Shown: piece after piece, positions 1 through 64,000 of the stretch | How positions within the stretch are numbered: the stretch's first letter is position 1 | Layout of the letters: each line of letters starts with the position of its first letter | Sequence record: LR756504.1 | Direction: 5' to 3' (one strand) | Length of the DNA stretch: 64,000 nucleotides | Position numbers and translations under genes: made by a program | The notes under the pieces: generated by a model | Seen by the model: the letters and a program-made list of their open reading frames with translations, nothing else | Told to the model about the DNA's origin: nothing | Database searches by the model: none

Positions 1-186
1 AAGTAAGATTTGATCCAATTTAACATTGATAGCGATTTTATTTTTATATATCTTAATTTCGATGTTCAATCTAAAAGTTTGAAATAGAAAACTTGAAATT
101 AAGATTCAAAATTCCCCGTTTGAATAGTGAACTTGGGGAAATTGATTTTCCTGCGCCCCGAAAATTAGAAATAGATTCTCTATAGT

Positions 187-215
187 AAAACTATTTGGGA
201 TAGATTAACTATAAT
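187..215 (+). promoter_or_regulatory. Class II promoter AAAACT-N17-TATAAT
   Basis: AAAACT 187-192, TATAAT 210-215, just upstream of the 221 gene block. Confidence 0.6.
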
Positions 216-220
216 GAAAT

Positions 221-457
221 ATGAAATATAGTGTGGATGATATTCTAATTTGTAAGAAAGTAGGTTTAGATATACTATTAGGAAAGAAGTTTTCTATAGT
301 AGATATATCTGTTGACAATTTTAATATTTGTATTTGTTCTATACAATCTGAAGATTCAATAGAATATCCTATAATGTATTTCCCTGAAACATTAGATGAA
401 TATTTCTATAATTTACAAGAACATAGAAAAGCTATCATAGACAACCTCCTTTCTTAA
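221..457 (+). CDS. C-terminal-tag family small protein
   Basis: Ends QEHRKAIIDNLLS*. Confidence 0.8.
   Translation: MKYSVDDILICKKVGLDILLGKKFSIVDISVDNFNICICSIQSEDSIEYPIMYFPETLDEYFYNLQEHRKAIIDNLLS
444..454 (+). repeat. Anti-Shine-Dalgarno-identical 11-mer ACCTCCTTTCT, copy 1
   Basis: Exact match, also at 985, 3300 and 5616. Confidence 0.85.
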
Positions 458-469
458 AATTAAACTATA

Positions 470-715
470 ATGAAAATGAAATATATTAAAGTCGGTGATT
501 ATTTATTTTGTATTAAAAGATATAAGTTTGATAATGATACGATTGATTTTTACGTTGGTGAAAAGTGTAAAGTTATAACTAAATGGATTAGTGGAATAAC
601 TATTGGTAAAGCTAAAGATTACGCTTACGGTATTCCTTTTTCTTTAGTAGGAGTTCACCTTTATTTTGAAACAGTTGAGGAACATAGAAAAAAATTAATA
701 GCAAGTATTCTATGA
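470..715 (+). CDS. C-terminal-tag family small protein (LxC..G.K subfamily)
   Basis: VGDYLFCIK start; ends EEHRKKLIASIL*. Confidence 0.8.
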   Translation: MKMKYIKVGDYLFCIKRYKFDNDTIDFYVGEKCKVITKWISGITIGKAKDYAYGIPFSLVGVHLYFETVEEHRKKLIASIL

Positions 716-975
716 TAGAAATGATTAGTGAATCTGACCAAGAGTATACAAATGGTTATCGAATATCTGCTTGGATAGAATATCCTGTTAGAAGTTATCT
801 ATGTGGTGCAATAAGAATAGAATACTTTTATAACAATGTGAAAAGACATGAATGTATTTTTCCACCTATAGAAGGATATTATTTACCGTATACTGAATTA
901 TTAAAGTTGGCAAAAGATAATGCTCCTAAAAGCGTGAGTGAATTACGAAAGGAGATAATAGAAGACTTATTATAA
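712..975 (+). CDS. C-terminal-tag protein, paralog of 23090
   Basis: YRISAWIEYP..EYFYN shared with 23090; ends SELRKEIIEDLL*. Confidence 0.8.
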   Translation: MIEMISESDQEYTNGYRISAWIEYPVRSYLCGAIRIEYFYNNVKRHECIFPPIEGYYLPYTELLKLAKDNAPKSVSELRKEIIEDLL

Positions 976-984
976 ATTCTCTAT

Positions 985-995
985 ACCTCCTTTCT
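985..995 (+). repeat. Anti-SD 11-mer, copy 2
   Basis: ACCTCCTTTCT, intergenic. Confidence 0.85.
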
Positions 996-1011
996 TTATA
1001 GATATAAGTTT

Positions 1012-1257
1012 ATGAATGATTTTAAAACAGGTGATAAATTATACAGTAATAAACACAATATGTGGTTTACTATAATTTATATTTTTGAAGATATAACAAC
1101 ATCAACGAATTTACATATAAGAAGTGATGAAAAAGTAAAGGGTATTCATATTCATATAGGTAAAGGAATAAGATATAGTGATATTGGTGTAGAGTATTTA
1201 ACAAAAGTTCAATATAAAGCAAAAAGAAGGAATTCTATAATACGCGATTTATTATAA
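1012..1257 (+). CDS. C-terminal-tag protein (GDKLYS pair)
   Basis: Ends KRRNSIIRDLL*; paralog of 1259. Confidence 0.8.
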   Translation: MNDFKTGDKLYSNKHNMWFTIIYIFEDITTSTNLHIRSDEKVKGIHIHIGKGIRYSDIGVEYLTKVQYKAKRRNSIIRDLL

Positions 1258-1258
1258 T

Positions 1259-1564
1259 ATGGATAAAGAACTTTTCAATTTAAAACCAGGTGATAAGTTG
1301 TATAGTCATAAGTATGAAATATGGCTTACAATATTTTCTGTATCTACGTGTATTGGATATATTCAAAATAATATATTTACTATGGAGCTTGTTACAAAAA
1401 GTGTTCCTGATAGTGAGTTATATTTTAGTGCAAATTGTAGAGAACGTCTTAATTTAACACTTGCACATATAGGAATTAATGATATAGGATTGGATAAGAA
1501 ATTCTTAACTGAGGTACAATATAAATTTAAAAAGAGGAATGCTATAATAAATGATTTACTATAA
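1259..1564 (+). CDS. C-terminal-tag protein (GDKLYS pair)
   Basis: Ends KKRNAIINDLL*. Confidence 0.8.
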   Translation: MDKELFNLKPGDKLYSHKYEIWLTIFSVSTCIGYIQNNIFTMELVTKSVPDSELYFSANCRERLNLTLAHIGINDIGLDKKFLTEVQYKFKKRNAIINDLL

Positions 1565-1827
1565 TGGAAATAGGAGATATATTAATAGTTAAAAATAAAA
1601 TAATTAAAGACGGTAATCTTTATGCTATACCTAAGTATACTAAGGTTATTATTTGGAGTAAATGTAATATGAATAAATTTTATAAAAATAACTCACATAT
1701 AGCCTATGGAATTAAAACTAAAGATACTGCAAGGATACTTACAGATGATGAAATAGCACTTAATTTTTGGACATTAGCTGAATATAGAAAAATTAAAATA
1801 GAAGACTTGATTACAGAATGTATTTAA
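1564..1827 (+). CDS. C-terminal-tag protein (FWTxAEYRK subfamily)
   Basis: IGDILIVK start; ends FWTLAEYRKIKIEDLITECI*. Confidence 0.8.
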   Translation: MEIGDILIVKNKIIKDGNLYAIPKYTKVIIWSKCNMNKFYKNNSHIAYGIKTKDTARILTDDEIALNFWTLAEYRKIKIEDLITECI

Positions 1828-2143
1828 ATACGTGATTCTCAATTTCTCTATTTTTTAGCATTTTTGTATAGTCTTTAATATCCACTGAGATTTTTTTTAA
1901 TCTATAAGTATCTTCATGCATACTTTTAGGATCCTTCAATTCTTCAATGAATCTTTCTATCATATTATCGAAAGAATTGAATCTCCTTTCGCAATAAAAT
2001 TCAAGTTCTTTAATATAGGCTTTTTTATCTTCTTTAATAGAATCATCATCATTGCGTAGTATTACCCAACGAACATTTTTTATAATGTCATCTTCGGTTT
2101 CTATTTTATCAAGTTCGGCTTTTGATTTGAATAGTTCATTCAT
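1811..2143 (-). CDS. Hypothetical protein
   Basis: 110 aa, ATG start, downstream of 2154 in the same operon. Confidence 0.7.
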   Translation of the reverse strand: MNELFKSKAELDKIETEDDIIKNVRWVILRNDDDSIKEDKKAYIKELEFYCERRFNSFDNMIERFIEELKDPKSMHEDTYRLKKISVDIKDYTKMLKNREIENHVFKYIL

Positions 2144-2153
2144 AATATAAAAT

Positions 2154-2408
2154 TTACTTAATTTTACCGTATTTTAATTTACCGTTTAAATAATCAGAAA
2201 CATTAAATGTGATATTTTCGGCTTTGATAGTTGCAGACCAATGTTCTGATGTAGCAATAGTATCACCACATTGACTTATGTATTTTATGTTGATTCTTGT
2301 TGCATGAAATGGTTGAACTTCCAATACTGTTTTATAATCATAACATTTCGGACCATTACATGAATAAAATAAACATATAATTATTAGATAAATGATAGTA
2401 TTTTTCAT
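2154..2408 (-). CDS. Putative lipoprotein
   Basis: MKNTIIYLIIICLFYSC lipoprotein-type signal. Confidence 0.6.
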   Translation of the reverse strand: MKNTIIYLIIICLFYSCNGPKCYDYKTVLEVQPFHATRINIKYISQCGDTIATSEHWSATIKAENITFNVSDYLNGKLKYGKIK

Positions 2409-2412
2409 AATA

Positions 2413-2444
2413 CAAAGATAGTGAATTTTGTATTCAAATGCAAA
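2413..2444 (-). promoter_or_regulatory. Bacteroidota-type promoter, leaderless
   Basis: TTTG-N20-TATCTTTG-N4-ATG. Confidence 0.85.
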
Positions 2445-2463
2445 TAATCTTATGTAAAATAAT

Positions 2464-2492
2464 GAAACATTATGGTATATTTTTTCTATAAT
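2464..2492 (+). promoter_or_regulatory. Class II promoter variant GAAACA-N17-TATAAT
   Basis: Upstream of the 2499 tagged block. Confidence 0.45.
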
Positions 2493-2498
2493 TAGTCT

Positions 2499-2729
2499 AT
2501 GGATGAAGGTGATATATTAATAGTTAAAACTGATATGTTTTTAGGTATACCTAAACATAGTAAAGTTATTATACATAATCGTCATACAACTATAATTAGT
2601 AGCTATAGAATTAATAGTTATATACTTAAATATGGTGATGATTATTCAAGGGTAATTAGTGATAGCGAATTATGTAATTTTTGGACTGCTATAGAATACA
2701 GAAAATTTAAAATAGAAGAACTATTATGA
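2499..2729 (+). CDS. C-terminal-tag protein (FWTxAEYRK subfamily)
   Basis: Ends FWTAIEYRKFKIEELL*. Confidence 0.8.
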   Translation: MDEGDILIVKTDMFLGIPKHSKVIIHNRHTTIISSYRINSYILKYGDDYSRVISDSELCNFWTAIEYRKFKIEELL

Positions 2730-2941
2730 TAGAAGGTGATATACTAATACTTAAATGTGATATGTTTTTAGATATACCTAAGTATACTAAGGTTACTATT
2801 TATAGATGTTTAACAACAATTAATCGTTGTATAATTGATATTGATAATGGTGCTATGAAAGCTATGATACAAGAAAAAGAATTAAGTTATTTCTGGAAAT
2901 TAGCAGAGTATAGACAACATAAAATAAAAGATTTAATATAA
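2726..2941 (+). CDS. C-terminal-tag protein (FWTxAEYRK subfamily)
   Basis: Ends FWKLAEYRQHKIKDLI*. Confidence 0.8.
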   Translation: MIEGDILILKCDMFLDIPKYTKVTIYRCLTTINRCIIDIDNGAMKAMIQEKELSYFWKLAEYRQHKIKDLI

Positions 2942-3300
2942 TGACTAGTATAGAGCTTATAGAGAAAATGAAAGGATTTAAATATTTAGAAGAAATATTA
3001 AATCAAGAAATAGAAAAAATGAATCGTTTTTTTGCATATGTTATATTAGATAATCAATGGAATCAAATAGAGTTTAGTCATTATAATGTTGATGATAGAA
3101 ATTGTAATAATTATTTAAGTATATACCTAAATTGTTTAATACAAAATGACTGTATGAATGATGACGAATTACCACATATGATTATATTATTAGATTATAC
3201 TAACGAAGAATCTTTTAACGAAAAATATCATATCATGTTAATGAATAAGGAGTCTATAATAAAGGCTTATAAGAGGAAGTATATTATAGAGAATGTTTAA
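2941..3300 (+). CDS. C-terminal-tag protein
   Basis: Ends AYKRKYIIENV*. Confidence 0.75.
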   Translation: MTSIELIEKMKGFKYLEEILNQEIEKMNRFFAYVILDNQWNQIEFSHYNVDDRNCNNYLSIYLNCLIQNDCMNDDELPHMIILLDYTNEESFNEKYHIMLMNKESIIKAYKRKYIIENV

Positions 3301-3310
3301 CCTCCTTTCT
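3300..3310 (+). repeat. Anti-SD 11-mer, copy 3
   Basis: ACCTCCTTTCT ending 2 nt before ATG 3313. Confidence 0.85.
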
Positions 3311-3312
3311 AT

Positions 3313-3648
3313 ATGGAAATAAATTTACACATCTCTTACAATTTGGGTATAAACTATAACTATAAAAGAAGTGATACTATAGTAAAAGTTATTGACTATC
3401 CTTTGAATAAGGGTTTAAATGATAAAGGATATTATATAGATGTTTATAGCTATAATGTATGTAGAGAAACAATTATGGACATATTGAAGCTTGATAATAT
3501 AAAATATACTACAATTAGAATTATGGCTAATAAGCTTCTAATAAACAATAAATCAACATCAATATTAAAGTATGTAACTGTTTATATTAGTAATATTGAT
3601 TATTACAGAACTTGGAATAGAAAAACTATAATAGAAGAACTAATATGA
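3313..3648 (+). CDS. C-terminal-tag protein
   Basis: Ends TWNRKTIIEELI*. Confidence 0.8.
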   Translation: MEINLHISYNLGINYNYKRSDTIVKVIDYPLNKGLNDKGYYIDVYSYNVCRETIMDILKLDNIKYTTIRIMANKLLINNKSTSILKYVTVYISNIDYYRTWNRKTIIEELI

Positions 3649-3878
3649 ATGTTGGAGATATACTAATAGCTAAAGATAATGAATTATTTATAAAAGGGTT
3701 ATCGAAATATGATAAACTTATCATATTAGATAAGTATTCTACATTTTCATTATATAGACTTGATAGCATTAATATGGATGTAAGTATTTTTTCTATGATA
3801 TTTACTAAAAGTGAATTAGAATTTCATTTTTGGACATTAGCAGAATATAGAAAACTTATTATAGAAGACTTAATATGA
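3645..3878 (+). CDS. C-terminal-tag protein (FWTxAEYRK subfamily)
   Basis: Ends FWTLAEYRKLIIEDLI*. Confidence 0.8.
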   Translation: MNVGDILIAKDNELFIKGLSKYDKLIILDKYSTFSLYRLDSINMDVSIFSMIFTKSELEFHFWTLAEYRKLIIEDLI

Positions 3879-4093
3879 AATATGGTGATGTATTAATAGC
3901 TAAAGATACAGAATTACCTGGTATATCTAAATATGATAAAGTTGTTATTACTTATATGTATTCTGATAATACTAATTTTTATTATAAAATTGAATGTGAC
4001 GTGGATACTATGATACTTCATGAGAAAGATATACCATATTATTTTTGGACATTATCAGAGTATCGAAAACTTATCATAAAAGATTTAATATAG
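3875..4093 (+). CDS. C-terminal-tag protein (FWTxAEYRK subfamily)
   Basis: Ends FWTLSEYRKLIIKDLI*. Confidence 0.8.
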   Translation: MKYGDVLIAKDTELPGISKYDKVVITYMYSDNTNFYYKIECDVDTMILHEKDIPYYFWTLSEYRKLIIKDLI

Positions 4094-4100
4094 AGAAATT

Positions 4101-4328
4101 ATGTACAAGAAAGGAGATGTTCTATTATATAAATTGGATAGTAGAGGAATTAAGAAAGGTGAGAGATTCTATATAAAAGATGTCACTATAAGTAGTGGAG
4201 GAGGAGTATATTACCATGTTTCTGATAAAGGTAGTTATACGTATACATTTACCGATGAAAATATTCATGATAAATTTATTACATTAGAGGAGCATAGAAA
4301 ACTTATTATTAAAGAGATAATAGATTAG
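4101..4328 (+). CDS. C-terminal-tag protein
   Basis: KKGDVLL start; ends LEEHRKLIIKEIID*. Confidence 0.8.
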   Translation: MYKKGDVLLYKLDSRGIKKGERFYIKDVTISSGGGVYYHVSDKGSYTYTFTDENIHDKFITLEEHRKLIIKEIID

Positions 4329-4331
4329 CAG

Positions 4332-4359
4332 AAAACTTAATTAAATAATACAGTATAAT
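4332..4359 (+). promoter_or_regulatory. Class II promoter variant AAAACT-N16-TATAAT
   Basis: Upstream of 4378. Confidence 0.4.
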
Positions 4360-4377
4360 AATAAAGATAAAAAAGAT

Positions 4378-4638
4378 ATGAGTAAGTTAAAATTTAAAAG
4401 CGACATTAATTCTATAGTTAAGAATGATAGAATTACATTTTGGGTAAATGCTGCATGTTCAGTAGTTGGTACAATTCTTTTGTTAAAAGGGCATTTCTAT
4501 ATTTTACCTTATATACTTGTAATGGTATTAGGTATATTTTTAGATAAAGAAAATACTGATAAAAAATATGTGAGAATGTATAATATTGCTTTATGTTTAG
4601 TAATTGGTTTAACAATGGTTTATCAATTATTATTTTAA
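4378..4638 (+). CDS. Small membrane protein
   Basis: Three hydrophobic stretches. Confidence 0.65.
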   Translation: MSKLKFKSDINSIVKNDRITFWVNAACSVVGTILLLKGHFYILPYILVMVLGIFLDKENTDKKYVRMYNIALCLVIGLTMVYQLLF

Positions 4639-4749
4639 TGACTACATTAGAAAACATAGTAAATATTAGCAATACTTTATCATGGCGAGATATAGATAAA
4701 TTTTACAGGTAGAATAGTTTAAGTATAAGTGATTCTAAGAAATGATATT

Positions 4750-5070
4750 ATGATTGAAAAAGGAGATATAGTAATATCATATTCAAATGTATATGTTTAT
4801 TTGAGAAGTATAGAAAATACAATGGGTGTTATTTATGATTACTTATATATTGCAGAATTTAATTCTACATTTACAGATGTTTCATTATCAACATTAAGAA
4901 CGTATGAATTACGTGATGATAAGTTATCTGATACTGAAATATTAGAATTATCAAAATTTCTATTTAAAACAAAGAAATATATGGAAGTTTCGAGTGCTAT
5001 AGAATATCATGATGTTCCTAATAAATTGATTAATATTAGAGAGAGAAATTTAAAATGGTTATTAGAATAA
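4750..5070 (+). CDS. Hypothetical protein with variant C-terminal tag
   Basis: Likely ATG start MIEKGDIV; ends IRERNLKWLLE*. Confidence 0.65.
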   Translation: MIEKGDIVISYSNVYVYLRSIENTMGVIYDYLYIAEFNSTFTDVSLSTLRTYELRDDKLSDTEILELSKFLFKTKKYMEVSSAIEYHDVPNKLINIRERNLKWLLE

Positions 5071-5074
5071 AGGT

Positions 5075-5305
5075 ATGTTTAAAAAAGTATTCTATTTTAA
5101 GGATAATATTAAATCAGAAGTTAACTGTGAATCTATTTTTCATAGTATAATAATAAAATATTTTAATAAGGATATTGAGTTTTATGAAACATCTATAGAT
5201 AGTTATCCTTTTGTATATACTGATGCTGGATTATTTGATTTGGCTTATAATAATATTCCAAGAGTTCACATAAAAAGAAAGAAAATAATAGAAGACTTGT
5301 TATGA
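5075..5305 (+). CDS. C-terminal-tag protein
   Basis: Ends IKRKKIIEDLL*. Confidence 0.75.
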   Translation: MFKKVFYFKDNIKSEVNCESIFHSIIIKYFNKDIEFYETSIDSYPFVYTDAGLFDLAYNNIPRVHIKRKKIIEDLL

Positions 5306-5571
5306 TAGAGAGAAGATTTAATTCAGGTTTTAAACCAGGTGATAGAGTTAAAGTAAACTATAAGATGGTTAGTAAAGGACAATTACTAACTGTTAGAGAT
5401 AAAATTTTAACAGTGAAAGAGGTTAAGCATCACATTAGTCATTATTGGATAGTTTACTTTGTAGAGGAAAATAAATTTTATGAATTGGATAAAGGGTTAT
5501 TAAATATTCTATTAATTAAAGTAGATATTAGAGATGATAGAAGATTAAGAATTAGTTCATTGAAATTATAG
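5302..5571 (+). CDS. KOW/SH3-like C-terminal-tag protein
   Basis: FKPGDRVKV; ends DDRRLRISSLKL*. Confidence 0.75.
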   Translation: MIERRFNSGFKPGDRVKVNYKMVSKGQLLTVRDKILTVKEVKHHISHYWIVYFVEENKFYELDKGLLNILLIKVDIRDDRRLRISSLKL

Positions 5572-5615
5572 TTTCCAATTCTTTATTTAGTCTATCTGTT
5601 GCTCCAAGTATGTAA

Positions 5616-5626
5616 ACCTCCTTTCT
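5616..5626 (+). repeat. Anti-SD 11-mer, copy 4
   Basis: ACCTCCTTTCT between convergent genes. Confidence 0.85.
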
Positions 5627-5642
5627 TTTTATGTGATATATA

Positions 5643-5822
5643 TTATTTTAAATTTTTTCTATCATATTCATCTCTTTTCTTTAGTGAATATTTAATAACA
5701 AAATACTGCATAATTGGAAATATTGTAAGTTCAATACCTAGCATTATATAATTCTTCTGTGATAGCATAGGTATTGCACAGTAAATAGTTGTTAGTATTA
5801 TTACTGGGTAGAAATGTTTCAT
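5643..5822 (-). CDS. Small membrane protein (59 aa, not in ORF track)
   Basis: MKHFYPVIILTTIYCAIP...KRDEYDRKNLK*, translated by hand. Confidence 0.6.
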   Translation of the reverse strand: MKHFYPVIILTTIYCAIPMLSQKNYIMLGIELTIFPIMQYFVIKYSLKKRDEYDRKNLK

Positions 5823-5826
5823 ATTA

Positions 5827-6132
5827 TTAAATATTTAGATTGTTTATTTTAGATAATCTATTATTTAGAGTATTGTTTATTTGGAATATATCTTCAGAGT
5901 ATTTACAAATTGACCAACCATAACCATTTGTATCTTGTATAGCGAAATGTGGTGTATAACCTTCTTTGTGAATATACTCTATATTTTTTATAGTTAGAGT
6001 ATACGGATATTTGACTTTATTCATACCGTATATACCACCAGCACAATTTGACCAACTATATGGATATTTTAGTATAGTTACTCTATCACCTGCTTTTAAA
6101 TCTGCAAATTTTAAATAACTCATATTAGTCAA
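5827..6132 (-). CDS. YPYT/DTNGYGW family tagged protein
   Basis: GDRVTILKYPYSWS..KYPYTLTI..HFAIQDTNGYGWSI; ends NNRLSKINNLNI*. Confidence 0.85.
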   Translation of the reverse strand: MTNMSYLKFADLKAGDRVTILKYPYSWSNCAGGIYGMNKVKYPYTLTIKNIEYIHKEGYTPHFAIQDTNGYGWSICKYSEDIFQINNTLNNRLSKINNLNI

Positions 6133-6541
6133 TTAATTTCCATTTTTTAATTTCGAACTGTTTGAATTCTGTAGCTGTATCTTCGGTTATATTAATTTTT
6201 CTCCATTGATAAGTACTGCTATAAATAAACCAAGCCACATCATAGTTATTACCATCAGATACAAGTACATCTATTCCTTCAGGTGGATAAGTATCATAGT
6301 TATTGATTTCAATATCAATCCATTTAACAATATCTTTTTTAAGGATTTGTTGTTTCTTGTCTTTGATGATAGAGTATGTAGTTCTATAAGGTTGATAGTT
6401 TACGTGAGCATCAACACGTTCATCATCAATATAGAATTCGGGAAGGACTTTTCTAATACCTTCAGGTAAACCAGGTGATTGTTTATAAACCTCTAATAGG
6501 ATTCTATTATCAGGTAGATTATGTGTGATAGTGAAATTCAT
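6125..6541 (-). CDS. Protein with C-terminal DUF551-like domain
   Basis: WI....YPPEGIDVLVSDG..YDVAW...W pattern. Confidence 0.55.
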   Translation of the reverse strand: MNFTITHNLPDNRILLEVYKQSPGLPEGIRKVLPEFYIDDERVDAHVNYQPYRTTYSIIKDKKQQILKKDIVKWIDIEINNYDTYPPEGIDVLVSDGNNYDVAWFIYSSTYQWRKINITEDTATEFKQFEIKKWKLID

Positions 6542-6708
6542 ATTAGTATTCCCAAATGGTTAATATATCGTCTAATTTATCATCAATTTTGTATAGCGTT
6601 CTATTATCCAATTTTTCTTCAAATTCTTCGGATAGATATTTTTTTATTTTATCTAATTTATTGTTGATGATGAACAATTTGATTTGTTCTTCTTTAGTTA
6701 GTGCCATA

Positions 6709-7002
6709 TTATATGTTTAAGTTCTCTATTCTATTTTTTCTATTAATTAAAATATTGTTTCTTTGAAATAAAAATACAGTTTCACTATTAATAGCCCAAC
6801 CAAAACCATTAGTATCTTTTATAGCAATATGTGGCATCCAAGCATATCTATTATACGTTATATTATCTATCGTTAGTAGATATGGATATTTAACTTTATA
6901 TCGTTTATCTATACCACCAGCTGCACTAGACCAACTATTTGGATAATTTAAGATAGTTACACTATCCCCAACTTTTAAGTCTTTAAAATGTAAATAGTTC
7001 AT
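6709..7002 (-). CDS. YPYT/DTNGYGW family tagged protein
   Basis: Ends INRKNRIENLNI*. Confidence 0.85.
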   Translation of the reverse strand: MNYLHFKDLKVGDSVTILNYPNSWSSAAGGIDKRYKVKYPYLLTIDNITYNRYAWMPHIAIKDTNGFGWAINSETVFLFQRNNILINRKNRIENLNI

Positions 7003-7286
7003 TCTTCAATATTTAAGTTGTCTATTCTATTTTTTCTATCGTTTAGAACATCGTTCTTTTCAAATAGATGATATGTTCTTCTATTAATTGACCAACAATA
7101 ACCATCTGTGTCATCTATGGATATAGCTAAATGTGTACCACCACATCCTATATCACATATTTTATTTATAATAAAGGTGTATGGATATTTTAACTTTCCA
7201 TTATTAAACCAATCCCATAAAGGAGGTTCACATAGAATAGTTACTCTATCGCCTACTTTTAAATCGGTGCAATTTAAATCTATCAT
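6999..7286 (-). CDS. YPYT/DTNGYGW family tagged protein
   Basis: Ends NDRKNRIDNLNIEE*. Confidence 0.85.
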   Translation of the reverse strand: MIDLNCTDLKVGDRVTILCEPPLWDWFNNGKLKYPYTFIINKICDIGCGGTHLAISIDDTDGYCWSINRRTYHLFEKNDVLNDRKNRIDNLNIEE

Positions 7287-7537
7287 TTATTTGAATTCTT
7301 TTGAATAATTCTTTCTAACTTTTTAAAATTTTTTACAATAGTTCTTTCTACTTGAGATAATGCGGTATCAATTTTAGAATCATCCATGTTATCTACAACT
7401 TGATGGTAGGTAAGTTCATCTATATTATCAGAAGGCTTTTTATACATTCGTTTAAATAGATTTATTTGTGGTTCTGTACATTGGAATAGTAATCTCTTTA
7501 GAGTATCCTTTCCAAATTTAGCTAATGTTTGATTCAT
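7283..7537 (-). CDS. Hypothetical protein
   Basis: 84 aa, overlaps both neighbours in the operon. Confidence 0.7.
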   Translation of the reverse strand: MNQTLAKFGKDTLKRLLFQCTEPQINLFKRMYKKPSDNIDELTYHQVVDNMDDSKIDTALSQVERTIVKNFKKLERIIQKNSNK

Positions 7538-7799
7538 TTAAGTTGTTTATTCTATTTTTTCTATCATTTAAAACATTATTTTTTCCAACTAGATTGTAAT
7601 TAATTTCATCAATTAACCAACTACGATTATCATTATCTTTAACAAGTATTCTCGTTTCATTAAAAGTATTTACACGTAATATATATTCTATAATAAATGT
7701 ATAAGGATAAACTAATACATTTCCATAGAAAGTAGGTTTGTTTGGGATAGTTACTCTATCACCAATTTTTAAATCATTAATAAAGTTTGAATATGTCAT
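7518..7799 (-). CDS. YPYT family tagged protein (divergent)
   Basis: GDRVTIP..YPYTFII; ends NDRKNRINNLNESNIS*. Confidence 0.8.
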   Translation of the reverse strand: MTYSNFINDLKIGDRVTIPNKPTFYGNVLVYPYTFIIEYILRVNTFNETRILVKDNDNRSWLIDEINYNLVGKNNVLNDRKNRINNLNESNIS

Positions 7800-7800
7800 A

Positions 7801-8280
7801 TTAAAATAGTCTAACTTCGTCTATTGGAACTTTATAGAAATCTTTTAGAATACCTTTTACAATTAAATCAAATTTTCTATTACCACCATAAAGTTCTATA
7901 TCAGTTTTTTGATTTAAAGACGTAGTATCAATACCCATTCTTCTTGGATGTAAATAGAATTTCTTTTCTTGTATAAGATATTCCATAACGATAACACCAT
8001 TCTTTCTATATTCTTTTACAATATAAGGCTCTTCACCTTCATCAGTTATTTCTTCATCTCTTTCTGTAATAACTAAGTCTTTGATTAATTTAATGAAATA
8101 ATTTTTGAAGGATTCTTTCTCATTATCTTCAACAACAACTTCTTCTGTTTTAGGCACATCTTTAGAATTGATGTTTTGTAATTCAGATATAACTTGTTTT
8201 ATTGCAAGTTTAGCAGTTTCTAAATCACCATCTTCAATTCTTTTAATAGATATATTTAATATTTTAGTTAGATGTTTCAT
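7801..8280 (-). CDS. Hypothetical protein
   Basis: 159 aa, in operon. Confidence 0.7.
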   Translation of the reverse strand: MKHLTKILNISIKRIEDGDLETAKLAIKQVISELQNINSKDVPKTEEVVVEDNEKESFKNYFIKLIKDLVITERDEEITDEGEEPYIVKEYRKNGVIVMEYLIQEKKFYLHPRRMGIDTTSLNQKTDIELYGGNRKFDLIVKGILKDFYKVPIDEVRLF

Positions 8281-8575
8281 TGTTTATATTATTTATTTTA
8301 TTTTTTCTATTTTCAATAATAGAATTTCTTGTGAAGATTTCTGCATTATCATTAATTATTGCCCAACCAAAACCATTAGTATCTTGTATAGCTAAATGAG
8401 GTAAGTATTGCTTATTTCTATTTTGGTGAGATACACTTTTTATAGTTAATGTATATGGGTATTCAACTTTATCAACACCATATGTTCCACCATCAAGATG
8501 TGAATATACGTATGGTTCTTTTAGTATAGTTACTCTATCACCTGGTTTTAAGTCTATAAAACTTAAATAGCTCAT
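8264..8575 (-). CDS. YPYT/DTNGYGW family tagged protein
   Basis: Ends ENRKNKINNINNETSN*. Confidence 0.85.
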   Translation of the reverse strand: MSYLSFIDLKPGDRVTILKEPYVYSHLDGGTYGVDKVEYPYTLTIKSVSHQNRNKQYLPHLAIQDTNGFGWAIINDNAEIFTRNSIIENRKNKINNINNETSN

Positions 8576-8576
8576 A

Positions 8577-8987
8577 TTATTTAATTAAGTTGAGTGCTTC
8601 ATATAATGCTTTTTCTAATGCTTCTTCATAGCTATTAAAGCCAATTTCATTTTCTCTATTAATAAAAGCGAAGAACATTTTAGGATTAATAAAATAATGA
8701 AAATATGCTTTTGAATTTTCATCCATGCTATCTTCCGCAAACGGTATAATTACTATTTGAATATCATGGACATCTCTTAGATATGCTTGTAGTACTGATT
8801 GTACAGGTGCTAAATATCTAAAATCTATTCTATAATCTTCTTCTTGTATTTCACCATTTTTATACGTACCATTTTCTTCGTCTTCATAATATCCAGGTAC
8901 ATAATCCGTAGAAGGCTTACCATTTGGTTTAAAACCTTTTTCTTTAGCTAATTTAGCTGTTTGAAATGATGTTAATTTTTCACTCAT
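8577..8987 (-). CDS. Phage protein, paralog of 13232 and 34772
   Basis: TAKLAKEKGF..P.QSVLQ.YLR..H.I..YEEALE pattern shared by the three. Confidence 0.75.
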   Translation of the reverse strand: MSEKLTSFQTAKLAKEKGFKPNGKPSTDYVPGYYEDEENGTYKNGEIQEEDYRIDFRYLAPVQSVLQAYLRDVHDIQIVIIPFAEDSMDENSKAYFHYFINPKMFFAFINRENEIGFNSYEEALEKALYEALNLIK

Positions 8988-8989
8988 AA

Positions 8990-9346
8990 TTACATTAAAT
9001 AGTCTAACAATTTGTATACACATCTTTCGTTTGCAATGATTCTCAAATCATGAATGTCTAAGATGGTAATATTATATTCTTTGGAGAGTCTTTCTTTTAG
9101 AAGAACTGTATTAGTATAGACTAATGTTTTATAGCCTCTAAGCTTACAGAAGTTAATACCACGAAGAATATTATAATGAGTCATTCTAGGTTGATTCCAT
9201 GACTTAATTTGTTCTTCTTGTCGTATTCTATAACCTGCTTTAGTTAAAGCTTCTATAATTAAAGGAATAGCATCACCTTTATGATAATAGTCTAAATGTG
9301 TTTTCATAATTAATCCAACTTTTGAAATTAAATGTGGTGTAATCAT
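8990..9346 (-). CDS. Hypothetical protein
   Basis: In operon; start uncertain. Confidence 0.6.
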   Translation of the reverse strand: MITPHLISKVGLIMKTHLDYYHKGDAIPLIIEALTKAGYRIRQEEQIKSWNQPRMTHYNILRGINFCKLRGYKTLVYTNTVLLKERLSKEYNITILDIHDLRIIANERCVYKLLDYLM

Positions 9347-9349
9347 AGT

Positions 9350-9625
9350 TTACTTATTAAGTTTTCTATATTCACAAAATTTACAATTTCCTTTATGGGT
9401 AAAAGTTGTATGAGATGATCCTGGGTCAGATAGTAAATATTCACAGCTATCATAGTCAATGACTTTAGTATCCTTGATAAAATCATTGACTATTTTTTGT
9501 TTACGTTCAATTTTTTCTTTTTCAATATCTCTTTCGACATCCTGTCCACAGGAAATTAAAGTTGTGATGATTCCTATTATTAATAGTAGTTTTTTCATAA
9601 TGCTATTTGATTTATTTTTTATCAA
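9350..9625 (-). CDS. Putative lipoprotein
   Basis: MKKLLLIIGIITTLISC signal. Confidence 0.65.
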   Translation of the reverse strand: MIKNKSNSIMKKLLLIIGIITTLISCGQDVERDIEKEKIERKQKIVNDFIKDTKVIDYDSCEYLLSDPGSSHTTFTHKGNCKFCEYRKLNK

Positions 9626-9824
9626 TTAACCATAGTAATACTATGAATAAGGGAACATACAAGAAAAGGAATAGATTACTTAGATGAAAAGTATCTATCA
9701 TAAATGGTATTAAAAAAAGAACTAATACAAATAGAGCAACTATAGCAATAATTGCCATTGCTGTAAATAATATACCTATGGATGTTTTTGTAGAATCATA
9801 GAGTGAGTTGAGTATATTTTTCAT
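9612..9824 (-). CDS. Small two-TM membrane protein
   Basis: Two hydrophobic segments. Confidence 0.65.
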   Translation of the reverse strand: MKNILNSLYDSTKTSIGILFTAMAIIAIVALFVLVLFLIPFMIDTFHLSNLFLFLYVPLFIVLLWLIDKK

Positions 9825-9850
9825 ATTTTAGTTATAGTTTATCTAATATA

Positions 9851-9882
9851 CAAATATAAGTATTTTTTTAGTTAAATACAAA
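9851..9882 (-). promoter_or_regulatory. Bacteroidota-type promoter
   Basis: TTTG-N20-TATATTTG. Confidence 0.8.
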
Positions 9883-9897
9883 TTATTTTAAATGAAA

Positions 9898-9940
9898 AAC
9901 CACAGCTATATAGTTCTTGTTAGAATCTAAAGCTGTGGTT
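9898..9940 (-). terminator. Intrinsic terminator after the tRNA-like genes
   Basis: AACCACAGCT/AGCTGTGGTT inverted repeat followed by a T-run on the minus strand. Confidence 0.6.
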
Positions 9941-9959
9941 ATTGCTGTACATGGGATAG

Positions 9960-10034
9960 TAGCGTGTATGGGATTCGAACCACATGTCTTTTACCTGAAT
10001 AGATAATCGTCCTAAGCCCCTAGACGAACACGCC
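9960..10034 (-). tRNA. Atypical tRNA-Glu-like gene (6-nt anticodon loop TATTCA)
   Basis: Acceptor GGCGTGT/ACACGCT, D-arm GTCT..GGAC, GTTCGAATC T-loop, bulged T in T-stem, no encoded CCA. Confidence 0.7.
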
Positions 10035-10096
10035 ATTTAAAATTGATAGTTACCCTCTTACGTTTCTGACTGTGTTTCTGAACTCATTATCAATTG

Positions 10097-10171
10097 TAGC
10101 CCGTGCAGGATTCGAACCATGCGTATACGATCTGAAAAGAAAGTCGTCCTGAGCCTCTAGACGAACGGGCC
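10097..10171 (-). tRNA. Atypical tRNA-Glu-like gene (loop TTTTCA)
   Basis: GGCCCGT/ACGGGCT acceptor, GTCTAGAGGCTCAGGAC D-arm, GCA(T)GG-TTCGAAT-CCTGC T-arm; anticodon stem only 3/5 paired. Confidence 0.7.
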
Positions 10172-10215
10172 ATTTTATTATCAAATAATTTGTAGTAGAT
10201 AACTATTTGATGATG

Positions 10216-10247
10216 TAAAGTTAGTAAACTTTTTTTTATTATGCAAA
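10216..10247 (-). promoter_or_regulatory. Bacteroidota-type promoter variant for the tRNA-like pair
   Basis: TTTG-N20-TAACTTTA. Confidence 0.55.
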
Positions 10248-10512
10248 TGTTTACTGAAATATTTTTTTATTTTTTACTATTAATTATCATTTCTTTTAAT
10301 TGCTCTAATGGAAGTTTCACTATCATAGAGATCCTTTCCAATGCTACGGTATCATTTTCATTTAGATTAGATAAAATGCTTACGTTTTTCATATCTTTAT
10401 ATTTTAAAATTTCAAACCAATAATATTTAGATTTATTTATGTCCGTTTAGATAATAAATATTTATTACAAACATAAACAATAACTTTATTATTTCTGATA
10501 AAATAGAAAACT

Positions 10513-11121
10513 TTATTTTTCGTCATATTTAAATACTTTATTAATGAACTCATTACCATTCATTCGTTCATTATGTTCTAATGATATAACATTAAATGAT
10601 TGTATTAATGGATAACAATGCGTTGCTATAAACAATTGACAGTTATTTTCAACTGCTTTATTAATTGCCTGTATTAGTTTATATTGATTTGTAATAGATA
10701 ATCCTGATTCAGGTTCATCTAAGAATATTACACTATTTTTAGCTTTCATTAGAGGTGTTATAATAAAGTTTTCTAAAACTTCTCCATGAGATTGAAATCT
10801 ACTTTTAATAGCTCCACCTAATCCGATTCCTTTACTTGTACCTGAAGGATTTGTAAACAACATAGGATCTTTTACACGAGGGTTATCCATTTCACTATCA
10901 AAGTAAAATGTATTAACTCCATTTTTTATAACATTTTCACTAAGAGTTATTTCAATATCTTTATGACTTTGTTGTAGAAGGTTTAATAGAGTACTTTTAC
11001 CACAACCTTGATTTCCTACAAAAAGATTAATATTATCACATTCTATTTCAAAGTCTTTTTTTAAGACTTTTGATCCTGGATAAGTATTTCCTTTTATTTT
11101 AATTTTCTCTACGTGAATCAT
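10513..11121 (-). CDS. Stand-alone ABC-type (AAA_21-like) ATPase
   Basis: Walker A GNQGCGKST, Walker B FLDEPESGLS, H-loop ATHC. Confidence 0.85.
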   Translation of the reverse strand: MIHVEKIKIKGNTYPGSKVLKKDFEIECDNINLFVGNQGCGKSTLLNLLQQSHKDIEITLSENVIKNGVNTFYFDSEMDNPRVKDPMLFTNPSGTSKGIGLGGAIKSRFQSHGEVLENFIITPLMKAKNSVIFLDEPESGLSITNQYKLIQAINKAVENNCQLFIATHCYPLIQSFNVISLEHNERMNGNEFINKVFKYDEK

Positions 11122-11196
11122 TTATTTAGACTTATAACACTATGTTCTTTATTAACTACATATAGAATATCTCTTTCATTAAAGCTCTTTGTTACC

Positions 11197-12165
11197 TTAA
11201 TTATGCGATTTCAAATTTAAAATAGGATCAATCATATTGCATCCATGATGTTTACATTCTCTATAAGGGTATTGAGGATATTTTTCATCGTATGAAAGCT
11301 CTTCTTTAAATTCACATTTGTGTGAAATCATACCGTCTTTAAAAGCACTCCATGACTTTCTTGTAGGTGATACACTCATAGCCCATAATGGAGTAACTAA
11401 ACATAACTGTATGTAATACCAAATACTCTTTTTACCAAGTAATATTTTTGTATCGTTCATATTTTTACTTACTTCCAATTTCCGAGTTATAAATTTTTAA
11501 AATTTCAATATCTCTCAGAGATTTATGAATTCTTCTATTACCATAATATTTCTCACACAATGCGGATTTATTCATATTAGTTGTAAGTGTAATATCAGGT
11601 AGATTATTCCACCATTGCTTAAAGTCTTCCGTTTTAAGTTTTTCTAATTCTTCGGCTAATGCTTTAAAATCTTCTTCTCTAATTCCGAATTCTGTATATG
11701 CAGAATCATTAGAAAAATCAATTCTATATTTGTACAAGAGTTCTAATATTTTTTCTTTCATATAGTTTTAAGTGTTGATGAATGAAATCCAATAAGTTCT
11801 AATTTTTTATTATGTAGTACATTTAAAAAAATAAAATAGCCTTCTATTTTAATTATTTCATATGTACCAGGATAGTCATGTTTTTTAAATTTTACTACTT
11901 TCCCAACTTTGAAATTATTTTTAGGTTTGTTCCAATTAGGAATTAAATTAGACAATATTTTAGGATTAGTTAATTCTGTCATATATTCTTCAACAGATTT
12001 TCCCGATTTGCGAATATATCTTTCAATCTTTTCACCATCTAAAATACTTAATTCACCTGATCTTTTAGAACAACTACGATATGCAGTAAAATTACCAATT
12101 GGTAATTCTAACTTAATATAGTTATTATGAATATGAAGTTTAGGTTTAGATGCTATAGTTTCCAT
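11197..12165 (-). other. Three hypothetical CDS (11197-11478, 11465-11761, 11758-12165)
   Basis: Overlapping stop/start junctions behind the 12251 promoter. Confidence 0.7.
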
Positions 12166-12250
12166 ATTTTTAGTTTAACTATCAAAGGATGTTGACTCGG
12201 CCTCCGTGAGCCTGTAAGATCATCTTTTTACGAGACTTTAATAGCTAATA

Positions 12251-12282
12251 CAAAGATAGTTAAAAATGTATTAGAATGCAAA
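12251..12282 (-). promoter_or_regulatory. Bacteroidota-type promoter
   Basis: TTTG-N20-TATCTTTG, followed by an approximately 80-nt GC-rich leader. Confidence 0.85.
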
Positions 12283-12303
12283 TTTTTGTAATCAAATAAC
12301 GTT

Positions 12304-13014
12304 TTATTCTAAATCATAATCAACAAGTTGATTTCTCATTTCTTTTATACCATCTCTTTTATAATATGTTTCAATTAAAGGATTAATCGTGTTATTAATA
12401 TCTTCAATTTCAATTGGTGTGAAAGATAGTCTAATAAAACATCTTTCAATAGTGTTATTAATTTCAGGTCTTCTATGAATAATATAAGGGTCTAAACCAT
12501 ATAAGACTTTACTACCCATTGTTTTTATATCATCCGTATAATCAATTCTTTTTTGAAAATATTTATGAATATTATGTTTTAATGGATTAAAATCTTTGGG
12601 AATAATAAAAGACTTTTCGATATATTCCGTAGGTAAAATATCTGTCCAAATATAATTTTGTTCAGGAAGATGTGTTATTGTTTTTGAAAATCCATCCACA
12701 TGCCATTCATCATCCGTAGTAGATTTAACAAAACCTTTTCTTATAGTTAAATAAACAAATGGTTGAATTATACCCATTTCTTTTTGATAAGCATCAGCTT
12801 TTTCAATTAGAGATTTACACCATGATAATTCATTTGGTATTTGATAATCATTGAACATTCTTTTGATGAGCATACGCAAAATATAGAATTCTTCTTTTGG
12901 TTGAATTAATTCTATATGTCCTACATTATCTATAGTATTAGTAGCACTATATTGTTCTATATTCAATACCTTAAACGCTCTATCTTTAAGCATAAAGGAT
13001 TCTATAATTTTCAT
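12304..13014 (-). CDS. 2OG-Fe(II) oxygenase-like protein
   Basis: EWHVDGF (HxD) ... YIIHRRP (distal His) ... RCFIRLSF. Confidence 0.65.
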   Translation of the reverse strand: MKIIESFMLKDRAFKVLNIEQYSATNTIDNVGHIELIQPKEEFYILRMLIKRMFNDYQIPNELSWCKSLIEKADAYQKEMGIIQPFVYLTIRKGFVKSTTDDEWHVDGFSKTITHLPEQNYIWTDILPTEYIEKSFIIPKDFNPLKHNIHKYFQKRIDYTDDIKTMGSKVLYGLDPYIIHRRPEINNTIERCFIRLSFTPIEIEDINNTINPLIETYYKRDGIKEMRNQLVDYDLE

Positions 13015-13017
13015 AAT

Positions 13018-13227
13018 TTATTTTATTAGTCCAACTTTTTTTTCTGCTGAATATCTTTTTATAGCTTTTTGGATTATTGAATCAGGGTTCTTGATAAAGT
13101 CGGATTGACTAGCACATGAACACAGTACGTTATTAACAGATAAATGAAGTATGTTGCTATTTGGCGTAGATACATTAAGATTGAATATATCATTTTTATA
13201 TCTATAATTAATAGTTTTATTTAGCAT
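13018..13227 (-). CDS. Hypothetical protein
   Basis: 69 aa, in operon. Confidence 0.55.
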   Translation of the reverse strand: MLNKTINYRYKNDIFNLNVSTPNSNILHLSVNNVLCSCASQSDFIKNPDSIIQKAIKRYSAEKKVGLIK

Positions 13228-13231
13228 AAGA

Positions 13232-13597
13232 TTATTTTTTAACCAATTCTAAACCTTTTTCAATTCCATATTTTAAAGCTTCATTATATTTAAAGCCTTT
13301 GAAATCATTATGATATGTTTTTAGATTTGTAAAACATATCATATTACCCATACCAATATGTGTTATATTATAATTATTAATTACATCAACAACATATTTA
13401 TCAGGTAAAGATATTCTAACTTGCACAATTATTTTATGATTTTCTCTTAACCAAGTTTGAAGTAATGATGGAGTTGGTATTTCTCCTAAATAATCATTTT
13501 CAGATCTTTTATTTTGAAACTCAAATCCTTTTTGGACAGCTAATTTAACTATTTTATATAATGCTTTTATTTCAGATATTCTATTTGAATTTTCCAT
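13232..13597 (-). CDS. Phage protein, paralog of 8577 and 34772
   Basis: KLAVQKGF..PTPSLLQTWLRENH..YNEALKYGIE. Confidence 0.75.
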   Translation of the reverse strand: MENSNRISEIKALYKIVKLAVQKGFEFQNKRSENDYLGEIPTPSLLQTWLRENHKIIVQVRISLPDKYVVDVINNYNITHIGMGNMICFTNLKTYHNDFKGFKYNEALKYGIEKGLELVKK

Positions 13598-13601
13598 GAT
13601 A

Positions 13602-13633
13602 CAAAGATACTACAATTTGTATTAAAATACAAA
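13602..13633 (-). promoter_or_regulatory. Bacteroidota-type promoter, leaderless
   Basis: TTTG-N20-TATCTTTG-N4-ATG; contains the dyad TTTGTAT-N4-ATACAAA. Confidence 0.88.
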
Positions 13634-14056
13634 TTTATTATAAAAAAATTGATCGGCTAATATATCTTGACATTCGGAAATATCAAAAATCTTAGTAAAT
13701 TCTTTATCATCAGTTATTATCAAAGATAAATATGAATAGTATCCATTATTAGAACCATATCCAGGTATCTTTACAGAAAATTCTTGTATAGGTATTAACT
13801 CTATACCATACCCTTCTATTCTATTGAAGAAATTATCATTTGACAAGTCAAATTCTAATCCTTTAAAATCGTCTAAAGTTAAATCTGAAAAATGAAGATA
13901 GTGATACTCACAGCAATCAGACTCATTGTATGAAGATAATTTTATACCATACTCAAACTCTACGAATTCGGCATTTACTGCAACAACTTTTACTCTTGTT
14001 ACGTCATCATCCTCTTCTTCTTCATCGTCCCAATCATTGTAATCTAAATCTTTCAT
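13622..14056 (-). CDS. Phage protein with DCCE and GSNNGYY motifs and acidic N-terminus
   Basis: YNESDCCEYHY; GYGSNNGYYS. Confidence 0.65.
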   Translation of the reverse strand: MKDLDYNDWDDEEEEDDDVTRVKVVAVNAEFVEFEYGIKLSSYNESDCCEYHYLHFSDLTLDDFKGLEFDLSNDNFFNRIEGYGIELIPIQEFSVKIPGYGSNNGYYSYLSLIITDDKEFTKIFDISECQDILADQFFYNKFVF

Positions 14057-14159
14057 AAACTTTATCTGTTTTTTACATGTGATTGGTGGTGCATTAGCTG
14101 ATGCTTATAACATCGAAGCTTTTCTGTTTTAGTATCACAACCAAGAGCTATGCACATAG

Positions 14160-15014
14160 TTAATTTAGTTCTTTCCACATGTTTTTAACTTTATCCAATG
14201 TTTCAGAATTGAGGTTGCTTCTAAATTTTACAGCTTCTTCTTTTCGTTTATCATCTTCTAATTTAGACTGAGTATCGTAGGCACTTTTAAACGCATATAG
14301 AATCTCTTGTGAAACCCCGTAAGCTTTGATACCATTTGTAACGAGTTCTATGCTTTCTCCTGCGATTATAGACATAAGAATTGTCCAAGCATTTCCTTCG
14401 GATATTTTTCTATCGTTAACTAAGAAATAGAAATACTTCTTTAATACGTTATCATCCGATTTATTAGAAAAGAATTTTGCGTAATCACTCATAGTTTATC
14501 TTTTAGAATTAGAATTACTAATAACTTCTTGTTTCTTTAACTCAGCAATATCTTTAGAAGATAAGAATTTTCTTTTTGGTTTATCTGATTGAACAATCAG
14601 ATGTTTCATTTGTGACTTTCTTTTCCAATTCTTATAAAAAGATATTTCATAAACATTGTACACACCTTCCGCATTTTTACCATTCACTTTACAATAAGGA
14701 ACGGATACCCACCAATCTTTACATTCATCAGGAAATGAATATCCTTCGAATTGATATTTATCCCATATAACCTCAGATACAATATTATATTCCCACACGC
14801 TATATGGAATCCATACTTTCGATTTATTAGGAACAAGTTTATCAAATTTAATACACTCGTTTAACCAATTTTCAATTTTATAACTAGTACCATCTACATT
14901 AATAGTAGGCATCACTTCTTTTAATTTTTCAAGTGTGATTCCAGTACCGCCAAAATATTTTTCTAATCCTGTCATATAATTTTTATTTAGAACACTCAAT
15001 AAGTTTTGCATCAA
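14160..15014 (-). other. Two hypothetical CDS (14160-14492, 14496-15014)
   Basis: Downstream of the HD gene in the same operon. Confidence 0.7.
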
Positions 15015-15522
15015 TTAACTCAATTAACTTCAAATGGGTTTTAGTAAGGTTTCTATCCTTTTTTAAACCTTCAACAATAAATTTGTTATGAGTAATTGTT
15101 TTAATTTTAAACTCGTCTGACATATTATCCATATCTGATAGATTTTCTAATCTATCAACAAGTTTTATCACGAGTGAATAACTCGATATGTTTAACATTT
15201 TTTCAAGTAAATATACTTCTTTACCTTTTTCAGCAATCAACTCTTTATCCGAAGTTAATTCTTCTACAATTGCAGCTACATGAAAGCCAAACTCTTTTGC
15301 AATTTCATCTAAAGAAGTTTCGCAATCTTCAACTACATCATGTAGAATAGCAGCAATGAATAGCAAAAGTTGATTTTTACTTTTCTTGATTTTACCTAGT
15401 GTGAACATAACAGATAGTGGATGAAGTATATAAGGGCGTTGGTCGCCTTTACGCACTTGACCAGCATGTTTATTTGTAGCGAAAACAATTGCTTTTTCTA
15501 ATATGTCAGATGATAATTTCAT
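14983..15522 (-). CDS. HD-domain (p)ppGpp hydrolase-like protein (Mesh1/small alarmone hydrolase)
   Basis: HAGQVRKGDQRPYILHP, AAILHDVVED, IKLVDRLENL; start moved to MKLSSD because the promoter lies inside the longer ORF. Confidence 0.88.
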   Translation of the reverse strand: MKLSSDILEKAIVFATNKHAGQVRKGDQRPYILHPLSVMFTLGKIKKSKNQLLLFIAAILHDVVEDCETSLDEIAKEFGFHVAAIVEELTSDKELIAEKGKEVYLLEKMLNISSYSLVIKLVDRLENLSDMDNMSDEFKIKTITHNKFIVEGLKKDRNLTKTHLKLIELIDAKLIECSK

Positions 15523-15526
15523 AGTA

Positions 15527-15558
15527 CAAAGGTACGAAAATTTGTATTTAAATGCAAA
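15527..15558 (-). promoter_or_regulatory. Bacteroidota-type promoter, leaderless
   Basis: TTTG-N20-TACCTTTG-N4-ATG. Confidence 0.88.
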
Positions 15559-15621
15559 TTTAAGATACATTATCTAAACAAATTATGTATTTTTTATATA
15601 ATTAAAAATAATAATTTAGTT

Positions 15622-15891
15622 ATGAAAACAATTGTATGTAAAAATACTTCTAATGGTGTAACAAAAAGTTATGGTGTTTTAAACGAAGAAGGTGATATTA
15701 TTATAATGTCATATTTAATTAATGATATTAAAAATTTAATAGCCCAAAATGTAATTTTTACTACTAAACAAGGTGGTCATGTTTATGTAGAACCTGGTAC
15801 AGGTATTTTAAAAACAAGAAATAATCATACACAATTAGACAATTTATCAAGTTTAAATCAATGTTCATTAAATAATAGAATTACTAAATAA
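15622..15891 (+). CDS. DUF3892-like protein
   Basis: VYV....LKTRNNHTQLDNLSSL; preceded by TATATAAT. Confidence 0.6.
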   Translation: MKTIVCKNTSNGVTKSYGVLNEEGDIIIMSYLINDIKNLIAQNVIFTTKQGGHVYVEPGTGILKTRNNHTQLDNLSSLNQCSLNNRITK

Positions 15892-15892
15892 A

Positions 15893-15926
15893 AAAAAGCC
15901 TTCCTGTTATTATAGGAAGGCTTTTT
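15893..15926. terminator. Bidirectional intrinsic terminator
   Basis: AAAAAGCCTTCCT-N8-AGGAAGGCTTTTT between convergent genes. Confidence 0.9.
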
Positions 15927-16067
15927 GAATTTCATATTAGGTTTATAATAATAGTATATCTTAAATCTTATTACGGTTGTCCACGAATTCTCATAAGAGC
16001 TGGGTTTAAAAGGTTATAAGGGTTATAAGGGTTATAAAATATCATTATAATCATTAAGTTAGACTAC

Positions 16068-16250
16068 TTAAAGATGGTCCTTTTCTTTTTTGTTATTTTT
16101 AATTAATACGTTAACTGAACCATATAATGTTCGATTCGATATAACAAAGAAGTCTTTGTCTACAGGTAAGAACAATAATGTAATAGTACCTATTAAAATG
16201 AATGTGAGATATATAATCAGAACCATTGATACAAAGTTAAACAGAATCAT
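16068..16250 (-). CDS. Small membrane protein ending KKEKDHL*
   Basis: Hydrophobic N-terminus; 3' end shared with 17767. Confidence 0.6.
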   Translation of the reverse strand: MILFNFVSMVLIIYLTFILIGTITLLFLPVDKDFFVISNRTLYGSVNVLIKNNKKEKDHL

Positions 16251-16391
16251 TTAATTATCCAAATTTTCAATTAAATTTCTTAACAATTTTTTTAAATTTT
16301 TCAACCCGTTTACTTATATACTTTATTGATACACATAATAAAATTATGAATAATGCGAAAAAGAAATTATTAAACCATTTTATTTTCATAG

Positions 16392-16922
16392 TTAAATTTT
16401 TTCGTCAAAAAATACTTCAAGATGATCTTTGTTATAGACACCAGTAATGCCTCTAACACAGTTTATATCACCGCTACCTGATTCAATTCGTAATCTGATA
16501 CTATCCTTCATGAAAGCTTTTTTCCATACGGATAAAGACGTTTTAATCCATGAACCACTTCTTTCTAATACATCAAATGGTTTAGCATCTAAGTGATGCC
16601 AAATGTTTATATCTTTTTTAACTTTAAATTCTCTGCGGATATTACCATATACTTTTTCTCTTCTTTTAGTATGAGCAGTCCAAATTTCATCACGTTCTTC
16701 TTCTGATAAACCTTTTGTAATAGGTTCTTTTGGAAAAATATATTTTTGAGTTGAACTAAGTGAGCCAATTAAAAAGAATTCTTGAGCAATTTTAGGCATA
16801 GCATAAAAGCCTCTTGGTGCAGGTGGTTGATGAAATGTAGTACGTTCCTTAGAATAGCCTTCTTGATTCTTTAAATCAAGCCCACCAAATCTTACAAAAA
16901 CATCTAATGATTTACCTTTCAT
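16392..16922 (-). CDS. Hypothetical protein
   Basis: 176 aa directly behind a leaderless promoter. Confidence 0.8.
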   Translation of the reverse strand: MKGKSLDVFVRFGGLDLKNQEGYSKERTTFHQPPAPRGFYAMPKIAQEFFLIGSLSSTQKYIFPKEPITKGLSEEERDEIWTAHTKRREKVYGNIRREFKVKKDINIWHHLDAKPFDVLERSGSWIKTSLSVWKKAFMKDSIRLRIESGSGDINCVRGITGVYNKDHLEVFFDEKI

Positions 16923-16926
16923 AATA

Positions 16927-16958
16927 CAAAGGTAATAAATATTGTATAGAAATACAAA
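16927..16958 (-). promoter_or_regulatory. Bacteroidota-type promoter, leaderless
   Basis: TTTG-N20-TACCTTTG-N4-ATG. Confidence 0.88.
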
Positions 16959-16989
16959 AAAAAGCCTCTAAAATTTTAGAGGCTTTTTT
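16956..16989. terminator. Intrinsic terminator
   Basis: AAAAAAGCCTCTAAAA/TTTTAGAGGCTTTTTT inverted repeat. Confidence 0.85.
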
Positions 16990-17017
16990 AAATATTTTTT
17001 AAAAGATGTAAACATTA

Positions 17018-17497
17018 TTAGAAAATACAAGATACAATTATAGCAACTGTTAAAAGTGTACCACCAGCAATTGGAATTCCCATAAAATTGCGAGCTTTGC
17101 GTGAATCTTCAAGTTCTCCTGTACCATTATATACGTTAGTATAATTATGCTTACCTAACTTGGATTGTACATCATATGTAGTAGTATTTTCTTCATAGTC
17201 TACTACACGAGTAATAGATTTAACGTCATGTCCTTTTAAATCTTCGGCTACTAAAACTGGCGCATCATCAAGCTCGATGGTTTCAATTTTTAATAGCAAT
17301 TCTCCAGTAGGTGACATAAGGAGAGAACCAAATGTGGTTTCAGTTTTAAAATAGGCTTCGTAGCCATGTCTATTTTTGTGCCATTTCACATCTTGTGTGG
17401 GGTATACTTTTTTCAATGACTCCATTACTTGAGTCGGAACTTTCATTGCATGTGAAGCAAAGGAAATGAATAGAAGAATAAAGATTAGCTTTTTCAT
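17018..17497 (-). CDS. PepSY-like (BLIP-like) Bacteroidota-type exported protein
   Basis: Signal peptide; VPTQV...KKVYP..DVKW.K...YEA.F..G.LL..E repeat pattern; C-terminal TM. Confidence 0.65.
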   Translation of the reverse strand: MKKLIFILLFISFASHAMKVPTQVMESLKKVYPTQDVKWHKNRHGYEAYFKTETTFGSLLMSPTGELLLKIETIELDDAPVLVAEDLKGHDVKSITRVVDYEENTTTYDVQSKLGKHNYTNVYNGTGELEDSRKARNFMGIPIAGGTLLTVAIIVSCIF

Positions 17498-17550
17498 ATA
17501 ATTTTTGGTTTAGATTGTGAATAATTTTTTTATCTCTGTGGTTTTTCCAT

Positions 17551-17624
17551 GGTAGCTGAGATACTTCCGCTCTAGGCTTTCAAGGAGAATTTTTGATACA
17601 ATCTCAACTCTCCGAGCCACTACC
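17551..17624 (-). ncRNA. Candidate structured RNA in the 5' leader of 17018
   Basis: Nested helices GGTAG/CTACC, GCTC/GAGC and GGAGAGTT/AATTCTCC. Confidence 0.4.
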
Positions 17625-17766
17625 AATGCTATCAAATCTACTTGTAAGGCTTATTAGGCTGTGGTACATACAAGTTGTACTCTTTAGAAGTACTTGGAGA
17701 TTAAATATTTTTAATTATTATTTTAGTTTATAAGTATAAAATTTATAATCATTTAAGTTAGACTAC

Positions 17767-17925
17767 TTAAAGATGGTCCCTCTCTTTCTTATCAATCCGA
17801 GCAATAGGCATTTGATAAGTAGCGATACAATACATGTTAACACCTATGAAGGTGTTCCTCTTTGTCTTAATGCTCAACATTACTACGAGCATTAAAGTTA
17901 GAAAGATTAGATACAGTAGAATCAT
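17767..17925 (-). CDS. Small membrane protein (52 aa, not in ORF track)
   Basis: MILLYLIFLTLMLVVMLSIK...IDKKERDHL*, translated by hand. Confidence 0.65.
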   Translation of the reverse strand: MILLYLIFLTLMLVVMLSIKTKRNTFIGVNMYCIATYQMPIARIDKKERDHL

Positions 17926-17930
17926 CAGTA

Positions 17931-17963
17931 CAAAGTTAGTGAAATTATTTCAGATAATCAAAT
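17931..17963 (-). promoter_or_regulatory. Bacteroidota-type promoter
   Basis: TTTG-N21-TAACTTTG-N5-ATG. Confidence 0.75.
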
Positions 17964-17964
17964 T

Positions 17965-19034
17965 TTAGAGAAACTTTATTTCATCAAATATATTCTTTAA
18001 ATCTTTTTTATCTATAGAATTTTTCTTTTCGACTCTACTTCTTATATCAAGAGGATAACCATATTTAACATAATTACCTTTACCTGTAATAGAGTCGTAC
18101 TTTTCAGTTCTATCTTTTCCTCGTGCCCCATCAGTATGTCCAAAGAACTTACGTGTAGTTTTTTTATTTGCTTTTTTACTTGCCATAATTTTTACTTTTA
18201 CTTTGAAATAAAGCATTAATAGTTATATTTTCATAATTCTCATTTAATATTACGAAATGGGTTTCAAAAATATTGGGACCATTATCATAATATATGAGAT
18301 ATTTTGCTTTATTTTCATTTTTCAATTCGTTAAATATATTTAATATGTCTGATAAATGTTTTCTATATGGTAAAGATATATCAAAAAGTTTACCATAGTC
18401 TAATACAATATCATTATCATTACTACCACGAGAATCATATGTATATACATCGTAATGTAATCTATATGGAGTTATTACACCATCTTTAATACCAAATATT
18501 TTAGATGGAATTTTATTTACTTGTTTCAAAATTTTGCTATTTTTCATATTTCAGATAATCAAATTTTAGTGAAACTATTTTAGTAAATAATTTATCACAA
18601 TAGCACCAAATAAAGCTATTACAAATATTGTAGGTAGCATATAATACCTCATGAATTTTTCTTGTTTTATAAGAGAAACATTAAGGTCATTAATCATACC
18701 TGTAGTTTTTCTATATCTGTCTTCTGCTTGTGTCAGTACCATATTATTGACTATTAAAGCCTCTTTTAATTCTTCTGGTATTATAGGATTTTGTATAAGT
18801 TTTAACATAGAGAAATTATTTTAGTAAATAAACTGGTAGAATAATAAAATCACCTTTTGAATAATCAGTATTTTCTAAATATTTAATAGCTTCTTCTTCA
18901 TAGTCAAAATCCTCAACAATAGAAAGAGTGTTTATAGTTTCTGTTTGCCAATCATTTCCTTTACGATAAAAATCATCGGATGGAACACATACTTCTTTTT
19001 CTACGACACAATATATCCGATATACTTTTTTCAT
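17965..19034 (-). other. Four hypothetical CDS (17965-18216, 18176-18547, 18575-18808, 18816-19034)
   Basis: Operon behind the 19039 promoter, with duplicated junction sequences. Confidence 0.7.
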
Positions 19035-19038
19035 GATA

Positions 19039-19070
19039 CAAAGGTAGTTAATTTTGTATTAAGATACAAA
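19039..19070 (-). promoter_or_regulatory. Bacteroidota-type promoter, leaderless, with perfect dyad
   Basis: TTTG-N20-TACCTTTG-N4-ATG; TTTGTAT-TAAG-ATACAAA. Confidence 0.9.
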
Positions 19071-19577
19071 TATTTTCTAATTTAAATTTAAAGAAATATG
19101 AATGCTTATTCCAAGACATTTGCTCAAAACTAATAAAGGTGGCTTTTATTGGAGTATTAACTATTTCAATGTTTGATATTTCATCAGGTGTATTATTCAA
19201 ACAGTGTAGATGTAAAAAGAATTCATTTTCTTTTAGCCCCATACTATTATGAATATAATTTACACTATATGCTGTATTTTTAAATAAATTGAGCATACTT
19301 TTCATAGTAGCTTTTTTATTAATGAAAAATTGAATTTTTTCAGGTGAGGGTGCAAGTCTTTCCATAATACAAAATTTTTGCTATTTTATTTAGACTGTAG
19401 TTCTAAAATGATTTCTAATTCTTTTTTAGTTTTGTCTTTCGAGGAATCGATACTGTGTAATTCTTGTACAATATCTAAAACTAAAGACTTTAGTTTCTCT
19501 ATAGTTTTTTCATCTTTTTCCAAAGTAGATTTGCTATATTGAATTATTTTTGATAATTTGTCTTCTATCTTTTCCAT
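19048..19577 (-). other. Two hypothetical CDS (19048-19365, 19386-19577)
   Basis: ATG starts behind the 19582 promoter. Confidence 0.7.
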
Positions 19578-19581
19578 GATA

Positions 19582-19613
19582 CAAAGTTAATCAATTTTGT
19601 ATTAAGATACAAA
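19582..19613 (-). promoter_or_regulatory. Bacteroidota-type promoter, leaderless, with perfect dyad
   Basis: TTTG-N20-TAACTTTG-N4-ATG. Confidence 0.9.
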
Positions 19614-19682
19614 TATTTTGGTATTTTTATTTTATTAACAAGTTATCCACATATCTCCTTTCCAAATTAGTTACTCTATTTT

Positions 19683-19711
19683 AAAACTTTTGGTAATAGA
19701 GAATCTATAAT
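19683..19711 (+). promoter_or_regulatory. Class II promoter AAAACT-N17-TATAAT
   Basis: At the head of the 19.7-29.8 kb plus-strand tagged block. Confidence 0.6.
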
Positions 19712-19716
19712 TGGAT

Positions 19717-19974
19717 ATGGCTAATAAAAAATTTGAAATAGTAGGAGGTAATTTGGAAATATCTGATGATATTATATATGATAATGGATTTAGTATAGGT
19801 ATATCATATACTAAATCTCAATTTAATATGATGGAAGATAAGTATAAAGGTGGTGTAATTTCATTAGAACAAGCTAAAGAGTTAGCCGACCATATTTATG
19901 AAAAGTTATCTAAAACTGATAAATATAAAGGTGAAATAAGAAAATATAAGATTGAATCTTTAAACAAAGAATAA
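19717..19974 (+). CDS. C-terminal-tag protein
   Basis: Ends GEIRKYKIESLNKE*. Confidence 0.7.
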   Translation: MANKKFEIVGGNLEISDDIIYDNGFSIGISYTKSQFNMMEDKYKGGVISLEQAKELADHIYEKLSKTDKYKGEIRKYKIESLNKE

Positions 19975-19975
19975 T

Positions 19976-20371
19976 ATGAAAAAAGTTATAATAACATTAA
20001 TAATTTGTATTAGTATATTTAGTTGCGCTAAGAGTGATAAAACTATCAATATTAATAAAGATACTGATATCAATACTGATAAGATTCAAAGTTCTAATGT
20101 TCAGTCAAATGGTGATATAATAGACACTCTTAAGATAGAGCCATATAGGCATGGTACAATAAGTATGGGTGGTAAAAACTTTGTTATTATTGGTGCAAAT
20201 GTTATCACTAAGGATTCTACATATTCAGAAGATTTTATACTTATGGAAAGTATAACATTAGATATGATTAAATATGCGTACAGTATGAATAATGGACCAT
20301 TTAAGGTTGTTATAATTTATGACCCTAAATTGAAAATGGATAAAGTTATATTCAATATAATCTATAAGTAA
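19976..20371 (+). CDS. Putative lipoprotein
   Basis: MKKVIITLIICISIFSC signal. Confidence 0.65.
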   Translation: MKKVIITLIICISIFSCAKSDKTININKDTDINTDKIQSSNVQSNGDIIDTLKIEPYRHGTISMGGKNFVIIGANVITKDSTYSEDFILMESITLDMIKYAYSMNNGPFKVVIIYDPKLKMDKVIFNIIYK

Positions 20372-20544
20372 TGAGTAGAGTAAAATATGTAGCTAATAAA
20401 ATGATGGCAATAGTCCTTGGTGGCTGTGCGGGCGCAATGTTTAGTAACTTATTTACTAAACATACACCATCAATGGTTATATGTACTATAGTGGGAATGC
20501 TATTATACTACTTCGTAATAAGTAAAGAAAAAGTAAATGGATAG
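20371..20544 (+). CDS. Glycine-zipper-like small membrane protein (57 aa, not in ORF track)
   Basis: IVLGGCAGAM...IVGMLLYYFVI; resembles 21227. Confidence 0.6.
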   Translation: MSRVKYVANKMMAIVLGGCAGAMFSNLFTKHTPSMVICTIVGMLLYYFVISKEKVNG

Positions 20545-20806
20545 TTTTTCTAAATATAAAGATTGTACATATTTAATATGTCGTACTACATTTAAAACTG
20601 ATGTGTATGGATATGATGATGGATTAACTTATACATTTGAGAAAGGAGTTAAATATAAATGTATAGTTGGGAATAGTGGTAACTATATTATTTTTAAACC
20701 TATGGATGTATTGTTTAATACACTTGATAATAATACTGTTAATCAAATTACAGAAAACTTTTTTACTATAAATGAATATAGAAAATTTAAAATAGAGAAT
20801 TTATGA
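20537..20806 (+). CDS. C-terminal-tag protein (LIC..G.KY.C subfamily)
   Basis: Ends INEYRKFKIENL*. Confidence 0.85.
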   Translation: MDSFSKYKDCTYLICRTTFKTDVYGYDDGLTYTFEKGVKYKCIVGNSGNYIIFKPMDVLFNTLDNNTVNQITENFFTINEYRKFKIENL

Positions 20807-20973
20807 AAAAATTTAAAGAATATCTAATGATATTGATAATTATTTCAACAATATTTGGATTATTTGGTATTGTATTTGGTGGTGGTAGTTTTCTGTTCGG
20901 ATTTATTTTTGGGTTATTTTTATTTAATGCTTTATATCTATTGGATTATTTAATAAAAACAATATTTAAATAA
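20803..20973 (+). CDS. Gly/Phe-rich small membrane protein (56 aa, not in ORF track)
   Basis: FGLFGIVFGGGSFLFGFIFGLF; overlaps both neighbours. Confidence 0.6.
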   Translation: MKKFKEYLMILIIISTIFGLFGIVFGGGSFLFGFIFGLFLFNALYLLDYLIKTIFK

Positions 20974-21230
20974 TGAACAAGTTTTCTAAATATGTCGGTT
21001 GTAAATATTTAATCTGTCATACAACATTCACTACGAATGTATATGGTGGTACTCCAATTACATTTGAGAAAGGAGTTAAACATCTATGTGTAATAGGAGA
21101 AAGTGAGAATATTATTTTTGTATCTTTAGATATAATATTTGATAACACTGATGATAATGATGTTAAGCTTATTTATGAAAACTTCCATACACCAGTTGAG
21201 CACAGAAAATTTAAAATAGAGAACTTATGA
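20973..21230 (+). CDS. C-terminal-tag protein (LIC subfamily)
   Basis: Ends PVEHRKFKIENL*. Confidence 0.85.
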   Translation: MNKFSKYVGCKYLICHTTFTTNVYGGTPITFEKGVKHLCVIGESENIIFVSLDIIFDNTDDNDVKLIYENFHTPVEHRKFKIENL

Positions 21231-21421
21231 AGAATATATTGAAAGAATTTATGATTTCCTATAATATGAAGTCTACTAAAATAGCAAGAGCGGTAGTAAT
21301 GGGTGGTATTGTTGGTGCTTTAGTTGGTAGCTTAATATCTGAAACAGTTATACCAATGGCTATAGGTAGTCTATTAGGAATGGTAGGATATTATTTATTA
21401 TTGATGAAAGAGAATAATTAA
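21227..21421 (+). CDS. Glycine-zipper small membrane protein
   Basis: GGIVGALVG...GSLLGMVGYY. Confidence 0.7.
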   Translation: MKNILKEFMISYNMKSTKIARAVVMGGIVGALVGSLISETVIPMAIGSLLGMVGYYLLLMKENN

Positions 21422-21448
21422 AATTGATGTTAATAAATTATTAATATT

Positions 21449-21751
21449 GTGAATAAAAAACAACAAAAAGAAGAATATTATAAAATATATGGCGGTAAAA
21501 ATATCAACCCTAATCCTTTTCCTATTGGTAGTAAATTAAGACATCGTAATGGAACTGAAGAGGTTGAATTAATATCTTATAAAAATGAATTAATGATACT
21601 TATACCATTAAATGAAGCTGCTTTATATCATTATGATACAATGAATCCTGATATAATTGAATTTTCAAAAAAGAAAGGGTATAAGCCTAATATGGATAAT
21701 ACTACGCAATTACATTATATGTATGCTGATAGATATATTATAATAAATTAA
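21449..21751 (+). CDS. Hypothetical protein
   Basis: 100 aa, untagged. Confidence 0.65.
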   Translation: MNKKQQKEEYYKIYGGKNINPNPFPIGSKLRHRNGTEEVELISYKNELMILIPLNEAALYHYDTMNPDIIEFSKKKGYKPNMDNTTQLHYMYADRYIIIN

Positions 21752-21753
21752 TA

Positions 21754-22038
21754 ATGAATAAGTTTTCGGAATATAAGAATTGTAAACATTTAATTTGTTG
21801 TGAAACATTTGATACTGAAGCTAATGGTGTCGGGTTAGTGCCTAATATAAAGTTTACATTTGAAAAAGGTGCTAAGTATAGTTGTGAATATGTGAAATAT
21901 AACAATGATTATTTCATAAAATTTCCAACTCAAGATATAGCTTTTTATGGTGGTGATAATAATGATGTTAAACTTATTTATGAAAACTTTATGACTCTAA
22001 ATGAACACAGAAAAACTATTATAAATGAATTATTATGA
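21754..22038 (+). CDS. C-terminal-tag protein (LIC subfamily)
   Basis: Ends LNEHRKTIINELL*. Confidence 0.85.
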   Translation: MNKFSEYKNCKHLICCETFDTEANGVGLVPNIKFTFEKGAKYSCEYVKYNNDYFIKFPTQDIAFYGGDNNDVKLIYENFMTLNEHRKTIINELL

Positions 22039-22304
22039 ATGTAGATGATTTGAAAAATTTAAATTATTTGATATGTGTAAAAACGCATATGTATAAAGAA
22101 GAACTTGAATATTTACAAGGTATAAAATATAAATGTAAATTTGAAGAAGGAAAAAATTATAATTGTATCTATATTGAATATCCTGATGGTAGTGGATGGC
22201 GTAAGATGTTATTAAGTGATAATGATATTGTTATCGAATATTGTAGAAACCATTTTATGACAAAATCAGAATATAGAAAGTATATAATAAATGAACTATT
22301 ATGA
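22035..22304 (+). CDS. C-terminal-tag protein (LIC subfamily)
   Basis: Ends KSEYRKYIINELL*. Confidence 0.85.
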   Translation: MNVDDLKNLNYLICVKTHMYKEELEYLQGIKYKCKFEEGKNYNCIYIEYPDGSGWRKMLLSDNDIVIEYCRNHFMTKSEYRKYIINELL

Positions 22305-22528
22305 AGAAAGAATATATATTACTTTGTAAAAAATCTAATGGAAATTTTATAAAAGGTAGAAAGTATAATAGTACGTTTGATGGTTATAATCTTTATATTG
22401 AATTATCTGAAGGTAAACAAACATTAATATCAATGTCGAGATATAACGACGAAAATCTTAAATATATTGAAGAACATTTTACAACAGTTAATACACATAG
22501 AAAAAATATTATAGATTCAATTGAATAA
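22301..22528 (+). CDS. C-terminal-tag protein (LIC subfamily)
   Basis: Ends VNTHRKNIIDSIE*. Confidence 0.8.
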   Translation: MKKEYILLCKKSNGNFIKGRKYNSTFDGYNLYIELSEGKQTLISMSRYNDENLKYIEEHFTTVNTHRKNIIDSIE

Positions 22529-22833
22529 TGAAACCTATTAAACATAACGATATTCCTAATGCAACTACAGACTTAGATATGTTTCTTACTTATTTAAATA
22601 AGAATAAGATAGCATATTCTAAGTATGATATTGTTAGTAATATAGGTGATATTATTTGCGTGGTATGGGAAAATAAAAAAGAAGACTATTATGTAGATAT
22701 ATTTGCTGGTGAAAATTACTATGATATATTTACTAATGGGAAAAGAATAGAAACTACATTCCCTAATGCAGGATGCTATAGTATGGATATAGACTCAGTA
22801 ACAGAATTATTATTAAGCTTAGATTATTTATGA
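22528..22833 (+). CDS. Hypothetical protein
   Basis: 101 aa, untagged, overlapping junctions. Confidence 0.7.
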   Translation: MKPIKHNDIPNATTDLDMFLTYLNKNKIAYSKYDIVSNIGDIICVVWENKKEDYYVDIFAGENYYDIFTNGKRIETTFPNAGCYSMDIDSVTELLLSLDYL

Positions 22834-23093
22834 AATTTGATAGATTTAAAAACGTAAATACTTTAATATGTATAAAAACACATAGTAAATTTTCTATGCA
22901 TGGTAAATTAGAATACTTAGCTGGTAGAAAGTATAAATGTGCATTAAGTACAGTTAATGATGTAATTAATATTTTTAATGATAATGGCCATTGTAGTATA
23001 GCAACTTATAATGAAAATTCTATTAACTACTTTAGAGAACATTTTATAACAATAGCAGAATATAGAAAGTCTATTATAGAAGAATTATTATGA
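22830..23093 (+). CDS. C-terminal-tag protein (LIC subfamily)
   Basis: Ends IAEYRKSIIEELL*. Confidence 0.85.
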   Translation: MKFDRFKNVNTLICIKTHSKFSMHGKLEYLAGRKYKCALSTVNDVINIFNDNGHCSIATYNENSINYFREHFITIAEYRKSIIEELL

Positions 23094-23377
23094 TTGAAAT
23101 CATAGGTGAACATAGTAATGTGTATATAAATGAATTCAGGATTTCTATATGGATTGAAGAACCCATAAAACATTCAGGTACGATATCATTATATAGGGAG
23201 GCTAAAATAGAGTACTTCTACAATGGTAAAAAGAAACATGAAGTATTACACACATATAATGATGACCATGTTCTGATTTATTTAAGTATATTAGCTAATT
23301 ATTTAAAAGGAATAGCTGAATACTATGTACCAAGTATCCACGATTTGAGGAAAGGTAAAATAGATGAATTATTATGA
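23090..23377 (+). CDS. C-terminal-tag protein, paralog of 712
   Basis: Ends HDLRKGKIDELL*. Confidence 0.8.
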   Translation: MIEIIGEHSNVYINEFRISIWIEEPIKHSGTISLYREAKIEYFYNGKKKHEVLHTYNDDHVLIYLSILANYLKGIAEYYVPSIHDLRKGKIDELL

Positions 23378-23676
23378 ATTTAGACAAGTTTAAAAATATT
23401 AATAATGTAATATGCATAAAAACACATAAAAAATGTTTATATTGGAATAATGGTGAAGTAGAATATTTTGTTGGTAAAAAATATAAATGTGTAGTTAATA
23501 AGCATTCTGCTTATATTAACACTATAATACATTCATATGATGTTCTTCTTGTCAAAACGTCTGATGGAAATAGTAGTGGTGGTCCAATGGATAAGGAAGA
23601 TATTATTAAATACTTCTTAGAACACTTTATAACAATTGATGAACATAGAAAATCTATAATAGAGAAATTGATATGA
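23374..23676 (+). CDS. C-terminal-tag protein (LIC subfamily)
   Basis: Ends IDEHRKSIIEKLI*. Confidence 0.85.
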   Translation: MNLDKFKNINNVICIKTHKKCLYWNNGEVEYFVGKKYKCVVNKHSAYINTIIHSYDVLLVKTSDGNSSGGPMDKEDIIKYFLEHFITIDEHRKSIIEKLI

Positions 23677-23951
23677 TTGGATATATTGATAATGATTTAG
23701 ATAAGTATATAGGTACTCTAATATGTACGAAATCACACATAAGATATTCTATGCATGGTGAATTAAAATACTTAAAAAATGTAAAGTATAAATGCGAATT
23801 TGGTGTAGTTCGTGATGTAGTTAAGGTTTTTAATGATAATGGTTGTTATATTCTATCAAGTTATAATTATAATACTATTATCTATTTAAAAGAATTCTTT
23901 ATGACAGTTGTAGAATATAGAAAAACTATTATAGACAATATTGAGTATTAA
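23673..23951 (+). CDS. C-terminal-tag protein (LIC subfamily)
   Basis: Ends VVEYRKTIIDNIEY*. Confidence 0.85.
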   Translation: MIGYIDNDLDKYIGTLICTKSHIRYSMHGELKYLKNVKYKCEFGVVRDVVKVFNDNGCYILSSYNYNTIIYLKEFFMTVVEYRKTIIDNIEY

Positions 23952-23953
23952 TT

Positions 23954-24487
23954 ATGTGGTTAGAAAATATTAAGAAGAAATTAAATATTCAAAGCACTGA
24001 ACAAAAAAATATTGTTTCAGATGAATATACTATTGTTATGAATTTTATAAATGAAACCCAAAAGAAATGGGATAAACGTACAGATGATGAATATCAAAAG
24101 GATAAGGATAGATTTGAAAAAAGTCAAAATACATGTTCTGTCTGTGGTTCAACAAAAATAGTTAATAAGATAATATCACAAATTAAAACACGTACAAATT
24201 ATCCGAGGTTTGTTTTTCAACAACCTACAAAATATAGCTATTCGGTAAATGATGAAATAAGACATTGTTCTGATTGTGGTAATGAATGGTATAAAAGAAG
24301 CTGGTATGATTCATACTTCTATACAAAAAGAAGAAGTGATTTCAAATCTTTTCTAATTAAAAGAAAACATTTATTAAAAAGTTATACAGAAATTAATAAA
24401 CTGCATGCAGAAAGTTTATATAAAGCATTTGATAGAGAAATACCACTTTATCAATTAAGGTGTGATTTTAAATCTGTTTTTGAATAA
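23954..24487 (+). CDS. Zn-ribbon protein whose tag lies beyond an in-frame TAA
   Basis: CSVC and CSDC; the frame continues *YDRNIYELRKKFINDL* to 24538. Confidence 0.75.
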   Translation: MWLENIKKKLNIQSTEQKNIVSDEYTIVMNFINETQKKWDKRTDDEYQKDKDRFEKSQNTCSVCGSTKIVNKIISQIKTRTNYPRFVFQQPTKYSYSVNDEIRHCSDCGNEWYKRSWYDSYFYTKRRSDFKSFLIKRKHLLKSYTEINKLHAESLYKAFDREIPLYQLRCDFKSVFE

Positions 24488-24534
24488 TATGATAGAAATA
24501 TTTACGAATTGAGAAAAAAGTTTATAAACGATTT

Positions 24535-24789
24535 ATGATAAATGGATTTGATGGTATAGCAGTTTGTATAAAAACTCATAAGAAAGATACATACTTTGGT
24601 GAAATAGAATACATAGCTGGAAGTAAGTATATTATCAGTTTTGATAAAATTGGAGAATACTTATACGCTGTTATAAAAATACCAAATAGTACACAATGTG
24701 TTCATATTCGAATTGATGATGATTATGTATTAGAACACTTTATAACAATTGCAGAATATAGAAAAACTATTATAGAAAAATTAATATGA
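24535..24789 (+). CDS. C-terminal-tag protein (LIC subfamily)
   Basis: Ends IAEYRKTIIEKLI*. Confidence 0.85.
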   Translation: MINGFDGIAVCIKTHKKDTYFGEIEYIAGSKYIISFDKIGEYLYAVIKIPNSTQCVHIRIDDDYVLEHFITIAEYRKTIIEKLI

Positions 24790-25190
24790 TAGACATATCA
24801 AAAATTATAGAAGCATTATCACCATATCCAATATCATTGATATTCGGATATGGTAGTTCCTATGGATTTAATACTTCATTTGTTTCTTTACATTTTAAAG
24901 ATAATAATGATAATAGATTAAATAATTTAATTAAATTATTTTCAAATAGTTTAAATTTTTCAAAATTTAATATTTGTTTTATATCTAATAATATGTTAGG
25001 ATATAATAATGAAGATATAATTAAATATATGGATGATTTTATCACTGAAAGAAAAATAGGAACGAATAAAGTAATTATTATAAATTCTATAGAAGAATTG
25101 AACGAAATTATTAATATAATTTCTTTAATATTGACTGGTATATCTTATAAGAAAATTAAAAGAGATTTAATTATAAATGAAATATGTTAG
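24786..25190 (+). CDS. C-terminal-tag protein, paralog of 26941
   Basis: LSPYPISL start; ends YKKIKRDLIINEIC*. Confidence 0.8.
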   Translation: MIDISKIIEALSPYPISLIFGYGSSYGFNTSFVSLHFKDNNDNRLNNLIKLFSNSLNFSKFNICFISNNMLGYNNEDIIKYMDDFITERKIGTNKVIIINSIEELNEIINIISLILTGISYKKIKRDLIINEIC

Positions 25191-25235
25191 ATTATCTAGT
25201 CTAATTTAAATTAGACTCTATTTAAATAAAAGCCT

Positions 25236-25571
25236 ATGAAAAAGATAATAGTATGCCCAAAGTTATTAGTAGATGGATTAGCAATATTTCCTTTCATATT
25301 AGTTAAAGATGAAAGTTATCTATCAGACAAGAAATTGATTAATCATGAGAAGATTCATCTAAGACAGGAGATAGAATTATTGATTATTCCGTTTTATATC
25401 ATATATGGTATTAACTGGGTTATTAATTACTTTAGATATGGCTCATGGATAAAAGCATATAGTGAAATTATATTTGAAAGAGAAGCATACATTAATGATG
25501 CTGATTTAGAATATTTAGAGAATAGAAAACCTTTCTCTTTTATTAAGTATTTCTTTAATAAACCTATATAA
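25236..25571 (+). CDS. HExxH membrane-associated putative metallopeptidase
   Basis: LINHEKIHLRQ...IFEREAY. Confidence 0.7.
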   Translation: MKKIIVCPKLLVDGLAIFPFILVKDESYLSDKKLINHEKIHLRQEIELLIIPFYIIYGINWVINYFRYGSWIKAYSEIIFEREAYINDADLEYLENRKPFSFIKYFFNKPI

Positions 25572-25824
25572 TTATGAAAGAAAGTGATTTTAAAGAATTT
25601 CTATTAATTATAGGACTTATATTAGGATTAAGTTTAGTATATTATATATGGTTAATAATATAAAATAAATAATTATGAAAAAACCAACACCACCTCCAAC
25701 TCAATATATTAAAGAGGATTTTAATATGTATGGTAAAATAGTATTAATAGTAGCAGGATTACTATTAGGATATTCTATAGGATACTTTATCTTTATATTA
25801 GTTACTCTATAACTTGCTTTCTAT

Positions 25825-26061
25825 ATGAAAATAATTAAATCTATTGGTGAAATACTATTAGTTATATTAGCAATAATAGCTTGCTTATTAACGCCATTTT
25901 TAATATTTGGTCCAGTTATGCTATGTATAGAATATAAGACTTATTGGTTCTTATTAATATACCCGTCTTATTATTTAGGAATGTTTATACATATTTTTTT
26001 AAAAGAAAGATATTCTATTAATAATAGAAAACGTAAAATAAACAATTTAATTTCAGATTAG
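25825..26061 (+). CDS. Two-TM membrane protein with C-terminal tag
   Basis: Ends NNRKRKINNLISD*. Confidence 0.75.
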   Translation: MKIIKSIGEILLVILAIIACLLTPFLIFGPVMLCIEYKTYWFLLIYPSYYLGMFIHIFLKERYSINNRKRKINNLISD

Positions 26062-26062
26062 T

Positions 26063-26275
26063 ATGATACCATTTCAAAAAGGCGACAGAATAACACTTAA
26101 AATTGAGTATAATTTATCAAACAAAAGAGAAATATGTATAGTTAGAAATTGTGAACTATATTTTCATGGTATATACGCATTAGCTATTGAAGGTAAACCA
26201 TATACTACTTATGATAGTTCTTACTTTGAGAAAGTTAATGATAGAAAGGATAGAATAGATAATTTAAATCTATGA
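26063..26275 (+). CDS. KOW-like tagged protein (PF.GD subfamily)
   Basis: Ends NDRKDRIDNLNL*. Confidence 0.8.
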   Translation: MIPFQKGDRITLKIEYNLSNKREICIVRNCELYFHGIYALAIEGKPYTTYDSSYFEKVNDRKDRIDNLNL

Positions 26276-26487
26276 TTATGTTTATAAAGGGTGATAAAAT
26301 AGTTGTTAGGAAAGATATACCATTACATGTATTAAAAGATAAGGTAAGCACAGTTTTGTCTTGTTTTGAATATTATAAAGGATTATACATATTAACTATT
26401 GAGGGTAATTATAATATTTATAAACCTGATGATTTTGAGCTAGCTAATAATAGAAAATCAAGAATAGAAAACTTAAAATTGGATTAA
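26272..26487 (+). CDS. KOW-like tagged protein (PF.GD subfamily)
   Basis: Ends NNRKSRIENLKLD*. Confidence 0.8.
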   Translation: MIMFIKGDKIVVRKDIPLHVLKDKVSTVLSCFEYYKGLYILTIEGNYNIYKPDDFELANNRKSRIENLKLD

Positions 26488-26502
26488 CCTCTTTTCATTA
26501 CA

Positions 26503-26739
26503 ATGAGCAACGAATTACACTATATTGATGAATTTCGTATTTGTATTACATCATTTAAAATTAATGAATTTACATTTGAAAAAGGTAATATGTATAATGT
26601 GGATTTTATTGTTGATGAAATTTATAAAAAAGAGCTTAGTAATAGAGTGGAATGTATTGTGTTTTTATCAGATAACTTTCGAACAATACATGAATATAGA
26701 AAAATTAAAATAGAAGATATAAATAATGATACCATTTAA
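26503..26739 (+). CDS. C-terminal-tag protein
   Basis: Ends IHEYRKIKIEDINNDTI*. Confidence 0.8.
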   Translation: MSNELHYIDEFRICITSFKINEFTFEKGNMYNVDFIVDEIYKKELSNRVECIVFLSDNFRTIHEYRKIKIEDINNDTI

Positions 26740-26944
26740 ACCAGGTGATAAAGTAGTTCTTAAAAATGGTATGTTAACACCTAGATTAACAGAAGGTATT
26801 GTATATACAGTTTCTTCTTGTACTAAATATTCATCAATAGAATATCATATAGTAATTCTTGAAAATAGATTATCATTATTTTCAAGCGGTTATTTTGACA
26901 AAGTTGATAGTAGAAAGGATAGAATAGATAAACTAAATTTATGA
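26726..26944 (+). CDS. KOW-like tagged protein (PF.GD subfamily)
   Basis: FKPGDKVVL; ends DSRKDRIDKLNL*. Confidence 0.8.
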   Translation: MIPFKPGDKVVLKNGMLTPRLTEGIVYTVSSCTKYSSIEYHIVILENRLSLFSSGYFDKVDSRKDRIDKLNL

Positions 26945-27387
26945 AAAATAAAATAGAAAGCATATTGTCTCCATATCCAATAACTCTTGTGATAAGTGCT
27001 ACAAATTACGAATTTGTAAAAAATCCTGATTATTATCATACAAAATTTTATTTTTCAGATAATAAGCATAAATGGCTTAATTTAGTTAAAATATTTGAAG
27101 ATATGAATATTGATAATGTGAAATATAATTGTAATGAATATAACTATAAAACAAGTGTTGAAATTAGCAATTTAACTATAATAAAAAATATAGATGATTT
27201 TATAGCTGATAAAAGATTAGAAATAATATATTATAAAAATAAATATTTAAAAAGCTACAAATATATTAAAATAACTCTTAATTCAATAGAAGAAGTAGAA
27301 GAAATTATTAATATACTTGTATTTCTATTAACAGAACCATCATACAAGAAATTAAAAAGAAATACTATTATAAACGAATTATTATGA
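26941..27387 (+). CDS. C-terminal-tag protein, paralog of 24786
   Basis: Ends YKKLKRNTIINELL*. Confidence 0.8.
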   Translation: MKNKIESILSPYPITLVISATNYEFVKNPDYYHTKFYFSDNKHKWLNLVKIFEDMNIDNVKYNCNEYNYKTSVEISNLTIIKNIDDFIADKRLEIIYYKNKYLKSYKYIKITLNSIEEVEEIINILVFLLTEPSYKKLKRNTIINELL

Positions 27388-27605
27388 AACCATTCGAACC
27401 AGGTGATAAAGTAGTTATTAAAACTGATATACTATCGCATAGTTTAAAAGATGTAGTATGTACAGTCATAACTTGTTATCAACTATACATGAATATAGAT
27501 TATGTAGTAACTATAGATTACGATAATTTTTTATATTATGCTGATAATTTCATGAAAATTAATAATAGAAAACATAGAATTAATAGATTATATGAAAATA
27601 AATAA
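27384..27605 (+). CDS. KOW-like tagged protein (PF.GD subfamily)
   Basis: Ends NNRKHRINRLYENK*. Confidence 0.8.
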   Translation: MKPFEPGDKVVIKTDILSHSLKDVVCTVITCYQLYMNIDYVVTIDYDNFLYYADNFMKINNRKHRINRLYENK

Positions 27606-27840
27606 AAAGCTTATAGGAAATGTGTATGATGTAGTTGTAGATAGTAGAAAAGATGGTGTAAATTACTTAACTATTATTGATGTAATACGCAGTGAAAAAC
27701 AAATCAAATTATTAGATAATAATAATAAAGAATTGTATATACGCTATGATATATTTTTATATTTAGAGATAAATGATTATATAATTTATTCTAAAGATAA
27801 AAATAGAATTAGAAAAATTAAATCCATTATTAATGAATAA
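27592..27840 (+). CDS. Tagged protein (IGNVY pair)
   Basis: Ends KNRIRKIKSIINE*; paralog of 28078. Confidence 0.75.
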   Translation: MKINKKLIGNVYDVVVDSRKDGVNYLTIIDVIRSEKQIKLLDNNNKELYIRYDIFLYLEINDYIIYSKDKNRIRKIKSIINE

Positions 27841-28075
27841 TATTAAACCATTCGAACCAGGTGATATAGTGATTGTTAGAAAAGATATACTATCCCACAC
27901 ACTAAAAAATAAAGTATGTACAATTAGAACTTGTTATTATCACATAACAAAAAAAGAATATGTAGTATCTATTAAGAATGGTAGTAATCTTTATTTTGGT
28001 AATCTTTACTGTGCTCGTTATTTTGAGAAGTATAACAGTAGAAAAGACAGAATTGAAAGTCTTAATTTAGATTAA
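27833..28075 (+). CDS. KOW-like tagged protein (PF.GD subfamily)
   Basis: Ends NSRKDRIESLNLD*. Confidence 0.8.
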   Translation: MNNIKPFEPGDIVIVRKDILSHTLKNKVCTIRTCYYHITKKEYVVSIKNGSNLYFGNLYCARYFEKYNSRKDRIESLNLD

Positions 28076-28077
28076 AT

Positions 28078-28353
28078 ATGGCTAAACCTGATGATATTAT
28101 TAAAATAGGAAATGTATATAATATAGTTAGAGATAATGATAGAGGTATATTTAAGGGGATAGAACTCTTAACTATAACTAATATTATGCATATTGATAGA
28201 GAAATTGTTGATAGAACAATTGAATCAATATTATCTAATGGTAAAGCATATGATATGAATTATGAAATGTTTCACTTTTTTCATAGAAATAAACATTTAG
28301 AATATTCAAAAGAAAAAACAAGAATTAGAAAGATAGAGTCATTAACTGAATAA
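28078..28353 (+). CDS. Tagged protein (IGNVY pair)
   Basis: Ends KTRIRKIESLTE*. Confidence 0.75.
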   Translation: MAKPDDIIKIGNVYNIVRDNDRGIFKGIELLTITNIMHIDREIVDRTIESILSNGKAYDMNYEMFHFFHRNKHLEYSKEKTRIRKIESLTE

Positions 28354-28374
28354 CTTTATGAGAAGTAAGAAAGC

Positions 28375-28806
28375 ATGAGAGTAGAATCATATCCATCATA
28401 TGAGTTTTATAAGAAGACTGGTATAGAAGGACTCTATACCGAATGGAACATTCCTAATGAAGCATTGGAGAATAATAATTTTATAGTAGATGGTAGATAT
28501 TTATGTGAAGATATTATATCACCAAAAATAGAGATACTTATAGAGGCATCTTACATGATGATTATTGATAGCAATAAAGAATTGAGTAGTATTAAAGCTT
28601 CTTCATTTATAGACAAACATAACGTTGTTTACGGGGCTATATCAAAGTTTAACTATTCGGACATTAAGTTCTTTACAGAGAACTATGATAACATATTAGA
28701 ATATAATAAAGGATGTAGGGATAAGTATAAGTTAATAGAAAAAATGTATGGTATTAGGCCACAATGGATAATGTCCACAGAGACATTACAATTAATTAAA
28801 CTTTAA
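28375..28806 (+). CDS. Hypothetical protein, paralog of 32962
   Basis: YPS.EFY.K..IEGLY.EW and G.ISKFNY.DIK.FTEN shared. Confidence 0.75.
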   Translation: MRVESYPSYEFYKKTGIEGLYTEWNIPNEALENNNFIVDGRYLCEDIISPKIEILIEASYMMIIDSNKELSSIKASSFIDKHNVVYGAISKFNYSDIKFFTENYDNILEYNKGCRDKYKLIEKMYGIRPQWIMSTETLQLIKL

Positions 28807-28822
28807 TAGATAAATTTAATTT

Positions 28823-29509
28823 ATGGATACTAAAATAGGAGTTGTTATTTCTTATAATAGAGAAAAAAGGTATGGATTTTTAATCTACAATGATGTTAAC
28901 TATTTCTTTTTTAATGACTCTAAAAAAAGAAGCGTAAGACATTTTTACAGAGGTGATGAAGTAGAATTTCAATTTGAACAAATTGATGATAGCCTACAAG
29001 CAATTAATGTAAAATTTATTAAGAATTCTTTTATAGATAAAATGATTGAAGAATATGAAAATAAAGGTTTTCTAATAGGATTTTTAAATATTATTAATGA
29101 TAAATATTTTGTTGTACATAAAACTAAAGTTGCTATTCCCATAGAAATATCTGAATGGGAAACTGATTTAGATAATACTTATACTAATCGTGTTAATCAA
29201 TTAGTCAAATTCAGATTACATAAGGGTGGTGATATAACAAGAAGGTTTAGAGCTACTATAATAGATAGAAAATTTACTTCTGAATATTCTAAATTAATTA
29301 ATATGTATATTTCACAAGAAAGTATGGATGTCAAAATTGATAGTAGAGGTAACAATAATTTTGGATATTGTGTTAAAATATTTGATAATATAAGTGGATA
29401 TATTACAGATAATATTTCTATCGGTGAAATTGAAAATGATAGTATAGTCAGTGTGAAAATTTCACAAGTATGTGAAAATAAATTCGTAAATTTAAAAATA
29501 GAAAATTAA
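28823..29509 (+). CDS. Cold-shock domain plus S1-like OB-fold RNA-binding protein
   Basis: GVVISYNREKRYGFL..YFFF (RNP1/RNP2-like), GDEVEF; two further OB-like beta repeats. Confidence 0.6.
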   Translation: MDTKIGVVISYNREKRYGFLIYNDVNYFFFNDSKKRSVRHFYRGDEVEFQFEQIDDSLQAINVKFIKNSFIDKMIEEYENKGFLIGFLNIINDKYFVVHKTKVAIPIEISEWETDLDNTYTNRVNQLVKFRLHKGGDITRRFRATIIDRKFTSEYSKLINMYISQESMDVKIDSRGNNNFGYCVKIFDNISGYITDNISIGEIENDSIVSVKISQVCENKFVNLKIEN

Positions 29510-29513
29510 CTAT

Positions 29514-29792
29514 ATGAAAATATTTAATTCAAATAGATACAAAAAAGTATCATACGGTACATTAGAAAAAGTTTTACTAAAACTTAAATATGAAAGAGTT
29601 GAATCAGAAACTAAATATAGAGTTTATGTTAATGATTCATATGATGCTGTAATAGCACTGCCCAATTATACTGATGATGTAATTTTAGATGATAGACATT
29701 ATAATGGTGTTGTTACTAATATTATTGGTATGGGAGTTTTACCTAATATTGACAAATTTGAAAACCTCATTGATAAAATGGATAATCTATAA
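29514..29792 (+). CDS. Hypothetical protein, possible HicA-like fold
   Basis: YGTLEKVLLKLKYERV..KYRVY pattern; catalytic His absent. Confidence 0.35.
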   Translation: MKIFNSNRYKKVSYGTLEKVLLKLKYERVESETKYRVYVNDSYDAVIALPNYTDDVILDDRHYNGVVTNIIGMGVLPNIDKFENLIDKMDNL

Positions 29793-29802
29793 TAACATGT
29801 TT

Positions 29803-30415
29803 TTATACACTAAACACAATACTTCTAATAATCTGAAATATTGGTATATAGAAAATTACGCTTAAAATAATGGTAAGTGTAATCAATATTAACACCAAGC
29901 TGCCATCACCAATTTTAACATCCAGTTTTAATAATTTATATGAAATAAAATATAATGGCGTATAGAATAGAAAGACTTCTATATTAAAGACGGATAAACA
30001 AAATATTAGTAATTTGTACATTTTAATTATTTTTTATATGTTAATAGAAAAATAAAGCCGAATACAAGAGTAGTAAACCCCGTAATAAATTCAACAAACA
30101 TTGCATTTCTGATACCTTCTATTAGAATGCATTCAGGAAATCCAACGAATGTAACAATTAAAAAACTAAAACAACATAGAGAAATGTATAATAGCAATTT
30201 AATATTTTTCATTTTTTCATTTTCCATAATAATTATTTTAAATATGTAGGCATAATCCCTAATTTAATATACCATTTAACAATTCTATCAACACAATTAC
30301 CAGCTTTTTTACTTAATAAAAGTAATGGCGATATTGGTGTAATCAATAATGTCAAAGTAATAACGAATACCAAAAATGATACAAATTTTAAAATTTCAAT
30401 AGTAATATTTTTCAT
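29803..30415 (-). other. Three small membrane-protein CDS (29803-30021, 30027-30227, 30233-30415)
   Basis: Hydrophobic 60-72 aa ORFs in tandem. Confidence 0.6.
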
Positions 30416-30456
30416 ATGTTAATTGTTATTTATTTTTATGATAAATTCAAACAATA

Positions 30457-31161
30457 TTATTCAAGGCTAATTTTTTCTACCACTTCTTTAAATCGAGGAT
30501 TCTTCATATTAGAATACTCCTGTTCAGTTATTTGATGCTCTGTATATTCAGTAATATCAAAATGCTTTATAGTATCTTGAATATAAGTATTCAAGAAGGT
30601 ATTTTCTCTATCAAGAATGGTTATACCAAATGAATATAGATTTTGCTTCTTAATAATATCATAAGAATCATTACCATAATCAACAACGTCTAAACCATCA
30701 ATAAGAAACATTGATTTAATATTTCTTAGATTATTTTTAAAATCTTTGGTTTTTTCACCAACAGATATTTTGTAATGTATATACATCATACAATCTTCTA
30801 TTTCGTTAATTTTTTGTAATCTATTAAACTCATTTTGAAGATCTATCATAGTCGATACTCTTCTACTGATTAACAACTGTAGCTGGTTCTGTTCTATAGT
30901 ATTCAATTTGTAATCTATTTTTTGTTCCTTTTCTATTGCCTGTTTATCTTGATAGAAATTAAACCATCCATCATATGCAGTAAAATAGATATTTATAAGT
31001 TTAATTATATTATTTGCTTCTGGCTTTTTCTCAATTTCTTGTTTTAGATTCTCGTTGGTTTCATACGCCCAACTCTTAATACCAAAGAATTTAGCAATAT
31101 TTTTTAATGCAATATTTCTTGCAATTTCTCTATCAGCCTGTGTAATAAATATATTGTTCAT
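30457..31161 (-). CDS. Hypothetical protein
   Basis: 234 aa, directly downstream of the structured element. Confidence 0.75.
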   Translation of the reverse strand: MNNIFITQADREIARNIALKNIAKFFGIKSWAYETNENLKQEIEKKPEANNIIKLINIYFTAYDGWFNFYQDKQAIEKEQKIDYKLNTIEQNQLQLLISRRVSTMIDLQNEFNRLQKINEIEDCMMYIHYKISVGEKTKDFKNNLRNIKSMFLIDGLDVVDYGNDSYDIIKKQNLYSFGITILDRENTFLNTYIQDTIKHFDITEYTEHQITEQEYSNMKNPRFKEVVEKISLE

Positions 31162-31180
31162 ATTTTATCAATTTTATTAT

Positions 31181-31267
31181 GGACACTGAGCAATCTCCGA
31201 TTGAAACCTCGCGAGTCATCTTTGTGGAATTGTCCCGTATTTGCATAACGGGATCGAAGACTCAGTG
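31181..31267. ncRNA. Candidate structured RNA or leader
   Basis: GC-rich; CACTGAG/CTCAGTG, TCCCGT/ACGGGA, CAATC/GATTG and GAGTC/GACTC helices. Confidence 0.5.
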
Positions 31268-31827
31268 ATATATGTAAATGTACTAAATAATATAGTGATA
31301 TGCAAATATTTATGAAATTATTGTATAGTAATTGAAGCAATTAATACAGTAATTGCTAAAATAAATGTTCCCACACCAGAAATAAAATATAATGGTTTCA
31401 TATATTTATTATCTTTATTACAATCAGCCAATAAAAAGGTGAAAATAATTACAACCAATTTAATGAAAACAACCCCAATAAGAATATACATAGTTTTTAT
31501 AGTTTAAATACTTGTATACTAATACAAAATATATTCCATTTTTAGGTATATTTTTAATCTATTGTAAATCAGTGTAATAGATTAATTATTAAAAATGTGG
31601 GAGTTTTTTATATAGAAACAAGTTCCTCATTATAAGAATTTTGTCTACAATATGTGTAATAATGGTTTAACATATTAAACATATTATTTTTTTAGCTAGA
31701 CATATCATAAAAATAATACATCAAAGCTCAACGTAGTTTTTAGAAAAATATTTCTCATTCATTACACCAAATATGGTATTTTATTCTGATGAATTTAATA
31801 ATTAAATCTAATTCATGTTTGATTTTA

Positions 31828-33891
31828 TCAATTGTGTTGATTTAGTTTCTTTATAGTAGCTTTTAATTCTTCAATCTTCTTATCTTTTTTAGCAATAGTC
31901 TCATTAGCTACAGATAATTCTAATACTAAATCAATATTAATATTATCTCTATTTTCTGCTTCAATATTTTTCTCTGCTATAGTATTATTAAGTTGTAGAT
32001 TTCTATCTCTTTCAACAACATATCTATTTGACCAATGTTCATGTAGTTTAGCGAACTCATTTCCCTTTCCGTCCAATTGATACTTATACCAACGTTCAGT
32101 AGCTTCTAATTCAACTTTAAGTTCTTGTTGATCACCATGACCAGTATTAAAAGCTTCTCCACCTAAATGAGATACTTTTTGAAATTCCTCCCATGAAAGT
32201 TTATGCCACTCATTACTGACTTCATTTAAGAAGTCTTCGCGTGTTAGTTCTATAGACTTTTTATTTTTTCCCATATTAAAATTACTTAATGTTTTTATTC
32301 AATAAATCAAACCATTACCCCTTTGGCATACCTAATTGTACAAAAGCCCAATATACTGAATATAGGACACCTAAACCAATCCATATCAATATGGTTAAAA
32401 TGTAATTATGCATAAAGTTAGGTCCAATACAACCACTAATTATAGCGGAGAAGTTAACTATTATGAATATTGCTAATATTTTTTTTAATGTCTTCATATT
32501 ATCTATTGGTATAATTTTATTTTTTATCTCTACGATTTTTAAAATCTTCGATGGTTTTATCTAACTCCTTAATAGAAGCATCAACGTCCTTATACATATC
32601 AGGTAAAGAATCTCTACCAAATTGTTTTTCTATTTCAAGAATACTATTCTTAATAGAAGTTAAACTGTCAATACAATTCTGCCAACTATTTTTCTTTTCT
32701 TCAGGTGTATTGATTACTCTAACAATTGCAAACCCTTCAGTAAAGTCACCATTATCATACTCAGTTTGTCTTACTTCAAACTCTCCTTTCCCAAGAGAAT
32801 TTAAAAATTCTTGTCTTGATACAAGACTTCCTTTAGAATTTCTACCAGTATAACCTATGGTATTTAGTTCAGCTAATTCAGCATCACTTAGAAAAGGTAA
32901 TGAAATTCTTTTGGTTAATTTACCCATCGAGGTTTCAATATTGTATGTCTGTATCATAGTCTTACTTTAAGTCTAATTCTATTTTTAATAATTCAATTGT
33001 TTTAGGTGATATTACCCATTCAGGTATAACCCCATATATTTGTTCTATTAACAGATAAAAATCACTATTCATGATATTATATAATATTATATTATGTGAA
33101 TTTTCAGTAAAATATTTAATATCATCATAGTTAAATTTAGAAATAACTCCAGCTAAAACATATAATTTATCCATTTCGTCATTAACTATTATACCTGTTA
33201 ATTCCGAGTTATCAGTAATGTGTTGCTTATAAAGTTTATTGATATTTATTTTTTTAAATTTTTTACCGCCACTATGTAAAGAATTATAATAAGATAAATT
33301 AAAAGATATAAACCATTCTTTATATAAACCTTCAATTTTTACTTTATTATAAAATTCTTTTGATGGATATCTCTCTTTTATTTTCACTATTTTTCGGTGA
33401 ATTGTAATAGTTTTTTAAACTTGTATTTTTTACATAAAGACGCTGGATGACATGACTTTAGAAACTCCGAACTCACATCATGCAAATAAACAGAATTTCC
33501 ATCAGGATATTCTTTATCCCCTACTTTATAGTAAGTACATACTACACTATCATTTTTATTAAGCTCTATAACCGCTGAGATAGATTTATCAGCATTGGTT
33601 ATTCTTACAGGCAAACCTAAAGCGCAATATAGTTTTTTGATATTCATATTATTTTTCAGTGAACTTGTCTAAGAAATCTTTTACGTATTCTGTATAATAT
33701 TCTTCTGCTTTTTCATGCGCTATATCAAGGTCATATTTATAATAAGGATAATAATTAATATTAAGTAATTCAGTAAAATATATTGTATAAGTAGCACCAT
33801 CTCTTAGAAGAAAACATACTACTACATTACTTACACTACCTGTATAATCATTTCCATTTGGGTGTAATCCCCACTGTATCTTTTTTATCAT
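31828..33891 (-). other. Six CDS (31828-32274 coiled coil, 32315-32497 membrane, 32517-32957, 32962-33387 paralog of 28375, 33387-33647, 33649-33891)
   Basis: Tightly packed minus-strand operon. Confidence 0.7.
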
Positions 33892-34066
33892 AATATTAGA
33901 ATTTAATCATCATATAGTTTAAGATAAGATACGTCTCATTAACAAGGCTTTTTCACACATAGTGAAATTACCATTGTAAATAAACCTATTTAGATTTTTA
34001 CATTGGTCAACTGTATTACATGAACTAATCCATTTAGAAATAATATCAATATTCTCTTCCATAGTA

Positions 34067-34098
34067 CAAAGGTAGTTAATTTTGTAGAGAAATACAAA
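34067..34098 (-). promoter_or_regulatory. Bacteroidota-type promoter, leaderless
   Basis: TTTG-N20-TACCTTTG-N4-ATG (short ORF MEENIDIISKW starting at 34062). Confidence 0.88.
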
Positions 34099-34518
34099 TT
34101 ATATTTTATAAAAATCAGAATTTGTTCTATAATCACCTAAATTAATAGTATCAAATTCATCAAGACTATTGTTTTTCATTACACCCAAATTGAATAAAGC
34201 AACATTAATACGCTCACAATGTGAGACATTATTGTTATCTACCAATATAGCACTTTGTTCACCAAAACCACCGAAATAGTCAGTCTGTGCTATTACGTAT
34301 TTAGCATTTAAATCTTCGGAAACTGGTTTTAATGTTTGATCAAAATCAAAATGTTCATCAAAATCTACAATTGGTGCATTTCTATTAAACTCTTCAATAG
34401 GAATAGCAAAAAATTCATTATGATTATTGTCAGCCAATTTTACTGAATGGACTTTAAACTTTTCAGCAATTATCTGTAAGTTTTCTTTATCTACAATTAC
34501 AATGTTTATACTGTGCAT
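34099..34518 (-). CDS. Hypothetical protein
   Basis: AQTDYFGGFGEQSA motif; has its own promoter. Confidence 0.75.
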   Translation of the reverse strand: MHSINIVIVDKENLQIIAEKFKVHSVKLADNNHNEFFAIPIEEFNRNAPIVDFDEHFDFDQTLKPVSEDLNAKYVIAQTDYFGGFGEQSAILVDNNNVSHCERINVALFNLGVMKNNSLDEFDTINLGDYRTNSDFYKI

Positions 34519-34537
34519 ATCCTTTTAATTTGTAATA

Positions 34538-34569
34538 CAAAGATATAAAAAATTGTAATCAAATACAAA
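34538..34569 (-). promoter_or_regulatory. Bacteroidota-type promoter
   Basis: TTTG-N20-TATCTTTG. Confidence 0.85.
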
Positions 34570-34580
34570 TATTTATGATA

Positions 34581-36810
34581 TTAATTAGTAGCATTTCCAA
34601 ATTTACCACAGATTCCGCACCTATGTATACCACCAAAATCATACCATTGGTGTTTACATAGTTTAGGTTTGGGTATATTTGTTTTCTTATTAGATAGTTT
34701 CTCTAACACATAAATACGCTCATCATTATTTAAACTTAGTATAAAGTTGTCTAATTGATTTTTATCCATATTTATATGAGTTTAAGAGCTTCTAATAATC
34801 CTATTTCAAGTGCATCTTCATATTTGACATATGAATCACTATTAAAATCATCATAATTTGTTAATATAATTTGTAATTCTTTCCCAAAGTAATTTACAGT
34901 AGAAAAGAATTTTAATTGATTTGGATATTCCGATGTATTATATAATACTTCTACTATACAGTTATGATTCTTTCTTAACCATGTCTGTAATTCGTATTGA
35001 GTTGGTATATTTACTAATACAGTTCCTATGTATTCGAATAAAAATCCTTTTTCTTCTGCTAATTTAGCTGTTTCGAATTTTATTTGGTCATCATTCATAT
35101 TACTTTATTTTATAAAATGTCTGTTTATGCTCTAATAAATAATTCCATCTTATGAAATATAGCTTTACCGTCTTCTATTTTATACAATGCAGAAGATGCT
35201 CTTCCTGATAATGGTGCTATACAACTATACACATATCTATAGATGTTTTCTTCTACATGTTCAAAGCATAGGATAGCCATAGCACCTCTTCTTTGTGGTT
35301 TATAATATAAAGCACACAATTCATCAAGAGATAAGCTATCATTTTCAATATGTTTAAAATTCAGGATAGCTCTAAAAGCCTCTGCATGTTCTTTGATTAT
35401 TTCAGAATAATCATTTTCTCTTAAGCCATAGCTATTTACCACTTCTTATACGTTTATGTTATCGACTTTGTTCAATTAAGTATAATGTTCCATCAACATC
35501 TAATCTACCTGCCCACCAACCCATACTAAACCATCCACCTTTAATTGATTTTACAAAGATAATTTTCTCAATAAAATCATCATTTACTTTCAAATCACCT
35601 TTTATAAAATAATCAGTTTCTTTTGAATATAACCAATCGCAATCTTTAACTTCACCTTTCCATAAAGATAGAGTATCTGAATCTATATTATTAAAAGGAA
35701 TTATCTCTGTAATAGTAACAGGACTTCTTCTGCTTTCTCTAATCTTACCATCATCGTAATAATTATACGTTTGATTAAGTTGTACTTCCATACTATTTAT
35801 TTTTACCAATTATTCTAATATGTTCTATCTTTGTTTCGTATACATTACAAGTGCAATCAACTTCTTTAATGTTGTTAACATCTAATACAACATACGTATA
35901 ATAATCATCATTAATAGAATACCCAATAATTTCACTCGAAGGGAAAATTCTTTTAATATGATTTATACATTTTTCTTTACATTCACTTTCTATCTCCGCT
36001 CTAAATTTGTGGATACAAGAGTCTAATGCTATTACAAATATAAATACGATTATAAATATAATCGCACCTAATATTTTTTCAATGGTTGATTTTTTCATAT
36101 CTTATTTCTCTAATTCTTTTTTAATTAATAATTTCAACATAACTGGTGAAATATTAGCACTACCATGACTTCTATTCATATTGTTGATGATAGTAAGCAA
36201 ATCTACTACATTAATACTTGTTTTTGCATAATCATTAGCTTCTAAAGCATTTACAATTTTTTTAGCATCTTCTAAAGTTTCAGAAGTAACTACAAAATAC
36301 TTACCGTGAGGTTTAGTATCAAATGGAATGTCGCTCGTAGGTTTTTCGGTTCTGCCTAGAATTTCAAAGCTTTTTCTTTCTACAATATATTGATTAGCCA
36401 TAGTATAAATGTTTAGTACCTTTGTATTACCATATAAATAATTCTGTAATTATTTAGAGAAAATAAATATTATGTTGTTCAGTATCCAATATAATAGATT
36501 CAACATTAAAGAAATTATCTCCTTCAATATAAGCATCTACTTCATCATTTACAAGTATTCTATCCACACTAATCTTAGATAGTAAATATTTTAAACGAAA
36601 TTCTTTATTGTCTTCTGTTTTAATAAAGTTGAGTCTATCGTGTTCCCATTGTTTTTTATAGGTTACATGAGCAAAACGTTGAATAATATGGCACAATTTA
36701 TCTTTATCCAATGGTAAACTACCATTATGTTTTAATGCAAGTAGCATCTGCATAATACTTAAGAAGATATTACCAAAATCATTATCACCGAACTTAATAG
36801 CTATTTTCAT
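34581..36810 (-). other. Seven CDS (34581-34769, 34772-35098 paralog of 8577, 35125-35442, 35459-35809, 35793-36098 paralog of the 56779 C-terminal domain, 36102-36401, 36454-36810)
   Basis: Operon behind the 36830 promoter. Confidence 0.7.
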
Positions 36811-36829
36811 ATTTCTAAATTTATTTATA

Positions 36830-36861
36830 CAAAGGTATTACAAATTGTATTAACATACAAA
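36830..36861 (-). promoter_or_regulatory. Bacteroidota-type promoter
   Basis: TTTG-N20-TACCTTTG. Confidence 0.85.
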
Positions 36862-36876
36862 TAATTCTATATTATT

Positions 36877-37569
36877 TTATCGTTTAATATTAAAAATATC
36901 TTGAATAATCCACACAACACCCTGTACGATAGTTATTAATATAACAATAGGGAGAACTAAATAGGTTATTGGATTTTTAAAATTGGGACCATCCAAGCTA
37001 TGTTTACCTTCGTAATTAACTCCGTTGGTTTTTATAACCTTAATCTTAATAAGGAATGTTTGTATCATATCTGCTACAATATCAAAGAATTTATTAAATT
37101 TTGATACACAGTTAACAATATTCCCTTCTTTATCAATATAACATTTATTACCATTTTTATCAATAAATGGTATATTATTTTCGTTTTGTTTCATAATTTA
37201 TTTAGTTTATAACATGTAATAAAACATTCCTATATCTTCATTTTTGTCTACGAACTCTTCCCATATTAAATGGAAATCTTTTTGTAATTCTATATCTTCT
37301 GGATTTTCTTTTACCCAATCAAATACTCCCACATAGTCGGCTTTATCCGATTCATCTTTAGGTCCAAAATAGAATAAATTCATATGATAAATTAAACCCT
37401 TCCTATGGTCCTTATAGTCAGATTTATCACTTATAATCCAATTCCATACTCTTTTTCTAATACCCTTGCGCTTCGTTTCTAAGTAGTCTAAAGCAGGAAA
37501 TAATTTGACATATTGTATAGTTCCCTTAATAGGTTTTTTCCTGTTGATATGAGATGGTAGATTTGACAT
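36877..37569 (-). other. Two hypothetical CDS (36877-37194 with TM, 37207-37569)
   Basis: Downstream of clpX in the same operon. Confidence 0.7.
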
Positions 37570-37586
37570 ACTGTATAGTTTCCTTA

Positions 37587-38744
37587 TTAGGCTTCATATT
37601 GATTATAAATCATATTGATTCTTTCCTCGGTATATTGACATGTAAGCAAATAACTATCAACTTTCTGAGAAGGTAATTCAAACATAACATCACTCATGAT
37701 TTTCTCACAAATTGCTCTAAGTCCTCTAGCACCCAATTTAAATTCCAATGCTTTTTCAGCAATACATGCAATTGCATCTTCTTCTATTTCAAGCTTAATG
37801 TTATCAAGAGCGAATAATCTCACATATTGCTTCAATATAGAATTTCTAGGTTCAGTTAAAATTAATTTCAATGTTTCATTAGTAAGAGCATCCAAATGAG
37901 TTAGTATCGGCAAACGCCCCAACAATTCAGTTATTAATCCGAATTGAATTAAATCTTGTACAGCAATACATTTCAATAGATTATCTTCGTTGATTGCTTG
38001 TGGAGTTTTGCTAGTGAATCCAACTTTACTATTCACATTCAATCTATTACGGATTATATCTTTAATACCACCAAAAGCACCACCTGAAATGAAAAGAATA
38101 TTATCAGTATTCATTACCATCTCATTTTCAATGGCTTGTTTCTTACTTGGCTTTAGATTAACTATACTGCTTTCAAGTATTTTCAATAATGCTTGTTGTA
38201 CACCGACACCCGCTACATCAAGCATTTGTGTTCCTTGAGTTCGTTTCTTAGCAATTTTATCAATTTCGTCAATATAGACAATACCTTTTTCTGCTTTTTT
38301 AATATCGAAATCCGATGCTTGTAATAAACGATATAAAATACTTTCAACATCTTCACCAGTATAACCTGTTTGAGTTAATGTAGTTGCATCTACAATGCAA
38401 AATGGAACATCGAGAATTTTAGCAAGAATTTTAATCAAGTACGTTTTACCTGTGCCTGATTCACCAATCATAATAACATTGGATTTTTCGATAATTACAT
38501 CATCTTCATCTTTACAAGGATTGTTAATTCTCTTATAATGATTGTATGCTGCGACAGCAATAGTTTTCTTTGCTTCATCCTGACCAATAACATATTGATC
38601 CAAAAATTCTTTGATTTGTATAGGTTTTAAATCAAATGTTGGCGCTGCTTTTTTTATGAAATCTGGCTTAGAAGCCTTTTTGATAATTTTTTTAGGAAGT
38701 GGTTCAATCACTCTTTTTTTCTTCTTTTTGAATATTGTCTTCAT
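37587..38744 (-). CDS. clpX: ATP-dependent Clp protease ATPase subunit ClpX (no zinc-binding domain)
   Basis: LDQYVIGQDEAKK..AYNHYKRI, Walker A GESGTGKT, YIDEIDK, GVQQALLK, LFISGGAF, VGF loop, GRLP, GARGLR. Confidence 0.95.
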   Translation of the reverse strand: MKTIFKKKKKRVIEPLPKKIIKKASKPDFIKKAAPTFDLKPIQIKEFLDQYVIGQDEAKKTIAVAAYNHYKRINNPCKDEDDVIIEKSNVIMIGESGTGKTYLIKILAKILDVPFCIVDATTLTQTGYTGEDVESILYRLLQASDFDIKKAEKGIVYIDEIDKIAKKRTQGTQMLDVAGVGVQQALLKILESSIVNLKPSKKQAIENEMVMNTDNILFISGGAFGGIKDIIRNRLNVNSKVGFTSKTPQAINEDNLLKCIAVQDLIQFGLITELLGRLPILTHLDALTNETLKLILTEPRNSILKQYVRLFALDNIKLEIEEDAIACIAEKALEFKLGARGLRAICEKIMSDVMFELPSQKVDSYLLTCQYTEERINMIYNQYEA

Positions 38745-38748
38745 ATTA

Positions 38749-38779
38749 CAAATATACTAATAATTGTGATAAATACAAA
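38749..38779 (-). promoter_or_regulatory. Bacteroidota-type promoter, leaderless (clpX)
   Basis: TTTG-N19-TATATTTG-N4-ATG. Confidence 0.8.
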
Positions 38780-38780
38780 T

Positions 38781-39506
38781 TTATGAGAAATATAATGTTA
38801 AAAATTCTTTATGAAGCTCTCTAACCTTATGTTTATGCTCTTCTTGTTTATCTTTCCATAAAGACATCATAAATGACTTAGATATAGAATCCATCTGCCT
38901 TTCGGGATATTTCTTATCAAGTAGTTTGATATGCCAATTAATCCAATCTTCGAAAGAATTTAACTCTTTATCTAAATCAGTTATTAGTTTATCAATATGA
39001 TTTTTAGTAATATCATTCATGTTATTTACTGACAGGTTCATCTACTATAACAATTTGATTATTCTTTAAATGTGCATTTAAAATAGCAAGATGTCCGTCT
39101 GCTTGACATACCTGTTTATTATCTACCCACATATACCAATCACCATTTTTTATTTTTTTCACAGTTTATACTTTTTTAATAGTACAAAGGTACAATAAAT
39201 TGTAGTTATATACAAACGTATTGAGATATACTTTCCTATAATACGTTAAAATGAGACATTATTTACCTATCAATATATATCCATTGTCCAACCATTTAAT
39301 TCATCAAGTTTATTCAATTTATCTATTCTTTCAATAATACTATCTTTCAATTTCGCTGTATTATCATTAGAGCTTTCATTTGCAACATATTGAATATCAC
39401 CCATTTTATCCACAGATATTACAACACTGCTAGGTATAGTCGATATACTTTTTGTACAAACATAAAGTGTAAGCTGTCTCAATATTATATTAAATAAATA
39501 TTTCAT
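38781..39506 (-). other. Hypothetical CDS 38781-39041 and 39270-39506 plus a short GTG-start ORF ending at about 39023
   Basis: ORF track and hand translation; promoter at 39185. Confidence 0.55.
39185..39216 (-). promoter_or_regulatory. Bacteroidota-type promoter
   Basis: TTTG-N20-TACCTTTG. Confidence 0.85.
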
Positions 39507-39566
39507 AATGTTCTACTTTTAGATTTAATCCATATTATATAACAAATGTATTTCCATAATTATTTT

Positions 39567-39595
39567 AAAACTTTCGTCTTTAGTTTTACTATAAT
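39567..39595 (+). promoter_or_regulatory. Class II promoter AAAACT-N17-TATAAT
   Basis: Upstream of tagged gene 39624. Confidence 0.6.
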
Positions 39596-39623
39596 TAGTA
39601 TATGGGTAAAATTGCGAATTAAT

Positions 39624-39875
39624 ATGAATGATGAAATAATAGGTAATATATTAAAAAGTAATGTACTCTATTGTAAAGAAAATTATTATCCTTTTATTAA
39701 AGGTAGAATATACAGATGTGTAATAACAAATTTTAGTATAGTTATTACAATAGAAAGCAACTGCGGAAATCATAGATATTTTATAATAGATATTAAAGAT
39801 AGTATGAATAAACTACTAAATCATTTTACTACTGTTCAAGAACATAGAGAATCTATCATCAAAGATTTATTATGA
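39624..39875 (+). CDS. C-terminal-tag protein (LIC subfamily)
   Basis: Start MNDEII; VLYCKE..KGRIYRC; ends VQEHRESIIKDLL*. Confidence 0.8.
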   Translation: MNDEIIGNILKSNVLYCKENYYPFIKGRIYRCVITNFSIVITIESNCGNHRYFIIDIKDSMNKLLNHFTTVQEHRESIIKDLL

Positions 39876-40001
39876 AAATAGATAAAATAGAATTAGATTC
39901 TCTAAATAGAATGTTAAGAGTTGGTTTTGGTAAACATAATGGGAGATGGTTTTTCAGAATTGATTTATGGTTTGTCGGATATAGAATAACCAAATAAATA
40001 T

Positions 40002-41309
40002 ATGGATAAAATTACAGTAATTAAAGCATTTAAGTCTCATGGAATACAATTCAAGAAAGGTGATGTTTTCTATGGGCGATGGGTATATGCATCCAATCTT
40101 AATAAAGATAAAATACTACCATTAGTCGTAGCATGTAATTATTCGTATGGTCCCTTCCTATTACCTAAAGAAAACTTTATAAAAAATGATTAAGAAGATA
40201 TTAAGATGCTTATTTATAGTACAGGAAAGAAGTAATAAAGGTAGAACACCTAAATTGGGGAAAGGTTATTTCACTGCCTATAGATTCAATCCTTACAACC
40301 CATTAAGCTATATCACTGTAGTGATAGCATTAATCATTGGAATTATTCTATATGGTATATTAGGTATTTGGAAAGAAATGGATTCTCAAAATCCTTTTAA
40401 ATGGAATTAATATGAGCTATTCAAAATTCAAATCTATTTTAAATAAAAACATCTGTTATGATGGATTACAAGATTATACAGTTGAAAATGTATTAGTAGA
40501 ATACTTAAAAATATTAGGCAATACAGAAGATGTAGAAAAGAGTGCTGAATTTTATTCTACACATGTATCAAATGGTATAGACGAAGATAGAGAGCGAGCT
40601 AAACAAGATTATATAGCTGGCGTTAATTATATTATTAATCAATTTTTAAATAGAGATTAACTATGATAGGAACAGAAAGAGTAGTATATAATGTAATGTC
40701 CATATGGGCGTTTGAATGGTATGTGAAAGATTATTTAGATATTAATATAGTAGATGTATTAGAAGAGTTTGGTGGTGCTAAAGATATACGTATAGGCAGT
40801 CTTATCGAACAAGGAATTTCTAAAAGTATAGCATTTGAATTTAATATCACACAGGATAAATTAGATGTACATGGAGATAATTTATCATATGATTCTAAAA
40901 CAGAATACTATTTATATTCGTTATGTTCTAAAGGACTTATTCAACCAGGTAAATATCTGTTAAATTCTATAATTGAAGTATTATGAAAAAATCATTAATT
41001 ATTGTAATAATAGCATCCCTATTAATATTGCTTGTTTTAGGTTCTCTATATTCTGTGTATTGGACATTTACACAACTTGATATGCCTATTTAATTTAAAT
41101 AATTAATTATGAAAAACTCGTATCATAAAATTTTAATACAAAATATGAAAAATGGTTCATATGGTGAATTACCACCAAGAATAAATAGAGTAACTAATCC
41201 ATCTAATTTAAAGCAAATACGAACTGATACTAAATCAGAAATTACTTGGAATACTATTATATTATATGCTGTATTATTTACAACAGCCATTATAACAATT
41301 ATTAATTAA
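40002..41309 (+). other. Six small CDS (40002-40193, 40186-40410, 40412-40660, 40663-40986, 40983-41093, 41109-41309)
   Basis: Overlapping plus-strand operon; several carry TM segments. Confidence 0.65.
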
Positions 41310-41472
41310 TATTAAAACATATTTTAAAATTTATCGTTTAATATAGTATGCGCAAACATCGCATCATATGGTATCTCGAATATTATCATATGTTAATTTA
41401 AGGCTTTTTATTGATGGTTTACATCTTTTTGTCGCGGAAACAGTATCCCATGCAGCCTTTTTTAGTAATAAG

Positions 41473-41510
41473 AAAGCAGGACTATTGGAGAAATTCAATA
41501 GTCTGTTTTT
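41473..41510 (+). terminator. Intrinsic terminator
   Basis: CAG(G)ACTATTG-N8-CAATAGTCTG followed by TTTTT. Confidence 0.7.
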
Positions 41511-41517
41511 ATTTAAA

Positions 41518-41549
41518 TTTGGATTTGATTGTAAAATTTTATATATTTG
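41518..41549 (+). promoter_or_regulatory. Bacteroidota-type promoter
   Basis: TTTG-N20-TATATTTG. Confidence 0.75.
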
Positions 41550-41574
41550 GTGTTATAAAAATAAACTACAAAAT

Positions 41575-41808
41575 ATGAGCGTAATAAATGAAATACTTGA
41601 TGGTAATTATCAGTTAATTAAAACTCTTTTAACAGATGATGTAGAAATTCTTATCGAACATGTTAAATTAATGGAAGAAAATGATAAGTTAGACTTTATA
41701 ACAAACATTGTTGATGAAGAAATTTTTGATGTTTACCCAGTTGGTTCACTTAAAAAATTTCTATTAAGCTTTAAAGATGAATTGGTAAAAATTTCAGATA
41801 GAAGTTAA
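41575..41808 (+). CDS. Hypothetical protein, paralog of 42232 and of the 53704 N-terminal half
   Basis: INEIL.GNY.LI..DFITNI..LL.FK.EL.KIS; start corrected to MSVINE. Confidence 0.75.
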   Translation: MSVINEILDGNYQLIKTLLTDDVEILIEHVKLMEENDKLDFITNIVDEEIFDVYPVGSLKKFLLSFKDELVKISDRS

Positions 41809-42224
41809 TGACAAGAATTAATGTGGGTATTGCGGTTTCAAAATTAACTGACCAACATCTATTAGCAGAACATAGAGAAATTACAAGGATACCTAATGTA
41901 ATCAAAGGTAAGTCTATTACTAATACCATTCCTAAGCATTTTAAACTAGGTAAGGGACACGTTATGTTCTTCTATGATAAGATAGGTTATTTATATAATA
42001 GATACATAGAACTCTACAAAGAATGTCTTAACAGAGGCTTTAATATTGATAGTAAAGAATCTACATTTAATGGACACAATTTAACTATTAATTGGGAAGC
42101 CGATATAGATTGTCGTGCGATATTGATTGAAAGAATATCTAATAGAATATATGATTCTAAACAAATTCCAAGATATTACGGCAAGCCTGTTACTAAAGAA
42201 GAAGCTATAAATTTATTAAAATAA
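41808..42224 (+). CDS. denV: Pyrimidine-dimer DNA glycosylase / endonuclease V
   Basis: MTRIN (N-terminal Thr nucleophile), LTDQHLLAEHREITRI, FKLGKGHVMFFYDK..YL..RY..LY.EC..RGF. Confidence 0.93.
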   Translation: MTRINVGIAVSKLTDQHLLAEHREITRIPNVIKGKSITNTIPKHFKLGKGHVMFFYDKIGYLYNRYIELYKECLNRGFNIDSKESTFNGHNLTINWEADIDCRAILIERISNRIYDSKQIPRYYGKPVTKEEAINLLK

Positions 42225-42231
42225 AAAATAT

Positions 42232-42510
42232 ATGAATGCTATAAATGATTCTGAAACTAATGATTTAGTTAATAATATCAAATTTAGATATATCAATGAA
42301 ATACTCAATGGTAACTATAAATTGATTAATAATATTACTTCTGCTACAGTAGATACTTTTATTAACCATGTTAAAGAAATGAAGGAAGATGAAAGATTGG
42401 ATTTAATTACAAATATTATTGATAATAGAGATAATATTATAGAAGGAAATCTTAAAGTAATTCTTTTAAACTTTAAATCTGAATTAGAAAAAATATCTTC
42501 AATGAGTTAA
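42232..42510 (+). CDS. Hypothetical protein, paralog of 41575
   Basis: INEILNGNYKLI..DLITNII..LLNFKSELEKIS. Confidence 0.75.
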   Translation: MNAINDSETNDLVNNIKFRYINEILNGNYKLINNITSATVDTFINHVKEMKEDERLDLITNIIDNRDNIIEGNLKVILLNFKSELEKISSMS

Positions 42511-42526
42511 TTGTTTCTAACATCTT

Positions 42527-42838
42527 TTAATTAAAATAGTCGGAAATCTCCCTCCTATTTCTTATAATACTTTCTTTAAATTTAATATTTAATTCATCCT
42601 TAAAATATCCCACATTTATTTCTTTAATTGTACCATCATATTCTTTAAATGATACTACGAACATTGTAGTTTCATTAACTAATAACCAACCACTATTATT
42701 AGGATTTACCTTTATTTTTTCAGAAATAAAATATTTTTCGCACATAAAAATGTATTGATTAACATTCAATGCAATATTACTTATCCCAAATAGTCTATTG
42801 TGTATTTCAGATTCTCTAGATTCTCTATCGTGTTTCAT
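42527..42838 (-). CDS. Hypothetical protein
   Basis: 103 aa. Confidence 0.65.
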   Translation of the reverse strand: MKHDRESRESEIHNRLFGISNIALNVNQYIFMCEKYFISEKIKVNPNNSGWLLVNETTMFVVSFKEYDGTIKEINVGYFKDELNIKFKESIIRNRREISDYFN

Positions 42839-43454
42839 TATAAAATTCTTTAAATAGTTTTATTTTCTCAACACATTCTTTACCATATTCCTCACCACTT
42901 AAATATGCTGCACCAGTTTCGGCGAAATCTTCTTTTATATTAGTAGTTGCATAGTTAGATACAAATTGATAATCGAGACTCTCCCATCTATCTTTATATT
43001 TACTATCGAATAACTTACGATTATCAAAGTATAAAGCATGACAACATTCATGTAATAAAGTGCGTAAATGTCTATGATTTTTAGATGCTATTAAAATAGT
43101 AGATACACTTTTACCACTATTATGATGAGTAGTATAACATAAACCAATAGTAGATTCACCATCACCAGTATCAAACTCGGATGAGTTAGAAATAATAATT
43201 TCTTCTATAGCCTTTATCTGATTGAGGGTGAATTTTTGAGAAAGTAGCTTTTTATACTCTTTCTCATAATTTTCAAACTCTTTTTCATCAGTCATTAACA
43301 TTTCATCACCAATAGGAATCCTCCTACTGCTCTCTACATATTTTAAACCAGTATATTGTTTATTATTGCTATGACTTATACCGTAGTATATAGAATATAA
43401 AAAGGACACAGATAGTAGTAACACTATACTCAATAAAGGTGTATATTTTCTCAT
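42825..43454 (-). CDS. Membrane-anchored zincin metallopeptidase
   Basis: N-terminal TM; LLHECCHALY; VSNYATTNIKEDFAET. Confidence 0.8.
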   Translation of the reverse strand: MRKYTPLLSIVLLLSVSFLYSIYYGISHSNNKQYTGLKYVESSRRIPIGDEMLMTDEKEFENYEKEYKKLLSQKFTLNQIKAIEEIIISNSSEFDTGDGESTIGLCYTTHHNSGKSVSTILIASKNHRHLRTLLHECCHALYFDNRKLFDSKYKDRWESLDYQFVSNYATTNIKEDFAETGAAYLSGEEYGKECVEKIKLFKEFYNETR

Positions 43455-43489
43455 ATTCAAATATACACAAAAAATTTGATATATTAAAA

Positions 43490-43810
43490 TTATTTATATA
43501 GATTATCTATTCTTTTCTTCCTTTTAGTCAAAGCATCGTCACCACCATACATCATGGTTCTATATTTTTGATATTGATATTCAAATGAATTTTCAAATAT
43601 TATATTACTATAACCATACGTCTTATCAACCAAATCATTAGAATAATCTGATATAGGATCAGCAGATATTACGATTCTATCAGATGTAATTTGTTCAGTA
43701 TCAGGCACAGTATAGCATATTAATTCACTTTCTCTAATAGAATTCGATAAATAATTATTAAGATATTCTACTACATCTATTCCCACTGTTGATTTATTTT
43801 TATCTTTCAT
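43490..43810 (-). CDS. C-terminal-tag protein
   Basis: Ends TKRKKRIDNLYK*; N-terminal GIDVVEYLNNYLSNSI. Confidence 0.75.
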   Translation of the reverse strand: MKDKNKSTVGIDVVEYLNNYLSNSIRESELICYTVPDTEQITSDRIVISADPISDYSNDLVDKTYGYSNIIFENSFEYQYQKYRTMMYGGDDALTKRKKRIDNLYK

Positions 43811-43828
43811 ATTATGTCATTTAAAATT

Positions 43829-44182
43829 TTAAATATTATTATCAATGATATACAACCTATGTTCTGTGATAGTCATATAGTTATTCATAATGTAATCCAC
43901 TGTATGATTAAAATATGATGCAACATAATATCGTTTATTATCCTCGTTAATAAAAATGGTAATAAAATCCTTTTCTAACTTAAAAAGATAATGCGTTTCA
44001 ATAGATACTTTCTTACCTGTTTTTTTAGAATAAATATGATTTAATCCTATGAACTTTTTTAACTTCTGATAATTTATAGCACAATCTTTATCATATTTTT
44101 TATTTACAGACTTTTTTCGATCAAAAAATGTGTATATAAAATCAATAATATTAAAATATAGGCTGTATATCTTTTTAATCAT
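43829..44182 (-). CDS. Tagged protein (KFI..IY.K..G trio)
   Basis: Ends ITEHRLYIIDNNI*. Confidence 0.8.
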   Translation of the reverse strand: MIKKIYSLYFNIIDFIYTFFDRKKSVNKKYDKDCAINYQKLKKFIGLNHIYSKKTGKKVSIETHYLFKLEKDFITIFINEDNKRYYVASYFNHTVDYIMNNYMTITEHRLYIIDNNI

Positions 44183-44432
44183 TACATAATTTATTTATAA
44201 TAGTTTCTCTATGTTCAGATGGTGTTATATAGTTATCCAATACGTATTTCACATGTGTATCAAAACTAGAAGTATAAAAATCTCTATTAACATGATCATG
44301 AACATGAATTATATATGGTTCAAATTTATGAAAATCTCTCACTGAAACAAAAACCTTCTCACCAGTAGATTTACGATATATGTATTTTAAACCAATGAAC
44401 TTTTTAAACTTATTATAACTTTCTTTACTCAT
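44175..44432 (-). CDS. Tagged protein (trio)
   Basis: Ends PSEHRETIINKLCND*. Confidence 0.8.
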   Translation of the reverse strand: MSKESYNKFKKFIGLKYIYRKSTGEKVFVSVRDFHKFEPYIIHVHDHVNRDFYTSSFDTHVKYVLDNYITPSEHRETIINKLCND

Positions 44433-44701
44433 AATAACTCATTTATAATAGCTTCTCTATGTTCTGTAATAGTCAAGTAATTACTTAATAGTCGTTCCAC
44501 ATCTTCGTTATATAAAGAATTAAAAAGATGTATTCCATCACCAACTAGTATGTGAATACTATAGTCATAAATGTTATATTTAATCGGAATTTTAATACCT
44601 CTATATTTACAATATACGAATTTATCTTTTATAAACTTTTCGAATATTGAATAATTTATAGCACGTTGTTTAGTATTAATACTATCTATCATACCGCTCA
44701 T
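44429..44701 (-). CDS. Tagged protein (trio)
   Basis: Ends ITEHREAIINELL*. Confidence 0.8.
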   Translation of the reverse strand: MSGMIDSINTKQRAINYSIFEKFIKDKFVYCKYRGIKIPIKYNIYDYSIHILVGDGIHLFNSLYNEDVERLLSNYLTITEHREAIINELL

Positions 44702-45047
44702 TTTTTATAAACATCTACATCTATAAAATACTTCTCATTACACTCTGCGCTATAATTACCATCCAATGATATTACAAAACATAATCCACTAAGTCTAGTA
44801 GCAAGTATTCTATACTTCTCATTCTTGATTAAACTACTATTAGTTTCACCTATATACACTCTAACCATATATCAATTTGTTTTACCTATTAAAGGTAATA
44901 ACTTAATATAGTTTAACGCATACAGATGTTTAGGTACTGTATGATTCCACTCTTTTTTAATGGATATTTTATGATTAGATGTTGCTAATAAAACAACTAT
45001 AATAGCAAACATTAAATACGCGATAAGTTTTAATTTCATATTTTACA

Positions 45048-45257
45048 TTAATCTAAATTCAATTTATTTATTCTATATCGTCTATAATCACTTACCTTAA
45101 TAAACAAATGACATTTCTGTATACCACCATATCCACTCGCACCACCATCAAAAGTCATATACCATGTATTATTTATTTCACCACACGCTCTAACAGTATA
45201 TACAACTTCAGAATTCTTTATGGATACTACTCTATCCCCTATATTAAATGGTTTCAT
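45048..45257 (-). CDS. KOW-like tagged protein
   Basis: PFNIGDRVV; ends SDYRRYRINKLNLD*. Confidence 0.8.
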   Translation of the reverse strand: MKPFNIGDRVVSIKNSEVVYTVRACGEINNTWYMTFDGGASGYGGIQKCHLFIKVSDYRRYRINKLNLD

Positions 45258-45259
45258 AA

Positions 45260-45937
45260 TTAATCTTGAATAAATTCTGCTATTGTATGTTGTCTACACC
45301 ATTGTTTATAATTTTGTATACCTAATTTATCAGCTATTAAATTAATAACATATTTCTCAATATCTTTATAGTTTTTATGTGCGCTTAATGATGCATAAAT
45401 TATAGAAAGAGTATATGCATTAATATATTCTTTTGATGATACATCAACATTTGGAATATATTTAACTATAAAGTCTACATTTACTTCTCTTTTACCATCT
45501 GTCATATAATCAAGTAAAAATAGAGAATATTGATATTCTTTAGTTGATGCTATAACATCATATTTTTTATTGAAATTAGTTTCATCCCATGGTGTTCCAC
45601 GCTCAATCATATGTAATCTCTCACATTCATAAGTATGATCCCAAGAAGCACCATATACACTTATAAGTTTTACTGTAGGTGTAATTGTTGTAAATAATAT
45701 ATTAACTTTATTATGTGTAAAATAATCAGATAATTTATCTACAATAAGTGTACCTATTATTATTTTTTCAAATTCAGAAAAAGTGGAAATGATTTGATTA
45801 TATTTTTGTATTTCAGAGTCTTCTATAGATAAAATTATTGGTGGTGTATCAATTACATCATCATTTTCATAGTTCTTCACTACTTTTCTCATCCAATTAA
45901 GTACTTCTTCAAATTGTGTATGTAATTTTAATTTCAT
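45260..45937 (-). CDS. Tandem paralog with variant tag
   Basis: STKEYQYSLFLLDY shared with 45948; ends WCRQHTIAEFIQD*. Confidence 0.8.
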   Translation of the reverse strand: MKLKLHTQFEEVLNWMRKVVKNYENDDVIDTPPIILSIEDSEIQKYNQIISTFSEFEKIIIGTLIVDKLSDYFTHNKVNILFTTITPTVKLISVYGASWDHTYECERLHMIERGTPWDETNFNKKYDVIASTKEYQYSLFLLDYMTDGKREVNVDFIVKYIPNVDVSSKEYINAYTLSIIYASLSAHKNYKDIEKYVINLIADKLGIQNYKQWCRQHTIAEFIQD

Positions 45938-45947
45938 ATTTTAATAA

Positions 45948-46619
45948 TTAATCTTCTATAATATCTGCTAAAATAACTCGTCTACACCATTTTTTATAGC
46001 TATATACTTCTAATCTTTCAGCTATTAAATCTAACATATATTGGGATGCTTTATTCTTATCAATAGATATAGTATTGTAAATAACAGAAATTGCAAATAA
46101 GTTAACTATTTCATTTGCTGGTACGTCTAAATTAGATACATTAATTTCTCTATTACCATCAGTTATGTAGTCTAATAGAAATAATGAATATTGATATTCT
46201 TTAGTTGATGAAACTCTATTATATGTTTCTTCGAATGTTTCTTTTACCCATACATTTTTTTCTTCATTAAAGATTGCCTTTTCCCATGGTGTATGAGCAT
46301 CTAATTTCTTTTTTTCGTATGTATCTGACCACGTATCACCATACGAAATATCTGATAGTAATTTGAGTACACTTATAACACTTTTTAATATGATTTCTAT
46401 TTTATCATCATTTATATAATAATGTGAAGAATCTATTATATGTGAAGCGATTAATATTTTCTCATATTCAGAGAAATTACTTATGTTATTTGCATATTTT
46501 TGTATTATGACATCATCTACACAAAGAAGAAATGTTAAATCTGTTTCTGAATTCAGAAATATATTATTCCTTACCCAATTAAATGTTTCTTCAAATAGTG
46601 GATTTACGTTAAATTTCAT
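45948..46619 (-). CDS. Tandem paralog with variant tag
   Basis: Ends WCRRVILADIIED*. Confidence 0.8.
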   Translation of the reverse strand: MKFNVNPLFEETFNWVRNNIFLNSETDLTFLLCVDDVIIQKYANNISNFSEYEKILIASHIIDSSHYYINDDKIEIILKSVISVLKLLSDISYGDTWSDTYEKKKLDAHTPWEKAIFNEEKNVWVKETFEETYNRVSSTKEYQYSLFLLDYITDGNREINVSNLDVPANEIVNLFAISVIYNTISIDKNKASQYMLDLIAERLEVYSYKKWCRRVILADIIED

Positions 46620-46635
46620 ATTATTTGATTTAGGT

Positions 46636-46664
46636 ATTATATAAAATCTGATAGGTAATGTTTT
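46636..46664 (-). promoter_or_regulatory. Class II promoter AAAACA-N17-TATAAT
   Basis: At the head of the minus-strand tagged block. Confidence 0.55.
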
Positions 46665-46687
46665 AAAATAGAGATATTATTTCGATA

Positions 46688-46797
46688 ATAATGACCTGGT
46701 TTGAGCTTCTAAAATTTTTCTTCCTTCGGAAGAGCGGGAAAGGAGGACCGAGTATTTCCCTAATATTGTGAATATTCTGTTATTAATATGTCATTTA
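46688..46797 (+). ncRNA. Candidate small structured RNA
   Basis: GC-rich island in an intergenic gap; AATGAC/GTCATT, TCTTC/GAAGA and GGGAAA/TTTCCC helices. Confidence 0.35.
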
Positions 46798-46869
46798 TTC
46801 GGTAATAAATGGTATATGTCCAATATTCTTAATGCTTTATTTAAACAATAAAAATGCAATATATACAAT

Positions 46870-47160
46870 ATGAAGCACTTTAAACTATTTGAGAATTATA
46901 ATATAGATAAGAATCAATCTGTATACGGATATTGGGATTTAGCAAATGCTTTAGATATTACAAAATTAGTAACCTTTCTTAAAGATAATAATGTAACCTA
47001 CAAATACGATAAATATTCTAATAAATTAGAAATTGAAGTTGAAACTATGGATAAAGACATTCACAGTCTTATACTAACAGAATTAGATAAAATTGAAAGT
47101 GATACAACCGAATCAACAACAGATGATGTTATCTTAATAACTCCTATAAAATATTATTAA
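46870..47160 (+). CDS. MKxxKLFE N-terminal-tag protein
   Basis: MKHFKLFENY; AATATATA just upstream. Confidence 0.75.
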   Translation: MKHFKLFENYNIDKNQSVYGYWDLANALDITKLVTFLKDNNVTYKYDKYSNKLEIEVETMDKDIHSLILTELDKIESDTTESTTDDVILITPIKYY

Positions 47161-47162
47161 TT

Positions 47163-47552
47163 ATGAAGTATTTAAAACTATACGAAAACTTCTCAGAGGA
47201 TTGGGACGATGAAGAACCCGAAGATTGGGATAATGAAGACGAAGAAGAGGAAGAATTCTATGATATGTTTACTACATACAAAGACAAGTTTACTATCATA
47301 AATTTCAAACATTTAATAGAATTATTTAAAAATCATGGTATAAATCTTACCAAAGAAAATTTCTTTATTGATGATGATAGACTACATATTTTTAATAAGC
47401 AGTTAATATTTAATGAATCTATAATTAATATTAGTATTATTTTAAAGAGTTATGATGAAGTAAAAGAATGTGGTTTAACATCAAATAGACATTTCATAAT
47501 CAATTTCTATCATCCTATAAAAATGTTAGAACATTGGTGGGGAAATCTATAG
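47163..47552 (+). CDS. MKxxKLFE N-terminal-tag protein with acidic linker
   Basis: MKYLKLYENFSEDWDDEE. Confidence 0.75.
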   Translation: MKYLKLYENFSEDWDDEEPEDWDNEDEEEEEFYDMFTTYKDKFTIINFKHLIELFKNHGINLTKENFFIDDDRLHIFNKQLIFNESIINISIILKSYDEVKECGLTSNRHFIINFYHPIKMLEHWWGNL

Positions 47553-47561
47553 TTCCGATAT

Positions 47562-47589
47562 AAAGGGAGTTTTTTAAGTTCCCTTTTTT
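47562..47589. terminator. Bidirectional terminator
   Basis: AAAGGGA(G)TT..AAGTTCCCTTTTTT between convergent genes. Confidence 0.7.
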
Positions 47590-47590
47590 A

Positions 47591-47809
47591 TTACTGTAAA
47601 ACTTTCAAATTATAAACATCTTTAATACTTTTACATGGTAAAGGTGTATATATACCATTGGGTTTAGATAAAAGGTGTTCATTTAGCTTATCCATTGCAT
47701 CTTGCTTAGATGTAGCTTTTACGATAGTTTCACCATATTCATATCTATCTGTTACGAAGTATTGATGCATTATTTTATACATTCCTTCTTCTTCTATAAA
47801 TTGTACCAT
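47591..47809 (-). CDS. Hypothetical protein
   Basis: Has its own promoter at 47830. Confidence 0.7.
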   Translation of the reverse strand: MVQFIEEEGMYKIMHQYFVTDRYEYGETIVKATSKQDAMDKLNEHLLSKPNGIYTPLPCKSIKDVYNLKVLQ

Positions 47810-47829
47810 AATGTTTTTGTTTTATAATA

Positions 47830-47861
47830 CAAAGATAAAAAGAATTGTAGTCTAATACAAA
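47830..47861 (-). promoter_or_regulatory. Bacteroidota-type promoter
   Basis: TTTG-N20-TATCTTTG. Confidence 0.85.
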
Positions 47862-47881
47862 CTTTTTTAACATTTTTTCTA

Positions 47882-47889
47882 TATAAATA
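47882..47889 (+). promoter_or_regulatory. T4-late-type TATAAATA element
   Basis: Exact T4 late consensus 4 nt before ATG 47894. Confidence 0.4.
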
Positions 47890-47893
47890 GATT

Positions 47894-48073
47894 ATGGAAG
47901 AAAATGATGATTGGTATGATATTGCCATAAGTATTAAAAGAAATAGAGAAGCGTGGCTTCATCCAGAAATAACATTAGAAAGAAAATTAGTGGAAGAGCT
48001 TACAAAAGAAATTGATAGACAAATTCTACAAGATTTAATGGCTATGGGCGATATGGATATTGAAAATTTATAA
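47894..48073 (+). CDS. 59-aa protein with a gp23-like helix (not in ORF track)
   Basis: Hand translation: ...LERKLVEELTKEIDRQILQDL...DIENL*. Confidence 0.6.
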   Translation: MEENDDWYDIAISIKRNREAWLHPEITLERKLVEELTKEIDRQILQDLMAMGDMDIENL

Positions 48074-48203
48074 AAATTTAATTGGTAGAGATTTAAACTC
48101 TACGACAGGTCTGGGTATCCTTTGTGTACCTGAGTCAAACAGGATATATTATGGTTGATATATGGGTTAGTCTTTTTATTACTACTTCCCTACAATTAAA
48201 TTC

Positions 48204-49002
48204 TTACAAATTATAAAGATTTGGATACTTATCTTTCATTTTTTTAGTCCATTCTAATGCTTCTCTTCTTCTCCGCGTTAAATCTATTTTAGAATACCTT
48301 CTAACAACTGTCAGATTAGTTTTAATTAATACCTTATATGGTACATCACAGTTGGATATAATCCAATGGTAAATGGTTTCATATTTCTTAGGGATAAAGA
48401 ATGAACATACATCTTCATAATTTCGAGAAATATGTATTCCCGTAATTTCTTCAATTTCATCCAAAGCACAATCGTTCGCATCTGTCAAGTAAGTACGATA
48501 CCATTCATCTCTTAACTTACCAGTGATTTGCTCTATCACTAACCATTTGAATTCTATGAAAGCTTTTACTCTATCATAACAATGTTTATTATAAGCTTCA
48601 ATATTTCCCAATTTAAGTTTTTCATCACCACCACATTTCACTTTGATGATGAAATAATCACTACATTTTATCATAAAACAATGTTATTGTATATTTGTTT
48701 TTCTATAGAAATAATTTTTTCGTTTTTCTGTATGTTTAGTAGATATCTTACATTTCTTCATCACGATCACGTTGAGCATCCAATTTAACTTCTTCTTTAA
48801 TAGATTCAATGGCTTCATCCAAAGGTATTACCTTATAATTATTGGATAACATCCACCCGTAGGCGGTTTTCATTTTTTCATTACTTTTAATACATTCAGA
48901 TTCAGCAAGAGTTTTATCAGTGAATATTTCAGAAATATCATAATCACCTTGTCTGAACACTACAAATACTTCTGTATAAGCCGAAAATAATTTCTTTCCC
49001 AT
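48204..49002 (-). other. Two hypothetical CDS (48204-48674, 48748-49002)
   Basis: Operon behind the 49827 promoter. Confidence 0.65.
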
Positions 49003-49220
49003 TATTGTAATGTGTTTATTTTAGATTTTCTATTATTCAATCTACGTAAAAGTTCACTGGATAGGATATCTATCCATTTATCTTTTCCTCCTAAATAATC
49101 AATTGGTATTCTTACGTTCCCAATACCATTAAAACAATCAATAACAGAATTGATGTGTTCATTACTCATTTGAGATACAGGTATATGATTATCGTTTGCA
49201 GTAATCCAAATTGCTCCCAT
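49002..49220 (-). CDS. C-terminal-tag protein
   Basis: Ends NNRKSKINTLQ*. Confidence 0.75.
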   Translation of the reverse strand: MGAIWITANDNHIPVSQMSNEHINSVIDCFNGIGNVRIPIDYLGGKDKWIDILSSELLRRLNNRKSKINTLQ

Positions 49221-49822
49221 TAGTTTTTAGTTTTATTTGAATTGATTCTATCTTGAATTGCTCTATGTAAACCACTTGCATATTTCTTAAAATCATCCAC
49301 ATTGACAGGTTTAATTTCTCTATTAAACCATTCGGATTCAGTCATTTTTTCGAGATTGACAAACTCGTCATGCTTTAAATTACTAACAATATGTTTACTA
49401 TGTGTGATTACCAAAATACCACAATTTACTTCTTTGATTTTTTCATTCAAATATTGAGCTAAACCAACTTGAAGTTCTTCACCTAAGCCAATTTCAGGTT
49501 CATCAATAACAATGAAATCGGGATTCGTTTGTTTGAACACTGAATCAATTGTATGGATAGTATTATCAGAGGTAGCTAACCAATCCAAATCATGACACAT
49601 AGTACTCAATGCACCCATCATAGGATTACTCTTAGTTCTAATTTCTTGGGAAGCTTGTGGAATATGAACTTTCTTTTTATTCAACACTTGCTCAAGATTA
49701 GTGCTCAAAAGCTTTCTAATCAATGATTTACCACTAGCATTTCTACCAGTAAGTATAGTAACCTTATCATGTGAGATTTTGATATTGCTGATATAGTTAA
49801 TATGTTCATCGAAATTTTCCAT
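49220..49822 (-). CDS. Stand-alone ABC-type ATPase (second copy)
   Basis: GRNASGKS, VIDEPEIGLG, ITHS. Confidence 0.85.
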   Translation of the reverse strand: MENFDEHINYISNIKISHDKVTILTGRNASGKSLIRKLLSTNLEQVLNKKKVHIPQASQEIRTKSNPMMGALSTMCHDLDWLATSDNTIHTIDSVFKQTNPDFIVIDEPEIGLGEELQVGLAQYLNEKIKEVNCGILVITHSKHIVSNLKHDEFVNLEKMTESEWFNREIKPVNVDDFKKYASGLHRAIQDRINSNKTKN

Positions 49823-49826
49823 GATA

Positions 49827-49858
49827 CAAAGGTACTAAAACTTGTATGTAAATACAAA
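49827..49858 (-). promoter_or_regulatory. Bacteroidota-type promoter, leaderless
   Basis: TTTG-N20-TACCTTTG-N4-ATG. Confidence 0.88.
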
Positions 49859-49883
49859 TATATATGTAAATATATTTTTAATA

Positions 49884-50531
49884 ATGAAATATTTAAAGAT
49901 TTTCGAAGATTACAACTTTCTTTTCTATCTAAATGAAATTGAAGAAACTTACTTTTCACCATATTCAAAGATAGTTTTAGATACTAATACAGAAGGATAT
50001 ATAATAACTAATAAAATTGCGCATGTTGGTGCTAGAATAGCATTTATTAAGAACTCTACAGAAGCTTTAAGAGATGGCTTATTTCATGAAATGGGACATA
50101 TAGTAATGTTTAAAAATTTAGAAAGATTAAAAATGAGTAATTTTGGATTTGATTATTCAACAAAGGATAATTTAGGTTATAATGTTCCAATATCATGGAA
50201 TGGTATTAAAAATGAATGTAAAGCTATTATATGGCAATCAATTATATGTAAAAAATATGATATTCATTTTAACATTAATGACTTCGTTAAAGCATTAAAA
50301 TATATGGAAGATTTTACAAATGTTCCTTTAAAAGGGTGTTTTAAAAATGAATATAGATGGTATTATAATATAGAATTTACAGAAGAAGTTAATTATAGAG
50401 ATTCAGATAAATTGAGACTTGAAACTATTAAGGATTATGTACATAATGAATCAAATAATAGTGAATATACAATAATTAATTTTGATAAAAGATGGAGCAT
50501 TAGATGTCAGTGGTTAGAAGACAACTTATGA
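49884..50531 (+). CDS. HExxH metallopeptidase-like protein with MKYLKIFE tag
   Basis: MKYLKIFEDY; LFHEMGHIV...KNECKAI. Confidence 0.7.
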   Translation: MKYLKIFEDYNFLFYLNEIEETYFSPYSKIVLDTNTEGYIITNKIAHVGARIAFIKNSTEALRDGLFHEMGHIVMFKNLERLKMSNFGFDYSTKDNLGYNVPISWNGIKNECKAIIWQSIICKKYDIHFNINDFVKALKYMEDFTNVPLKGCFKNEYRWYYNIEFTEEVNYRDSDKLRLETIKDYVHNESNNSEYTIINFDKRWSIRCQWLEDNL

Positions 50532-50570
50532 TATTTTCACAATAATATATAATTAAAAATAACATCAATT

Positions 50571-50753
50571 ATGAAAATAGTAATAATTCAAGTTTTATTA
50601 TTCTTATTGGGAGTAGTATTATTAATCGTAGATGGTAGCGGCGGACATATAGCAAATGCATCATTTATATCGGTATTGGGTATAGTATCTTGTGTGATAG
50701 GTATTGGACTTTCCCAATTATTGGGACTTATAAGTTCATTAAAGAAGAAGTAA
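50571..50753 (+). CDS. Small two-TM protein
   Basis: Hydrophobic; AATATATAA upstream. Confidence 0.6.
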   Translation: MKIVIIQVLLFLLGVVLLIVDGSGGHIANASFISVLGIVSCVIGIGLSQLLGLISSLKKK

Positions 50754-50808
50754 TAAAATGGAGTTTAAACTCCCTTTTATTTTTATATATAGTAAAAATA
50801 GCTATTAT

Positions 50809-51522
50809 ATGGTTTTTAATTTTAACTTACATTCTATACTCGAATCAAAAGAAGCTGATTTTGATAAAGTAATTAAACTTTCTCAAATGAATACTAACAG
50901 AGGAGCTTCCGCTGGCGAAGAAGCAAATGCTATATCTTTAGCAAAGCAATTAGTTAAAAAGAATAATTTCACACGCGAAGATTTTAAAGGTAAAATAGAT
51001 GATGCAATTCTAATTTCAATTTTTGGTAAATTAAAACCATCTGCTAAAAAAGAACATCCATTCGAAAGAGATGAAAGACAATATCAAGAAGATAAATCTA
51101 AGAAAAAAGATTTTATTGATTTAGTAGATGATGAAGGTAAAAAAGTATCATTGAGAAAAATTAAATTAAACTTTGGTGATAAAAATGGTGGTATGTTAGA
51201 TGTATTAATTGAAGATGAATATGATTTATTTGACCAATTTATCAATTCTCCTTTTTATACATTTATGGATTGGGGTAATAATGGTATGCCAACACGCACT
51301 ACAAATTCTCGTATTGATATAGTACATACAAGTTGGTTTGAGCCCGCGGATAAAGGTGCTTTAAGTGCATGGTTTTTTGAAAAAATAACAGGTAAAACTA
51401 TTGGTGGATTTGCATTGTTTCCCACTAAATGGAGATATGATGGTAAAAACTTCACATTCAAAACACCACCTTATCCAATATTATTTATAGTACCAGAAAA
51501 AATTGCAGGAAATTATATGTAA
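50809..51522 (+). CDS. Protein with DUF2786-like N-terminal helices
   Basis: KVIKLSQMNTNRGASAGEEANAISLAKQLVKK; start after the TATATA element. Confidence 0.5.
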   Translation: MVFNFNLHSILESKEADFDKVIKLSQMNTNRGASAGEEANAISLAKQLVKKNNFTREDFKGKIDDAILISIFGKLKPSAKKEHPFERDERQYQEDKSKKKDFIDLVDDEGKKVSLRKIKLNFGDKNGGMLDVLIEDEYDLFDQFINSPFYTFMDWGNNGMPTRTTNSRIDIVHTSWFEPADKGALSAWFFEKITGKTIGGFALFPTKWRYDGKNFTFKTPPYPILFIVPEKIAGNYM

Positions 51523-51526
51523 TATT

Positions 51527-51556
51527 AAAAATGGAGTTTTTAGACTCCTTTTTTAT
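51527..51556. terminator. Bidirectional terminator
   Basis: GGAGT-TTTTAG-ACTCC flanked by A- and T-runs between convergent genes. Confidence 0.7.
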
Positions 51557-52495
51557 TTTTATAAATTTTATTCCAATCAGATACTACAGCATTCCAATCG
51601 GATATTAATGCATCTTTATCAGACTTAAAAATATCACTGCTATTTATATCCATATCTTCATATGTATTATAATTACCCACTATATTAAATATAGAACCCA
51701 TTCCCTTAAAGAAATTGGATATAAAGCTTTTAAATTTCATATTAATATTTTTATTCAAATAATTCACAATCATTTTTATTTATTTTAAAAAAGCTACTCT
51801 TAATTTCCACACTTTAACTTTAAAACTGTTTCTTGAAATGTCTTGAATAATTCAGGCTCATCATCAAAATATTTTAAATAGGTATCTTCCAACTCCATAT
51901 CATCGAGAGCCTTCATAATATAATCACCAACATCATCAGAAAGTAAATCATATATTTTATCTATGATCTCATCAAAGTTACTATCTGTAACATCTTTATA
52001 TTCTCTACCTGTAGAAAAATAACTACCTATCTCTATCTTATTTCTTCCTGAATAATATAAATTATACACAGATTCAGCAGAATAAATTGTTTTCATAGGT
52101 ACATGATATAATGTTATCATACCATTAATACTTCTAACACTTAAAATGGCATCTCTTAATTTGTCTTTTGTTATATTCATATCTTATTTGAAACCTGTTC
52201 TTTTTAGATTCATTATTTGTTTATCACTTATATCAAAAAAAGTTATTTTTAATTTTATTCCAAATCGTTTTATAATATGTCTAATATAGGGTTCTAAGAA
52301 ACTATTTTCTTTATTTTTAATTATAATATAAAGTATATAAACTTTTTCACCTCTTATAAAATCATATGAAAAAACATCATATCCTTTATCAATAATCTCT
52401 ATCCCATCAATAGAAAATTTAGATATTAGACTTTTTGATGTCTTTTCTGCCTTATTGGTTTTTTGAAGTAAAGATACTCTATAATATTTATACAT
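51540..52495 (-). other. Three hypothetical CDS (51540-51773, 51800-52180, 52184-52495)
   Basis: Packed minus-strand ORFs. Confidence 0.65.
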
Positions 52496-52686
52496 TATAA
52501 ATTCAATTTTTCGATTCTTTCTTTTCTTGTTTCTATTTTGGTATCATCAAATTCTAACATACCCAATTGTAAATATTCTTTAATTTCTTTTATACTAATC
52601 ATATGCATTGGAAATGATTCTATTTCACTAGTTATAGCATTTATTGTATAAATTCTACCATCATTACGTAAATAATATTTTTTCAT
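52495..52686 (-). CDS. C-terminal-tag protein
   Basis: Ends ETRKERIEKLNL*. Confidence 0.75.
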   Translation of the reverse strand: MKKYYLRNDGRIYTINAITSEIESFPMHMISIKEIKEYLQLGMLEFDDTKIETRKERIEKLNL

Positions 52687-52688
52687 AA

Positions 52689-53126
52689 TTAATTAAGATG
52701 TCTATTATCTTTGTGTTCTCCTTTAGGTGCATTATTATGTGTCCATAATCTCGCAAAAGGTGTTGTGAAATTATTATTGTAAATCTGTGTATCGTCTATA
52801 TGTAGAGTAATTTCATGATCTCTACAATAGTCTCCTTTAGTTCTATCCCATACATCATCATCAATTTTAGGGATATTGAATTTTACATGATGTCCAATTA
52901 TTTCAGTGCCAATTTCTCTATGGTAATCAAAAATAGAGAAACTATGTGTAAATGGAATATCCAGTTCTTTTAACTTATCAATACACAAAGGTGTCCAAGT
53001 CATACCAGTAATGATATGTACTTCACCACCTTGTGCAATTACAGCTTTAGCTAAAAACGAAATGATTTCTGGTACAGCATCTAATACACCGTGCCAATCA
53101 ATTCCAAGTTTAAAAGATTTGTTCAT
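52689..53126 (-). CDS. HAD-superfamily hydrolase-like protein
   Basis: LGIDWHGVLD (motif I variant), IITG, HIDDT. Confidence 0.7.
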   Translation of the reverse strand: MNKSFKLGIDWHGVLDAVPEIISFLAKAVIAQGGEVHIITGMTWTPLCIDKLKELDIPFTHSFSIFDYHREIGTEIIGHHVKFNIPKIDDDVWDRTKGDYCRDHEITLHIDDTQIYNNNFTTPFARLWTHNNAPKGEHKDNRHLN

Positions 53127-53294
53127 ATTATCTACGATTATATCTTCTTCTTTTTGGTGTTGATAAATTTTCGTCTATTTTATAATATTTACTATTACCA
53201 CTAAATAGTGATTCATATTCAGCTTTTTCGATGTTAGCTAATTCTTCATCAATTGTTCCATTCTCTCTTAATGGGTAACCTTTATTATTTCTTA

Positions 53295-54222
53295 CTACTG
53301 ACATATGCTATTAATTTTACGTTCTAAATATACAATTTTTAATTTAGTACAAGTTATTCCATGTCCTAAACAATCAGATGAATATTTGCTCCACATATTC
53401 TCAAAATTAACCAACTCTGCTTTTAAGTATGTAATTGCTTTTTCAATTGAACCATGTTCTTTCACATCGTTTTCGGCTCTTTCAACTACTTTGTATTTTT
53501 TTTCTTGTTCAGACATAACTAAATTTTTAAACCTATCATTCCTTTACATGGAGATTTTCTATTATTATGACACTCCATAAACTCTATATTCAAATTATTT
53601 TTTACTTTTTTAAGGCCATTGAGTTTAGCTTCAATAGCTTTTTGATTATTTATAGAAGATGCTGTTGAAAACGGACAGCCCGTACATGGTTTATTTTTCA
53701 TTGTTAAGGATTTTGTATTTCCCATTCAGCAATTAATTTATCAATATCAAATATTATTGTATGGTAATATAGCATTTTCTCAGAAGTTTCTAAAGTGAGA
53801 ATCGTATCATTTGTATTGATAAAATATTCTCTCATTATTTCTAATAATACTTCAGGTGTATCGGTGTTCATTTTTTTACAAACTAATTCTCTACATTCTG
53901 TTATTTCCATGAATTCAATTACATCATCAATAATTAATATTTCATTTCCCAACTCCCATGGTTTACTTTCATCACTAATTTTAGAAGAAATTGATATTAA
54001 TTCTTCTTTAAAGTTTTTTAAAATCATTATAAAAATTGGATCCGAATCATGTACTTTATCTGGTAAATTATCTAAAATTAAACACAATAAATTCTTCCTA
54101 ATATCAGAATCTAATGCTTTCATTTCTTCTATAATATCCATACCTTCTTGATATGTTATTGTATCATTTTTAAAATGCTCTTTAATTCTTTCTTCTAACA
54201 TATTTTTAAATTTGTGTTCCAA
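53295..54222 (-). other. Three CDS (53295-53516, 53519-53725 Cys-rich, 53704-54222 with a 41575-like domain)
   Basis: Operon behind the 54781 promoter. Confidence 0.65.
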
Positions 54223-54229
54223 CTATTTA

Positions 54230-54769
54230 TTATGCTTTAATTTTTAATCCTAATTCTTCTAAACCTTTATCATGACAATCTTTAACAGCTTTCATTCCAT
54301 ATTTAGTAGCTATTGATTCAAGTGCTTTTGCGTGATATGCTTCTTATGGTTCAATAATCGCAAACATATCTCTTAAATCATCAGGTGTACTTTTATCTTT
54401 AATAATAACTCTCATTCTTTTCAAAGATAATCCTTCTGCATATGCACCAATGGCTGCTGCTGTTTTTTTATCAACAATACATGGTAATGTATTTCTCCAA
54501 TATCTACCATTCTTAGAAGTCTTTTCATATAAAGAAATTCCTCTATTTTTTATAACTTTCTCTACAATTTCTGCATGATTTTTTTCTTGCATAGCAATAG
54601 TGTAAAAAGTGATATATGCATCTTTATCACCTAAGCAATACGTTTCCGCAAAATGAACAAATCTTTCTTCGGCATCTTTTTCATTATTATAAAGAGATAC
54701 CAACCAATGTTCCAATTTTTCTTTGTCATTAAGACATCTATTCCACCAATCTTCTGTTATACGTTTCAT
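54230..54769 (-). pseudogene. Ferritin-like di-iron protein interrupted by an in-frame TAA at 54344-54346
   Basis: E..E...QEKNH..E; frame continues P*EAYHAKAL (second ExxH) for 38 more codons. Confidence 0.7.
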
Positions 54770-54780
54770 ATATAATTGTA

Positions 54781-54812
54781 CAAAAATACATAAATTTATA
54801 GACAAATACAAA
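54781..54812 (-). promoter_or_regulatory. Bacteroidota-type promoter
   Basis: TTTG-N20-TATTTTTG. Confidence 0.75.
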
Positions 54813-54816
54813 TTTA

Positions 54817-55101
54817 TTATAAATTATTTAAATTGTCTATTTTAGACTTTCTTTCAGATAAAATATCAACTTTATCAAAAAGTCTTGGGTTTATTCCACT
54901 TATTTCACTATGATCAATATCTTCGAATCTTAAAAAACTAACACCAAAACTATAAGGTGTTATTGATTTTATAATGAGAACTTTATCACGTAATGTATCA
55001 GCTATGCGTTTAGATGATTCTCGACTTATATCACCAATTCTACTTTCAATTAATATTACTTTATCACCAATATTAAACTTACACTGATTGTACATCATCA
55101 T
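54817..55101 (-). CDS. KOW-like tagged protein
   Basis: FNIGDKVIL; ends SERKSKIDNLNNL*. Confidence 0.8.
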   Translation of the reverse strand: MMMYNQCKFNIGDKVILIESRIGDISRESSKRIADTLRDKVLIIKSITPYSFGVSFLRFEDIDHSEISGINPRLFDKVDILSERKSKIDNLNNL

Positions 55102-55347
55102 TTTTCTTAGCTATATAATTTTTAACATGTTCATATTTCTTTCTACCTATGATAGTACAGAATAGAGATTGATATGTTTTATCTAAATCGAGTTGATAAA
55201 TTCCTTTATGCTCAATTAAATATATTTCGTGAAATGTGCTTCTTTACGGAACTCGACATCAATTAAATATAGATTGTAATTCTCGTCTTTTATGGTATGA
55301 TTTTGATATCTTTTAATTCTTACGTCTTTGTTTAGCTCTACTTCCAT
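55079..55347 (-). pseudogene. Frameshifted gene, N-terminal paralog of 55602
   Basis: MEVELNKDVRIKR start; 269 nt = 90 codons minus 1; adding one T at about 55233 gives a continuous 89-aa ORF. Confidence 0.55.
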
Positions 55348-55389
55348 TTTAATATTTTTATATTTACAATACAAAATTAGAACCAACTA

Positions 55390-55596
55390 TTAAAGATATG
55401 TAGTCCATGATATTTTTTTATTAACTTTTTCCATTTTTGAGAGATATAACATTTTATTTTTTATTAAAATGCATTCACACCCCACACCAAAAATAGTTAT
55501 AAATGTACATACCCAATTTCCAATTAAAATGAATATTACACCACATACAATGTATCCGAATATTCTTATATAATTTGCAACAAAATACTTTCTCAT
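55390..55596 (-). CDS. Small membrane protein
   Basis: Hydrophobic core. Confidence 0.55.
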   Translation of the reverse strand: MRKYFVANYIRIFGYIVCGVIFILIGNWVCTFITIFGVGCECILIKNKMLYLSKMEKVNKKISWTTYL

Positions 55597-55601
55597 ATTT
55601 T

Positions 55602-55994
55602 TTAGTATAATTTTTCTATTCGAGATTTTCTATCTAACACTTCAACTGATAATAAATAAGAAAAAGTAATAAGTGATGGTTTACCATCACTTATATCAGG
55701 TGAAGTGAATTTGAAATATGATCTATTCGTAAGCTCTTCTATATATCCATTATATTCATTAATTACTGTTGAATTTCTTCTGTTTTGTGTTTTTATTTTA
55801 ATTAATGTATTAGACGTAATATTTCTTAATAAGGTATAAGCTTCTATTCGAAATGCAACATCTTCTTTATAAAGTTTATTATTCTCGGCTATTAATTCTA
55901 AATTTTCTGTTTGACCATCCAAATATTCAGCGTATAGCATCATAGTTATACACTCTTTTCTGATTCTTATATTTTTGTTTAATTCAACTTTCAT
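55602..55994 (-). CDS. C-terminal-tag protein
   Basis: Ends LDRKSRIEKLY*. Confidence 0.8.
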   Translation of the reverse strand: MKVELNKNIRIRKECITMMLYAEYLDGQTENLELIAENNKLYKEDVAFRIEAYTLLRNITSNTLIKIKTQNRRNSTVINEYNGYIEELTNRSYFKFTSPDISDGKPSLITFSYLLSVEVLDRKSRIEKLY

Positions 55995-56006
55995 ATAATT
56001 TTAGAA

Positions 56007-56468
56007 TTAAAGAATCCTTGTTTGTTTATTTTGTTGCATTTTCATTTTTTCTTTTATCTCTCTACTTTCTGTTATCTTTCTATTATATGCCATTTTATTT
56101 TTATAGACTACCCAATAAGATTTTATATTAGGATAATTCTCAACGAAACGTTCTAATGTAATATCATGACCCGAAGCATTGTTATTAAAATAGTAACTAT
56201 GCTTACTTGCATTATATCCATTATACTTATATAAATTAAAATCAAATGTTTCATCCGCAGATTTTCCACTATATGATATTTTAGGAACTGGTTTCCAATG
56301 TCCTTTATCAGTTAAATATTCCAAATATCTATACTCACCATCAGGAGAAACAATTCTATATTGAGTACAATTATTCACTTCATACTTAGACTTAGAGTCA
56401 GAGCTCATCATTTTTAAAGTGACTGATGTTATAAGTAATAAACCTAAAATAATTAATAATATAATCAT
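56007..56468 (-). CDS. Membrane-anchored hypothetical protein
   Basis: N-terminal TM. Confidence 0.7.
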   Translation of the reverse strand: MIILLIILGLLLITSVTLKMMSSDSKSKYEVNNCTQYRIVSPDGEYRYLEYLTDKGHWKPVPKISYSGKSADETFDFNLYKYNGYNASKHSYYFNNNASGHDITLERFVENYPNIKSYWVVYKNKMAYNRKITESREIKEKMKMQQNKQTRIL

Positions 56469-56484
56469 AAATTTTATTTATTTA

Positions 56485-56516
56485 CAAATATAGCAAACTT
56501 TAAACAAACATACAAA
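56485..56516 (-). promoter_or_regulatory. Bacteroidota-type promoter
   Basis: TTTG-N20-TATATTTG. Confidence 0.8.
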
Positions 56517-56539
56517 TTTAAATTAAAAATGTTCACAAA

Positions 56540-56571
56540 TTTGTATGTTTGTAAAATTTTACTTAAATTCG
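56540..56571 (+). promoter_or_regulatory. Bacteroidota-type promoter variant (divergent)
   Basis: TTTG-N20-TAAATTCG. Confidence 0.5.
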
Positions 56572-56716
56572 CCAAATTATTTAAAATATTATAAGAATAA
56601 TACAACTAAGGTATCTAAAAGAGGTGATGTTAGAATGAATTTATCAGAGATTATTGAAGGTGGTGATATAGATGCTCAATTAAAAAAATCAATAGAAAAA
56701 ATAATTAGTAAATAAA

Positions 56717-56748
56717 TTTGTATTTTTCTACAATATTTATTACCTTTG
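56717..56748 (+). promoter_or_regulatory. Bacteroidota-type promoter
   Basis: TTTG-N20-TACCTTTG. Confidence 0.88.
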
Positions 56749-56778
56749 TAATATTAATCAATTAAACAACCTAAAACT

Positions 56779-57267
56779 ATGAAACTATACACAATCTTTA
56801 TGGTACTAATGTCATTTATGATGATGTTATTAAGTACTATGCTTTATTATAAAGTATTTGATATGTCCGAAACAATGGATATTATCGCTAATGTTTTTTC
56901 TGCAACCATTCTAATGATACTTGGAATTGGCGCAACATTTTATAATATTTCTAAACTATATTTCTCTAAAAGTAATAAATTCAAATTGATCAAATTGAAA
57001 TGGAATACAATTTTTAATATCAAAATGGTTATCCTTTGTATTTTATTTATGTCATGTTCAGATAGTAAAATGGAAACTGATTGTAGAGAAAAAACATTAA
57101 ATGAGGTTAAAAGAATATTTCCCAATAGCAAAGTAATATATTACAATAATTATCGTGGTTATAATTATATAGTATCTGATACTATTAATGTAATGAAAGT
57201 ATCATGTTCATGTTTGAACAATGGTAGTACGGTAATATTCCATATAGAAGTACTTGAACAAAAGTAG
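56779..57267 (+). CDS. Membrane protein with a C-terminal domain shared with 35793
   Basis: Two to three TMs; C.EK....KRIFP.S..I.Y..Y.Y.V.D...V.C.C. Confidence 0.7.
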   Translation: MKLYTIFMVLMSFMMMLLSTMLYYKVFDMSETMDIIANVFSATILMILGIGATFYNISKLYFSKSNKFKLIKLKWNTIFNIKMVILCILFMSCSDSKMETDCREKTLNEVKRIFPNSKVIYYNNYRGYNYIVSDTINVMKVSCSCLNNGSTVIFHIEVLEQK

Positions 57268-57270
57268 TCT

Positions 57271-57456
57271 ATGAGAAATAACTTTGTTTATTATAGTCCA
57301 TTGATACCAATTATTGGTATGTTGATTGTTATATTCGTACCCGTATATACAAAATTATGTATTACCGATGATACACTTTATAAAAAATCTAAACTGATTC
57401 AAAGATTATCTTCAATAATTCTTGGAATTATATCCATATCATATGTGCTATGGTAG
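57271..57456 (+). CDS. Small two-TM protein
   Basis: Hydrophobic. Confidence 0.55.
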   Translation: MRNNFVYYSPLIPIIGMLIVIFVPVYTKLCITDDTLYKKSKLIQRLSSIILGIISISYVLW

Positions 57457-57479
57457 AAAAAATTAAATCATATAATTTA

Positions 57480-58004
57480 ATGAGAGCGTTATATTTTATA
57501 TTATTATTTTTTATATTATCTAATGCTTATTCACAAGATTCGACATTTAAAGTTAAATCATCTTATTATAGTAGAATTCAAAGTTTAACTTATGATGGGG
57601 TTGGTAGTAATAGACATTTACAAATAATAGAAGGTGGTAAATCATTTTCAGTTTTGGATATAGGAATCGCAATTGCGTATAGAGGTGGAGACTCTTTGAT
57701 AATTATGCCTAAACTTACTTTGGATGCTTCACAGTACCAATATTTAAGCAACGAGTACTCAATTGGATTTGGATATTATTACAACAGTCAGACACCTATG
57801 GTATTTGATATTTCGAGTACTATATTAGCACAAGTACATAAAAAAATAGCAATCGGTATAAGTGCTGGCTTTAGTGATTATAGTGGAGATGCTATAAATT
57901 ATACAAAAAACTATATCGGGTTTATTGTTAGAATAGGTTTATTAAGAGACTTTAATGGAATGTTAACTAAAACAACTAGAATGAGATTTAATCATCATCG
58001 ATAG
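57480..58004 (+). CDS. Exported beta-rich protein, possible outer-membrane beta-barrel
   Basis: Signal MRALYFILLFFILSNAYSQ; alternating strands YSIGFGYYY, IAIGISAGF, YIGFIVRIG. Confidence 0.5.
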   Translation: MRALYFILLFFILSNAYSQDSTFKVKSSYYSRIQSLTYDGVGSNRHLQIIEGGKSFSVLDIGIAIAYRGGDSLIIMPKLTLDASQYQYLSNEYSIGFGYYYNSQTPMVFDISSTILAQVHKKIAIGISAGFSDYSGDAINYTKNYIGFIVRIGLLRDFNGMLTKTTRMRFNHHR

Positions 58005-58020
58005 TCTTAGTATATTTTTA

Positions 58021-58540
58021 TTATTTAGCTATTTCCCAATCATTTTTTTCATCATCCCAATGACGATTGTCATATGTATAGAATATAAAAGACTGTCCCA
58101 ATATAGTCAAATCAAAATTAAATCCTGCATGATCACTTCTTCTTGTCCAACATAAATCAAATGAAAATATATTCCCCAATAAATTTAAATGTATTCCAAA
58201 CCATTTATTATCAGTCAATAAACGAACATTTAAATCAAACATTTGGTATACATTCAATTTATTCGGAAGCCATTGTAAACAGAATGATTTATTCTTACAC
58301 CACTTAATAGGTTTCTCTATAAAATACATATTATAATATTTTTAATTCATCAACTTCGAATATATCACTACCTATAAAATTTCCCTTTATAGTAACCATT
58401 TTTCCTTCTAATTTATGTAATGGTTCGTCGTTCTTTCTCAATTTCATTTTCAACCAACCCAATACTATGAAAGCTTCTTCCTGTTCATTTTTAGAACCTT
58501 TGTCGAATATATCAACGACTACTTTTCCACTAATTTCCAT
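58021..58540 (-). other. Two hypothetical CDS (58021-58329, 58331-58540)
   Basis: Packed ORFs. Confidence 0.65.
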
Positions 58541-59006
58541 ATATTTTATCTATTCTTGATTTTCTATCTTGTTTAATTTCTTTTTCTCTTATTGGCATGT
58601 GCCAATCTAATTTTCTATCATTATCAAGAAATATAGTAATATAATACTTTAATTCATTATGGAATTCTATTTCTCTTATTACTGCTTTCACGTCTATTGA
58701 ATTATTTATTTTTGTTGTTATCACATCACCAACTTTAAACTTAGAGTTATCAATTATATATTGATTTCTCTGATTTTTTTCTATTTGTTTTAATTTTTTG
58801 CTATACGGAATATCTAATAATACTAATGGTCCAGTAAGAATAAATATTAAATTCCACCCTCCTACAATATTAGTTTTATTTAAATATTTAGAAAAATATG
58901 TTTTGTGTTCTTTTATTTCAATAATACTTTTCATACCAATAATTATCCACAAACAAAAACCCGTTGTAGAAATAATTATCAATAAAGCTTCCATTGTAGC
59001 ATCCAT
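58530..59006 (-). CDS. Two TMs plus a KOW-like domain plus C-terminal tag
   Basis: KFKVGDVITT; ends QDRKSRIDKIYGN*. Confidence 0.8.
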   Translation of the reverse strand: MDATMEALLIIISTTGFCLWIIIGMKSIIEIKEHKTYFSKYLNKTNIVGGWNLIFILTGPLVLLDIPYSKKLKQIEKNQRNQYIIDNSKFKVGDVITTKINNSIDVKAVIREIEFHNELKYYITIFLDNDRKLDWHMPIREKEIKQDRKSRIDKIYGN

Positions 59007-59064
59007 ATTAATTATATGTTCTCAAATACTATTTGTTTTATTTGTATTGAATTAAAATAGAAAA

Positions 59065-59665
59065 TTATGGACAATATGAGTTTTTCAATGGACGAAATTC
59101 TTTTGGTAATTCTTCGAATGTTATAATATTATAATCAAGCTCACCACCATTATAATTTCTATCTACAATAAATATTGTTTTCGCTTGTTTTAAAATTTCT
59201 AAATAGATAATAGCTTTAGATAGAAAATCTGATATTTGTGCTTTAGTTGATAACACATGGATGAATCTGACAAACTCTTGTTCAACATCATCTAATAATA
59301 TAACACCAAGCACTACTGTACCATACTTATTTGTTCCATAATAAATAACATCATTTTCACCATCATTAGAAACAACAGTATAATCACTTACAATTTCATG
59401 TAAGTGTGGTATTAGATGTTTATGTTTTGCGACAATAAACATATTACTTTTTTAATGATAATAGTTTATTAATTGTATTAGACAATTCTTCGTCCAATTC
59501 AGCATCTAACCAATAACTACCATTGTTACCATCTCTAATATTAATATCCCATTTTTTACAAATTTGTTTCAATCTTAAATCATTCAATTTAACATTATGA
59601 ATTTCTAAGCCATTAACATAAGATGTAAAATCTTCTCTATATAATTTGTATAATTTTTCGTTCAT
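59065..59665 (-). other. Two hypothetical CDS (59065-59442, 59444-59665)
   Basis: Packed ORFs. Confidence 0.65.
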
Positions 59666-59926
59666 TTTAATTTTTATGTGTTAAATATCCAATAGAAAAA
59701 TAAACATAATACAATCATTATCGGAAATAATGCTAACATCCATGCCAACAACCACTTAGATGTATTTAATATTTTTTTAATCATAACCTTTTATATTTTA
59801 TTTGTAATATTAAGCAATTTAATTTATCACTTTCTGATAAATTATTATTTATTTCATTTATAATATAATTAGTTATTTTTTCATGTAATACTAACTTCTT
59901 TGCTAACTTTTCAAATGTATTCATAA

Positions 59927-60286
59927 TTATGATATAGAATTTTCTATAATTTTAGTTCTATATTCTTTGAGTGATAAGGAAGTTTTACTATTGAATTTTA
60001 TAGTAACTCTATTTCCATTAATAGAAATTTCATCAACATCATAATGATATACCCAAGCATCAGATGAACGATTTTCCATGTATAATTCTTTACTATCTCT
60101 TATTCTATTCCATATTTTAATATCAATAATATCAAATTTGGCACAACCATTTTTTGAAAAATATGTTGTATTATCTTTAAATTTAACTTTACCAAAAGAA
60201 AAAGTAAATTCTAAAGCTGCTTCCCATACTATGTTCTTATATTCTTTAATACTTATCATAATTGTAATTTTAACATCTATAGCCAA
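59927..60286 (-). CDS. C-terminal-tag protein
   Basis: Ends LKEYRTKIIENSIS*. Confidence 0.75.
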   Translation of the reverse strand: MAIDVKITIMISIKEYKNIVWEAALEFTFSFGKVKFKDNTTYFSKNGCAKFDIIDIKIWNRIRDSKELYMENRSSDAWVYHYDVDEISINGNRVTIKFNSKTSLSLKEYRTKIIENSIS

Positions 60287-61355
60287 GTACCGTACCTTCT
60301 ACCATTTCTTTCACTCCTTTCAGGCATATCAATTTCACGCACCTTACTTTTAAATATATTTAAATAATAGTCATTTAATCCTTTCTTAAAAATTCTTGAT
60401 AGTTTTAATGATTCTTCGCTTGTTAAATCTATTGTAAATTCTTTATATTTTAAATAACATCTAACATTTTCTACAGTAGTATAATACAACTGTGGATAAA
60501 ATTCTCTATGAATATCATCAGCAAAATAATAATAATCATTATTTTGAATATATTTACTAATGGTATTACTACCACATAATCTATTAAACCAATCCTTTAA
60601 ATATCTCTCAGGTGTTTCTGGTTCAGGTTGTGTTGGTAATATAGGCGTTAATATATTTTCTGTATTGATAGCTTCTTCAATTTCATCCAAATCATCATCA
60701 TTTAAAAAAGTAAAATCTTCTTCTACGGTTGGATCAAAATCTGTGAAATCGTCATAAATATCACCATCATTATCAATAACTTCTGATGTAAAATTACTAC
60801 CATTTATATGCGAATCAACCTTCGGTGTAACTAATCTACCCTCCATATACAAATCTGATTTTGGAATAGGCGGGATGGTATGTTTTTTTACTAAATTAAT
60901 TAATTTTCTCATAATATTATTTCTTTATATGTAAATTTCAAATCATTTATTTTATTAGTAAAAATATTTAAATAATAATCATTAATACCTTTATTAAATA
61001 TAGCTATTAAATTATCCATTTCTGTTCTATTAAGAGAAACTTTAAATTCTTTAAAGCTTAATTTAGTGTATGTAATTGATAATATGGGATAATTATTTGA
61101 TTCAACATTATTTTCACCAAAATAATAAGTCGTTGTACCACAACTATATTTATTTATATTCAAATCATTACATAATATAATAAACCATTCTTTTATTAAT
61201 ATTTCTGGTGTTGGCGGTAATGGTAATTGAGGAGTTAATGTATTTTGTTCTTCTTCCATTTCTATTTCTTCAATATCATCAGAATTTAAAAATATTGATT
61301 CCATTACATTCTGTTTCATATTATTTTCAATATTTTTGGATTTAAAAAACATCAT
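60277..61355 (-). other. Tandem paralog pair (60277-60912, 60909-61355)
   Basis: Shared D..EIE..E...LTP.LP..P..PE..(L/I)K.WF..LC...I.KY..YYF. Confidence 0.75.
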
Positions 61356-61372
61356 AACTCTACAATTTAAAC

Positions 61373-61401
61373 ATTATAGATAAATTAATGATGAAAGTTT
61401 T
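61373..61401 (-). promoter_or_regulatory. Class II promoter AAAACT-N17-TATAAT
   Basis: Exact match on the minus strand, upstream of 61355. Confidence 0.6.
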
Positions 61402-61425
61402 AAAATGAATATTTTTTTATAAAAA

Positions 61426-61457
61426 TTTGTTTTTTTCTTCAGTTATGCGTATATTTG
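61426..61457 (+). promoter_or_regulatory. Bacteroidota-type promoter
   Basis: TTTG-N20-TATATTTG, ATG at 61464. Confidence 0.8.
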
Positions 61458-61463
61458 TCATAT

Positions 61464-61733
61464 ATGAAGAGAAAATACAGAATCAAACACATCATAAAAA
61501 AAGGTAATACATGCTATATTCCACAAATTAGGAAGTTTTTTATGTGGTTTGATATACAAGCAGAAGGAATGTTTGGTATGTATGACGTTTATTTTAATAA
61601 CCAAGAAGATGCTAAAGATTGGATTAAAAAAGACATCGAACATCGAAAAAAGATGGCAGATAATAGAACAATTGAGTGTATTCCATTTCATACAAGAACA
61701 GAAAGAATTCAAAATCTAATTGATAAAAAATGA
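61464..61733 (+). CDS. C-terminal-tag protein
   Basis: Ends HTRTERIQNLIDKK*. Confidence 0.75.
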   Translation: MKRKYRIKHIIKKGNTCYIPQIRKFFMWFDIQAEGMFGMYDVYFNNQEDAKDWIKKDIEHRKKMADNRTIECIPFHTRTERIQNLIDKK

Positions 61734-61871
61734 TTCTTATTAAAGAAACAAAATATCAAGATGGTATCATGAAAGTCTATGAAGTAAAAACGCAATGCTT
61801 TATTCCCGAACATGGTAAAAAAGATATGAAAGAAAGTATATGTATTGAACACATCTTTATATTTGAAAAAT

Positions 61872-62141
61872 ATGAATCTATCTGAATTATTTGATAAATT
61901 AAAAATTGGAGATATTCTAATTATAGAAAAACTACCCAGTCTTTGGTCAAATGCTGCTGGTGGAAAATGTGGTATGAATGTTATTAAATATCCATACCAT
62001 TTTACTATAGAATCCATAGTACTAAGTAGAATCTCAATTCATATTGCAATAAAAGATACAAATGGATATGGTTGGTCAATTAATGATGAAAATATAAAAT
62101 TGTTTACACACATAAACAGAGTTAATAGAATAAAAATTTAA
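61872..62141 (+). CDS. YPYT/DTNGYGW family protein with tag truncated by a 1-nt deletion
   Basis: IGDILII..WSNAAGG..KYPYHFTI..HIAIKDTNGYGWSI; ends RVNRIKI*. Confidence 0.8.
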   Translation: MNLSELFDKLKIGDILIIEKLPSLWSNAAGGKCGMNVIKYPYHFTIESIVLSRISIHIAIKDTNGYGWSINDENIKLFTHINRVNRIKI

Positions 62142-62148
62142 ACCTATA

Positions 62149-62433
62149 ATGGAATACAACGATTTTAAAAAATTAAATGTAGGTGATAATATCACAATTA
62201 AAGAAAATCCAATTTCTTGGACATCCCACAATTATGGTAGATGTGGAACTGATAGAGTAAAGTATCCGTATACATTTACCATCGTTAAATTTGCATATTT
62301 GAAAGGATTTTTTAATCATATTTCTATTATATGTCAAAACGGTTATGGTTGGTCAATTGAAGTGTCTAATTATGAAAAATTTGAAATTAATAAAAAAAGC
62401 AGAAGAAGTAGAATCGAAAATTTGAATATATGA
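62149..62433 (+). CDS. YPYT/NGYGW family tagged protein
   Basis: Ends KSRRSRIENLNI*. Confidence 0.85.
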   Translation: MEYNDFKKLNVGDNITIKENPISWTSHNYGRCGTDRVKYPYTFTIVKFAYLKGFFNHISIICQNGYGWSIEVSNYEKFEINKKSRRSRIENLNI

Positions 62434-62672
62434 AAATTGAAATTGGTGATGTAATGATTTGTTTACCAGGATTTACTAATAACATTAGTAACTCTAACTA
62501 TGGTGGTGCTGGGTATACAGAAAATAAAATATTTACCGTAGGGAGCATTACAGGTAACGGTAGAGTTATATGGGCTAATGATGAAAGTGGTAAAGGTGTT
62601 TACAGTTATACATTAAAACATTATACTAATAGAAAATCAAGAATTGAAAAATTACACAATGAAAATTTATAA
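62430..62672 (+). CDS. KOW-like tagged protein
   Basis: IGDVMIC; ends TNRKSRIEKLHNENL*. Confidence 0.8.
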   Translation: MKIEIGDVMICLPGFTNNISNSNYGGAGYTENKIFTVGSITGNGRVIWANDESGKGVYSYTLKHYTNRKSRIEKLHNENL

Positions 62673-62692
62673 TAATAAATAAAATACCATTT

Positions 62693-63121
62693 TTATATTA
62701 TATGATATTCTAAATAATTATGTTTCTCTATATACTCTTGTGGTGATTTATATTTTTCGGGGAAACCTTTCGACCTATCCCAACTTGGTTTTAGCATATC
62801 TATTGCATACATAGCCCTAGCAATTGTTGGCTCATATGTAGAACCTAAACCAAAACCAGTTCCCCATTTAGATGATGGTTTATGTACAGATGCGAATCTG
62901 AACTCACCATAACGATCATAATCAACTTTACCAATTTTATTATCCTTAGTAAATAAAAACCATGTCGATGGTTCTTCTGGTACTATAATATCAAATCCAT
63001 TTGATTTTAGCAGTTTTGCATATTGATTTAATGCTTCGGATGTAGAGTAAATTTCATCTTCCTCTTCTTCTTCCTCATCCCAATCTTCCGAGAAATCTTC
63101 AAACAATTTTAAGTATTTCAT
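62693..63121 (-). CDS. MKYLKLFE N-terminal-tag protein with acidic linker
   Basis: MKYLKLFEDFSEDWDEEEEEE, near-identical to the 47163 N-terminus. Confidence 0.8.
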   Translation of the reverse strand: MKYLKLFEDFSEDWDEEEEEEDEIYSTSEALNQYAKLLKSNGFDIIVPEEPSTWFLFTKDNKIGKVDYDRYGEFRFASVHKPSSKWGTGFGLGSTYEPTIARAMYAIDMLKPSWDRSKGFPEKYKSPQEYIEKHNYLEYHII

Positions 63122-63124
63122 GAA

Positions 63125-63141
63125 CTATATATAATATATAC
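63125..63141. promoter_or_regulatory. TATATA-rich bidirectional element between divergent genes
   Basis: CTATATATAATATATAC in a 23-nt gap between two ATGs. Confidence 0.45.
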
Positions 63142-63144
63142 TTT

Positions 63145-63699
63145 ATGAATTTCTACTCAAATTTCGATGATTTTCTATTAGAGAAAAATGGATTTACACA
63201 CAATGTATTATTATATAAATTAAATATTCCTGGATGGGAAAATATTATAAACAGTATTGATAAAGAAGATATTTGGAAAATAGAGAATACAGAATTACCT
63301 GGTATACCAGGTGGTTATCAATTGTATCCACATGTTACTTTATTGTATAATTTAAGAAATACAAATATAAACAAAATTGGTTCATTAATAAGCACCTTAG
63401 AACCTATTAAATTTGAAATTAATGGTATAAATATATTTAGAACATCTAAGGGATACGATGTATTAAAAATGTCTGTTAAACCAACCGAAGAACTTCTTTA
63501 TATACATCAAATATTTAAGGATATTTTTCATACAAATTCTAATGATGATTATACACCACATATTACAATAGCATACTTAAAAGAAGGTACTGCTCTAAAA
63601 TATGTTGATTATGAATATAAAAATATTATTTATTCCGATACTATCATATACAGTCTAAAAAGTGGTTATCAACTCGAATTTAAAATTGATGCTAAATAA
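63145..63699 (+). CDS. 2H phosphoesterase, Acb1 (T4 gp57B)-like
   Basis: Two HxT motifs, YPHVTLLY and DDYTPHITIAY; the second closely resembles DDYTPHITLSY of T4 Acb1 as recalled. Confidence 0.8.
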   Translation: MNFYSNFDDFLLEKNGFTHNVLLYKLNIPGWENIINSIDKEDIWKIENTELPGIPGGYQLYPHVTLLYNLRNTNINKIGSLISTLEPIKFEINGINIFRTSKGYDVLKMSVKPTEELLYIHQIFKDIFHTNSNDDYTPHITIAYLKEGTALKYVDYEYKNIIYSDTIIYSLKSGYQLEFKIDAK

Positions 63700-63704
63700 G
63701 TAGC

Positions 63705-63977
63705 TTAATTATAAAGATTATCAATTCTCGATTTTCTATCAAGTTTTACACATCTTTCATCAAATTCTATACGCTCTAATCCTTCCAATAAATAAACAAT
63801 ACTAAAATTTTTAACTTTAATTTTAACTATTTTACCTTTTATATTATGATTGTATAATATGGCTATTACTCTATCATCAATTTTAAATTTGACGTTTCTC
63901 AGTAATCGTTTCTTGTGCTTTATGTTTATTATTGATGTAATTAAAATATCTATTGAAATTAATGGACCACTCAACAT
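63705..63977 (-). CDS. KOW-like tagged protein
   Basis: KFKIDDRVIA; ends LDRKSRIDNLYN*. Confidence 0.8.
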   Translation of the reverse strand: MLSGPLISIDILITSIINIKHKKRLLRNVKFKIDDRVIAILYNHNIKGKIVKIKVKNFSIVYLLEGLERIEFDERCVKLDRKSRIDNLYN

Positions 63978-64000
63978 AAGTAATATATTATATTTACTAA

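Follow-up and report, generated by a model that had tools for sequence, protein, structure and literature searches.

Why would one of the largest known phage genomes end about one in seven of its small, mostly unrelated-looking proteins with the same short motif, and does this tail look like a common label read by one partner? We examined bases 1-64000 of LR756504.1 (the window), which belong to a 636-kb uncultivated phage of the Mahaphage clade. The initial annotation described about 60 ORFs in at least six blocks on both strands with an Arg...Ile...Leu motif within roughly 15 residues of the stop. This observation is confirmed, and the set is larger than first described. With the pattern R-[KRQENLI]-x-x-I-x-x-[LIVF], 66 matches fall in a greedy set of 184 window ORFs, and 55 of these end within 7 residues of the stop. 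Within-protein shuffles give a mean of 0.97 near the stop (maximum 5 in 500 shuffles) and 9.9 elsewhere. A count matrix built from the genome-wide set (19 bits) finds 56 window ORFs at >=12 bits. As a composition control, 100 kb of Lak-B1, also 26% GC, gives 0 C-terminal hits, against 49 in the first 50 kb of the window.

Genome-wide, about 137 of 958 ORFs carry the motif at the C terminus, against 13 internal hits in 172,683 positions. The number of residues after the Leu position is 0 (9 ORFs), 1 (57), 2 (31), 3 (19), 4 (10), and 5-8 (11), so the tail lies within 0-8 residues of the stop, tighter than first proposed. The tagged genes concentrate at record positions 580-636 kb and 0-80 kb. 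The genome is reported as circular (PMC7162821), so this is one accessory arm of ~140 kb. In the window they lie in at least ten blocks on both strands: 221-1827(+), 2499-5571(+), 5827-8575(-), 19711-28353(+), 39546(+), 43490-45937(-), 49002(-), 52495(-), 54817-55994(-), 58530(-), 62149-62672(+), and 63705(-).

We describe the window ORFs in order, with tails scored in bits by the count matrix and bodies assigned to numbered sequence families (F1 to F10) or left as singletons. The first plus-strand block contains 221..457 (78 aa, singleton, tail EHRKAIIDNLLS, 25 bits, with 2 residues after the Leu position), 470..715 (81 aa, singleton, EHRKKLIASIL, 20 bits), 712..975 (87 aa, F5 by BLAST, ELRKEIIEDLL, 26 bits), 1012..1257 (81 aa, F6, KRRNSIIRDLL, 20 bits), 1259..1564 (101 aa, F6, KKRNAIINDLL, 20 bits), and 1564..1827 (87 aa, F2, EYRKIKIEDLITECI, 28 bits). 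The second, also on the plus strand, contains 2499..2729 (76 aa, F2, EYRKFKIEELL, 27 bits), 2726..2941 (71 aa, F2, EYRQHKIKDLI, 25 bits), 2941..3300 (119 aa, singleton, YKRKYIIENV, 19 bits), 3313..3648 (111 aa, singleton, WNRKTIIEELI, 24 bits), 3645..3878 (77 aa, F2, EYRKLIIEDLI, 28 bits), 3875..4093 (72 aa, F2, EYRKLIIKDLI, 26 bits), 4101..4328 (75 aa, singleton, EHRKLIIKEIID, 22 bits), 5075..5305 (76 aa, singleton, IKRKKIIEDLL, 22 bits), and 5302..5571 (89 aa, DDRRLRISSLKL, 13 bits), which hhalign links to F4 at 88%.

The tagged ORFs of the minus-strand block that follows are F1 proteins, which we aligned: 5827..6132 (101 aa, NNRLSKINNLNI, 18 bits), 6709..7002 (97 aa, INRKNRIENLNI, 24 bits), 6999..7286 (95 aa, NDRKNRIDNLNIEE, 24 bits), 7518..7799 (93 aa, NDRKNRINNLNESNIS, 23 bits), and 8264..8575 (103 aa, ENRKNKINNINNETSN, 22 bits).

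The longest block, on the plus strand, begins with 19711..19974 (87 aa, singleton, EIRKYKIESLNKE, 23 bits), whose orthologue in the relative keeps the tail. Then come the F3 proteins (also aligned) 20537..20806 (89 aa, EYRKFKIENL, 26 bits), 20973..21230 (85 aa, EHRKFKIENL, 26 bits), 21754..22038 (94 aa, EHRKTIINELL, 27 bits), 22035..22304 (89 aa, EYRKYIINELL, 28 bits), 22301..22528 (75 aa, THRKNIIDSIE, 16 bits), and 22830..23093 (87 aa, EYRKSIIEELL, 29 bits). An F5 protein at 23090..23377 (95 aa, DLRKGKIDELL, 20 bits, also aligned) is followed by further F3 proteins at 23374..23676 (100 aa, EHRKSIIEKLI, 25 bits), 23673..23951 (92 aa, EYRKTIIDNIEY, 21 bits), and 24535..24789 (84 aa, EYRKTIIEKLI, 25 bits). 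The 134 aa protein at 24786..25190 is a near miss; it ends KRDLIINEIC and fails the pattern at the second position only. It is an F7 paralogue of the protein at 26941..27387 (148 aa, LKRNTIINELL, 19 bits), with which it was aligned and which has no PDB relative. The ORF at 25825..26061 (78 aa, 23 bits) has a hydrophobic, membrane-type body followed directly by the tail NNRKRKINNLISD. Aligned F4 proteins are at 26063..26275 (70 aa, NDRKDRIDNLNL, 25 bits), 26272..26487 (71 aa, NNRKSRIENLKLD, 25 bits), 26726..26944 (72 aa, DSRKDRIDKLNL, 23 bits), 27384..27605 (73 aa, NNRKHRINRLYENK, 24 bits), and 27833..28075 (80 aa, NSRKDRIESLNLD, 23 bits). Between them are 26503..26739 (78 aa, EYRKIKIEDINNDTI, 23 bits), linked to F3 by hhalign at 67-83%, and 27592..27840 (82 aa, F8, KNRIRKIKSIINE, 15 bits). 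The block ends with a second F8 protein at 28078..28353 (91 aa, KTRIRKIESLTE, 16 bits).

The remaining ORFs are more scattered. On the plus strand, 39546..39875 (109 aa, EHRESIIKDLL, 23 bits) was joined to F3 by HMM iteration. On the minus strand are 43490..43810 (106 aa, singleton, TKRKKRIDNLYK, 20 bits), three F9 proteins at 43829..44182 (117 aa, EHRLYIIDNNI, 14 bits), 44175..44432 (85 aa, EHRETIINKLCND, 20 bits), and 44429..44701 (90 aa, EHREAIINELL, 24 bits), and 45048..45257 (69 aa, DYRRYRINKLNLD, 20 bits), linked to F4 by hhalign at 93%. The F10 pair, described initially as two 225-aa proteins, consists of doubtful members. Of the two, 45260..45937(-) (225 aa, no PDB relative) has the atypical tail WCRQHTIAEFIQD at 18 bits, and its aligned paralogue 45948..46619(-) (223 aa) ends WCRRVILADIIED and fails the pattern. 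Also on the minus strand are 49002..49220 (72 aa, singleton, NNRKSKINTLQ, 16 bits), 52495..52686 (63 aa, singleton, ETRKERIEKLNL, 26 bits), 54817..55101 (94 aa, singleton, SERKSKIDNLNNL, 19 bits), 55602..55994 (130 aa, singleton, LDRKSRIEKLY, 18 bits), and 58530..59006 (158 aa, QDRKSRIDKIYGN, 19 bits), with an N-terminal membrane helix and a GD-type barrel-like part. On the plus strand are 62149..62433 (94 aa, F1, KSRRSRIENLNI, 20 bits) and 62430..62672 (80 aa, singleton, TNRKSRIEKLHNENL, 17 bits). The last ORF, 63705..64000(-) (tail LDRKSRIDNLYN, 23 bits), is cut by the window end; the full ORF is 63705-64160, 151 aa, with two predicted membrane helices.

Selection acts on the peptide. Lower synonymous than non-synonymous divergence across the tails had been set out in advance as grounds for rejecting this view, and we find the opposite. 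Among paralogues, tails have pS 0.48 and pN 0.19 and bodies have pS 0.48 and pN 0.34; among orthologues, pN/pS is 0.27 for tails and 0.51 for bodies. The synonymous codon variation noted initially is confirmed quantitatively, and tail codon use equals the genome background. All 15 orthologue pairs with the one known relative keep the tail, with tail identity of 74% against 60% for bodies, although tagged proteins evolve faster than untagged neighbors (median 62% against 75% identity).

The initial annotation called the bodies unrelated, and this holds at the sequence level. With bodies cut 10 residues before the Arg, 160 tagged proteins form 98 clusters, 81 of them singletons, and the best profile-profile link between clusters is 83% probability over 26 columns. 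Only 1 of 136 tagged proteins has a Pfam domain. Predicted membrane helices occur in 13 of 137, and hydropathy supports the two membrane proteins proposed at 25825 and 58530. Some carriers are little more than membrane helices plus the tail. In three proteins the tail follows the last membrane segment: by about 8 residues on reading the sequence of 25825-26061 (a crude hydropathy scan marks only its first segment), and by 22 and 32 residues in two ORFs outside the window. The tail has no match in Pfam, PHROGs, PDB sequences, 5.8 billion proteins, IMG/VR, metagenomes, or bacterial genomes outside this lineage. The system is seen in only one phage lineage, so comparative power is small.

The separateness of tail and body was overstated for the window, where many bodies are small SH3-like barrels that may share ancestry. 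Both families modelled here are predicted small SH3-like barrels. The AlphaFold model of the F3 protein at 22830..23093 (pLDDT 89) has six strands and a tail helix at residues 75-86, with weak SH3 fold matches. Packing of the helix on its own domain had been named as a result that would count against a docking role; in this F3 model the tail helix has pLDDT 87-92, which is compatible with such packing. In the F1 protein at 6709..7002, by contrast, the body is modelled with pLDDT ~94 but the tail with only 50-56, and the fold matches are weak small-barrel ones. Most tails are preceded by a conserved aromatic strand, so tail and last strand may be inherited together within one old superfamily. 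Tail flavor follows body family rather than neighbors, as expected from duplication rather than from a mobile tag.

The proposal of variable bodies with a constant C-terminal helix that docks on a shared partner is partly supported; the architecture of variable body plus constant C-terminal helix is supported. Our best explanation, to which we give a probability of about 0.5, is that the tail is a short, autonomously stable (pre-formed) amphipathic alpha-helix that serves as a common docking peptide on a large, fast-evolving set of small accessory proteins. It has an N-cap residue, and the invariant Arg, the Ile four residues later, and the Leu seven residues later lie on one face. At 100 degrees per residue, we calculate from the column shares that positions -4, 0, +3, +4, +7, and +8 fall within about 140 degrees, and the variable polar positions +2, +5, +6, and +9 lie opposite. 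In this view the bodies, mostly small SH3-like barrels plus membrane-anchored and other forms, are the variable parts, and the helix would bring them to one conserved partner. The motif and its position, selection on the peptide, retention in orthologues, lack of detectable similarity among most bodies, restriction to this lineage, and the helix prediction come directly from the analysis. That the conserved face contacts an external partner is our inference, as is the choice of partner, none of which was tested here. We favor the phage's own proteostasis machinery (ClpX with ClpP, or else its Hsp70), but only as a doubtful assignment. This would give the proteins a controlled lifetime, or let them hand over whatever they bind.

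The phage ClpX homologue proposed initially is real, and ClpP is present. It is encoded at 37587..38744(-) (385 aa), has Pfam AAA_2 and ClpB_D2-small matches, and aligns from residue 40 to ClpX 6sfw_O (E 7e-100). Several features weaken the proposed analogy to SspB and count against ClpX as the reader. Its N-terminal 39 residues are Lys-rich without Cys and replace the zinc-binding domain that SspB-type adaptor tails bind. The tail is a capped helix followed by 0-8 variable residues, not a fixed extreme terminus. The suggested likeness to a transposase degron was not examined, and no search returned that protein as a hit. Co-occurrence with phage clpX had been put forward as a check; Lak-B1 carries a ClpX homologue but no tags in the 100 kb sampled. 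Candidate readers do exist in the genome, which encodes this ClpX with a ClpP-docking loop that reads VGF, three Clp-protease family hits, GrpE, FKBP, and Hsp70.

The window is identical to bases 1-64000 of LR756504.1. The genome of this record, an unannotated 636,363-bp "uncultured phage", also appears as WNFQ01000001.1 and as two IMG/VR contigs of sample 3300012582. Al-Shayeb et al. list a 636-kb genome among their four largest manually curated, circular phage genomes and place all of their largest genomes in the Mahaphage clade, predicted to infect Bacteroidetes (PMC7162821). The GC content is about 25% and no tRNA is found in the window. A greedy non-overlapping set contains 184 ORFs, in which the pattern R-[KRQENLI]-x-x-I-x-x-[LIVF] matches 66 times, and 55 of these matches end within 7 residues of the stop. 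Shuffling each protein 500 times gives a mean of 0.97 matches near the stop (maximum 5) and 9.9 elsewhere. The observation of a shared C-terminal tail made in the initial annotation is real.

Genome-wide, 136 of 958 ORFs match by pattern; the remainder of the record was scanned as twelve separate pieces that were not joined, and the ORF sets are mechanical, so the fractions are approximate. A count matrix built from this set (19 bits, and thus trained on pattern-selected members) finds 137 ORFs with a C-terminal match at >=12 bits, 56 of them in the window, and only 13 internal matches in 172,683 positions. The tail ends 0-8 residues before the stop, most often 1, and only 9 of the 137 end at the Leu position. 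Tagged genes concentrate at 580-636 kb and 0-80 kb of the record (90 of the 136 pattern-defined carriers), which in a circular genome is one arm of about 140 kb. As a composition control, 100 kb of Lak-B1 (also 26% GC, same clade) contains no C-terminal match.

Column shares among the 136, counting from the Arg, are Lys 92 at +1; Lys 49, Ile 38, and Arg 38 at +3; Glu 40, Asp 25, Asn 24, and Lys 20 at +5; Asn 40, Glu 32, Asp 23, and Lys 14 at +6; Leu 97, Ile 24, Phe 11, and Val 4 at +7; Leu 45, Ile 27, Asn 19, and Tyr 11 at +8; Lys 48, Ile 21, Leu 16, and Val 14 at -4; Glu 36 at -2; and Thr 25 at -5. We infer the shape of the tail from these sequences. The residue five before the Arg is often Thr, and in type B tails Asn, Asp, or Ser precede the Arg; these are helix N-cap residues. 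Glu at -2 and Lys at +1, and Lys at +1 and Glu or Asp at +5, are spaced for intrahelical salt bridges. At 100 degrees per residue, positions -4, 0, +3, +4, +7, and +8 fall within about 140 degrees, and the variable polar positions +2, +5, +6, and +9 lie opposite. This is the signature of a short, pre-formed amphipathic helix with one conserved face and an Arg in the middle of that face.

The Ile and Leu of this face are spaced as in a short coiled coil, and it is conceivable, although improbable, that the helices bind one another or the barrels of sister proteins, making homo- or hetero-oligomers among the tagged proteins. Many co-transcribed paralogues overlap by 4 nt, and a 65-aa ORF outside the window (piece L009 of the record, 9901-10098; record 415901-416098, +) carries two tail motifs in tandem, one 16 residues before the end and one at the end. 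However, the hydrophobic face covers only about two turns and type B tails contain just two hydrophobic residues; only single chains were predicted, so self-association was not examined.

We asked whether the conservation lies in the nucleic acid, for example in a promoter, a translation-coupling element, or a recombination site in the 3' ends of genes. About half of the tagged genes in the window overlap or abut the next gene, usually by 4 nt, so the tail codons lie just upstream of the next start. However, tagged genes followed by 126-984 nt of spacer also carry the tail, substitutions are conservative at the amino acid level, and codon choice at each conserved residue matches the genome-wide usage for that amino acid (Arg is AGA in 82% of tails against 79% genome-wide, and Leu is TTA in 67% against 61%). 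Nei-Gojobori counts over seven paralogue families give pS 0.48 in tails and 0.48 in bodies, but pN 0.19 in tails against 0.34 in bodies. In 15 orthologue pairs with the one known relative, pN/pS is 0.27 in tails and 0.51 in bodies. The initial annotation had proposed in advance that synonymous divergence lower than non-synonymous divergence across tails would overturn a peptide-level reading, and this is not seen, with the one exception of a small four-member family outside the window. There is no nucleotide-level constraint and no gene conversion, but there is extra purifying selection on the peptide, and the nucleic acid explanation is contradicted. TGA stops are enriched among tagged ORFs in the window (20 of 56, against 16 of 128 others) because many overlap the next start by 4 nt, which may slightly bias the last codon but does not explain the motif.

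With the tails removed, BLAST groups the window members into 11 families and 25 singletons, HMM iteration enlarges one family to ten members, and profile-profile comparison adds only a few links. Genome-wide and including the relative, 160 tagged proteins cut 10 residues before the Arg form 98 clusters, 81 of them singletons, and the best hhalign link between multi-member clusters is 83% probability over 26 columns. Pfam gives no hit for nine representatives and PHROGs gives none for the representatives; Pfam on all 136 gives one hit, a NUDIX domain on a weak pattern match. We also tested whether the bodies arose by frameshifting of sister genes, but tblastn gave 161 in-frame hits and 0 off-frame hits, so this was rejected at BLAST sensitivity.

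Two paralogue families of tagged window proteins, F3 and F1, were modeled. F3 (87 aa, 14 sequences) is predicted at pLDDT 89, with six strands, a helix, a short strand, and the tail helix at residues 75-86, the tail having pLDDT 87-92. F1 (97 aa, 6 sequences) has a predicted barrel at pLDDT ~94, but its tail helix at residues 85-95 scores only 50-56. Foldseek searches of PDB and BFVD returned only non-significant small-barrel matches and uncharacterized phage proteins. The nearest fold matches, PetP (E 0.13), Abl SH3 (E 0.2), and YorP (E 0.43), cover the barrel only. The description of small SH3-like barrels in the initial annotation is right for these two families, but its "unrelated" should read unrelated at sequence level and often similar in fold class.

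These models raise the main rival explanation, that the helix is an integral structural element of one old, very diverged superfamily of small barrels with a C-terminal capping helix, comparable to chromo-like or Sso7d-like small SH3-type barrels in which a C-terminal helix follows the barrel. In this view the helix is the best-conserved part because it stabilizes the fold, not because it binds a shared partner, and the non-barrel carriers are secondary fusions or chance matches. In its favor, both modeled families are barrels followed by the helix, many singletons start with the same Gly-Asp strand signature, there are weak profile links among the barrel families, and tail flavor tracks family. 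An aromatic residue in a short strand 6-9 residues before the Arg is common to most window members, which fits shared ancestry of strand plus helix among the barrels. That the helix might simply pack on its own domain had been named beforehand as an outcome that would count against a docking tail; the confidently placed F3 tail and the poorly placed F1 tail point in different directions, and contacts between tail and body were not measured, so the models do not choose between the two.

Other carriers speak against a pure fold element, and not all carriers possess the barrel or are detectably related. Of the 137, 13 have predicted membrane helices, and in three of them the tail follows the last membrane segment closely, leaving no room for a barrel. 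Read directly, ORF 25825-26061 has two hydrophobic stretches and its tail starts about 8 residues after the second, although a crude hydropathy scan marks only the first stretch there; the same scan places the tail 22 and 32 residues after the last segment in two ORFs outside the window. Several 130-230-aa bodies have no similarity to the barrels, and searches of PDB sequences with the alignments of families F7 and F10 (two further families of tagged window proteins) and with a profile of the last 30 residues gave nothing below E 0.25. No non-barrel family was modeled. An invariant Arg in the middle of the conserved face across about 98 body clusters is also unusual for a purely packing helix. 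We consider the fold-element explanation unlikely, but it is the strongest of the alternatives, and if it is correct the finding shrinks to a lineage-specific expansion of small barrels. The ORF at 63705-64000 (-), which the initial annotation gave as ending at 63977, continues beyond the window; the full ORF is 63705-64160 (151 aa) and has two predicted membrane helices.

A profile of F3 against 5.8 billion proteins finds only this phage and one 43-kb Logan contig, and a profile of 53 window members again finds only these two sources. The Logan contig, the only known relative, is syntenic, with 40-90% identical proteins. All 15 tagged orthologue pairs keep the tail. Tails are 74% identical against 60% for bodies, and tagged proteins are more diverged than untagged neighbors (median 62% against 75% identity). 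DNA-pattern scans find the tail at ORF ends only in copies of this phage: two UViGs of sample 3300012582 in IMG/VR and WNFQ01000001.1 in JGI/ENA metagenomes, whereas 185,579 species-representative genomes give 27 chance loci, none at an ORF end. The profile of the last 30 residues gave 0 hits at E <= 0.001 among 1.84 billion representative proteins, but this search is uninformative because true members reach only 10-37 bits. In tblastn searches of GenBank phages, F1 and F3 hit only LR756504.1, and literature searches found no description of such a tag.

We suggest that the tail is a constant docking helix on variable accessory proteins, with a probability of about 0.5. Its position, the selection on the peptide, its retention in orthologues, its independence from the body at sequence level, and its predicted helical character come directly from the analysis, whereas contact of the conserved face with one external partner is our inference. 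The interpretation offered in the initial annotation is partly supported. We lean weakly toward the proteostasis machinery of the phage as the partner because it exists in the genome. This is a large set that includes ClpX at 37587-38744 (-), three Clp-protease family ORFs (best E 9.8e-78), Hsp70, GrpE, FKBP, a second AAA_2 ATPase, and M42 aminopeptidases; the genome also encodes IF3, NusA-like, and two sigma-70 region-2 proteins.

A more specific possibility is that the tail is a recognition signal for the phage-encoded ClpX-ClpP, either a timed degron that clears these proteins or a tether by which they deliver bound host proteins for degradation. ClpX signals and SspB-type adaptor tails are short C-terminal peptides on unrelated proteins that are read by one AAA+ machine. 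The phage ClpX is genuine (E 7e-100 to a solved ClpX, 6sfw_O), and its ClpP-docking loop, aligned to the IGF loop of that structure, reads VGF; the genome also has the three Clp-protease family hits. However, no zinc-finger Pfam hit was found, the alignment to solved ClpX starts at residue 40, and residues 1-39 are Lys-rich without Cys, in place of the zinc-binding N domain that binds SspB-type adaptor tails. The motif does not occupy the extreme C terminus with defined last residues; it is a capped helix whose conserved residues lie 8-12 residues from an end that varies in length and sequence. Co-occurrence of the tag with phage ClpX had been put forward as a check, and in Lak-B1 it fails: this phage has a ClpX homologue but 0 tags in 100 kb, including the clpX neighborhood. 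ClpX homologues also occur in phage G, Atu_ph07, and Staphylococcus phages, while F1 and F3 proteins are found in no other GenBank phage. Neither binding nor degradation was assayed, and no complex was predicted. The evidence against ClpX in particular is substantial, and we regard this specific reading as doubtful.

There is no homology to any known tag, and the closest known systems are analogies. Like poxvirus ankyrin-repeat proteins with a C-terminal PRANC (F-box-like) element, the tagged genes are many fast-evolving paralogues in arrays in an accessory genome region, with a variable N-terminal binding part joined to a constant C-terminal element that is more constrained than the body. PRANC, however, is a recognizable domain that recruits the eukaryotic SCF ligase, whereas the constant part here is a 12-15-residue helix with no Pfam match, the virus is a phage, and the partner is unknown. 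A short terminal peptide shared by otherwise unrelated proteins is also how encapsulin shells and the T4 head are loaded (T4 reviews), and the tail may be a loading peptide that docks the proteins inside the procapsid, so that they are carried in the virion and delivered with the DNA. The T4 capsid targeting sequence is N-terminal and is removed by the head protease, and encapsulin cargo is a handful of enzymes encoded next to the shell gene; about 137 different small cargo species would be unprecedented. In the stretches examined the tagged genes lie in accessory arrays and not with structural genes, although the capsid genes were not located, linkage to structural genes was not examined, and there are no virion data. 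We consider virion loading very unlikely.

Short terminal docking peptides on diverse proteins are already known. A tentative and more far-reaching reading is a phage-encoded, proteome-scale addressing system, in which about 14% of the proteins of a 636-kb phage carry one short C-terminal helix that a single dedicated reader (a phage protease complex, a chaperone, a capsid component, or an unknown hub) uses to sort, load, time, or destroy a diversified arsenal of host-directed proteins. No such system is described for any phage. Huge phages carry hundreds of small genes of unknown function with no handle for grouping them, and a shared terminal helix on about one in seven proteins would be such a handle. 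Finding its one reader would assign a common fate (timing, location, loading, or turnover) to more than a hundred orphan proteins at once, and would show that phages, like large eukaryotic viruses, can build gene families of a variable binder plus a constant dock. The tail is short, appears to fold on its own, and tolerates very different bodies, and could also be of practical interest as a portable tag once its partner is known.

Tagged genes sit in tight operon-like arrays, often overlapping the next gene by 4 nt. Neighbors in the window include a 184-aa ORF at 63145-63699 (+), flanked by tagged genes on both sides, that matches the 2'-5' RNA ligase / 2H phosphoesterase superfamily (E 1.4e-10) and the anti-CBASS Acb1 family (E 6.5e-07, just above the Pfam cut-off). 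Also present are the ClpX gene, a pyrimidine-dimer DNA glycosylase at 41808-42224 (+) (E 3.9e-15), an HD-domain protein at 14983-15570 (-) (E 5.6e-16), and a 202-aa AAA_15/AAA_21 ATPase-like ORF at 10513-11121 (-) (E 1.4e-12). At 20371-21421 (+) a small hydrophobic ORF (57 aa), a tagged F3 gene, a small hydrophobic ORF (56 aa), a tagged F3 gene, and a small hydrophobic ORF (64 aa) follow one another. This looks like a duplicated two-gene cassette of membrane peptide plus tagged barrel, and the relative keeps one such pair.

The Bacteroidetes-type -7 promoter element TAnnTTTG lies 8-70 nt upstream of 74 of 362 other operon leaders in the record, but of only 4 of 57 leaders of operons with tagged genes and of 0 of 21 tagged leaders (Fisher p = 0.016). 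Block leaders in the window lie at 221, 2499, 19711, 54817, 58530, and 62149. The statistic is weak and uncorrected, but tagged operons may use a different promoter class, and the depletion of this host-type element hints at non-early expression, which would be compatible with virion loading. We looked for a promoter specific to tagged operons, but the best k-mer (CTTGTA, 7 against 5) does not survive multiple testing and shows no common context. A near-identical intergenic stretch of about 20 nt recurs upstream of untagged genes outside the window, at record positions 228667 (-), 373196 (+), 512045 (-), and 548598 (-), and may be a phage promoter or regulatory site. A BLAST-linked cluster at record 154-601 kb (pieces L002-L012, L003) holds 26 large ORFs (355-866 aa), none of which has the tail; several start with the same N-terminal signature, and some are probably M42-type peptidase or DUF7487 relatives.

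What the first reader, a model, noticed from the sequence alone, without database searches (positions are those of the whole stretch)
37587..38744. Phage ClpX with rewired substrate-recognition loops but an intact ClpP-docking loop
Seen: the N-terminal C4 zinc-binding domain is replaced by about 37 Lys-rich residues; pore-1 is GYTG instead of GYVG; pore-2 is LDVAGVG instead of RDVSGEG; the RKH loop is replaced (LKPSKKQAIE). Walker A/B, the Arg finger (GRLP), sensor-2 (GARGLR) and the ClpP-binding VGF loop are retained. Established: the ZBD binds adaptors, and the GYVG, pore-2 and RKH loops set ssrA-tag specificity. Inference: an early, leaderless-expressed unfoldase that borrows host ClpP and has new specificity, and the obvious candidate reader of the C-terminal tag library. 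No clpP is present in the window.
Basis: partly seen in the sequence, partly recalled or inferred. Interest (0 to 1): 0.68.

Follow-up and report, generated by a model that had tools for sequence, protein, structure and literature searches.

The report
Rewired zinc-finger-less ClpX of a megaphage
A 636-kb gut megaphage encodes a working-looking ClpX protein-unfolding motor that has lost its adaptor-binding zinc domain and changed the loops that choose substrates; the phage also carries its own ClpP proteases, so it probably runs a private protein-degradation machine with its own target preferences.

Summary
Window 37587-38744 (-) is an intact 385-aa ClpX-family AAA+ gene. It passes both NCBIfam ClpX equivalog cut-offs and has no zinc-binding domain. 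Its pore-1 motif is GYTG, its pore-2 loop is MLDVAGVG, and the RKH loop is shortened to KKQ. Walker A/B, the Arg finger, sensor-2 and a VGF ClpP-docking tripeptide are retained.

These loops are nearly invariant in about 270 other ClpX sequences from Bacteroidota, metagenomes and phages. The changes define a five-member, phage-borne clade under strong purifying selection (dN/dS 0.09). Four of the six residues that read the ssrA Ala-Ala-COO- degron in E. coli ClpX are changed, so altered degron specificity is a reasonable inference.

The idea that it borrows host ClpP is weakened. The window is bases 1-64000 of LR756504.1, a curated 636-kb Mahaphage. Elsewhere that genome encodes two catalytically complete ClpP paralogues, a tmRNA and SmpB. 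Two clade members have lost the IGF tripeptide, so ClpP coupling is not universal in the clade.

The "C-terminal tag library" is real, with 75 tagged ORFs genome-wide and none in Lak-B2. Tagged ORFs lie on the contigs of four of five variant ClpX genes. The link to ClpX is correlative only.

Verdict: a new variant of a known kind, moderately interesting.

The parts
37587..38744 (-). clpX-family gene, 385 aa, intact frame
   Evidence: dN/dS 0.086 against the 88%-identical relative
38749..38779 (-). Bacteroidota-type promoter-like motif (TTTG, 19-nt spacer, TAnnTTTG) that ends 4 nt before the ATG
   Evidence: (27 matches in the window against 4.8 expected)
38628..38744 (-). Residues 1-39: Lys-rich tail (13 K, 1 R, no Cys) in place of the C4 zinc-binding domain
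   Evidence: AF2 pLDDT below 50 for residues 1-33; no PF06689 match
38442..38465 (-). Walker A GESGTGKT (residues 94-101)
38355..38366 (-). Pore-1 loop GYTG (residues 127-130; E. coli Y153 kept, V154 changed to T)
38259..38273 (-). Walker B IDEID (D159, E160)
38202..38237 (-). Pore-2 loop QGTQMLDVAGVG (residues 170-181; E. coli T199 to M, R200 to L, S203 to A, E205 to V; V202 kept)
   Evidence: numbering from PMC7652416 and PMC10638403
38136..38153 (-). RKH-loop equivalent KPSKKQ (residues 198-203; the GG is deleted and RKH becomes KKQ)
38016..38024 (-). ClpP-docking tripeptide VGF (residues 241-243)
   Evidence: VGF, LGF, MGF and VGY all occur in canonical ClpX
37908..37919 (-). Arg finger GRLP (R277)
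37716..37733 (-). Sensor-2 GARGLR (R340)

Best explanation
This is a functional ClpX-family AAA+ unfoldase encoded by a 636-kb Bacteroidota-infecting Mahaphage (LR756504.1). It belongs to a small phage-restricted clade that descends from Bacteroidota-type ClpX. [quoted passage not shown]

Inferred mechanism:
- Hexamers hydrolyse ATP and pull polypeptides through the axial channel with Y128.
- In this phage the VGF loops dock on ClpP. The most likely partners are the phage's own two ClpP paralogues, and host ClpP is possible as well. Together they would form a phage-private ClpXP.
- It lacks the N-domain and differs at four of the six residues that read Ala-Ala-COO-. It is therefore predicted not to use SspB-type adaptors, to bind ssrA-type tags poorly, and to select a different, phage-relevant set of substrates.
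- A host-type promoter abutting the start codon suggests early transcription by host RNA polymerase, possibly as a leaderless mRNA.

Shown: family membership, motif states, clade restriction, purifying selection, and clpP, tmRNA and smpB in the same genome.

Inferred: ClpP docking, altered specificity, and timing.
For: - Family and motor. The AF2 model has mean pLDDT 81, with only the N-tail, the pore-2 loop and the IGF loop at low confidence, as expected for flexible loops.
- Clade: P0001-P0004 and P0006 share no zinc-binding domain, TQTGY[T/V/M]G, [LI]DV[ASG]GVG and, in four of the five, KPSKKQ (P0004 has a different shortened loop). The clade is monophyletic with SH-aLRT 100 on a long stem (0.64). 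It sits inside a 99-supported group with Bacteroidota and Lak ClpX.
- Purifying selection: dN/dS 0.086 at dS 0.82 against the closest relative, and 0.17 against the 69% relative.
- Only one ClpX gene and no zinc-binding domain occur in the whole genome.
- Two ClpP paralogues match solved ClpP at E = 6e-75 and 5e-57, with the catalytic Ser, His and Asp aligned.
- The genome also has a tmRNA (65 bits, tag ending MAVAA) and SmpB.
- Specificity residues come from PMC7652416. T199A/V, V202A and H230A raise KM strongly. Human ClpX has Leu at the T199 and H230 positions and does not degrade ssrA substrates.
- Pore-2 changes shift the closed/open channel balance and the preferred degron class (PMC10638403, PMC12723719).
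- Promoter.
Against: - No direct evidence of ClpP binding exists. clpX and the clpP genes lie more than 250 kb apart.
- Two of the five clade members (P0003, P0006) lack the IGF tripeptide. The function conserved across the clade may therefore not need ClpP.
- T199 is kept in three of the five members, and R228 to K is conservative. Loss of ssrA reading is therefore not a clade-wide certainty.
- The phage tmRNA tag still ends in Ala-Ala.
- The Lak ClpP and this phage's ClpP N-terminal loops are alike. I saw no sign that the pore-2 change tracks a changed ClpP.
- The leaderless spacing is not conserved in the nearest relative.
Confidence: 0.55

Rival explanations
1. This is an early unfoldase that docks on host ClpP. 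It reads the C-terminal peptide motif (R-K-x-[R/I]-I-[E/D]-x-L near the C-terminus) carried by dozens of small phage proteins and so times their destruction.
For: - The motif is real and strictly C-terminal. In the window, 45 of 178 ORFs carry it in the last 15 residues, against 0.5 expected from 6 internal matches.
- Genome-wide, 75 ORFs carry it, and 44 of them lie in the 0-80 kb region that contains clpX.
- Synonymous variation at the Leu and Glu/Asp codons indicates selection on the peptide.
- Tagged ORFs lie on the contigs of four of the five variant ClpX genes. This includes two ORFs directly downstream of P0004. Counts are 19/64, 2/4 and 1/7 on the relatives' contigs.
- Controls are near zero: 1/401 around canonical phage ClpX loci and 0/816 in the whole Lak-B2 genome.
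- The basic-hydrophobic motif loosely resembles the MuA C-motif-2 degron. Open-channel pore-2 variants prefer that degron class (PMC12723719).
Against: - All carriers belong to one phage lineage, so the co-occurrence may be shared ancestry.
- The motif lies 0-6 residues from the C-terminus, which does not suit recognition anchored on the alpha-carboxylate.
- Its hydrophobic spacing suggests an amphipathic helix that could dock on any common partner.
- The P0003 contig has no tagged ORF in 12 kb.
- P0006 keeps a tag but has no IGF tripeptide, so degradation cannot be the universal outcome.
- The phage has its own ClpPs.
Confidence: 0.15
2. This is a ClpP-independent remodelling or translocating chaperone. 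It would disassemble or unfold specific complexes, for example in replication, virion assembly or protein packaging. The IGF loop in this member would be a dispensable leftover.
For: - P0003 and P0006 of the same clade lack the IGF tripeptide.
- A second viral ClpX-like lineage (L187, L191-L193) has no zinc-binding domain, no RKH loop and a deleted IGF loop.
- Jumbo-phage ClpX has been proposed as a translocase or assembly aid (PMC7824862).
- ClpX and ClpP were found in phage G particles (PMC12484599).
Against: - VGF is conserved in the two closest members under strong purifying selection.
- LGF is kept in P0004.
- This genome keeps two ClpPs.
Confidence: 0.2
3. This is a decoy or poison subunit. 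It occupies host ClpP, or mixes into host ClpX rings, and so blocks host ClpXP-dependent turnover or defence without processing its own substrates.
For: - The VGF loop is retained while the degron-reading residues are changed.
- The promoter is of the early, host type.
Against: - All ATPase motifs and the pore-1 tyrosine are conserved under purifying selection across 55-87% identity. A passive decoy would not need them.
- The phage's own ClpPs argue for productive use.
Confidence: 0.06
4. This is a decaying or non-functional ClpX remnant.
For: It has lost a domain and the canonical loops.
Against: - The frame is intact.
- dN/dS is 0.086.
- Every catalytic motif is invariant in the clade.
- The derived loop states are themselves conserved among members that are only 55-67% identical to the query overall.
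Confidence: 0.02

Closest known systems
Bacterial ClpX (E. coli and Bacteroidota; TIGR00382 / PRK05342)
   Same: Same AAA+ module with Walker A/B, Arg finger, sensor-2, pore-1 tyrosine and an IGF-type ClpP-docking loop. It is 54-58% identical to Bacteroidota ClpX and scores above both equivalog cut-offs.
   Different: No C4 zinc-binding domain. GYVG becomes GYTG, ITRDVSGEG becomes QMLDVAGVG, and PPQGGRKHP becomes KPSKKQ. Four of the six ssrA-reading residues are changed.
Engineered E. coli ClpX-deltaN, and the deltaNPS and RKH-loop mutants
   Same: An N-domain-less ClpX is an active unfoldase that still works with ClpP. Pore-2 and RKH changes re-weight degron classes (PMC12723719, PMC10638403, PMC7652416).
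   Different: Those are laboratory constructs with one region changed at a time. Here all regions are changed together in a natural, conserved lineage, and pore-2 loop length is kept.
Human mitochondrial CLPX
   Same: A natural ClpX without the RKH signature and with non-Thr and non-His residues at the T199 and H230 positions. [quoted passage not shown] It matches the query at E = 1.7e-83.
   Different: It is eukaryotic. By my own knowledge, not tested here, it keeps a zinc-binding N-domain. It is not closely related to this clade.
ClpX and ClpP of Lak megaphages and other jumbo phages (Atu_ph07, phage G)
   Same: Huge phages encode ClpX and ClpP. Lak phages, from the same Mahaphage clade, also carry tmRNA, SmpB and ClpP.
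   Different: Lak ClpX is fully canonical, with a zinc-binding domain, GYVG, RDVSGEG, RKH and LGF. It is only 51% identical. Lak-B2 has none of the C-terminal tags.
Second divergent viral ClpX-like lineage (IMG/VR loci L187, L191-L193; Saprospiraceae MAG contig L268)
   Same: No zinc-binding domain, no RKH loop, and Val at the E205 position (DVNGVGVQQ).
   Different: It is about 300 aa with the IGF loop deleted entirely, and pore-1 is SAGY[A/V/Q]G. It is a separate, more reduced lineage.

Membership tests
ClpX (NCBIfam TIGR00382 / PRK05342 equivalogs) | Whole-protein HMM score above the curated cut-off | tested here: met
   450.3 bits against 359, and 411 bits against 370.75
ClpX | AAA+ motor motifs: Walker A, Walker B, Arg finger, sensor-2 | tested here: met
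   K100, D159/E160, R277 and R340 are invariant in alignments A1, A4 and A5
ClpX | N-terminal C4 zinc-binding domain (PF06689) | tested here: not met
   No Pfam match. No Cys in residues 1-60. No match above the cut-off in the whole 636-kb genome.
ClpX | Pore-1 loop GYVG (aromatic-hydrophobic-Gly) | tested here: inconclusive
   The motif is GYTG. The tyrosine is kept and Val becomes Thr. The effect on grip or recognition is unknown.
ClpX | RKH loop (GGRKHP) at the channel entrance | tested here: not met
   KPSKKQ, two residues shorter. All 80 metagenome ClpX have GGRKHP.
ClpX | Canonical pore-2 loop (ITRDVSGEG) | tested here: not met
   QMLDVAGVG
ClpX | IGF-type ClpP-docking loop | tested here: met
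   VGF at 241-243. Loop length is within that of Bacteroidales ClpX P0097. The tripeptide is absent in clade members P0003 and P0006.
ClpX | A ClpP partner is available | tested here: met
   Two ClpP genes lie in LR756504.1 at 370879-371409 (+) and 291828-292355 (-), and none lies in the window
ClpX | Physical binding to ClpP and ATP-dependent unfolding or degradation | not testable with these tools
   This needs biochemistry. The one complex prediction gave no verdict.
HslU | HslU equivalog score | tested here: not met
   204 bits against a cut-off of 362, matched in three separate stretches

The most novel reading that the evidence does not exclude
The rewired ClpX and the C-terminal R-K-x-[R/I]-I-[E/D]-x-L motif form a phage-private recognition system. 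About 75 small proteins carry the motif, and they cluster around clpX. The motor, with ClpP where the IGF loop is kept, would selectively unfold, clear or deliver the tagged proteins. Having lost ssrA-type reading, it would not be swamped by host quality-control substrates. This would be a natural, orthogonal degron-unfoldase pair that evolved inside a virus.
Probability: 0.18. Interest if true: 0.85.

Novelty: new variant of a known kind. Interest (0 to 1): 0.52.

Why it matters
How ClpX chooses substrates is understood in detail only for the ssrA tag. [quoted passage not shown] This clade is a natural experiment in which all four elements changed together while the motor, and in most members the ClpP link, stayed under selection.

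If its specificity is really new, it offers two things:
- a way to test which loop residues encode degron choice;
- a candidate orthogonal degradation module for Bacteroidota.

It also shows that a Mahaphage that already had a complete trans-translation and ClpXP kit replaced or remodelled one part of it. If the link to the large family of C-terminally tagged small proteins holds, it would reveal virus-encoded, tag-directed control of an early proteome.

Tried and rejected
- Complex prediction of ClpX(40-385) with two copies of Bacteroides thetaiotaomicron ClpP gave no verdict (score 0.15 against a mark of 0.34). I do not count it for or against binding.
- The phage's own ClpP could not be submitted to that tool, and I did not send it elsewhere afterwards.
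- ARAGORN missed the tmRNA. Infernal found it.
- The metagenome scan used generic ClpX peptides and returned only canonical ClpX. More distant members of the variant clade may therefore exist unseen.
- I did not run the large representative-protein search, so the count of five members is a lower bound.
- A back-translated DVxGVGVQQ pattern scan found no further clade member. In bacterial genomes it gave mostly chance matches in high-GC DNA. It also found three otherwise canonical ClpX with E205V alone and one member of the second divergent lineage.
- The search for related loci with tag family B failed for lack of a conserved stretch. With family A it found only this same phage.
- PHROGs, Pfam and the ESM Atlas gave no function for the tagged proteins or for the clpX neighbours.
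- I considered that the pore-2 change tracks a changed ClpP N-terminal loop and found no support. This phage's and Lak's ClpP N-terminal segments are very similar.

Full report
WHAT IS THERE.
- Window 37587-38744 (-) is a single intact ORF of 385 aa. Only four more sense codons lie upstream before a stop.
- It is a ClpX. It scores 450 and 411 bits against the two NCBIfam ClpX equivalogs, above their cut-offs of 359 and 371.
- Pfam finds AAA_2 plus the ClpB_D2-small domain. Residues 40-361 align to solved ClpX chains at E = 7e-100.
- An AlphaFold2 model built on 54 homologues has mean pLDDT 81. Only residues 1-33, the pore-2 loop (170-176) and the IGF loop (242-247) fall below 50, as expected for flexible parts.

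- Residues 1-39 are Lys-rich (13 K, 1 R, no Cys) and replace the C4 zinc-binding domain.
- No zf-C4_ClpX match passes its cut-off anywhere in the complete genome, and there is no second clpX.
- Walker A (94-101), Walker B (D159/E160), the Arg finger (R277), sensor-2 (R340) and a VGF docking tripeptide (241-243) are present.
- Pore-1 is GYTG, pore-2 is QGTQMLDVAGVG, and the RKH loop is KPSKKQ, two residues shorter than canonical.

HOW UNUSUAL THIS IS.
- Among the 120 best hits of the 5.8-billion-protein word search, 116 have GYVG and 115 have RDVSGEG.
- All 80 metagenome ClpX loci have GYVG and GGRKHP, and all 80 keep R, D, V, G, E and G of RDVSGEG.
- About 60 of 70 phage ClpX from IMG/VR are fully canonical. 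So is ClpX of the related Lak megaphages.
- The exceptions in the top list are the query and four relatives: P0002 at 88%, P0003 at 69%, P0004 at 65% and P0006 at 58% local identity.
- All five lack the zinc-binding domain. All have TQTGY[T/V/M]G and [L/I]DV[A/S/G]GVG, and four have KPSKKQ, while P0004 has a different shortened loop.
- On a tree the five are one clade (SH-aLRT 100) on a long stem of 0.64 substitutions per site. The clade sits in a 99-supported group with Bacteroidota ClpX and Lak ClpX, whose internal order is unresolved.
- The gene is under strong purifying selection. dN/dS is 0.086 at dS 0.82 against P0002's gene, and 0.17 against P0003's.
- The loops are therefore a conserved, derived state and not decay. 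They are not usual in host or phage ClpX.
- Val at the E205 position alone occurs sporadically in otherwise canonical bacterial ClpX.

WHERE IT SITS.
- The window is bases 1-64000 of LR756504.1. This is one of the four largest curated, circular phage genomes (636 kb). It belongs to the Mahaphage clade with the Lak phages and is predicted to infect Bacteroidetes (PMC7162821).
- The IMG/VR record offered as the window's own genome is only 348 kb and holds no clpP.
- The full genome holds two complete ClpP paralogues, at 370879-371409 (+) and 291828-292355 (-). They match solved ClpP at E = 6e-75 and 5e-57, with the catalytic Ser, His and Asp aligned. There is also a shorter ClpP-like protein.
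- It also encodes a tmRNA (65 bits) whose tag (P0121) ends in MAVAA, and SmpB.
- Lak phages have the same kit with a canonical ClpX. Lak-A1's ClpX even carries an intein at Walker B.
- So the phage need not borrow host ClpP, though nothing excludes that it also can.

WHAT THE LOOP CHANGES MEAN.
- Walker B E185 and the Asn195-Pro196-Ser197 and Thr199 landmarks fix the numbering offset at 25.
- The six E. coli residues shown to read the ssrA Ala-Ala-COO- are Y153, V154, T199, V202, R228 and H230 (PMC7652416). Here they are Y128, T129, M174, V177, K201 and Q203.
- T199A/V, V202A and H230A raise KM strongly. Human ClpX has Leu at the T199 and H230 positions and does not degrade ssrA substrates.
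- The pore-2 loop also closes the channel. Shortening it favours an open channel, weakens ssrA recognition, and improves recognition of N-motif and MuA-type C-motif-2 degrons (PMC10638403, PMC12723719).
- By established knowledge, the N-domain tethers SspB-type adaptors and some substrates (summarised).
- The inference is adaptor-independent substrate choice shifted away from Ala-Ala tags.
- Caveats: three clade members keep Thr at position 199, R228K is conservative, and the entry collar stays basic.

ClpP COUPLING.
- VGF lies within natural variation. LGF, MGF, VGF and VGY all occur in canonical ClpX.
- The loop is as long as in a Bacteroidales ClpX.
- P0003 has the loop deleted, and P0006 has no [ILMV]G[FY].
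- A second, more reduced viral ClpX-like lineage lacks the loop altogether.
- ClpP coupling is therefore likely in this phage but is not a fixed property of the clade. A ClpP-independent remodelling role is the main rival.

EXPRESSION.
- A Bacteroidota-type motif (TTTG, 17-22 nt, TAnnTTTG, usually extended to TTTGTAT...TACAA...) occurs 27 times in the window against 4.8 expected.
- One copy lies at 38749-38779 (-) and ends 4 nt before the clpX ATG.
- The same 4-nt spacing recurs at 8 genes in the window and 16 in the genome, 13 of them in the first 100 kb. Lak-B2 has none.
- By my recollection of the Bacteroides promoter literature, transcription would start at or next to the ATG. This supports a leaderless mRNA made by host polymerase, but it is not shown.
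- P0002's gene keeps the motif with an 18-nt spacer.

THE TAG LIBRARY.
- Dozens of 60-150-aa ORFs end in E-[Y/H]-R-K-x-I-I-E-x-L-L or N-x-R-K-x-R-I-x-N-L-N-L.
- In the window, 45 of 178 ORFs have the relaxed motif in the last 15 residues, against 0.5 expected from internal occurrences.
- Genome-wide, 75 ORFs carry the strict motif. 44 of them lie in 0-80 kb around clpX.
- Leu and Glu/Asp codons vary synonymously, so the peptide is under selection.
- Tagged ORFs occur on the contigs of P0002 (19/64), P0004 (2/4, directly downstream of clpX) and P0006 (1/7), but not P0003 (0/18).
- They are essentially absent near canonical phage ClpX (1/401 in AT-rich loci) and absent from the whole Lak-B2 genome (0/816). 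Fisher's test on 3/29 against 1/401 gives p = 0.001.
- HMMs of the two families find 23 and 22 copies in this genome and none in Lak-A1 or Lak-B2.
- This is real co-occurrence, but within one lineage.
- The motif lies 0-6 residues from the end, and its hydrophobic spacing looks helical. A docking helix for some other partner is at least as likely as a degron. I put the tag-reader model at about 0.15-0.2.

VERDICT.
Altered specificity and early or leaderless expression are plausible. Borrowing host ClpP is unnecessary. The tag-reader role is untested.
- Phage ClpX and ClpP are known. I found no description of this combination of features in the searched literature. I class it as a new variant of a known kind.

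Noticed in passing
window 221-5571 (+), 5827-8575 (-), 20537-28353 (+), 43490-45257 (-) and scattered; whole LR756504.1: Large arrays of 60-150-aa paralogous ORFs have varied N-terminal parts and a conserved, strictly C-terminal motif (E-[Y/H]-R-K-x-I-I-E-x-L-L or N-x-R-K-x-R-I-x-N-L-N-L). Counts are 45/178 window ORFs and 75 genome-wide, with 0 in Lak-B2. No Pfam or PHROG family matches. The ESM Atlas gives only SH3-like leads.
   Followed up: partly
window, e.g. 38749-38779 (-), 19039-19070 (-), 13602-13633 (-), 2413-2444 (-): An extended Bacteroidota-type promoter-like motif (TTTGTAT..TACAA..TAnnTTTG) occurs 27 times against 4.8 expected. In 8 window genes and 16 genome-wide the ATG starts exactly 4 nt after it, which suggests a class of leaderless transcripts. 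Lak-B2 has 23 motifs and none with this spacing.
   Followed up: partly
LR756504.1 280507-280863 (-) = L097 1501-1857; SmpB at 540105-540527 (+): The phage encodes a tmRNA (65 bits, missed by ARAGORN) with a 24-residue tag ending MAVAA (P0121), and SmpB. The Lak-A1 tmRNA tag ends RMAA. With ClpX and ClpP this makes a complete trans-translation and degradation kit.
   Followed up: partly
L097 2039-2114 (-) (LR756504.1, next to the tmRNA and a tRNA-Met): ARAGORN calls a tRNA of unassigned identity with a four-letter anticodon reading tcta. It may be a suppressor-type tRNA, of interest given the alternative coding reported for Lak phages.
   Followed up: no
L002 2791-4998 (+) (Prevotella phage Lak-A1, MK250016.1): The Lak-A1 ClpX is 735 aa. 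An intein-like insertion of about 320 residues interrupts Walker B (DE | C...N | CDK). Lak-B2 has the uninterrupted 418-aa gene. A Cryptobacteroides ClpX (L221) has DECDK at the same place without an insertion.
   Followed up: no
G000 (IMG/VR record, 347857 bp) against LR756504.1 (636363 bp): The IMG/VR record that holds the window is labelled 100% complete with inverted terminal repeats. It covers only about half of the curated circular genome and misses clpP and the tmRNA. Absence calls based on it would mislead.
   Followed up: yes
L187, L191, L192, L193 (IMG/VR contigs) and L268 (Saprospiraceae MAG contig): A second divergent ClpX-like lineage of about 300 aa has no zinc-binding domain, pore-1 SAGY[A/V/Q]G, DVNGVGVQQ, no RKH loop and the IGF loop deleted. 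It is presumably a ClpP-independent unfoldase.
   Followed up: partly
LR756504.1 146269-146691 (+) = L010 1366-1920; Lak L008 and L009: A third, shorter ClpP-family protein (184 aa, 90 bits) is shared with Lak phages. It may be a prohead or other S14-type protease rather than a ClpX partner.
   Followed up: no

What the first reader, a model, noticed from the sequence alone, without database searches (positions are those of the whole stretch)
46870..63699. Second tag system: N-terminal MKYLKLFE motif on genes behind TATATA-type promoters
Seen: 46870 (MKHFKLFEN), 47163 (MKYLKLYENFSEDWDDEE), 49884 (MKYLKIFED) and 62693 (MKYLKLFEDFSEDWDEEE), more loosely 63145 (MNFYSNFDDFLLE) and 50809 (MVFNFNLHSILE). 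Downstream domains are unrelated. Each gene or operon is preceded by a TATATA-rich element rather than a class I/II promoter, and none carries the C-terminal tag. Established: T4 internal proteins share a short N-terminal capsid-targeting sequence (MKTYQEFIAE) removed by the prohead protease after Glu. Inference: late-made cargo proteins packaged in the head and injected, so the phage would have two mutually exclusive address labels.
Basis: partly seen in the sequence, partly recalled or inferred. Interest (0 to 1): 0.66.

Follow-up and report, generated by a model that had tools for sequence, protein, structure and literature searches.

The report
Head-targeting tags on huge-phage proteins
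About 55 unrelated, late-promoter-driven proteins of a 636-kb uncultured phage start with a short peptide that closely resembles phage T4's capsid-targeting sequence and the phage's own scaffold repeats, so they are probably cargo loaded into the head and injected with the DNA; packaging itself has not been shown.

Summary
The window is bases 1-64000 of LR756504.1, a 636-kb uncultured phage.

- **The tag.** Across the genome, 38 proteins begin with M-K-[YH]-[LI]-K-x-[FY]-[EN]-x-[FY]. Another 17 begin with the heptad [FYW]xx[FYW][LIVM]xE. That is about 55 of 928 genes, and after the tag they fall into about 52 unrelated families.
- **Level of conservation.** Conservation is in the peptide, not the RNA.
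- **Promoter link.** 38 of the 55 have their own TATATA box (odds ratio 9, p 2e-14), and most of the rest lie directly behind such a gene. The same box precedes the capsid, portal, sheath, head-closure and baseplate genes. The phage also encodes a T4 gp55-like late sigma factor.
- **Head module.** It is T4-type: a gp23-family capsid protein and a gp21-like protease fused to a scaffold with eleven Y-S-E-Y-[LIV]-A-E repeats.
- **Match to T4.** The tag's two aromatic residues correspond to the residues that target T4 IPIII (MKTYQEFIAE) to the capsid.
- **Distribution.** The motif is common in related huge phages and nearly absent from 596 Gb of prokaryote genomes.

Best reading is a T4-type capsid-targeting propeptide on late cargo proteins (confidence about 0.6). 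Packaging, cleavage and injection are untested. The "two mutually exclusive labels" claim has no statistical support.

The parts
46860..46865 (+). TATATA box (context AATATATAC) ending 4 nt before the ATG at 46870; late-promoter-like, near-leaderless spacing
46870..47160 (+). Tagged gene, 96 aa, MKHFKLFENY...; no known family
47163..47552 (+). Tagged gene, 129 aa, MKYLKLYENF followed by an acidic linker (SEDWDDEEPEDWDNEDEEEEE). It starts 2 nt after the previous gene, so it lies in the same TATATA-driven unit.
49859..49864 (+). TATATA box starting 25 nt before the ATG at 49884 (long-leader class)
49884..50531 (+). Tagged gene, 215 aa, MKYLKIFEDY... It contains an HExxH motif (FHEMGH). There are weak leads to metallopeptidase folds only.
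50786..51522 (+). TATATA box (50786-50791) plus an ORF read from the ATG at 50809 (MVFNFNLHSILE...). Doubtful, divergent tag.
62693..63121 (-). Tagged gene, 142 aa, start codon at 63121: MKYLKLFEDF plus acidic linker. The shared fold with viral clusters begins at about residue 26.
63122..63144 (.). 23-bp divergent intergenic region. TATATA boxes at 63126-63133 serve the minus-strand gene; the box at 63135-63140 serves the plus-strand gene.
63145..63699 (+). Tagged gene, 184 aa, MNFYSNFDDFLLE... (flavour Ar-x-x-Ar-L-x-E). It is a 2H phosphoesterase matching the Acb1 family. The tag is a detached low-confidence helix ahead of the fold.

Best explanation
**What it is.** The motif is a T4-type capsid-targeting sequence (CTS). 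It is a short amphipathic N-terminal helix with an invariant Lys and two aromatic residues three positions apart.

**How it is proposed to work.**
- The helix docks newly made proteins onto the scaffold core of the assembling prohead.
- The scaffold is fused to the gp21-like prohead protease. It carries eleven 14-residue repeats (Y-S-E-Y-[LIV]-A-E) that look like the tag.
- The tagged genes are transcribed with the structural genes from TATATA promoters, probably read by the phage's gp55-like sigma factor.
- After shell assembly the protease would cut the scaffold at its [LIV]-A-E sites. It would also cut at least those tags that carry a [LIV]-x-E site (residue 8, or residues 11-14), freeing the cargo inside the head.
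- The cargo, mostly small proteins and including an Acb1-family 2H phosphoesterase, would then leave with the DNA at infection.

**Shown here.** The motif, its peptide-level conservation, its link to the TATATA class, the T4-type head genes, and the sequence resemblances.

**Inferred.** Docking, cleavage, packaging and ejection.
For: **Head module.**
- gp23-family capsid protein (PF07068, 77 bits).
- The next gene upstream is a gp21-like protease: PF03420 24.7 bits; BLASTP against T4 gp21 9e-5, with the HP and SSR motifs aligned.
- The protease is fused to 11 Y-S-E/N-Y-[LIV]-A-E repeats. The same fusion occurs in 9 relatives, and a fused protease-scaffold gene is annotated in phage PTm1.
- Portal, head closure, sheath, large terminase and a gp55-like late sigma factor are present.

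**Tag against T4.**
- Tag logo: Lys at -2 in 36/38, aromatic at 0 in 38/38, E/N/D at +1 in 38/38, aromatic at +3 in 34/38.
- T4 IPII and IPIII begin MKTYQEFIAE; IPI begins MKTFKEFTST.
- In T4, residues 4 and 7 (Y, F) determine targeting, residues 8 and 10 determine processing, and gp21 cuts after L/I-x-E (PMC9026906).
- 26 N-termini carry the full heptad [FYW]xx[FYW][LIVM]xE, against 4.3 expected.
- T4's CTS scores 20.0 against a profile of this phage's scaffold repeats. Only one of about 900 N-termini of this phage scores higher. Tagged N-termini score above the rest (p 5e-4).

**Late class.** 38/55 tagged genes have their own TATATA box, against 168/873 others (p 2e-14).

**Add-on module.**
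- Cargo domains are unrelated.
- Acidic linkers follow the tag.
- In the AF2 model, residues 1-17 have pLDDT below 50 ahead of a confident 2H fold.
- The fold shared with viral clusters starts at residue 26 in the 62693-63121 protein.

**Peptide level.** Synonymous codon use in the tags matches the genome. The distance of the motif from the ATG varies.

**Clade-specific.**
- At least 106 exact DNA matches in IMG/VR, against 1 in 596 Gb of prokaryote genomes.
- 16-51 strict matches per related huge genome, against 0-1 for the reversed-pattern control.
- 15 of 44 motif-bearing contigs hold a gp23 gene. Summed completeness predicts 15.5 (my sum of the table).
Against: - There are no virion, expression or cleavage data for this uncultured phage.
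- The protease match is below Pfam's cut-off (24.7 against 27 bits).
- 15 of 38 MKYLK-type tags have no [LIV]-x-E within 14 residues. Where one is present it is often L-F-E at residue 8, inside the tag, which has no precedent in T4.
- The MKYLKLFE flavour scores only modestly against the scaffold-repeat profile.
- TATATA also precedes a DNA helicase and a DNA polymerase fragment, so "late" is not clean.
- The cultured relative PTm1 shows no comparable tag family in the half of its genome that I read, so no proteome can be borrowed.
- Two motif-rich contigs (G005, G008) show no gp23 or protease gene. Completeness estimates are unreliable here, however: this genome's own "100% complete" record lacks them too.
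Confidence: 0.6

Rival explanations
1. The tag is a docking helix for some other phage or host hub. Examples are a chaperone, a tail or baseplate assembly factor, a membrane, or a replication compartment. It would mark late proteins for a destination other than the head interior.
For: - The tag is an amphipathic helix detached from the cargo fold.
- The MKYLKLFE flavour matches the scaffold repeats only modestly.
- 15 of 38 tags lack a nearby [LIV]-x-E site.
Against: - The closest sequence parallels are specifically the T4 CTS and this phage's own scaffold repeats.
- The tag has no hydrophobic stretch of the kind used for secretion or membrane insertion.
- The tag co-occurs with gp23-type head modules.
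Confidence: 0.17
2. The shared start is a recombination or ancestry remnant. A promoter-plus-first-codons cassette has been copied in front of many genes by illegitimate or short-homology recombination. It is kept because it supplies a working late promoter and start, not because the peptide does anything.
For: - Tagged genes often lie in tandem arrays, for example nine at roughly 400-800 bp spacing in LR756502 (11122-15640) and five in G003.
- The tag and TATATA travel together.
Against: - Ten tagged genes lack their own promoter yet keep the tag.
- Synonymous sites are free while the amino acids are held.
- Substitutions are conservative (F/Y, L/I, E/N/D), and the motif shifts relative to the ATG.
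- The motif persists across genomes whose capsid proteins are only 48-52% identical. The 735-kb sister keeps the core but not the MKY prefix.
Confidence: 0.1
3. The conservation is at the RNA level. The first 30 nt would be an initiation context needed for translating leaderless or short-leader late mRNAs.
For: 14 of 38 tagged genes have TATATA only 4-7 nt before the ATG, so their mRNAs would start at or near the start codon.
Against: - Third-position usage in the tags equals or is looser than the genome average (AAA 76% against 85%; TAT 68% against 85%).
- Most genes of the same near-leaderless class have other N-termini (68 of 82).
- Tagged genes inside operons and with long leaders keep the motif.
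- The DNA motif is virtually absent from 596 Gb of prokaryote genomes, which include the likely host phylum.
Confidence: 0.05

Closest known systems
T4 capsid targeting sequence of internal proteins IPI, IPII and IPIII (Mullaney and Black 1996; reviewed in PMC9026906, PMC3012670)
   Same: - A peptide of about 10-20 residues at the very N-terminus, on otherwise unrelated small proteins.
- Lys followed by two aromatic residues three apart. These are the targeting determinants in T4.
- In 26 proteins, a following [LIV]-x-E like T4's I-A-E.
- A phage with a gp23-type shell, a gp21-type protease and a repeat-rich scaffold.
- Genes driven from a -10-like, AT-rich late element, with a gp55-like sigma factor present.
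   Different: - About 55 carriers instead of 3 or 4.
- Most carry a three-residue prefix (M-K-Y/H) and E/N at +1.
- Two flavours exist, and many tags have no obvious cleavage site, or have Asp at the T4 Glu position.
- The protease and scaffold are one polypeptide.
- Nothing has been shown experimentally.
Long propeptides of head and ejection proteins in phiKZ, 201phi2-1 and SPN3US giant phages (PMC5694885, PMC10052503)
   Same: - Giant phages with many internal head proteins.
- These proteins are processed by a gp21-related protease after Glu.
- Paralogous cargo shares conserved N-termini that are thought to target it to the head.
   Different: - Their propeptides are 80-130 residues long and their cleavage motif is S/A-x-E.
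- No short universal tag is known there.
- This phage belongs to a different clade, related to the 634-735 kb phages, Lak phages and Tenacibaculum phage PTm1.
T4 prohead core proteins gp67 and gp68
   Same: They have a helical N-terminus with [LI]-x-E sites followed by a very acidic run (gp67...EGEEPEDEDEDEDDEDSDD). This resembles the five MKYLKLYE[DN]FS[DE]xWD[DE]E proteins.
   Different: No sequence homology was detected. gp67 and gp68 are scaffold components rather than cargo, and their N-termini lack the Lys and aromatic-pair motif.

Membership tests
T4-type capsid targeting sequence (CTS) cargo | Short peptide at the extreme N-terminus, shared by proteins whose mature parts are unrelated | tested here: met
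   The motif sits within 0-15 codons of the preceding stop. There are 38 carriers plus 17 more. No BLASTP pairs among the 38, and 3 pairs among the 55, after trimming the tag.
T4-type capsid targeting sequence (CTS) cargo | Aromatic residues at the positions equivalent to IPIII residues 4 and 7, the targeting determinants | tested here: met
   Aromatic at position 0 in 38/38 and at +3 in 34/38; Lys at -2 in 36/38. T4 sequences come; the determinants come from PMC9026906.
T4-type capsid targeting sequence (CTS) cargo | A prohead-protease site (L/I-x-E in T4) ending the tag | tested here: inconclusive
   - 26 proteins have Ar-x-x-Ar-[LIVM]-x-E.
- 23 of 38 MKYLK-type tags have [LIV]-x-E within 14 residues, against 20% of other proteins.
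- 15 of the 38 have none, and 7 have Asp at +6.
- The real specificity of this protease is unknown.
T4-type capsid targeting sequence (CTS) cargo | The phage encodes a gp21-family prohead protease, a scaffold core and a gp23-family shell | tested here: met
   - PF07068: 77 bits.
- PF03420: 24.7 bits, below the 27-bit cut-off.
- BLASTP against T4 gp21: 9e-5, with the His and Ser motifs aligned.
- Scaffold repeats are in the same ORF.
T4-type capsid targeting sequence (CTS) cargo | Made while heads assemble (late, or early plus late) | tested here: inconclusive
   The promoter class is shared with the capsid, portal, sheath, head-closure and baseplate genes, and a gp55-like sigma factor is present. 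There are no transcript data, and TATATA also precedes a helicase and a DNA polymerase fragment.
T4-type capsid targeting sequence (CTS) cargo | Protein found inside the head, tag removed, and ejected into the host | not testable with these tools
   The phage is uncultured.
Sec/Tat or lipoprotein signal peptide | Hydrophobic core of 10 or more residues after a basic N-region | tested here: not met
   Tags are amphipathic and are followed by polar or acidic residues.
T4-type late promoter (gp55-dependent, -10-like box only) | An AT-rich box upstream of structural genes, and a gp55 homologue in the genome | tested here: met
   - The consensus tAATATATA lies before the capsid, portal, sheath, head-closure and baseplate wedge genes.
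- phrog_234 late sigma factor, E 8e-10.
- Genes without the box are enriched for TAnnTTTG-like words.
- Start sites were not measured.

The most novel reading that the evidence does not exclude
Huge phages of this clade use an expanded, modular address system. A scaffold-mimicking N-terminal helix lets about 6% of the proteome, roughly 50 unrelated proteins, be loaded into the capsid and injected ahead of gene expression as a pre-made counter-defence kit. This includes cyclic-nucleotide-degrading (Acb1-type) and protease-like enzymes. The tag would then allow the injected proteome of uncultured phages to be read directly from sequence.
Probability: 0.35. Interest if true: 0.8.

Novelty: new variant of a known kind. 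Interest (0 to 1): 0.62.

Why it matters
**Predicting injected cargo.** If the tag is a capsid address, it gives a sequence-only way to list the injected proteins of the largest known phages, which cannot yet be grown. It would also point to candidate anti-defence effectors that act before any phage gene is expressed. One here is an Acb1-family 2H phosphoesterase.

**How the CTS works.** T4's capsid-targeting mechanism would become a much older and more widely used system. The likeness of the tag to the scaffold repeats suggests how a CTS docks, namely by imitating a scaffold unit. This is unresolved even in T4.

**Practical use.** It would supply a portable packaging tag for Bacteroidota phages.

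**Search results.** I found no paper describing this in a full-text search for the motif strings or for "capsid targeting sequence", nor in a jumbo-phage review.

Tried and rejected
- The scaffold repeats with a tagged N-terminus could not be run, because the scaffold gene lies outside the window. I did not send that protein to any other folding or prediction tool afterwards.
- **Protease missed at first.** The first search for the T4 protease family in G000 was empty. G000 turned out to be only 348 kb of the 636-kb genome. The head genes lie in the other part.
- **Covariation test in PTm1 uninformative.** Its scaffold has different repeats (FTKELSEGIEKW). The 117 kb I read shows no abundant N-terminal family, only three starts of the type KLYxxI[ST]E.
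- **Homologue searches.**
  - The protein at 62693-63121 returned only itself.
  - Pfam and PHROGs gave nothing for nearly all tagged proteins.
- **Cultured phages.** A 39-nt BLAST of the tag against cultured phages gave only weak, noisy hits.
- **The 735-kb sister.** It first looked like a counter-example, with 0 strict matches. A gapped pattern showed it uses the short form M-[ILV]-K-x-F-D/E-x-F (25 hits against 8 for the control).
- **"Mutually exclusive labels" rejected.** Zero overlap is what chance predicts.
- **Not used.** The reads tools were not used. No genetic code other than table 11 was needed. There are no N stretches in the genome.


Full report
**Where the window lies.**
The window is AT-rich (about 25% GC) and reads well in the standard code. 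It is identical to bases 1-64000 of LR756504.1, an unannotated 636,363-bp "uncultured phage". The genome supplied as G000 (347,857 bp, flagged by IMG/VR as complete with inverted terminal repeats) is only a part of that record. G000 1-257964 equals LR 378400-636363, and G000 257965-347857 equals LR 1-89893. The "terminal repeat" is a 123-bp inverted repeat. I rebuilt the whole 636 kb from fetched tiles. I then called 928 genes crudely, taking the longest ATG ORFs with greedy removal of overlaps (91% coverage). By capsid protein, the nearest relatives are the 634-, 642- and 735-kb uncultured phages (48-52% identity). After those come a 462-kb phage, the Prevotella Lak phages, Tenacibaculum phages PTm1, PTm5 and pT24, Chryseobacterium and Flavobacterium phages, Sphingomonas phage PAU and T4-like cyanophages.

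**The observation.**
The four strong cases and one loose case are present in the window. One correction is needed. The gene quoted at 62693 is on the minus strand and starts at 63121.

Genome-wide, 38 proteins start with the motif. Aligned on the first aromatic residue, the logo is as follows:
- M at -6 and K at -5
- Y/H at -4
- L/I at -3
- K at -2 (36/38)
- F/Y at 0 (38/38)
- E/N/D at +1 (38/38)
- N/D/E at +2
- F/Y at +3 (34/38)
- E/D at +6 (20/38)

Three counts show this is far beyond chance:
- The core occurs in the first 16 residues of 33 proteins, against 1.3 expected from its internal frequency.
- A degenerate DNA version (ATGAARYAYHTNAARNNNTWYRAN) has 25 matches in 636 kb, all 25 at called gene starts.
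- After removing the first 16 residues, no two of the 38 proteins are similar by BLASTP at E < 1e-3.

The start at 50809 is doubtful. It has a TATATA box 23 nt upstream but lacks the Lys and the i/i+3 aromatic pair.

**Peptide or RNA?**
- Synonymous codon use inside the tags matches the genome, or is slightly richer in the rare codon: AAA 76% against 85%, TAT 68% against 85%, TTT 80% against 78%.
- Substitutions are conservative at the protein level.
- The motif moves relative to the ATG, as in MIKNFEEF, MSIKKFNEF, MKSKYLKTYENY and MKFLKDYKLFESY.
- The exact DNA motif ATGAARTAYTTAAARTTATTTGAR has at least 106 matches in IMG/VR, always at the start of an ORF and with many different continuations. 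It has a single match in 596 Gb of bacterial and archaeal genomes.

The constraint is therefore on the peptide, and it is a phage trait. It is not a general start context of AT-rich cells.

**Promoters.**
TATATA (consensus tAATATATA) piles up at two distances from start codons. The box starts 8-15 nt before the ATG at 82 genes, and 21-33 nt before it at 124 genes.
- Of the 38 tagged genes, 28 have their own box, against 178 of 890 others (odds ratio 11, p 6e-12).
- Seven of the other ten lie 26 nt or less behind a same-strand gene that has one.
- The same box precedes the capsid, portal, tail sheath, head-closure and baseplate wedge genes.
- The genome encodes a protein matching the T4 gp55 late sigma family (phrog_234, E 8e-10).
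- Genes without the box are enriched for TAnnTTTG-like words, which from general knowledge is the Bacteroidota housekeeping -7 element.

It is not clean, because a DNA helicase and a DNA polymerase fragment also have the box, and no transcripts were examined.

**The head module is T4-like.**
- At LR 183.6-185.3 kb lies a gp23-family capsid protein (PF07068, 77 bits).
- The gene immediately upstream encodes a 712-residue protein. Its first 200 or so residues match the T4 prohead protease. The PF03420 score is 24.7 bits, just under the 27-bit cut-off. BLASTP against T4 gp21 gives 9e-5 over 159 residues, with GEFDHP aligned to GELNHP and VSSRAAG to VSSRGLG.
- The rest of that protein is a scaffold-like region with eleven tandem 14-residue repeats, Y-[STG]-[EN]-Y-[LIV]-A-E-x-L-D-K-x-I-x.
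- The same fusion, with 10-14 such repeats, stands next to the capsid gene in five IMG/VR relatives and in the 634-, 642- and 735-kb genomes. PTm1 has an annotated "prohead core scaffolding protein and protease" in the same place, with different repeats.
- The capsid protein has a conserved I-x-E-N site about 45 residues before the start of the shell fold (HQIHE-N here; HSINE-N in relatives; TINE-N in PTm1). T4 gp23 reads FLTE-AEIGG at the corresponding place. That this is the gp23 maturation site is from my memory of the T4 literature, not from a tool.

**Comparison with the T4 tag.**
From the T4 record, IPII and IPIII begin MKTYQEFIAE and IPI begins MKTFKEFTST. According to PMC9026906:
- The first ten residues of IPIII suffice for packaging.
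- Targeting depends mainly on residues 4 and 7 (Tyr, Phe).
- Processing depends on residues 8 and 10 (Ile, Glu).
- Asp at position 10 blocks processing but not targeting.
- gp21 cuts after L/I-x-E.

Put in register, T4's K-T-Y-Q-E-F-I-A-E lies on this phage's K-x-[FY]-[EN]-[NDE]-[FY]-x-x-[ED]. The Lys and both aromatic residues are the near-invariant positions of the tag.

I then searched for the full T4-like heptad [FYW]xx[FYW][LIVM]xE near N-termini. It found 26 proteins against 4.3 expected (P about 1e-12), typically F-N-D-F-L-N-E starting at residue 5-7. Seventeen of these were not in the first list, which brings the total to about 55 proteins, 6% of genes. It is also enriched for TATATA (10/17 against 168/873, p 4e-4). 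For all 55 the figure is 38/55 (p 2e-14). Only three pairs of the 55 are related beyond the tag.

I also built a simple profile from the eleven scaffold repeats. It ranks tagged N-termini above the others (p 5e-4). It gives the T4 IPIII tag a score of 20.0, which only one N-terminus of this phage exceeds. The MKYLKLFE flavour scores lower, because it lacks the [LIV]-A-E half.

**Cleavage sites.**
23 of 38 tags have [LIV]-x-E within 14 residues, against 20% of other proteins. This is partly built into the motif. The site is either L/I-[FY]-E at residues 6-8 (12 tags) or [LIV]-x-E at residues 9-14. Fifteen tags have none nearby. Uniform removal "after Glu" is therefore not supported. Some tags may be targeted but not cut, as T4's D10 mutant is.

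**The tag is an add-on.**
- Several tags are followed by long acidic linkers. These resemble the acidic run in the T4 core protein gp67.
- The protein at 63145-63699 is a 2H phosphoesterase. It matches PF13563 (41.8 bits) and the Acb1 family PF23474 (29.6 bits, cut-off 27).
- Its AF2 model has a confident 2H fold from residue 20, and a low-confidence detached helix at residues 6-12, which is the tag. Foldseek returns Usb1, CPDase, LigT, a poxvirus cGAMP phosphodiesterase and phage Acb1.
- Of its three metagenomic homologues, one keeps NFDDF and one has YSDF at the start; the shortest lacks that region.
- For the protein at 62693-63121, the fold shared with viral clusters starts at residue 26.
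- Other cargo hints: a UPF0227 hydrolase match, and an HExxH protein with weak metallopeptidase leads only.
- Median length of the 55 proteins is 151 residues, and 46 of 55 are under 300. This is similar to the T4 internal proteins (95-193 residues).

**Distribution.**
Strict-pattern matches, with reversed-pattern controls of 0-1 throughout:

| Genome | Strict matches |
|---|---|
| IMG/VR relatives of 276-676 kb (five) | 24, 25, 23, 16, 28 |
| 634-kb genome | 47 |
| 642-kb genome | 51 |
| 462-kb genome | 11 |
| 735-kb genome | 0 |
| Lak-B5 | 0 |

- The 735-kb genome, with the same scaffold repeats, instead uses the short form M-[ILV]-K-x-[FY]-[DEN]-x-[FY] (25 hits against 8 for the control). 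This is even closer to T4's layout.
- Of 44 motif-bearing IMG/VR contigs of at least 40 kb, 15 contain a gp23-family gene. The sum of their CheckV completeness estimates predicts 15.5 if all were pieces of gp23-type phages. That is my arithmetic on the table.
- Two motif-rich contigs (G005, G008) show neither the capsid nor the protease gene. Completeness estimates are plainly unreliable for this clade.

**Verdict.**
The motif is a real, portable N-terminal module on late-class genes of a T4-core huge phage. It matches the T4 capsid-targeting sequence at the positions that matter in T4, and it resembles the phage's own scaffold repeats. The most likely function is head targeting of cargo, with cleavage for a subset (confidence about 0.6). 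The rivals are:
- a docking helix for another destination (0.17)
- a copied promoter-start cassette without peptide function (0.10)
- an RNA-level start context (0.05)

The C-terminal RKSRI-x-x-L tail exists on 19 small proteins, 18 of which lack TATATA. Its zero overlap with the N-tag is what chance predicts (P = 0.45), and I have no evidence on what it does. This is a new variant of a known kind. I found no description of it in the searched literature.

Noticed in passing
whole genome; G000 ends = LR756504.1 89771-89893 and 378400-378522: The IMG/VR record called complete with inverted terminal repeats is a 348-kb piece of the 636-kb genome. The "repeat" is a 123-bp inverted repeat flanking the missing 288 kb, which holds the head genes.
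   Followed up: partly
window 52495-52686, 54817-55101, 55602-55994, 58530-59006, 61464-61733, 62149-62433, 62430-62672, 63705-64142 and elsewhere: 19 small proteins end in [RK]-[KS]-[SRE]-[RK]-I-[EDQ]-x-L plus 0-8 residues. 18 of the 19 lack a TATATA box, so they belong to another promoter class than the N-tagged genes. Their function was not examined.
   Followed up: partly
genome-wide; in the window 46860, 47880, 63126-63140: At 82 genes the TATATA box starts 8-15 nt before the ATG, typically ending only 4-7 nt before it. These late mRNAs would therefore be leaderless or nearly so. At 124 genes the box starts 21-33 nt upstream and is followed by an A-rich stretch.
   Followed up: partly
upstream regions of genes without TATATA, genome-wide: Words such as TATTTGTA, CTTTGTA and AAACTTT are 5-8 fold enriched. 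This fits host-type Bacteroidota promoters (TAnnTTTG) for the non-late genes, and a Bacteroidota host.
   Followed up: no
LR756504.1 185342-187480 (-), outside the window (L119): The prohead protease and scaffold are one 712-residue protein with eleven 14-residue Y-S-E-Y-[LIV]-A-E repeats. This is conserved in nine related huge phages.
   Followed up: yes
T4 AF158101 73952-74410 (gene 57B) and 73591-73878 (ipI); locus L135: T4 Acb1 (gp57B) begins MMEFKDFSTG, much like the neighbouring internal protein IPI (MKTFKEFTST). The Acb1-family protein in this window also carries an aromatic-pair tag. I did not check whether T4 Acb1 is packaged.
   Followed up: no
window 63122-63144: Two tagged genes diverge from a 23-bp spacer made almost entirely of overlapping, palindromic TATATA boxes, one set for each direction.
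   Followed up: partly
LR756502.1 11122-15640; G003 412133-413876; G004 378526-380570: In relatives, tagged genes often stand in tandem arrays of 4-9 genes at roughly 400-800 bp spacing. This looks like the fast-changing internal-protein loci of T-even phages.
   Followed up: no
LR756504.1 about 187410-188899 (+), locus L119 1853-3340: A long opposite-strand ORF (496+ aa) sits between the portal and protease genes. It may be a homing-endonuclease-type insertion in the head module.
   Followed up: no
window 45260-45937 and 45948-46619 (-): Two adjacent paralogue-like genes start MKLKLHTQFEEVLNWM and MKFNVNPLFEETFNWV. The second has a TATATA box at -24. This may be a further, looser N-terminal variant (F-E-E-x-[FL]-N-W).
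   Followed up: no
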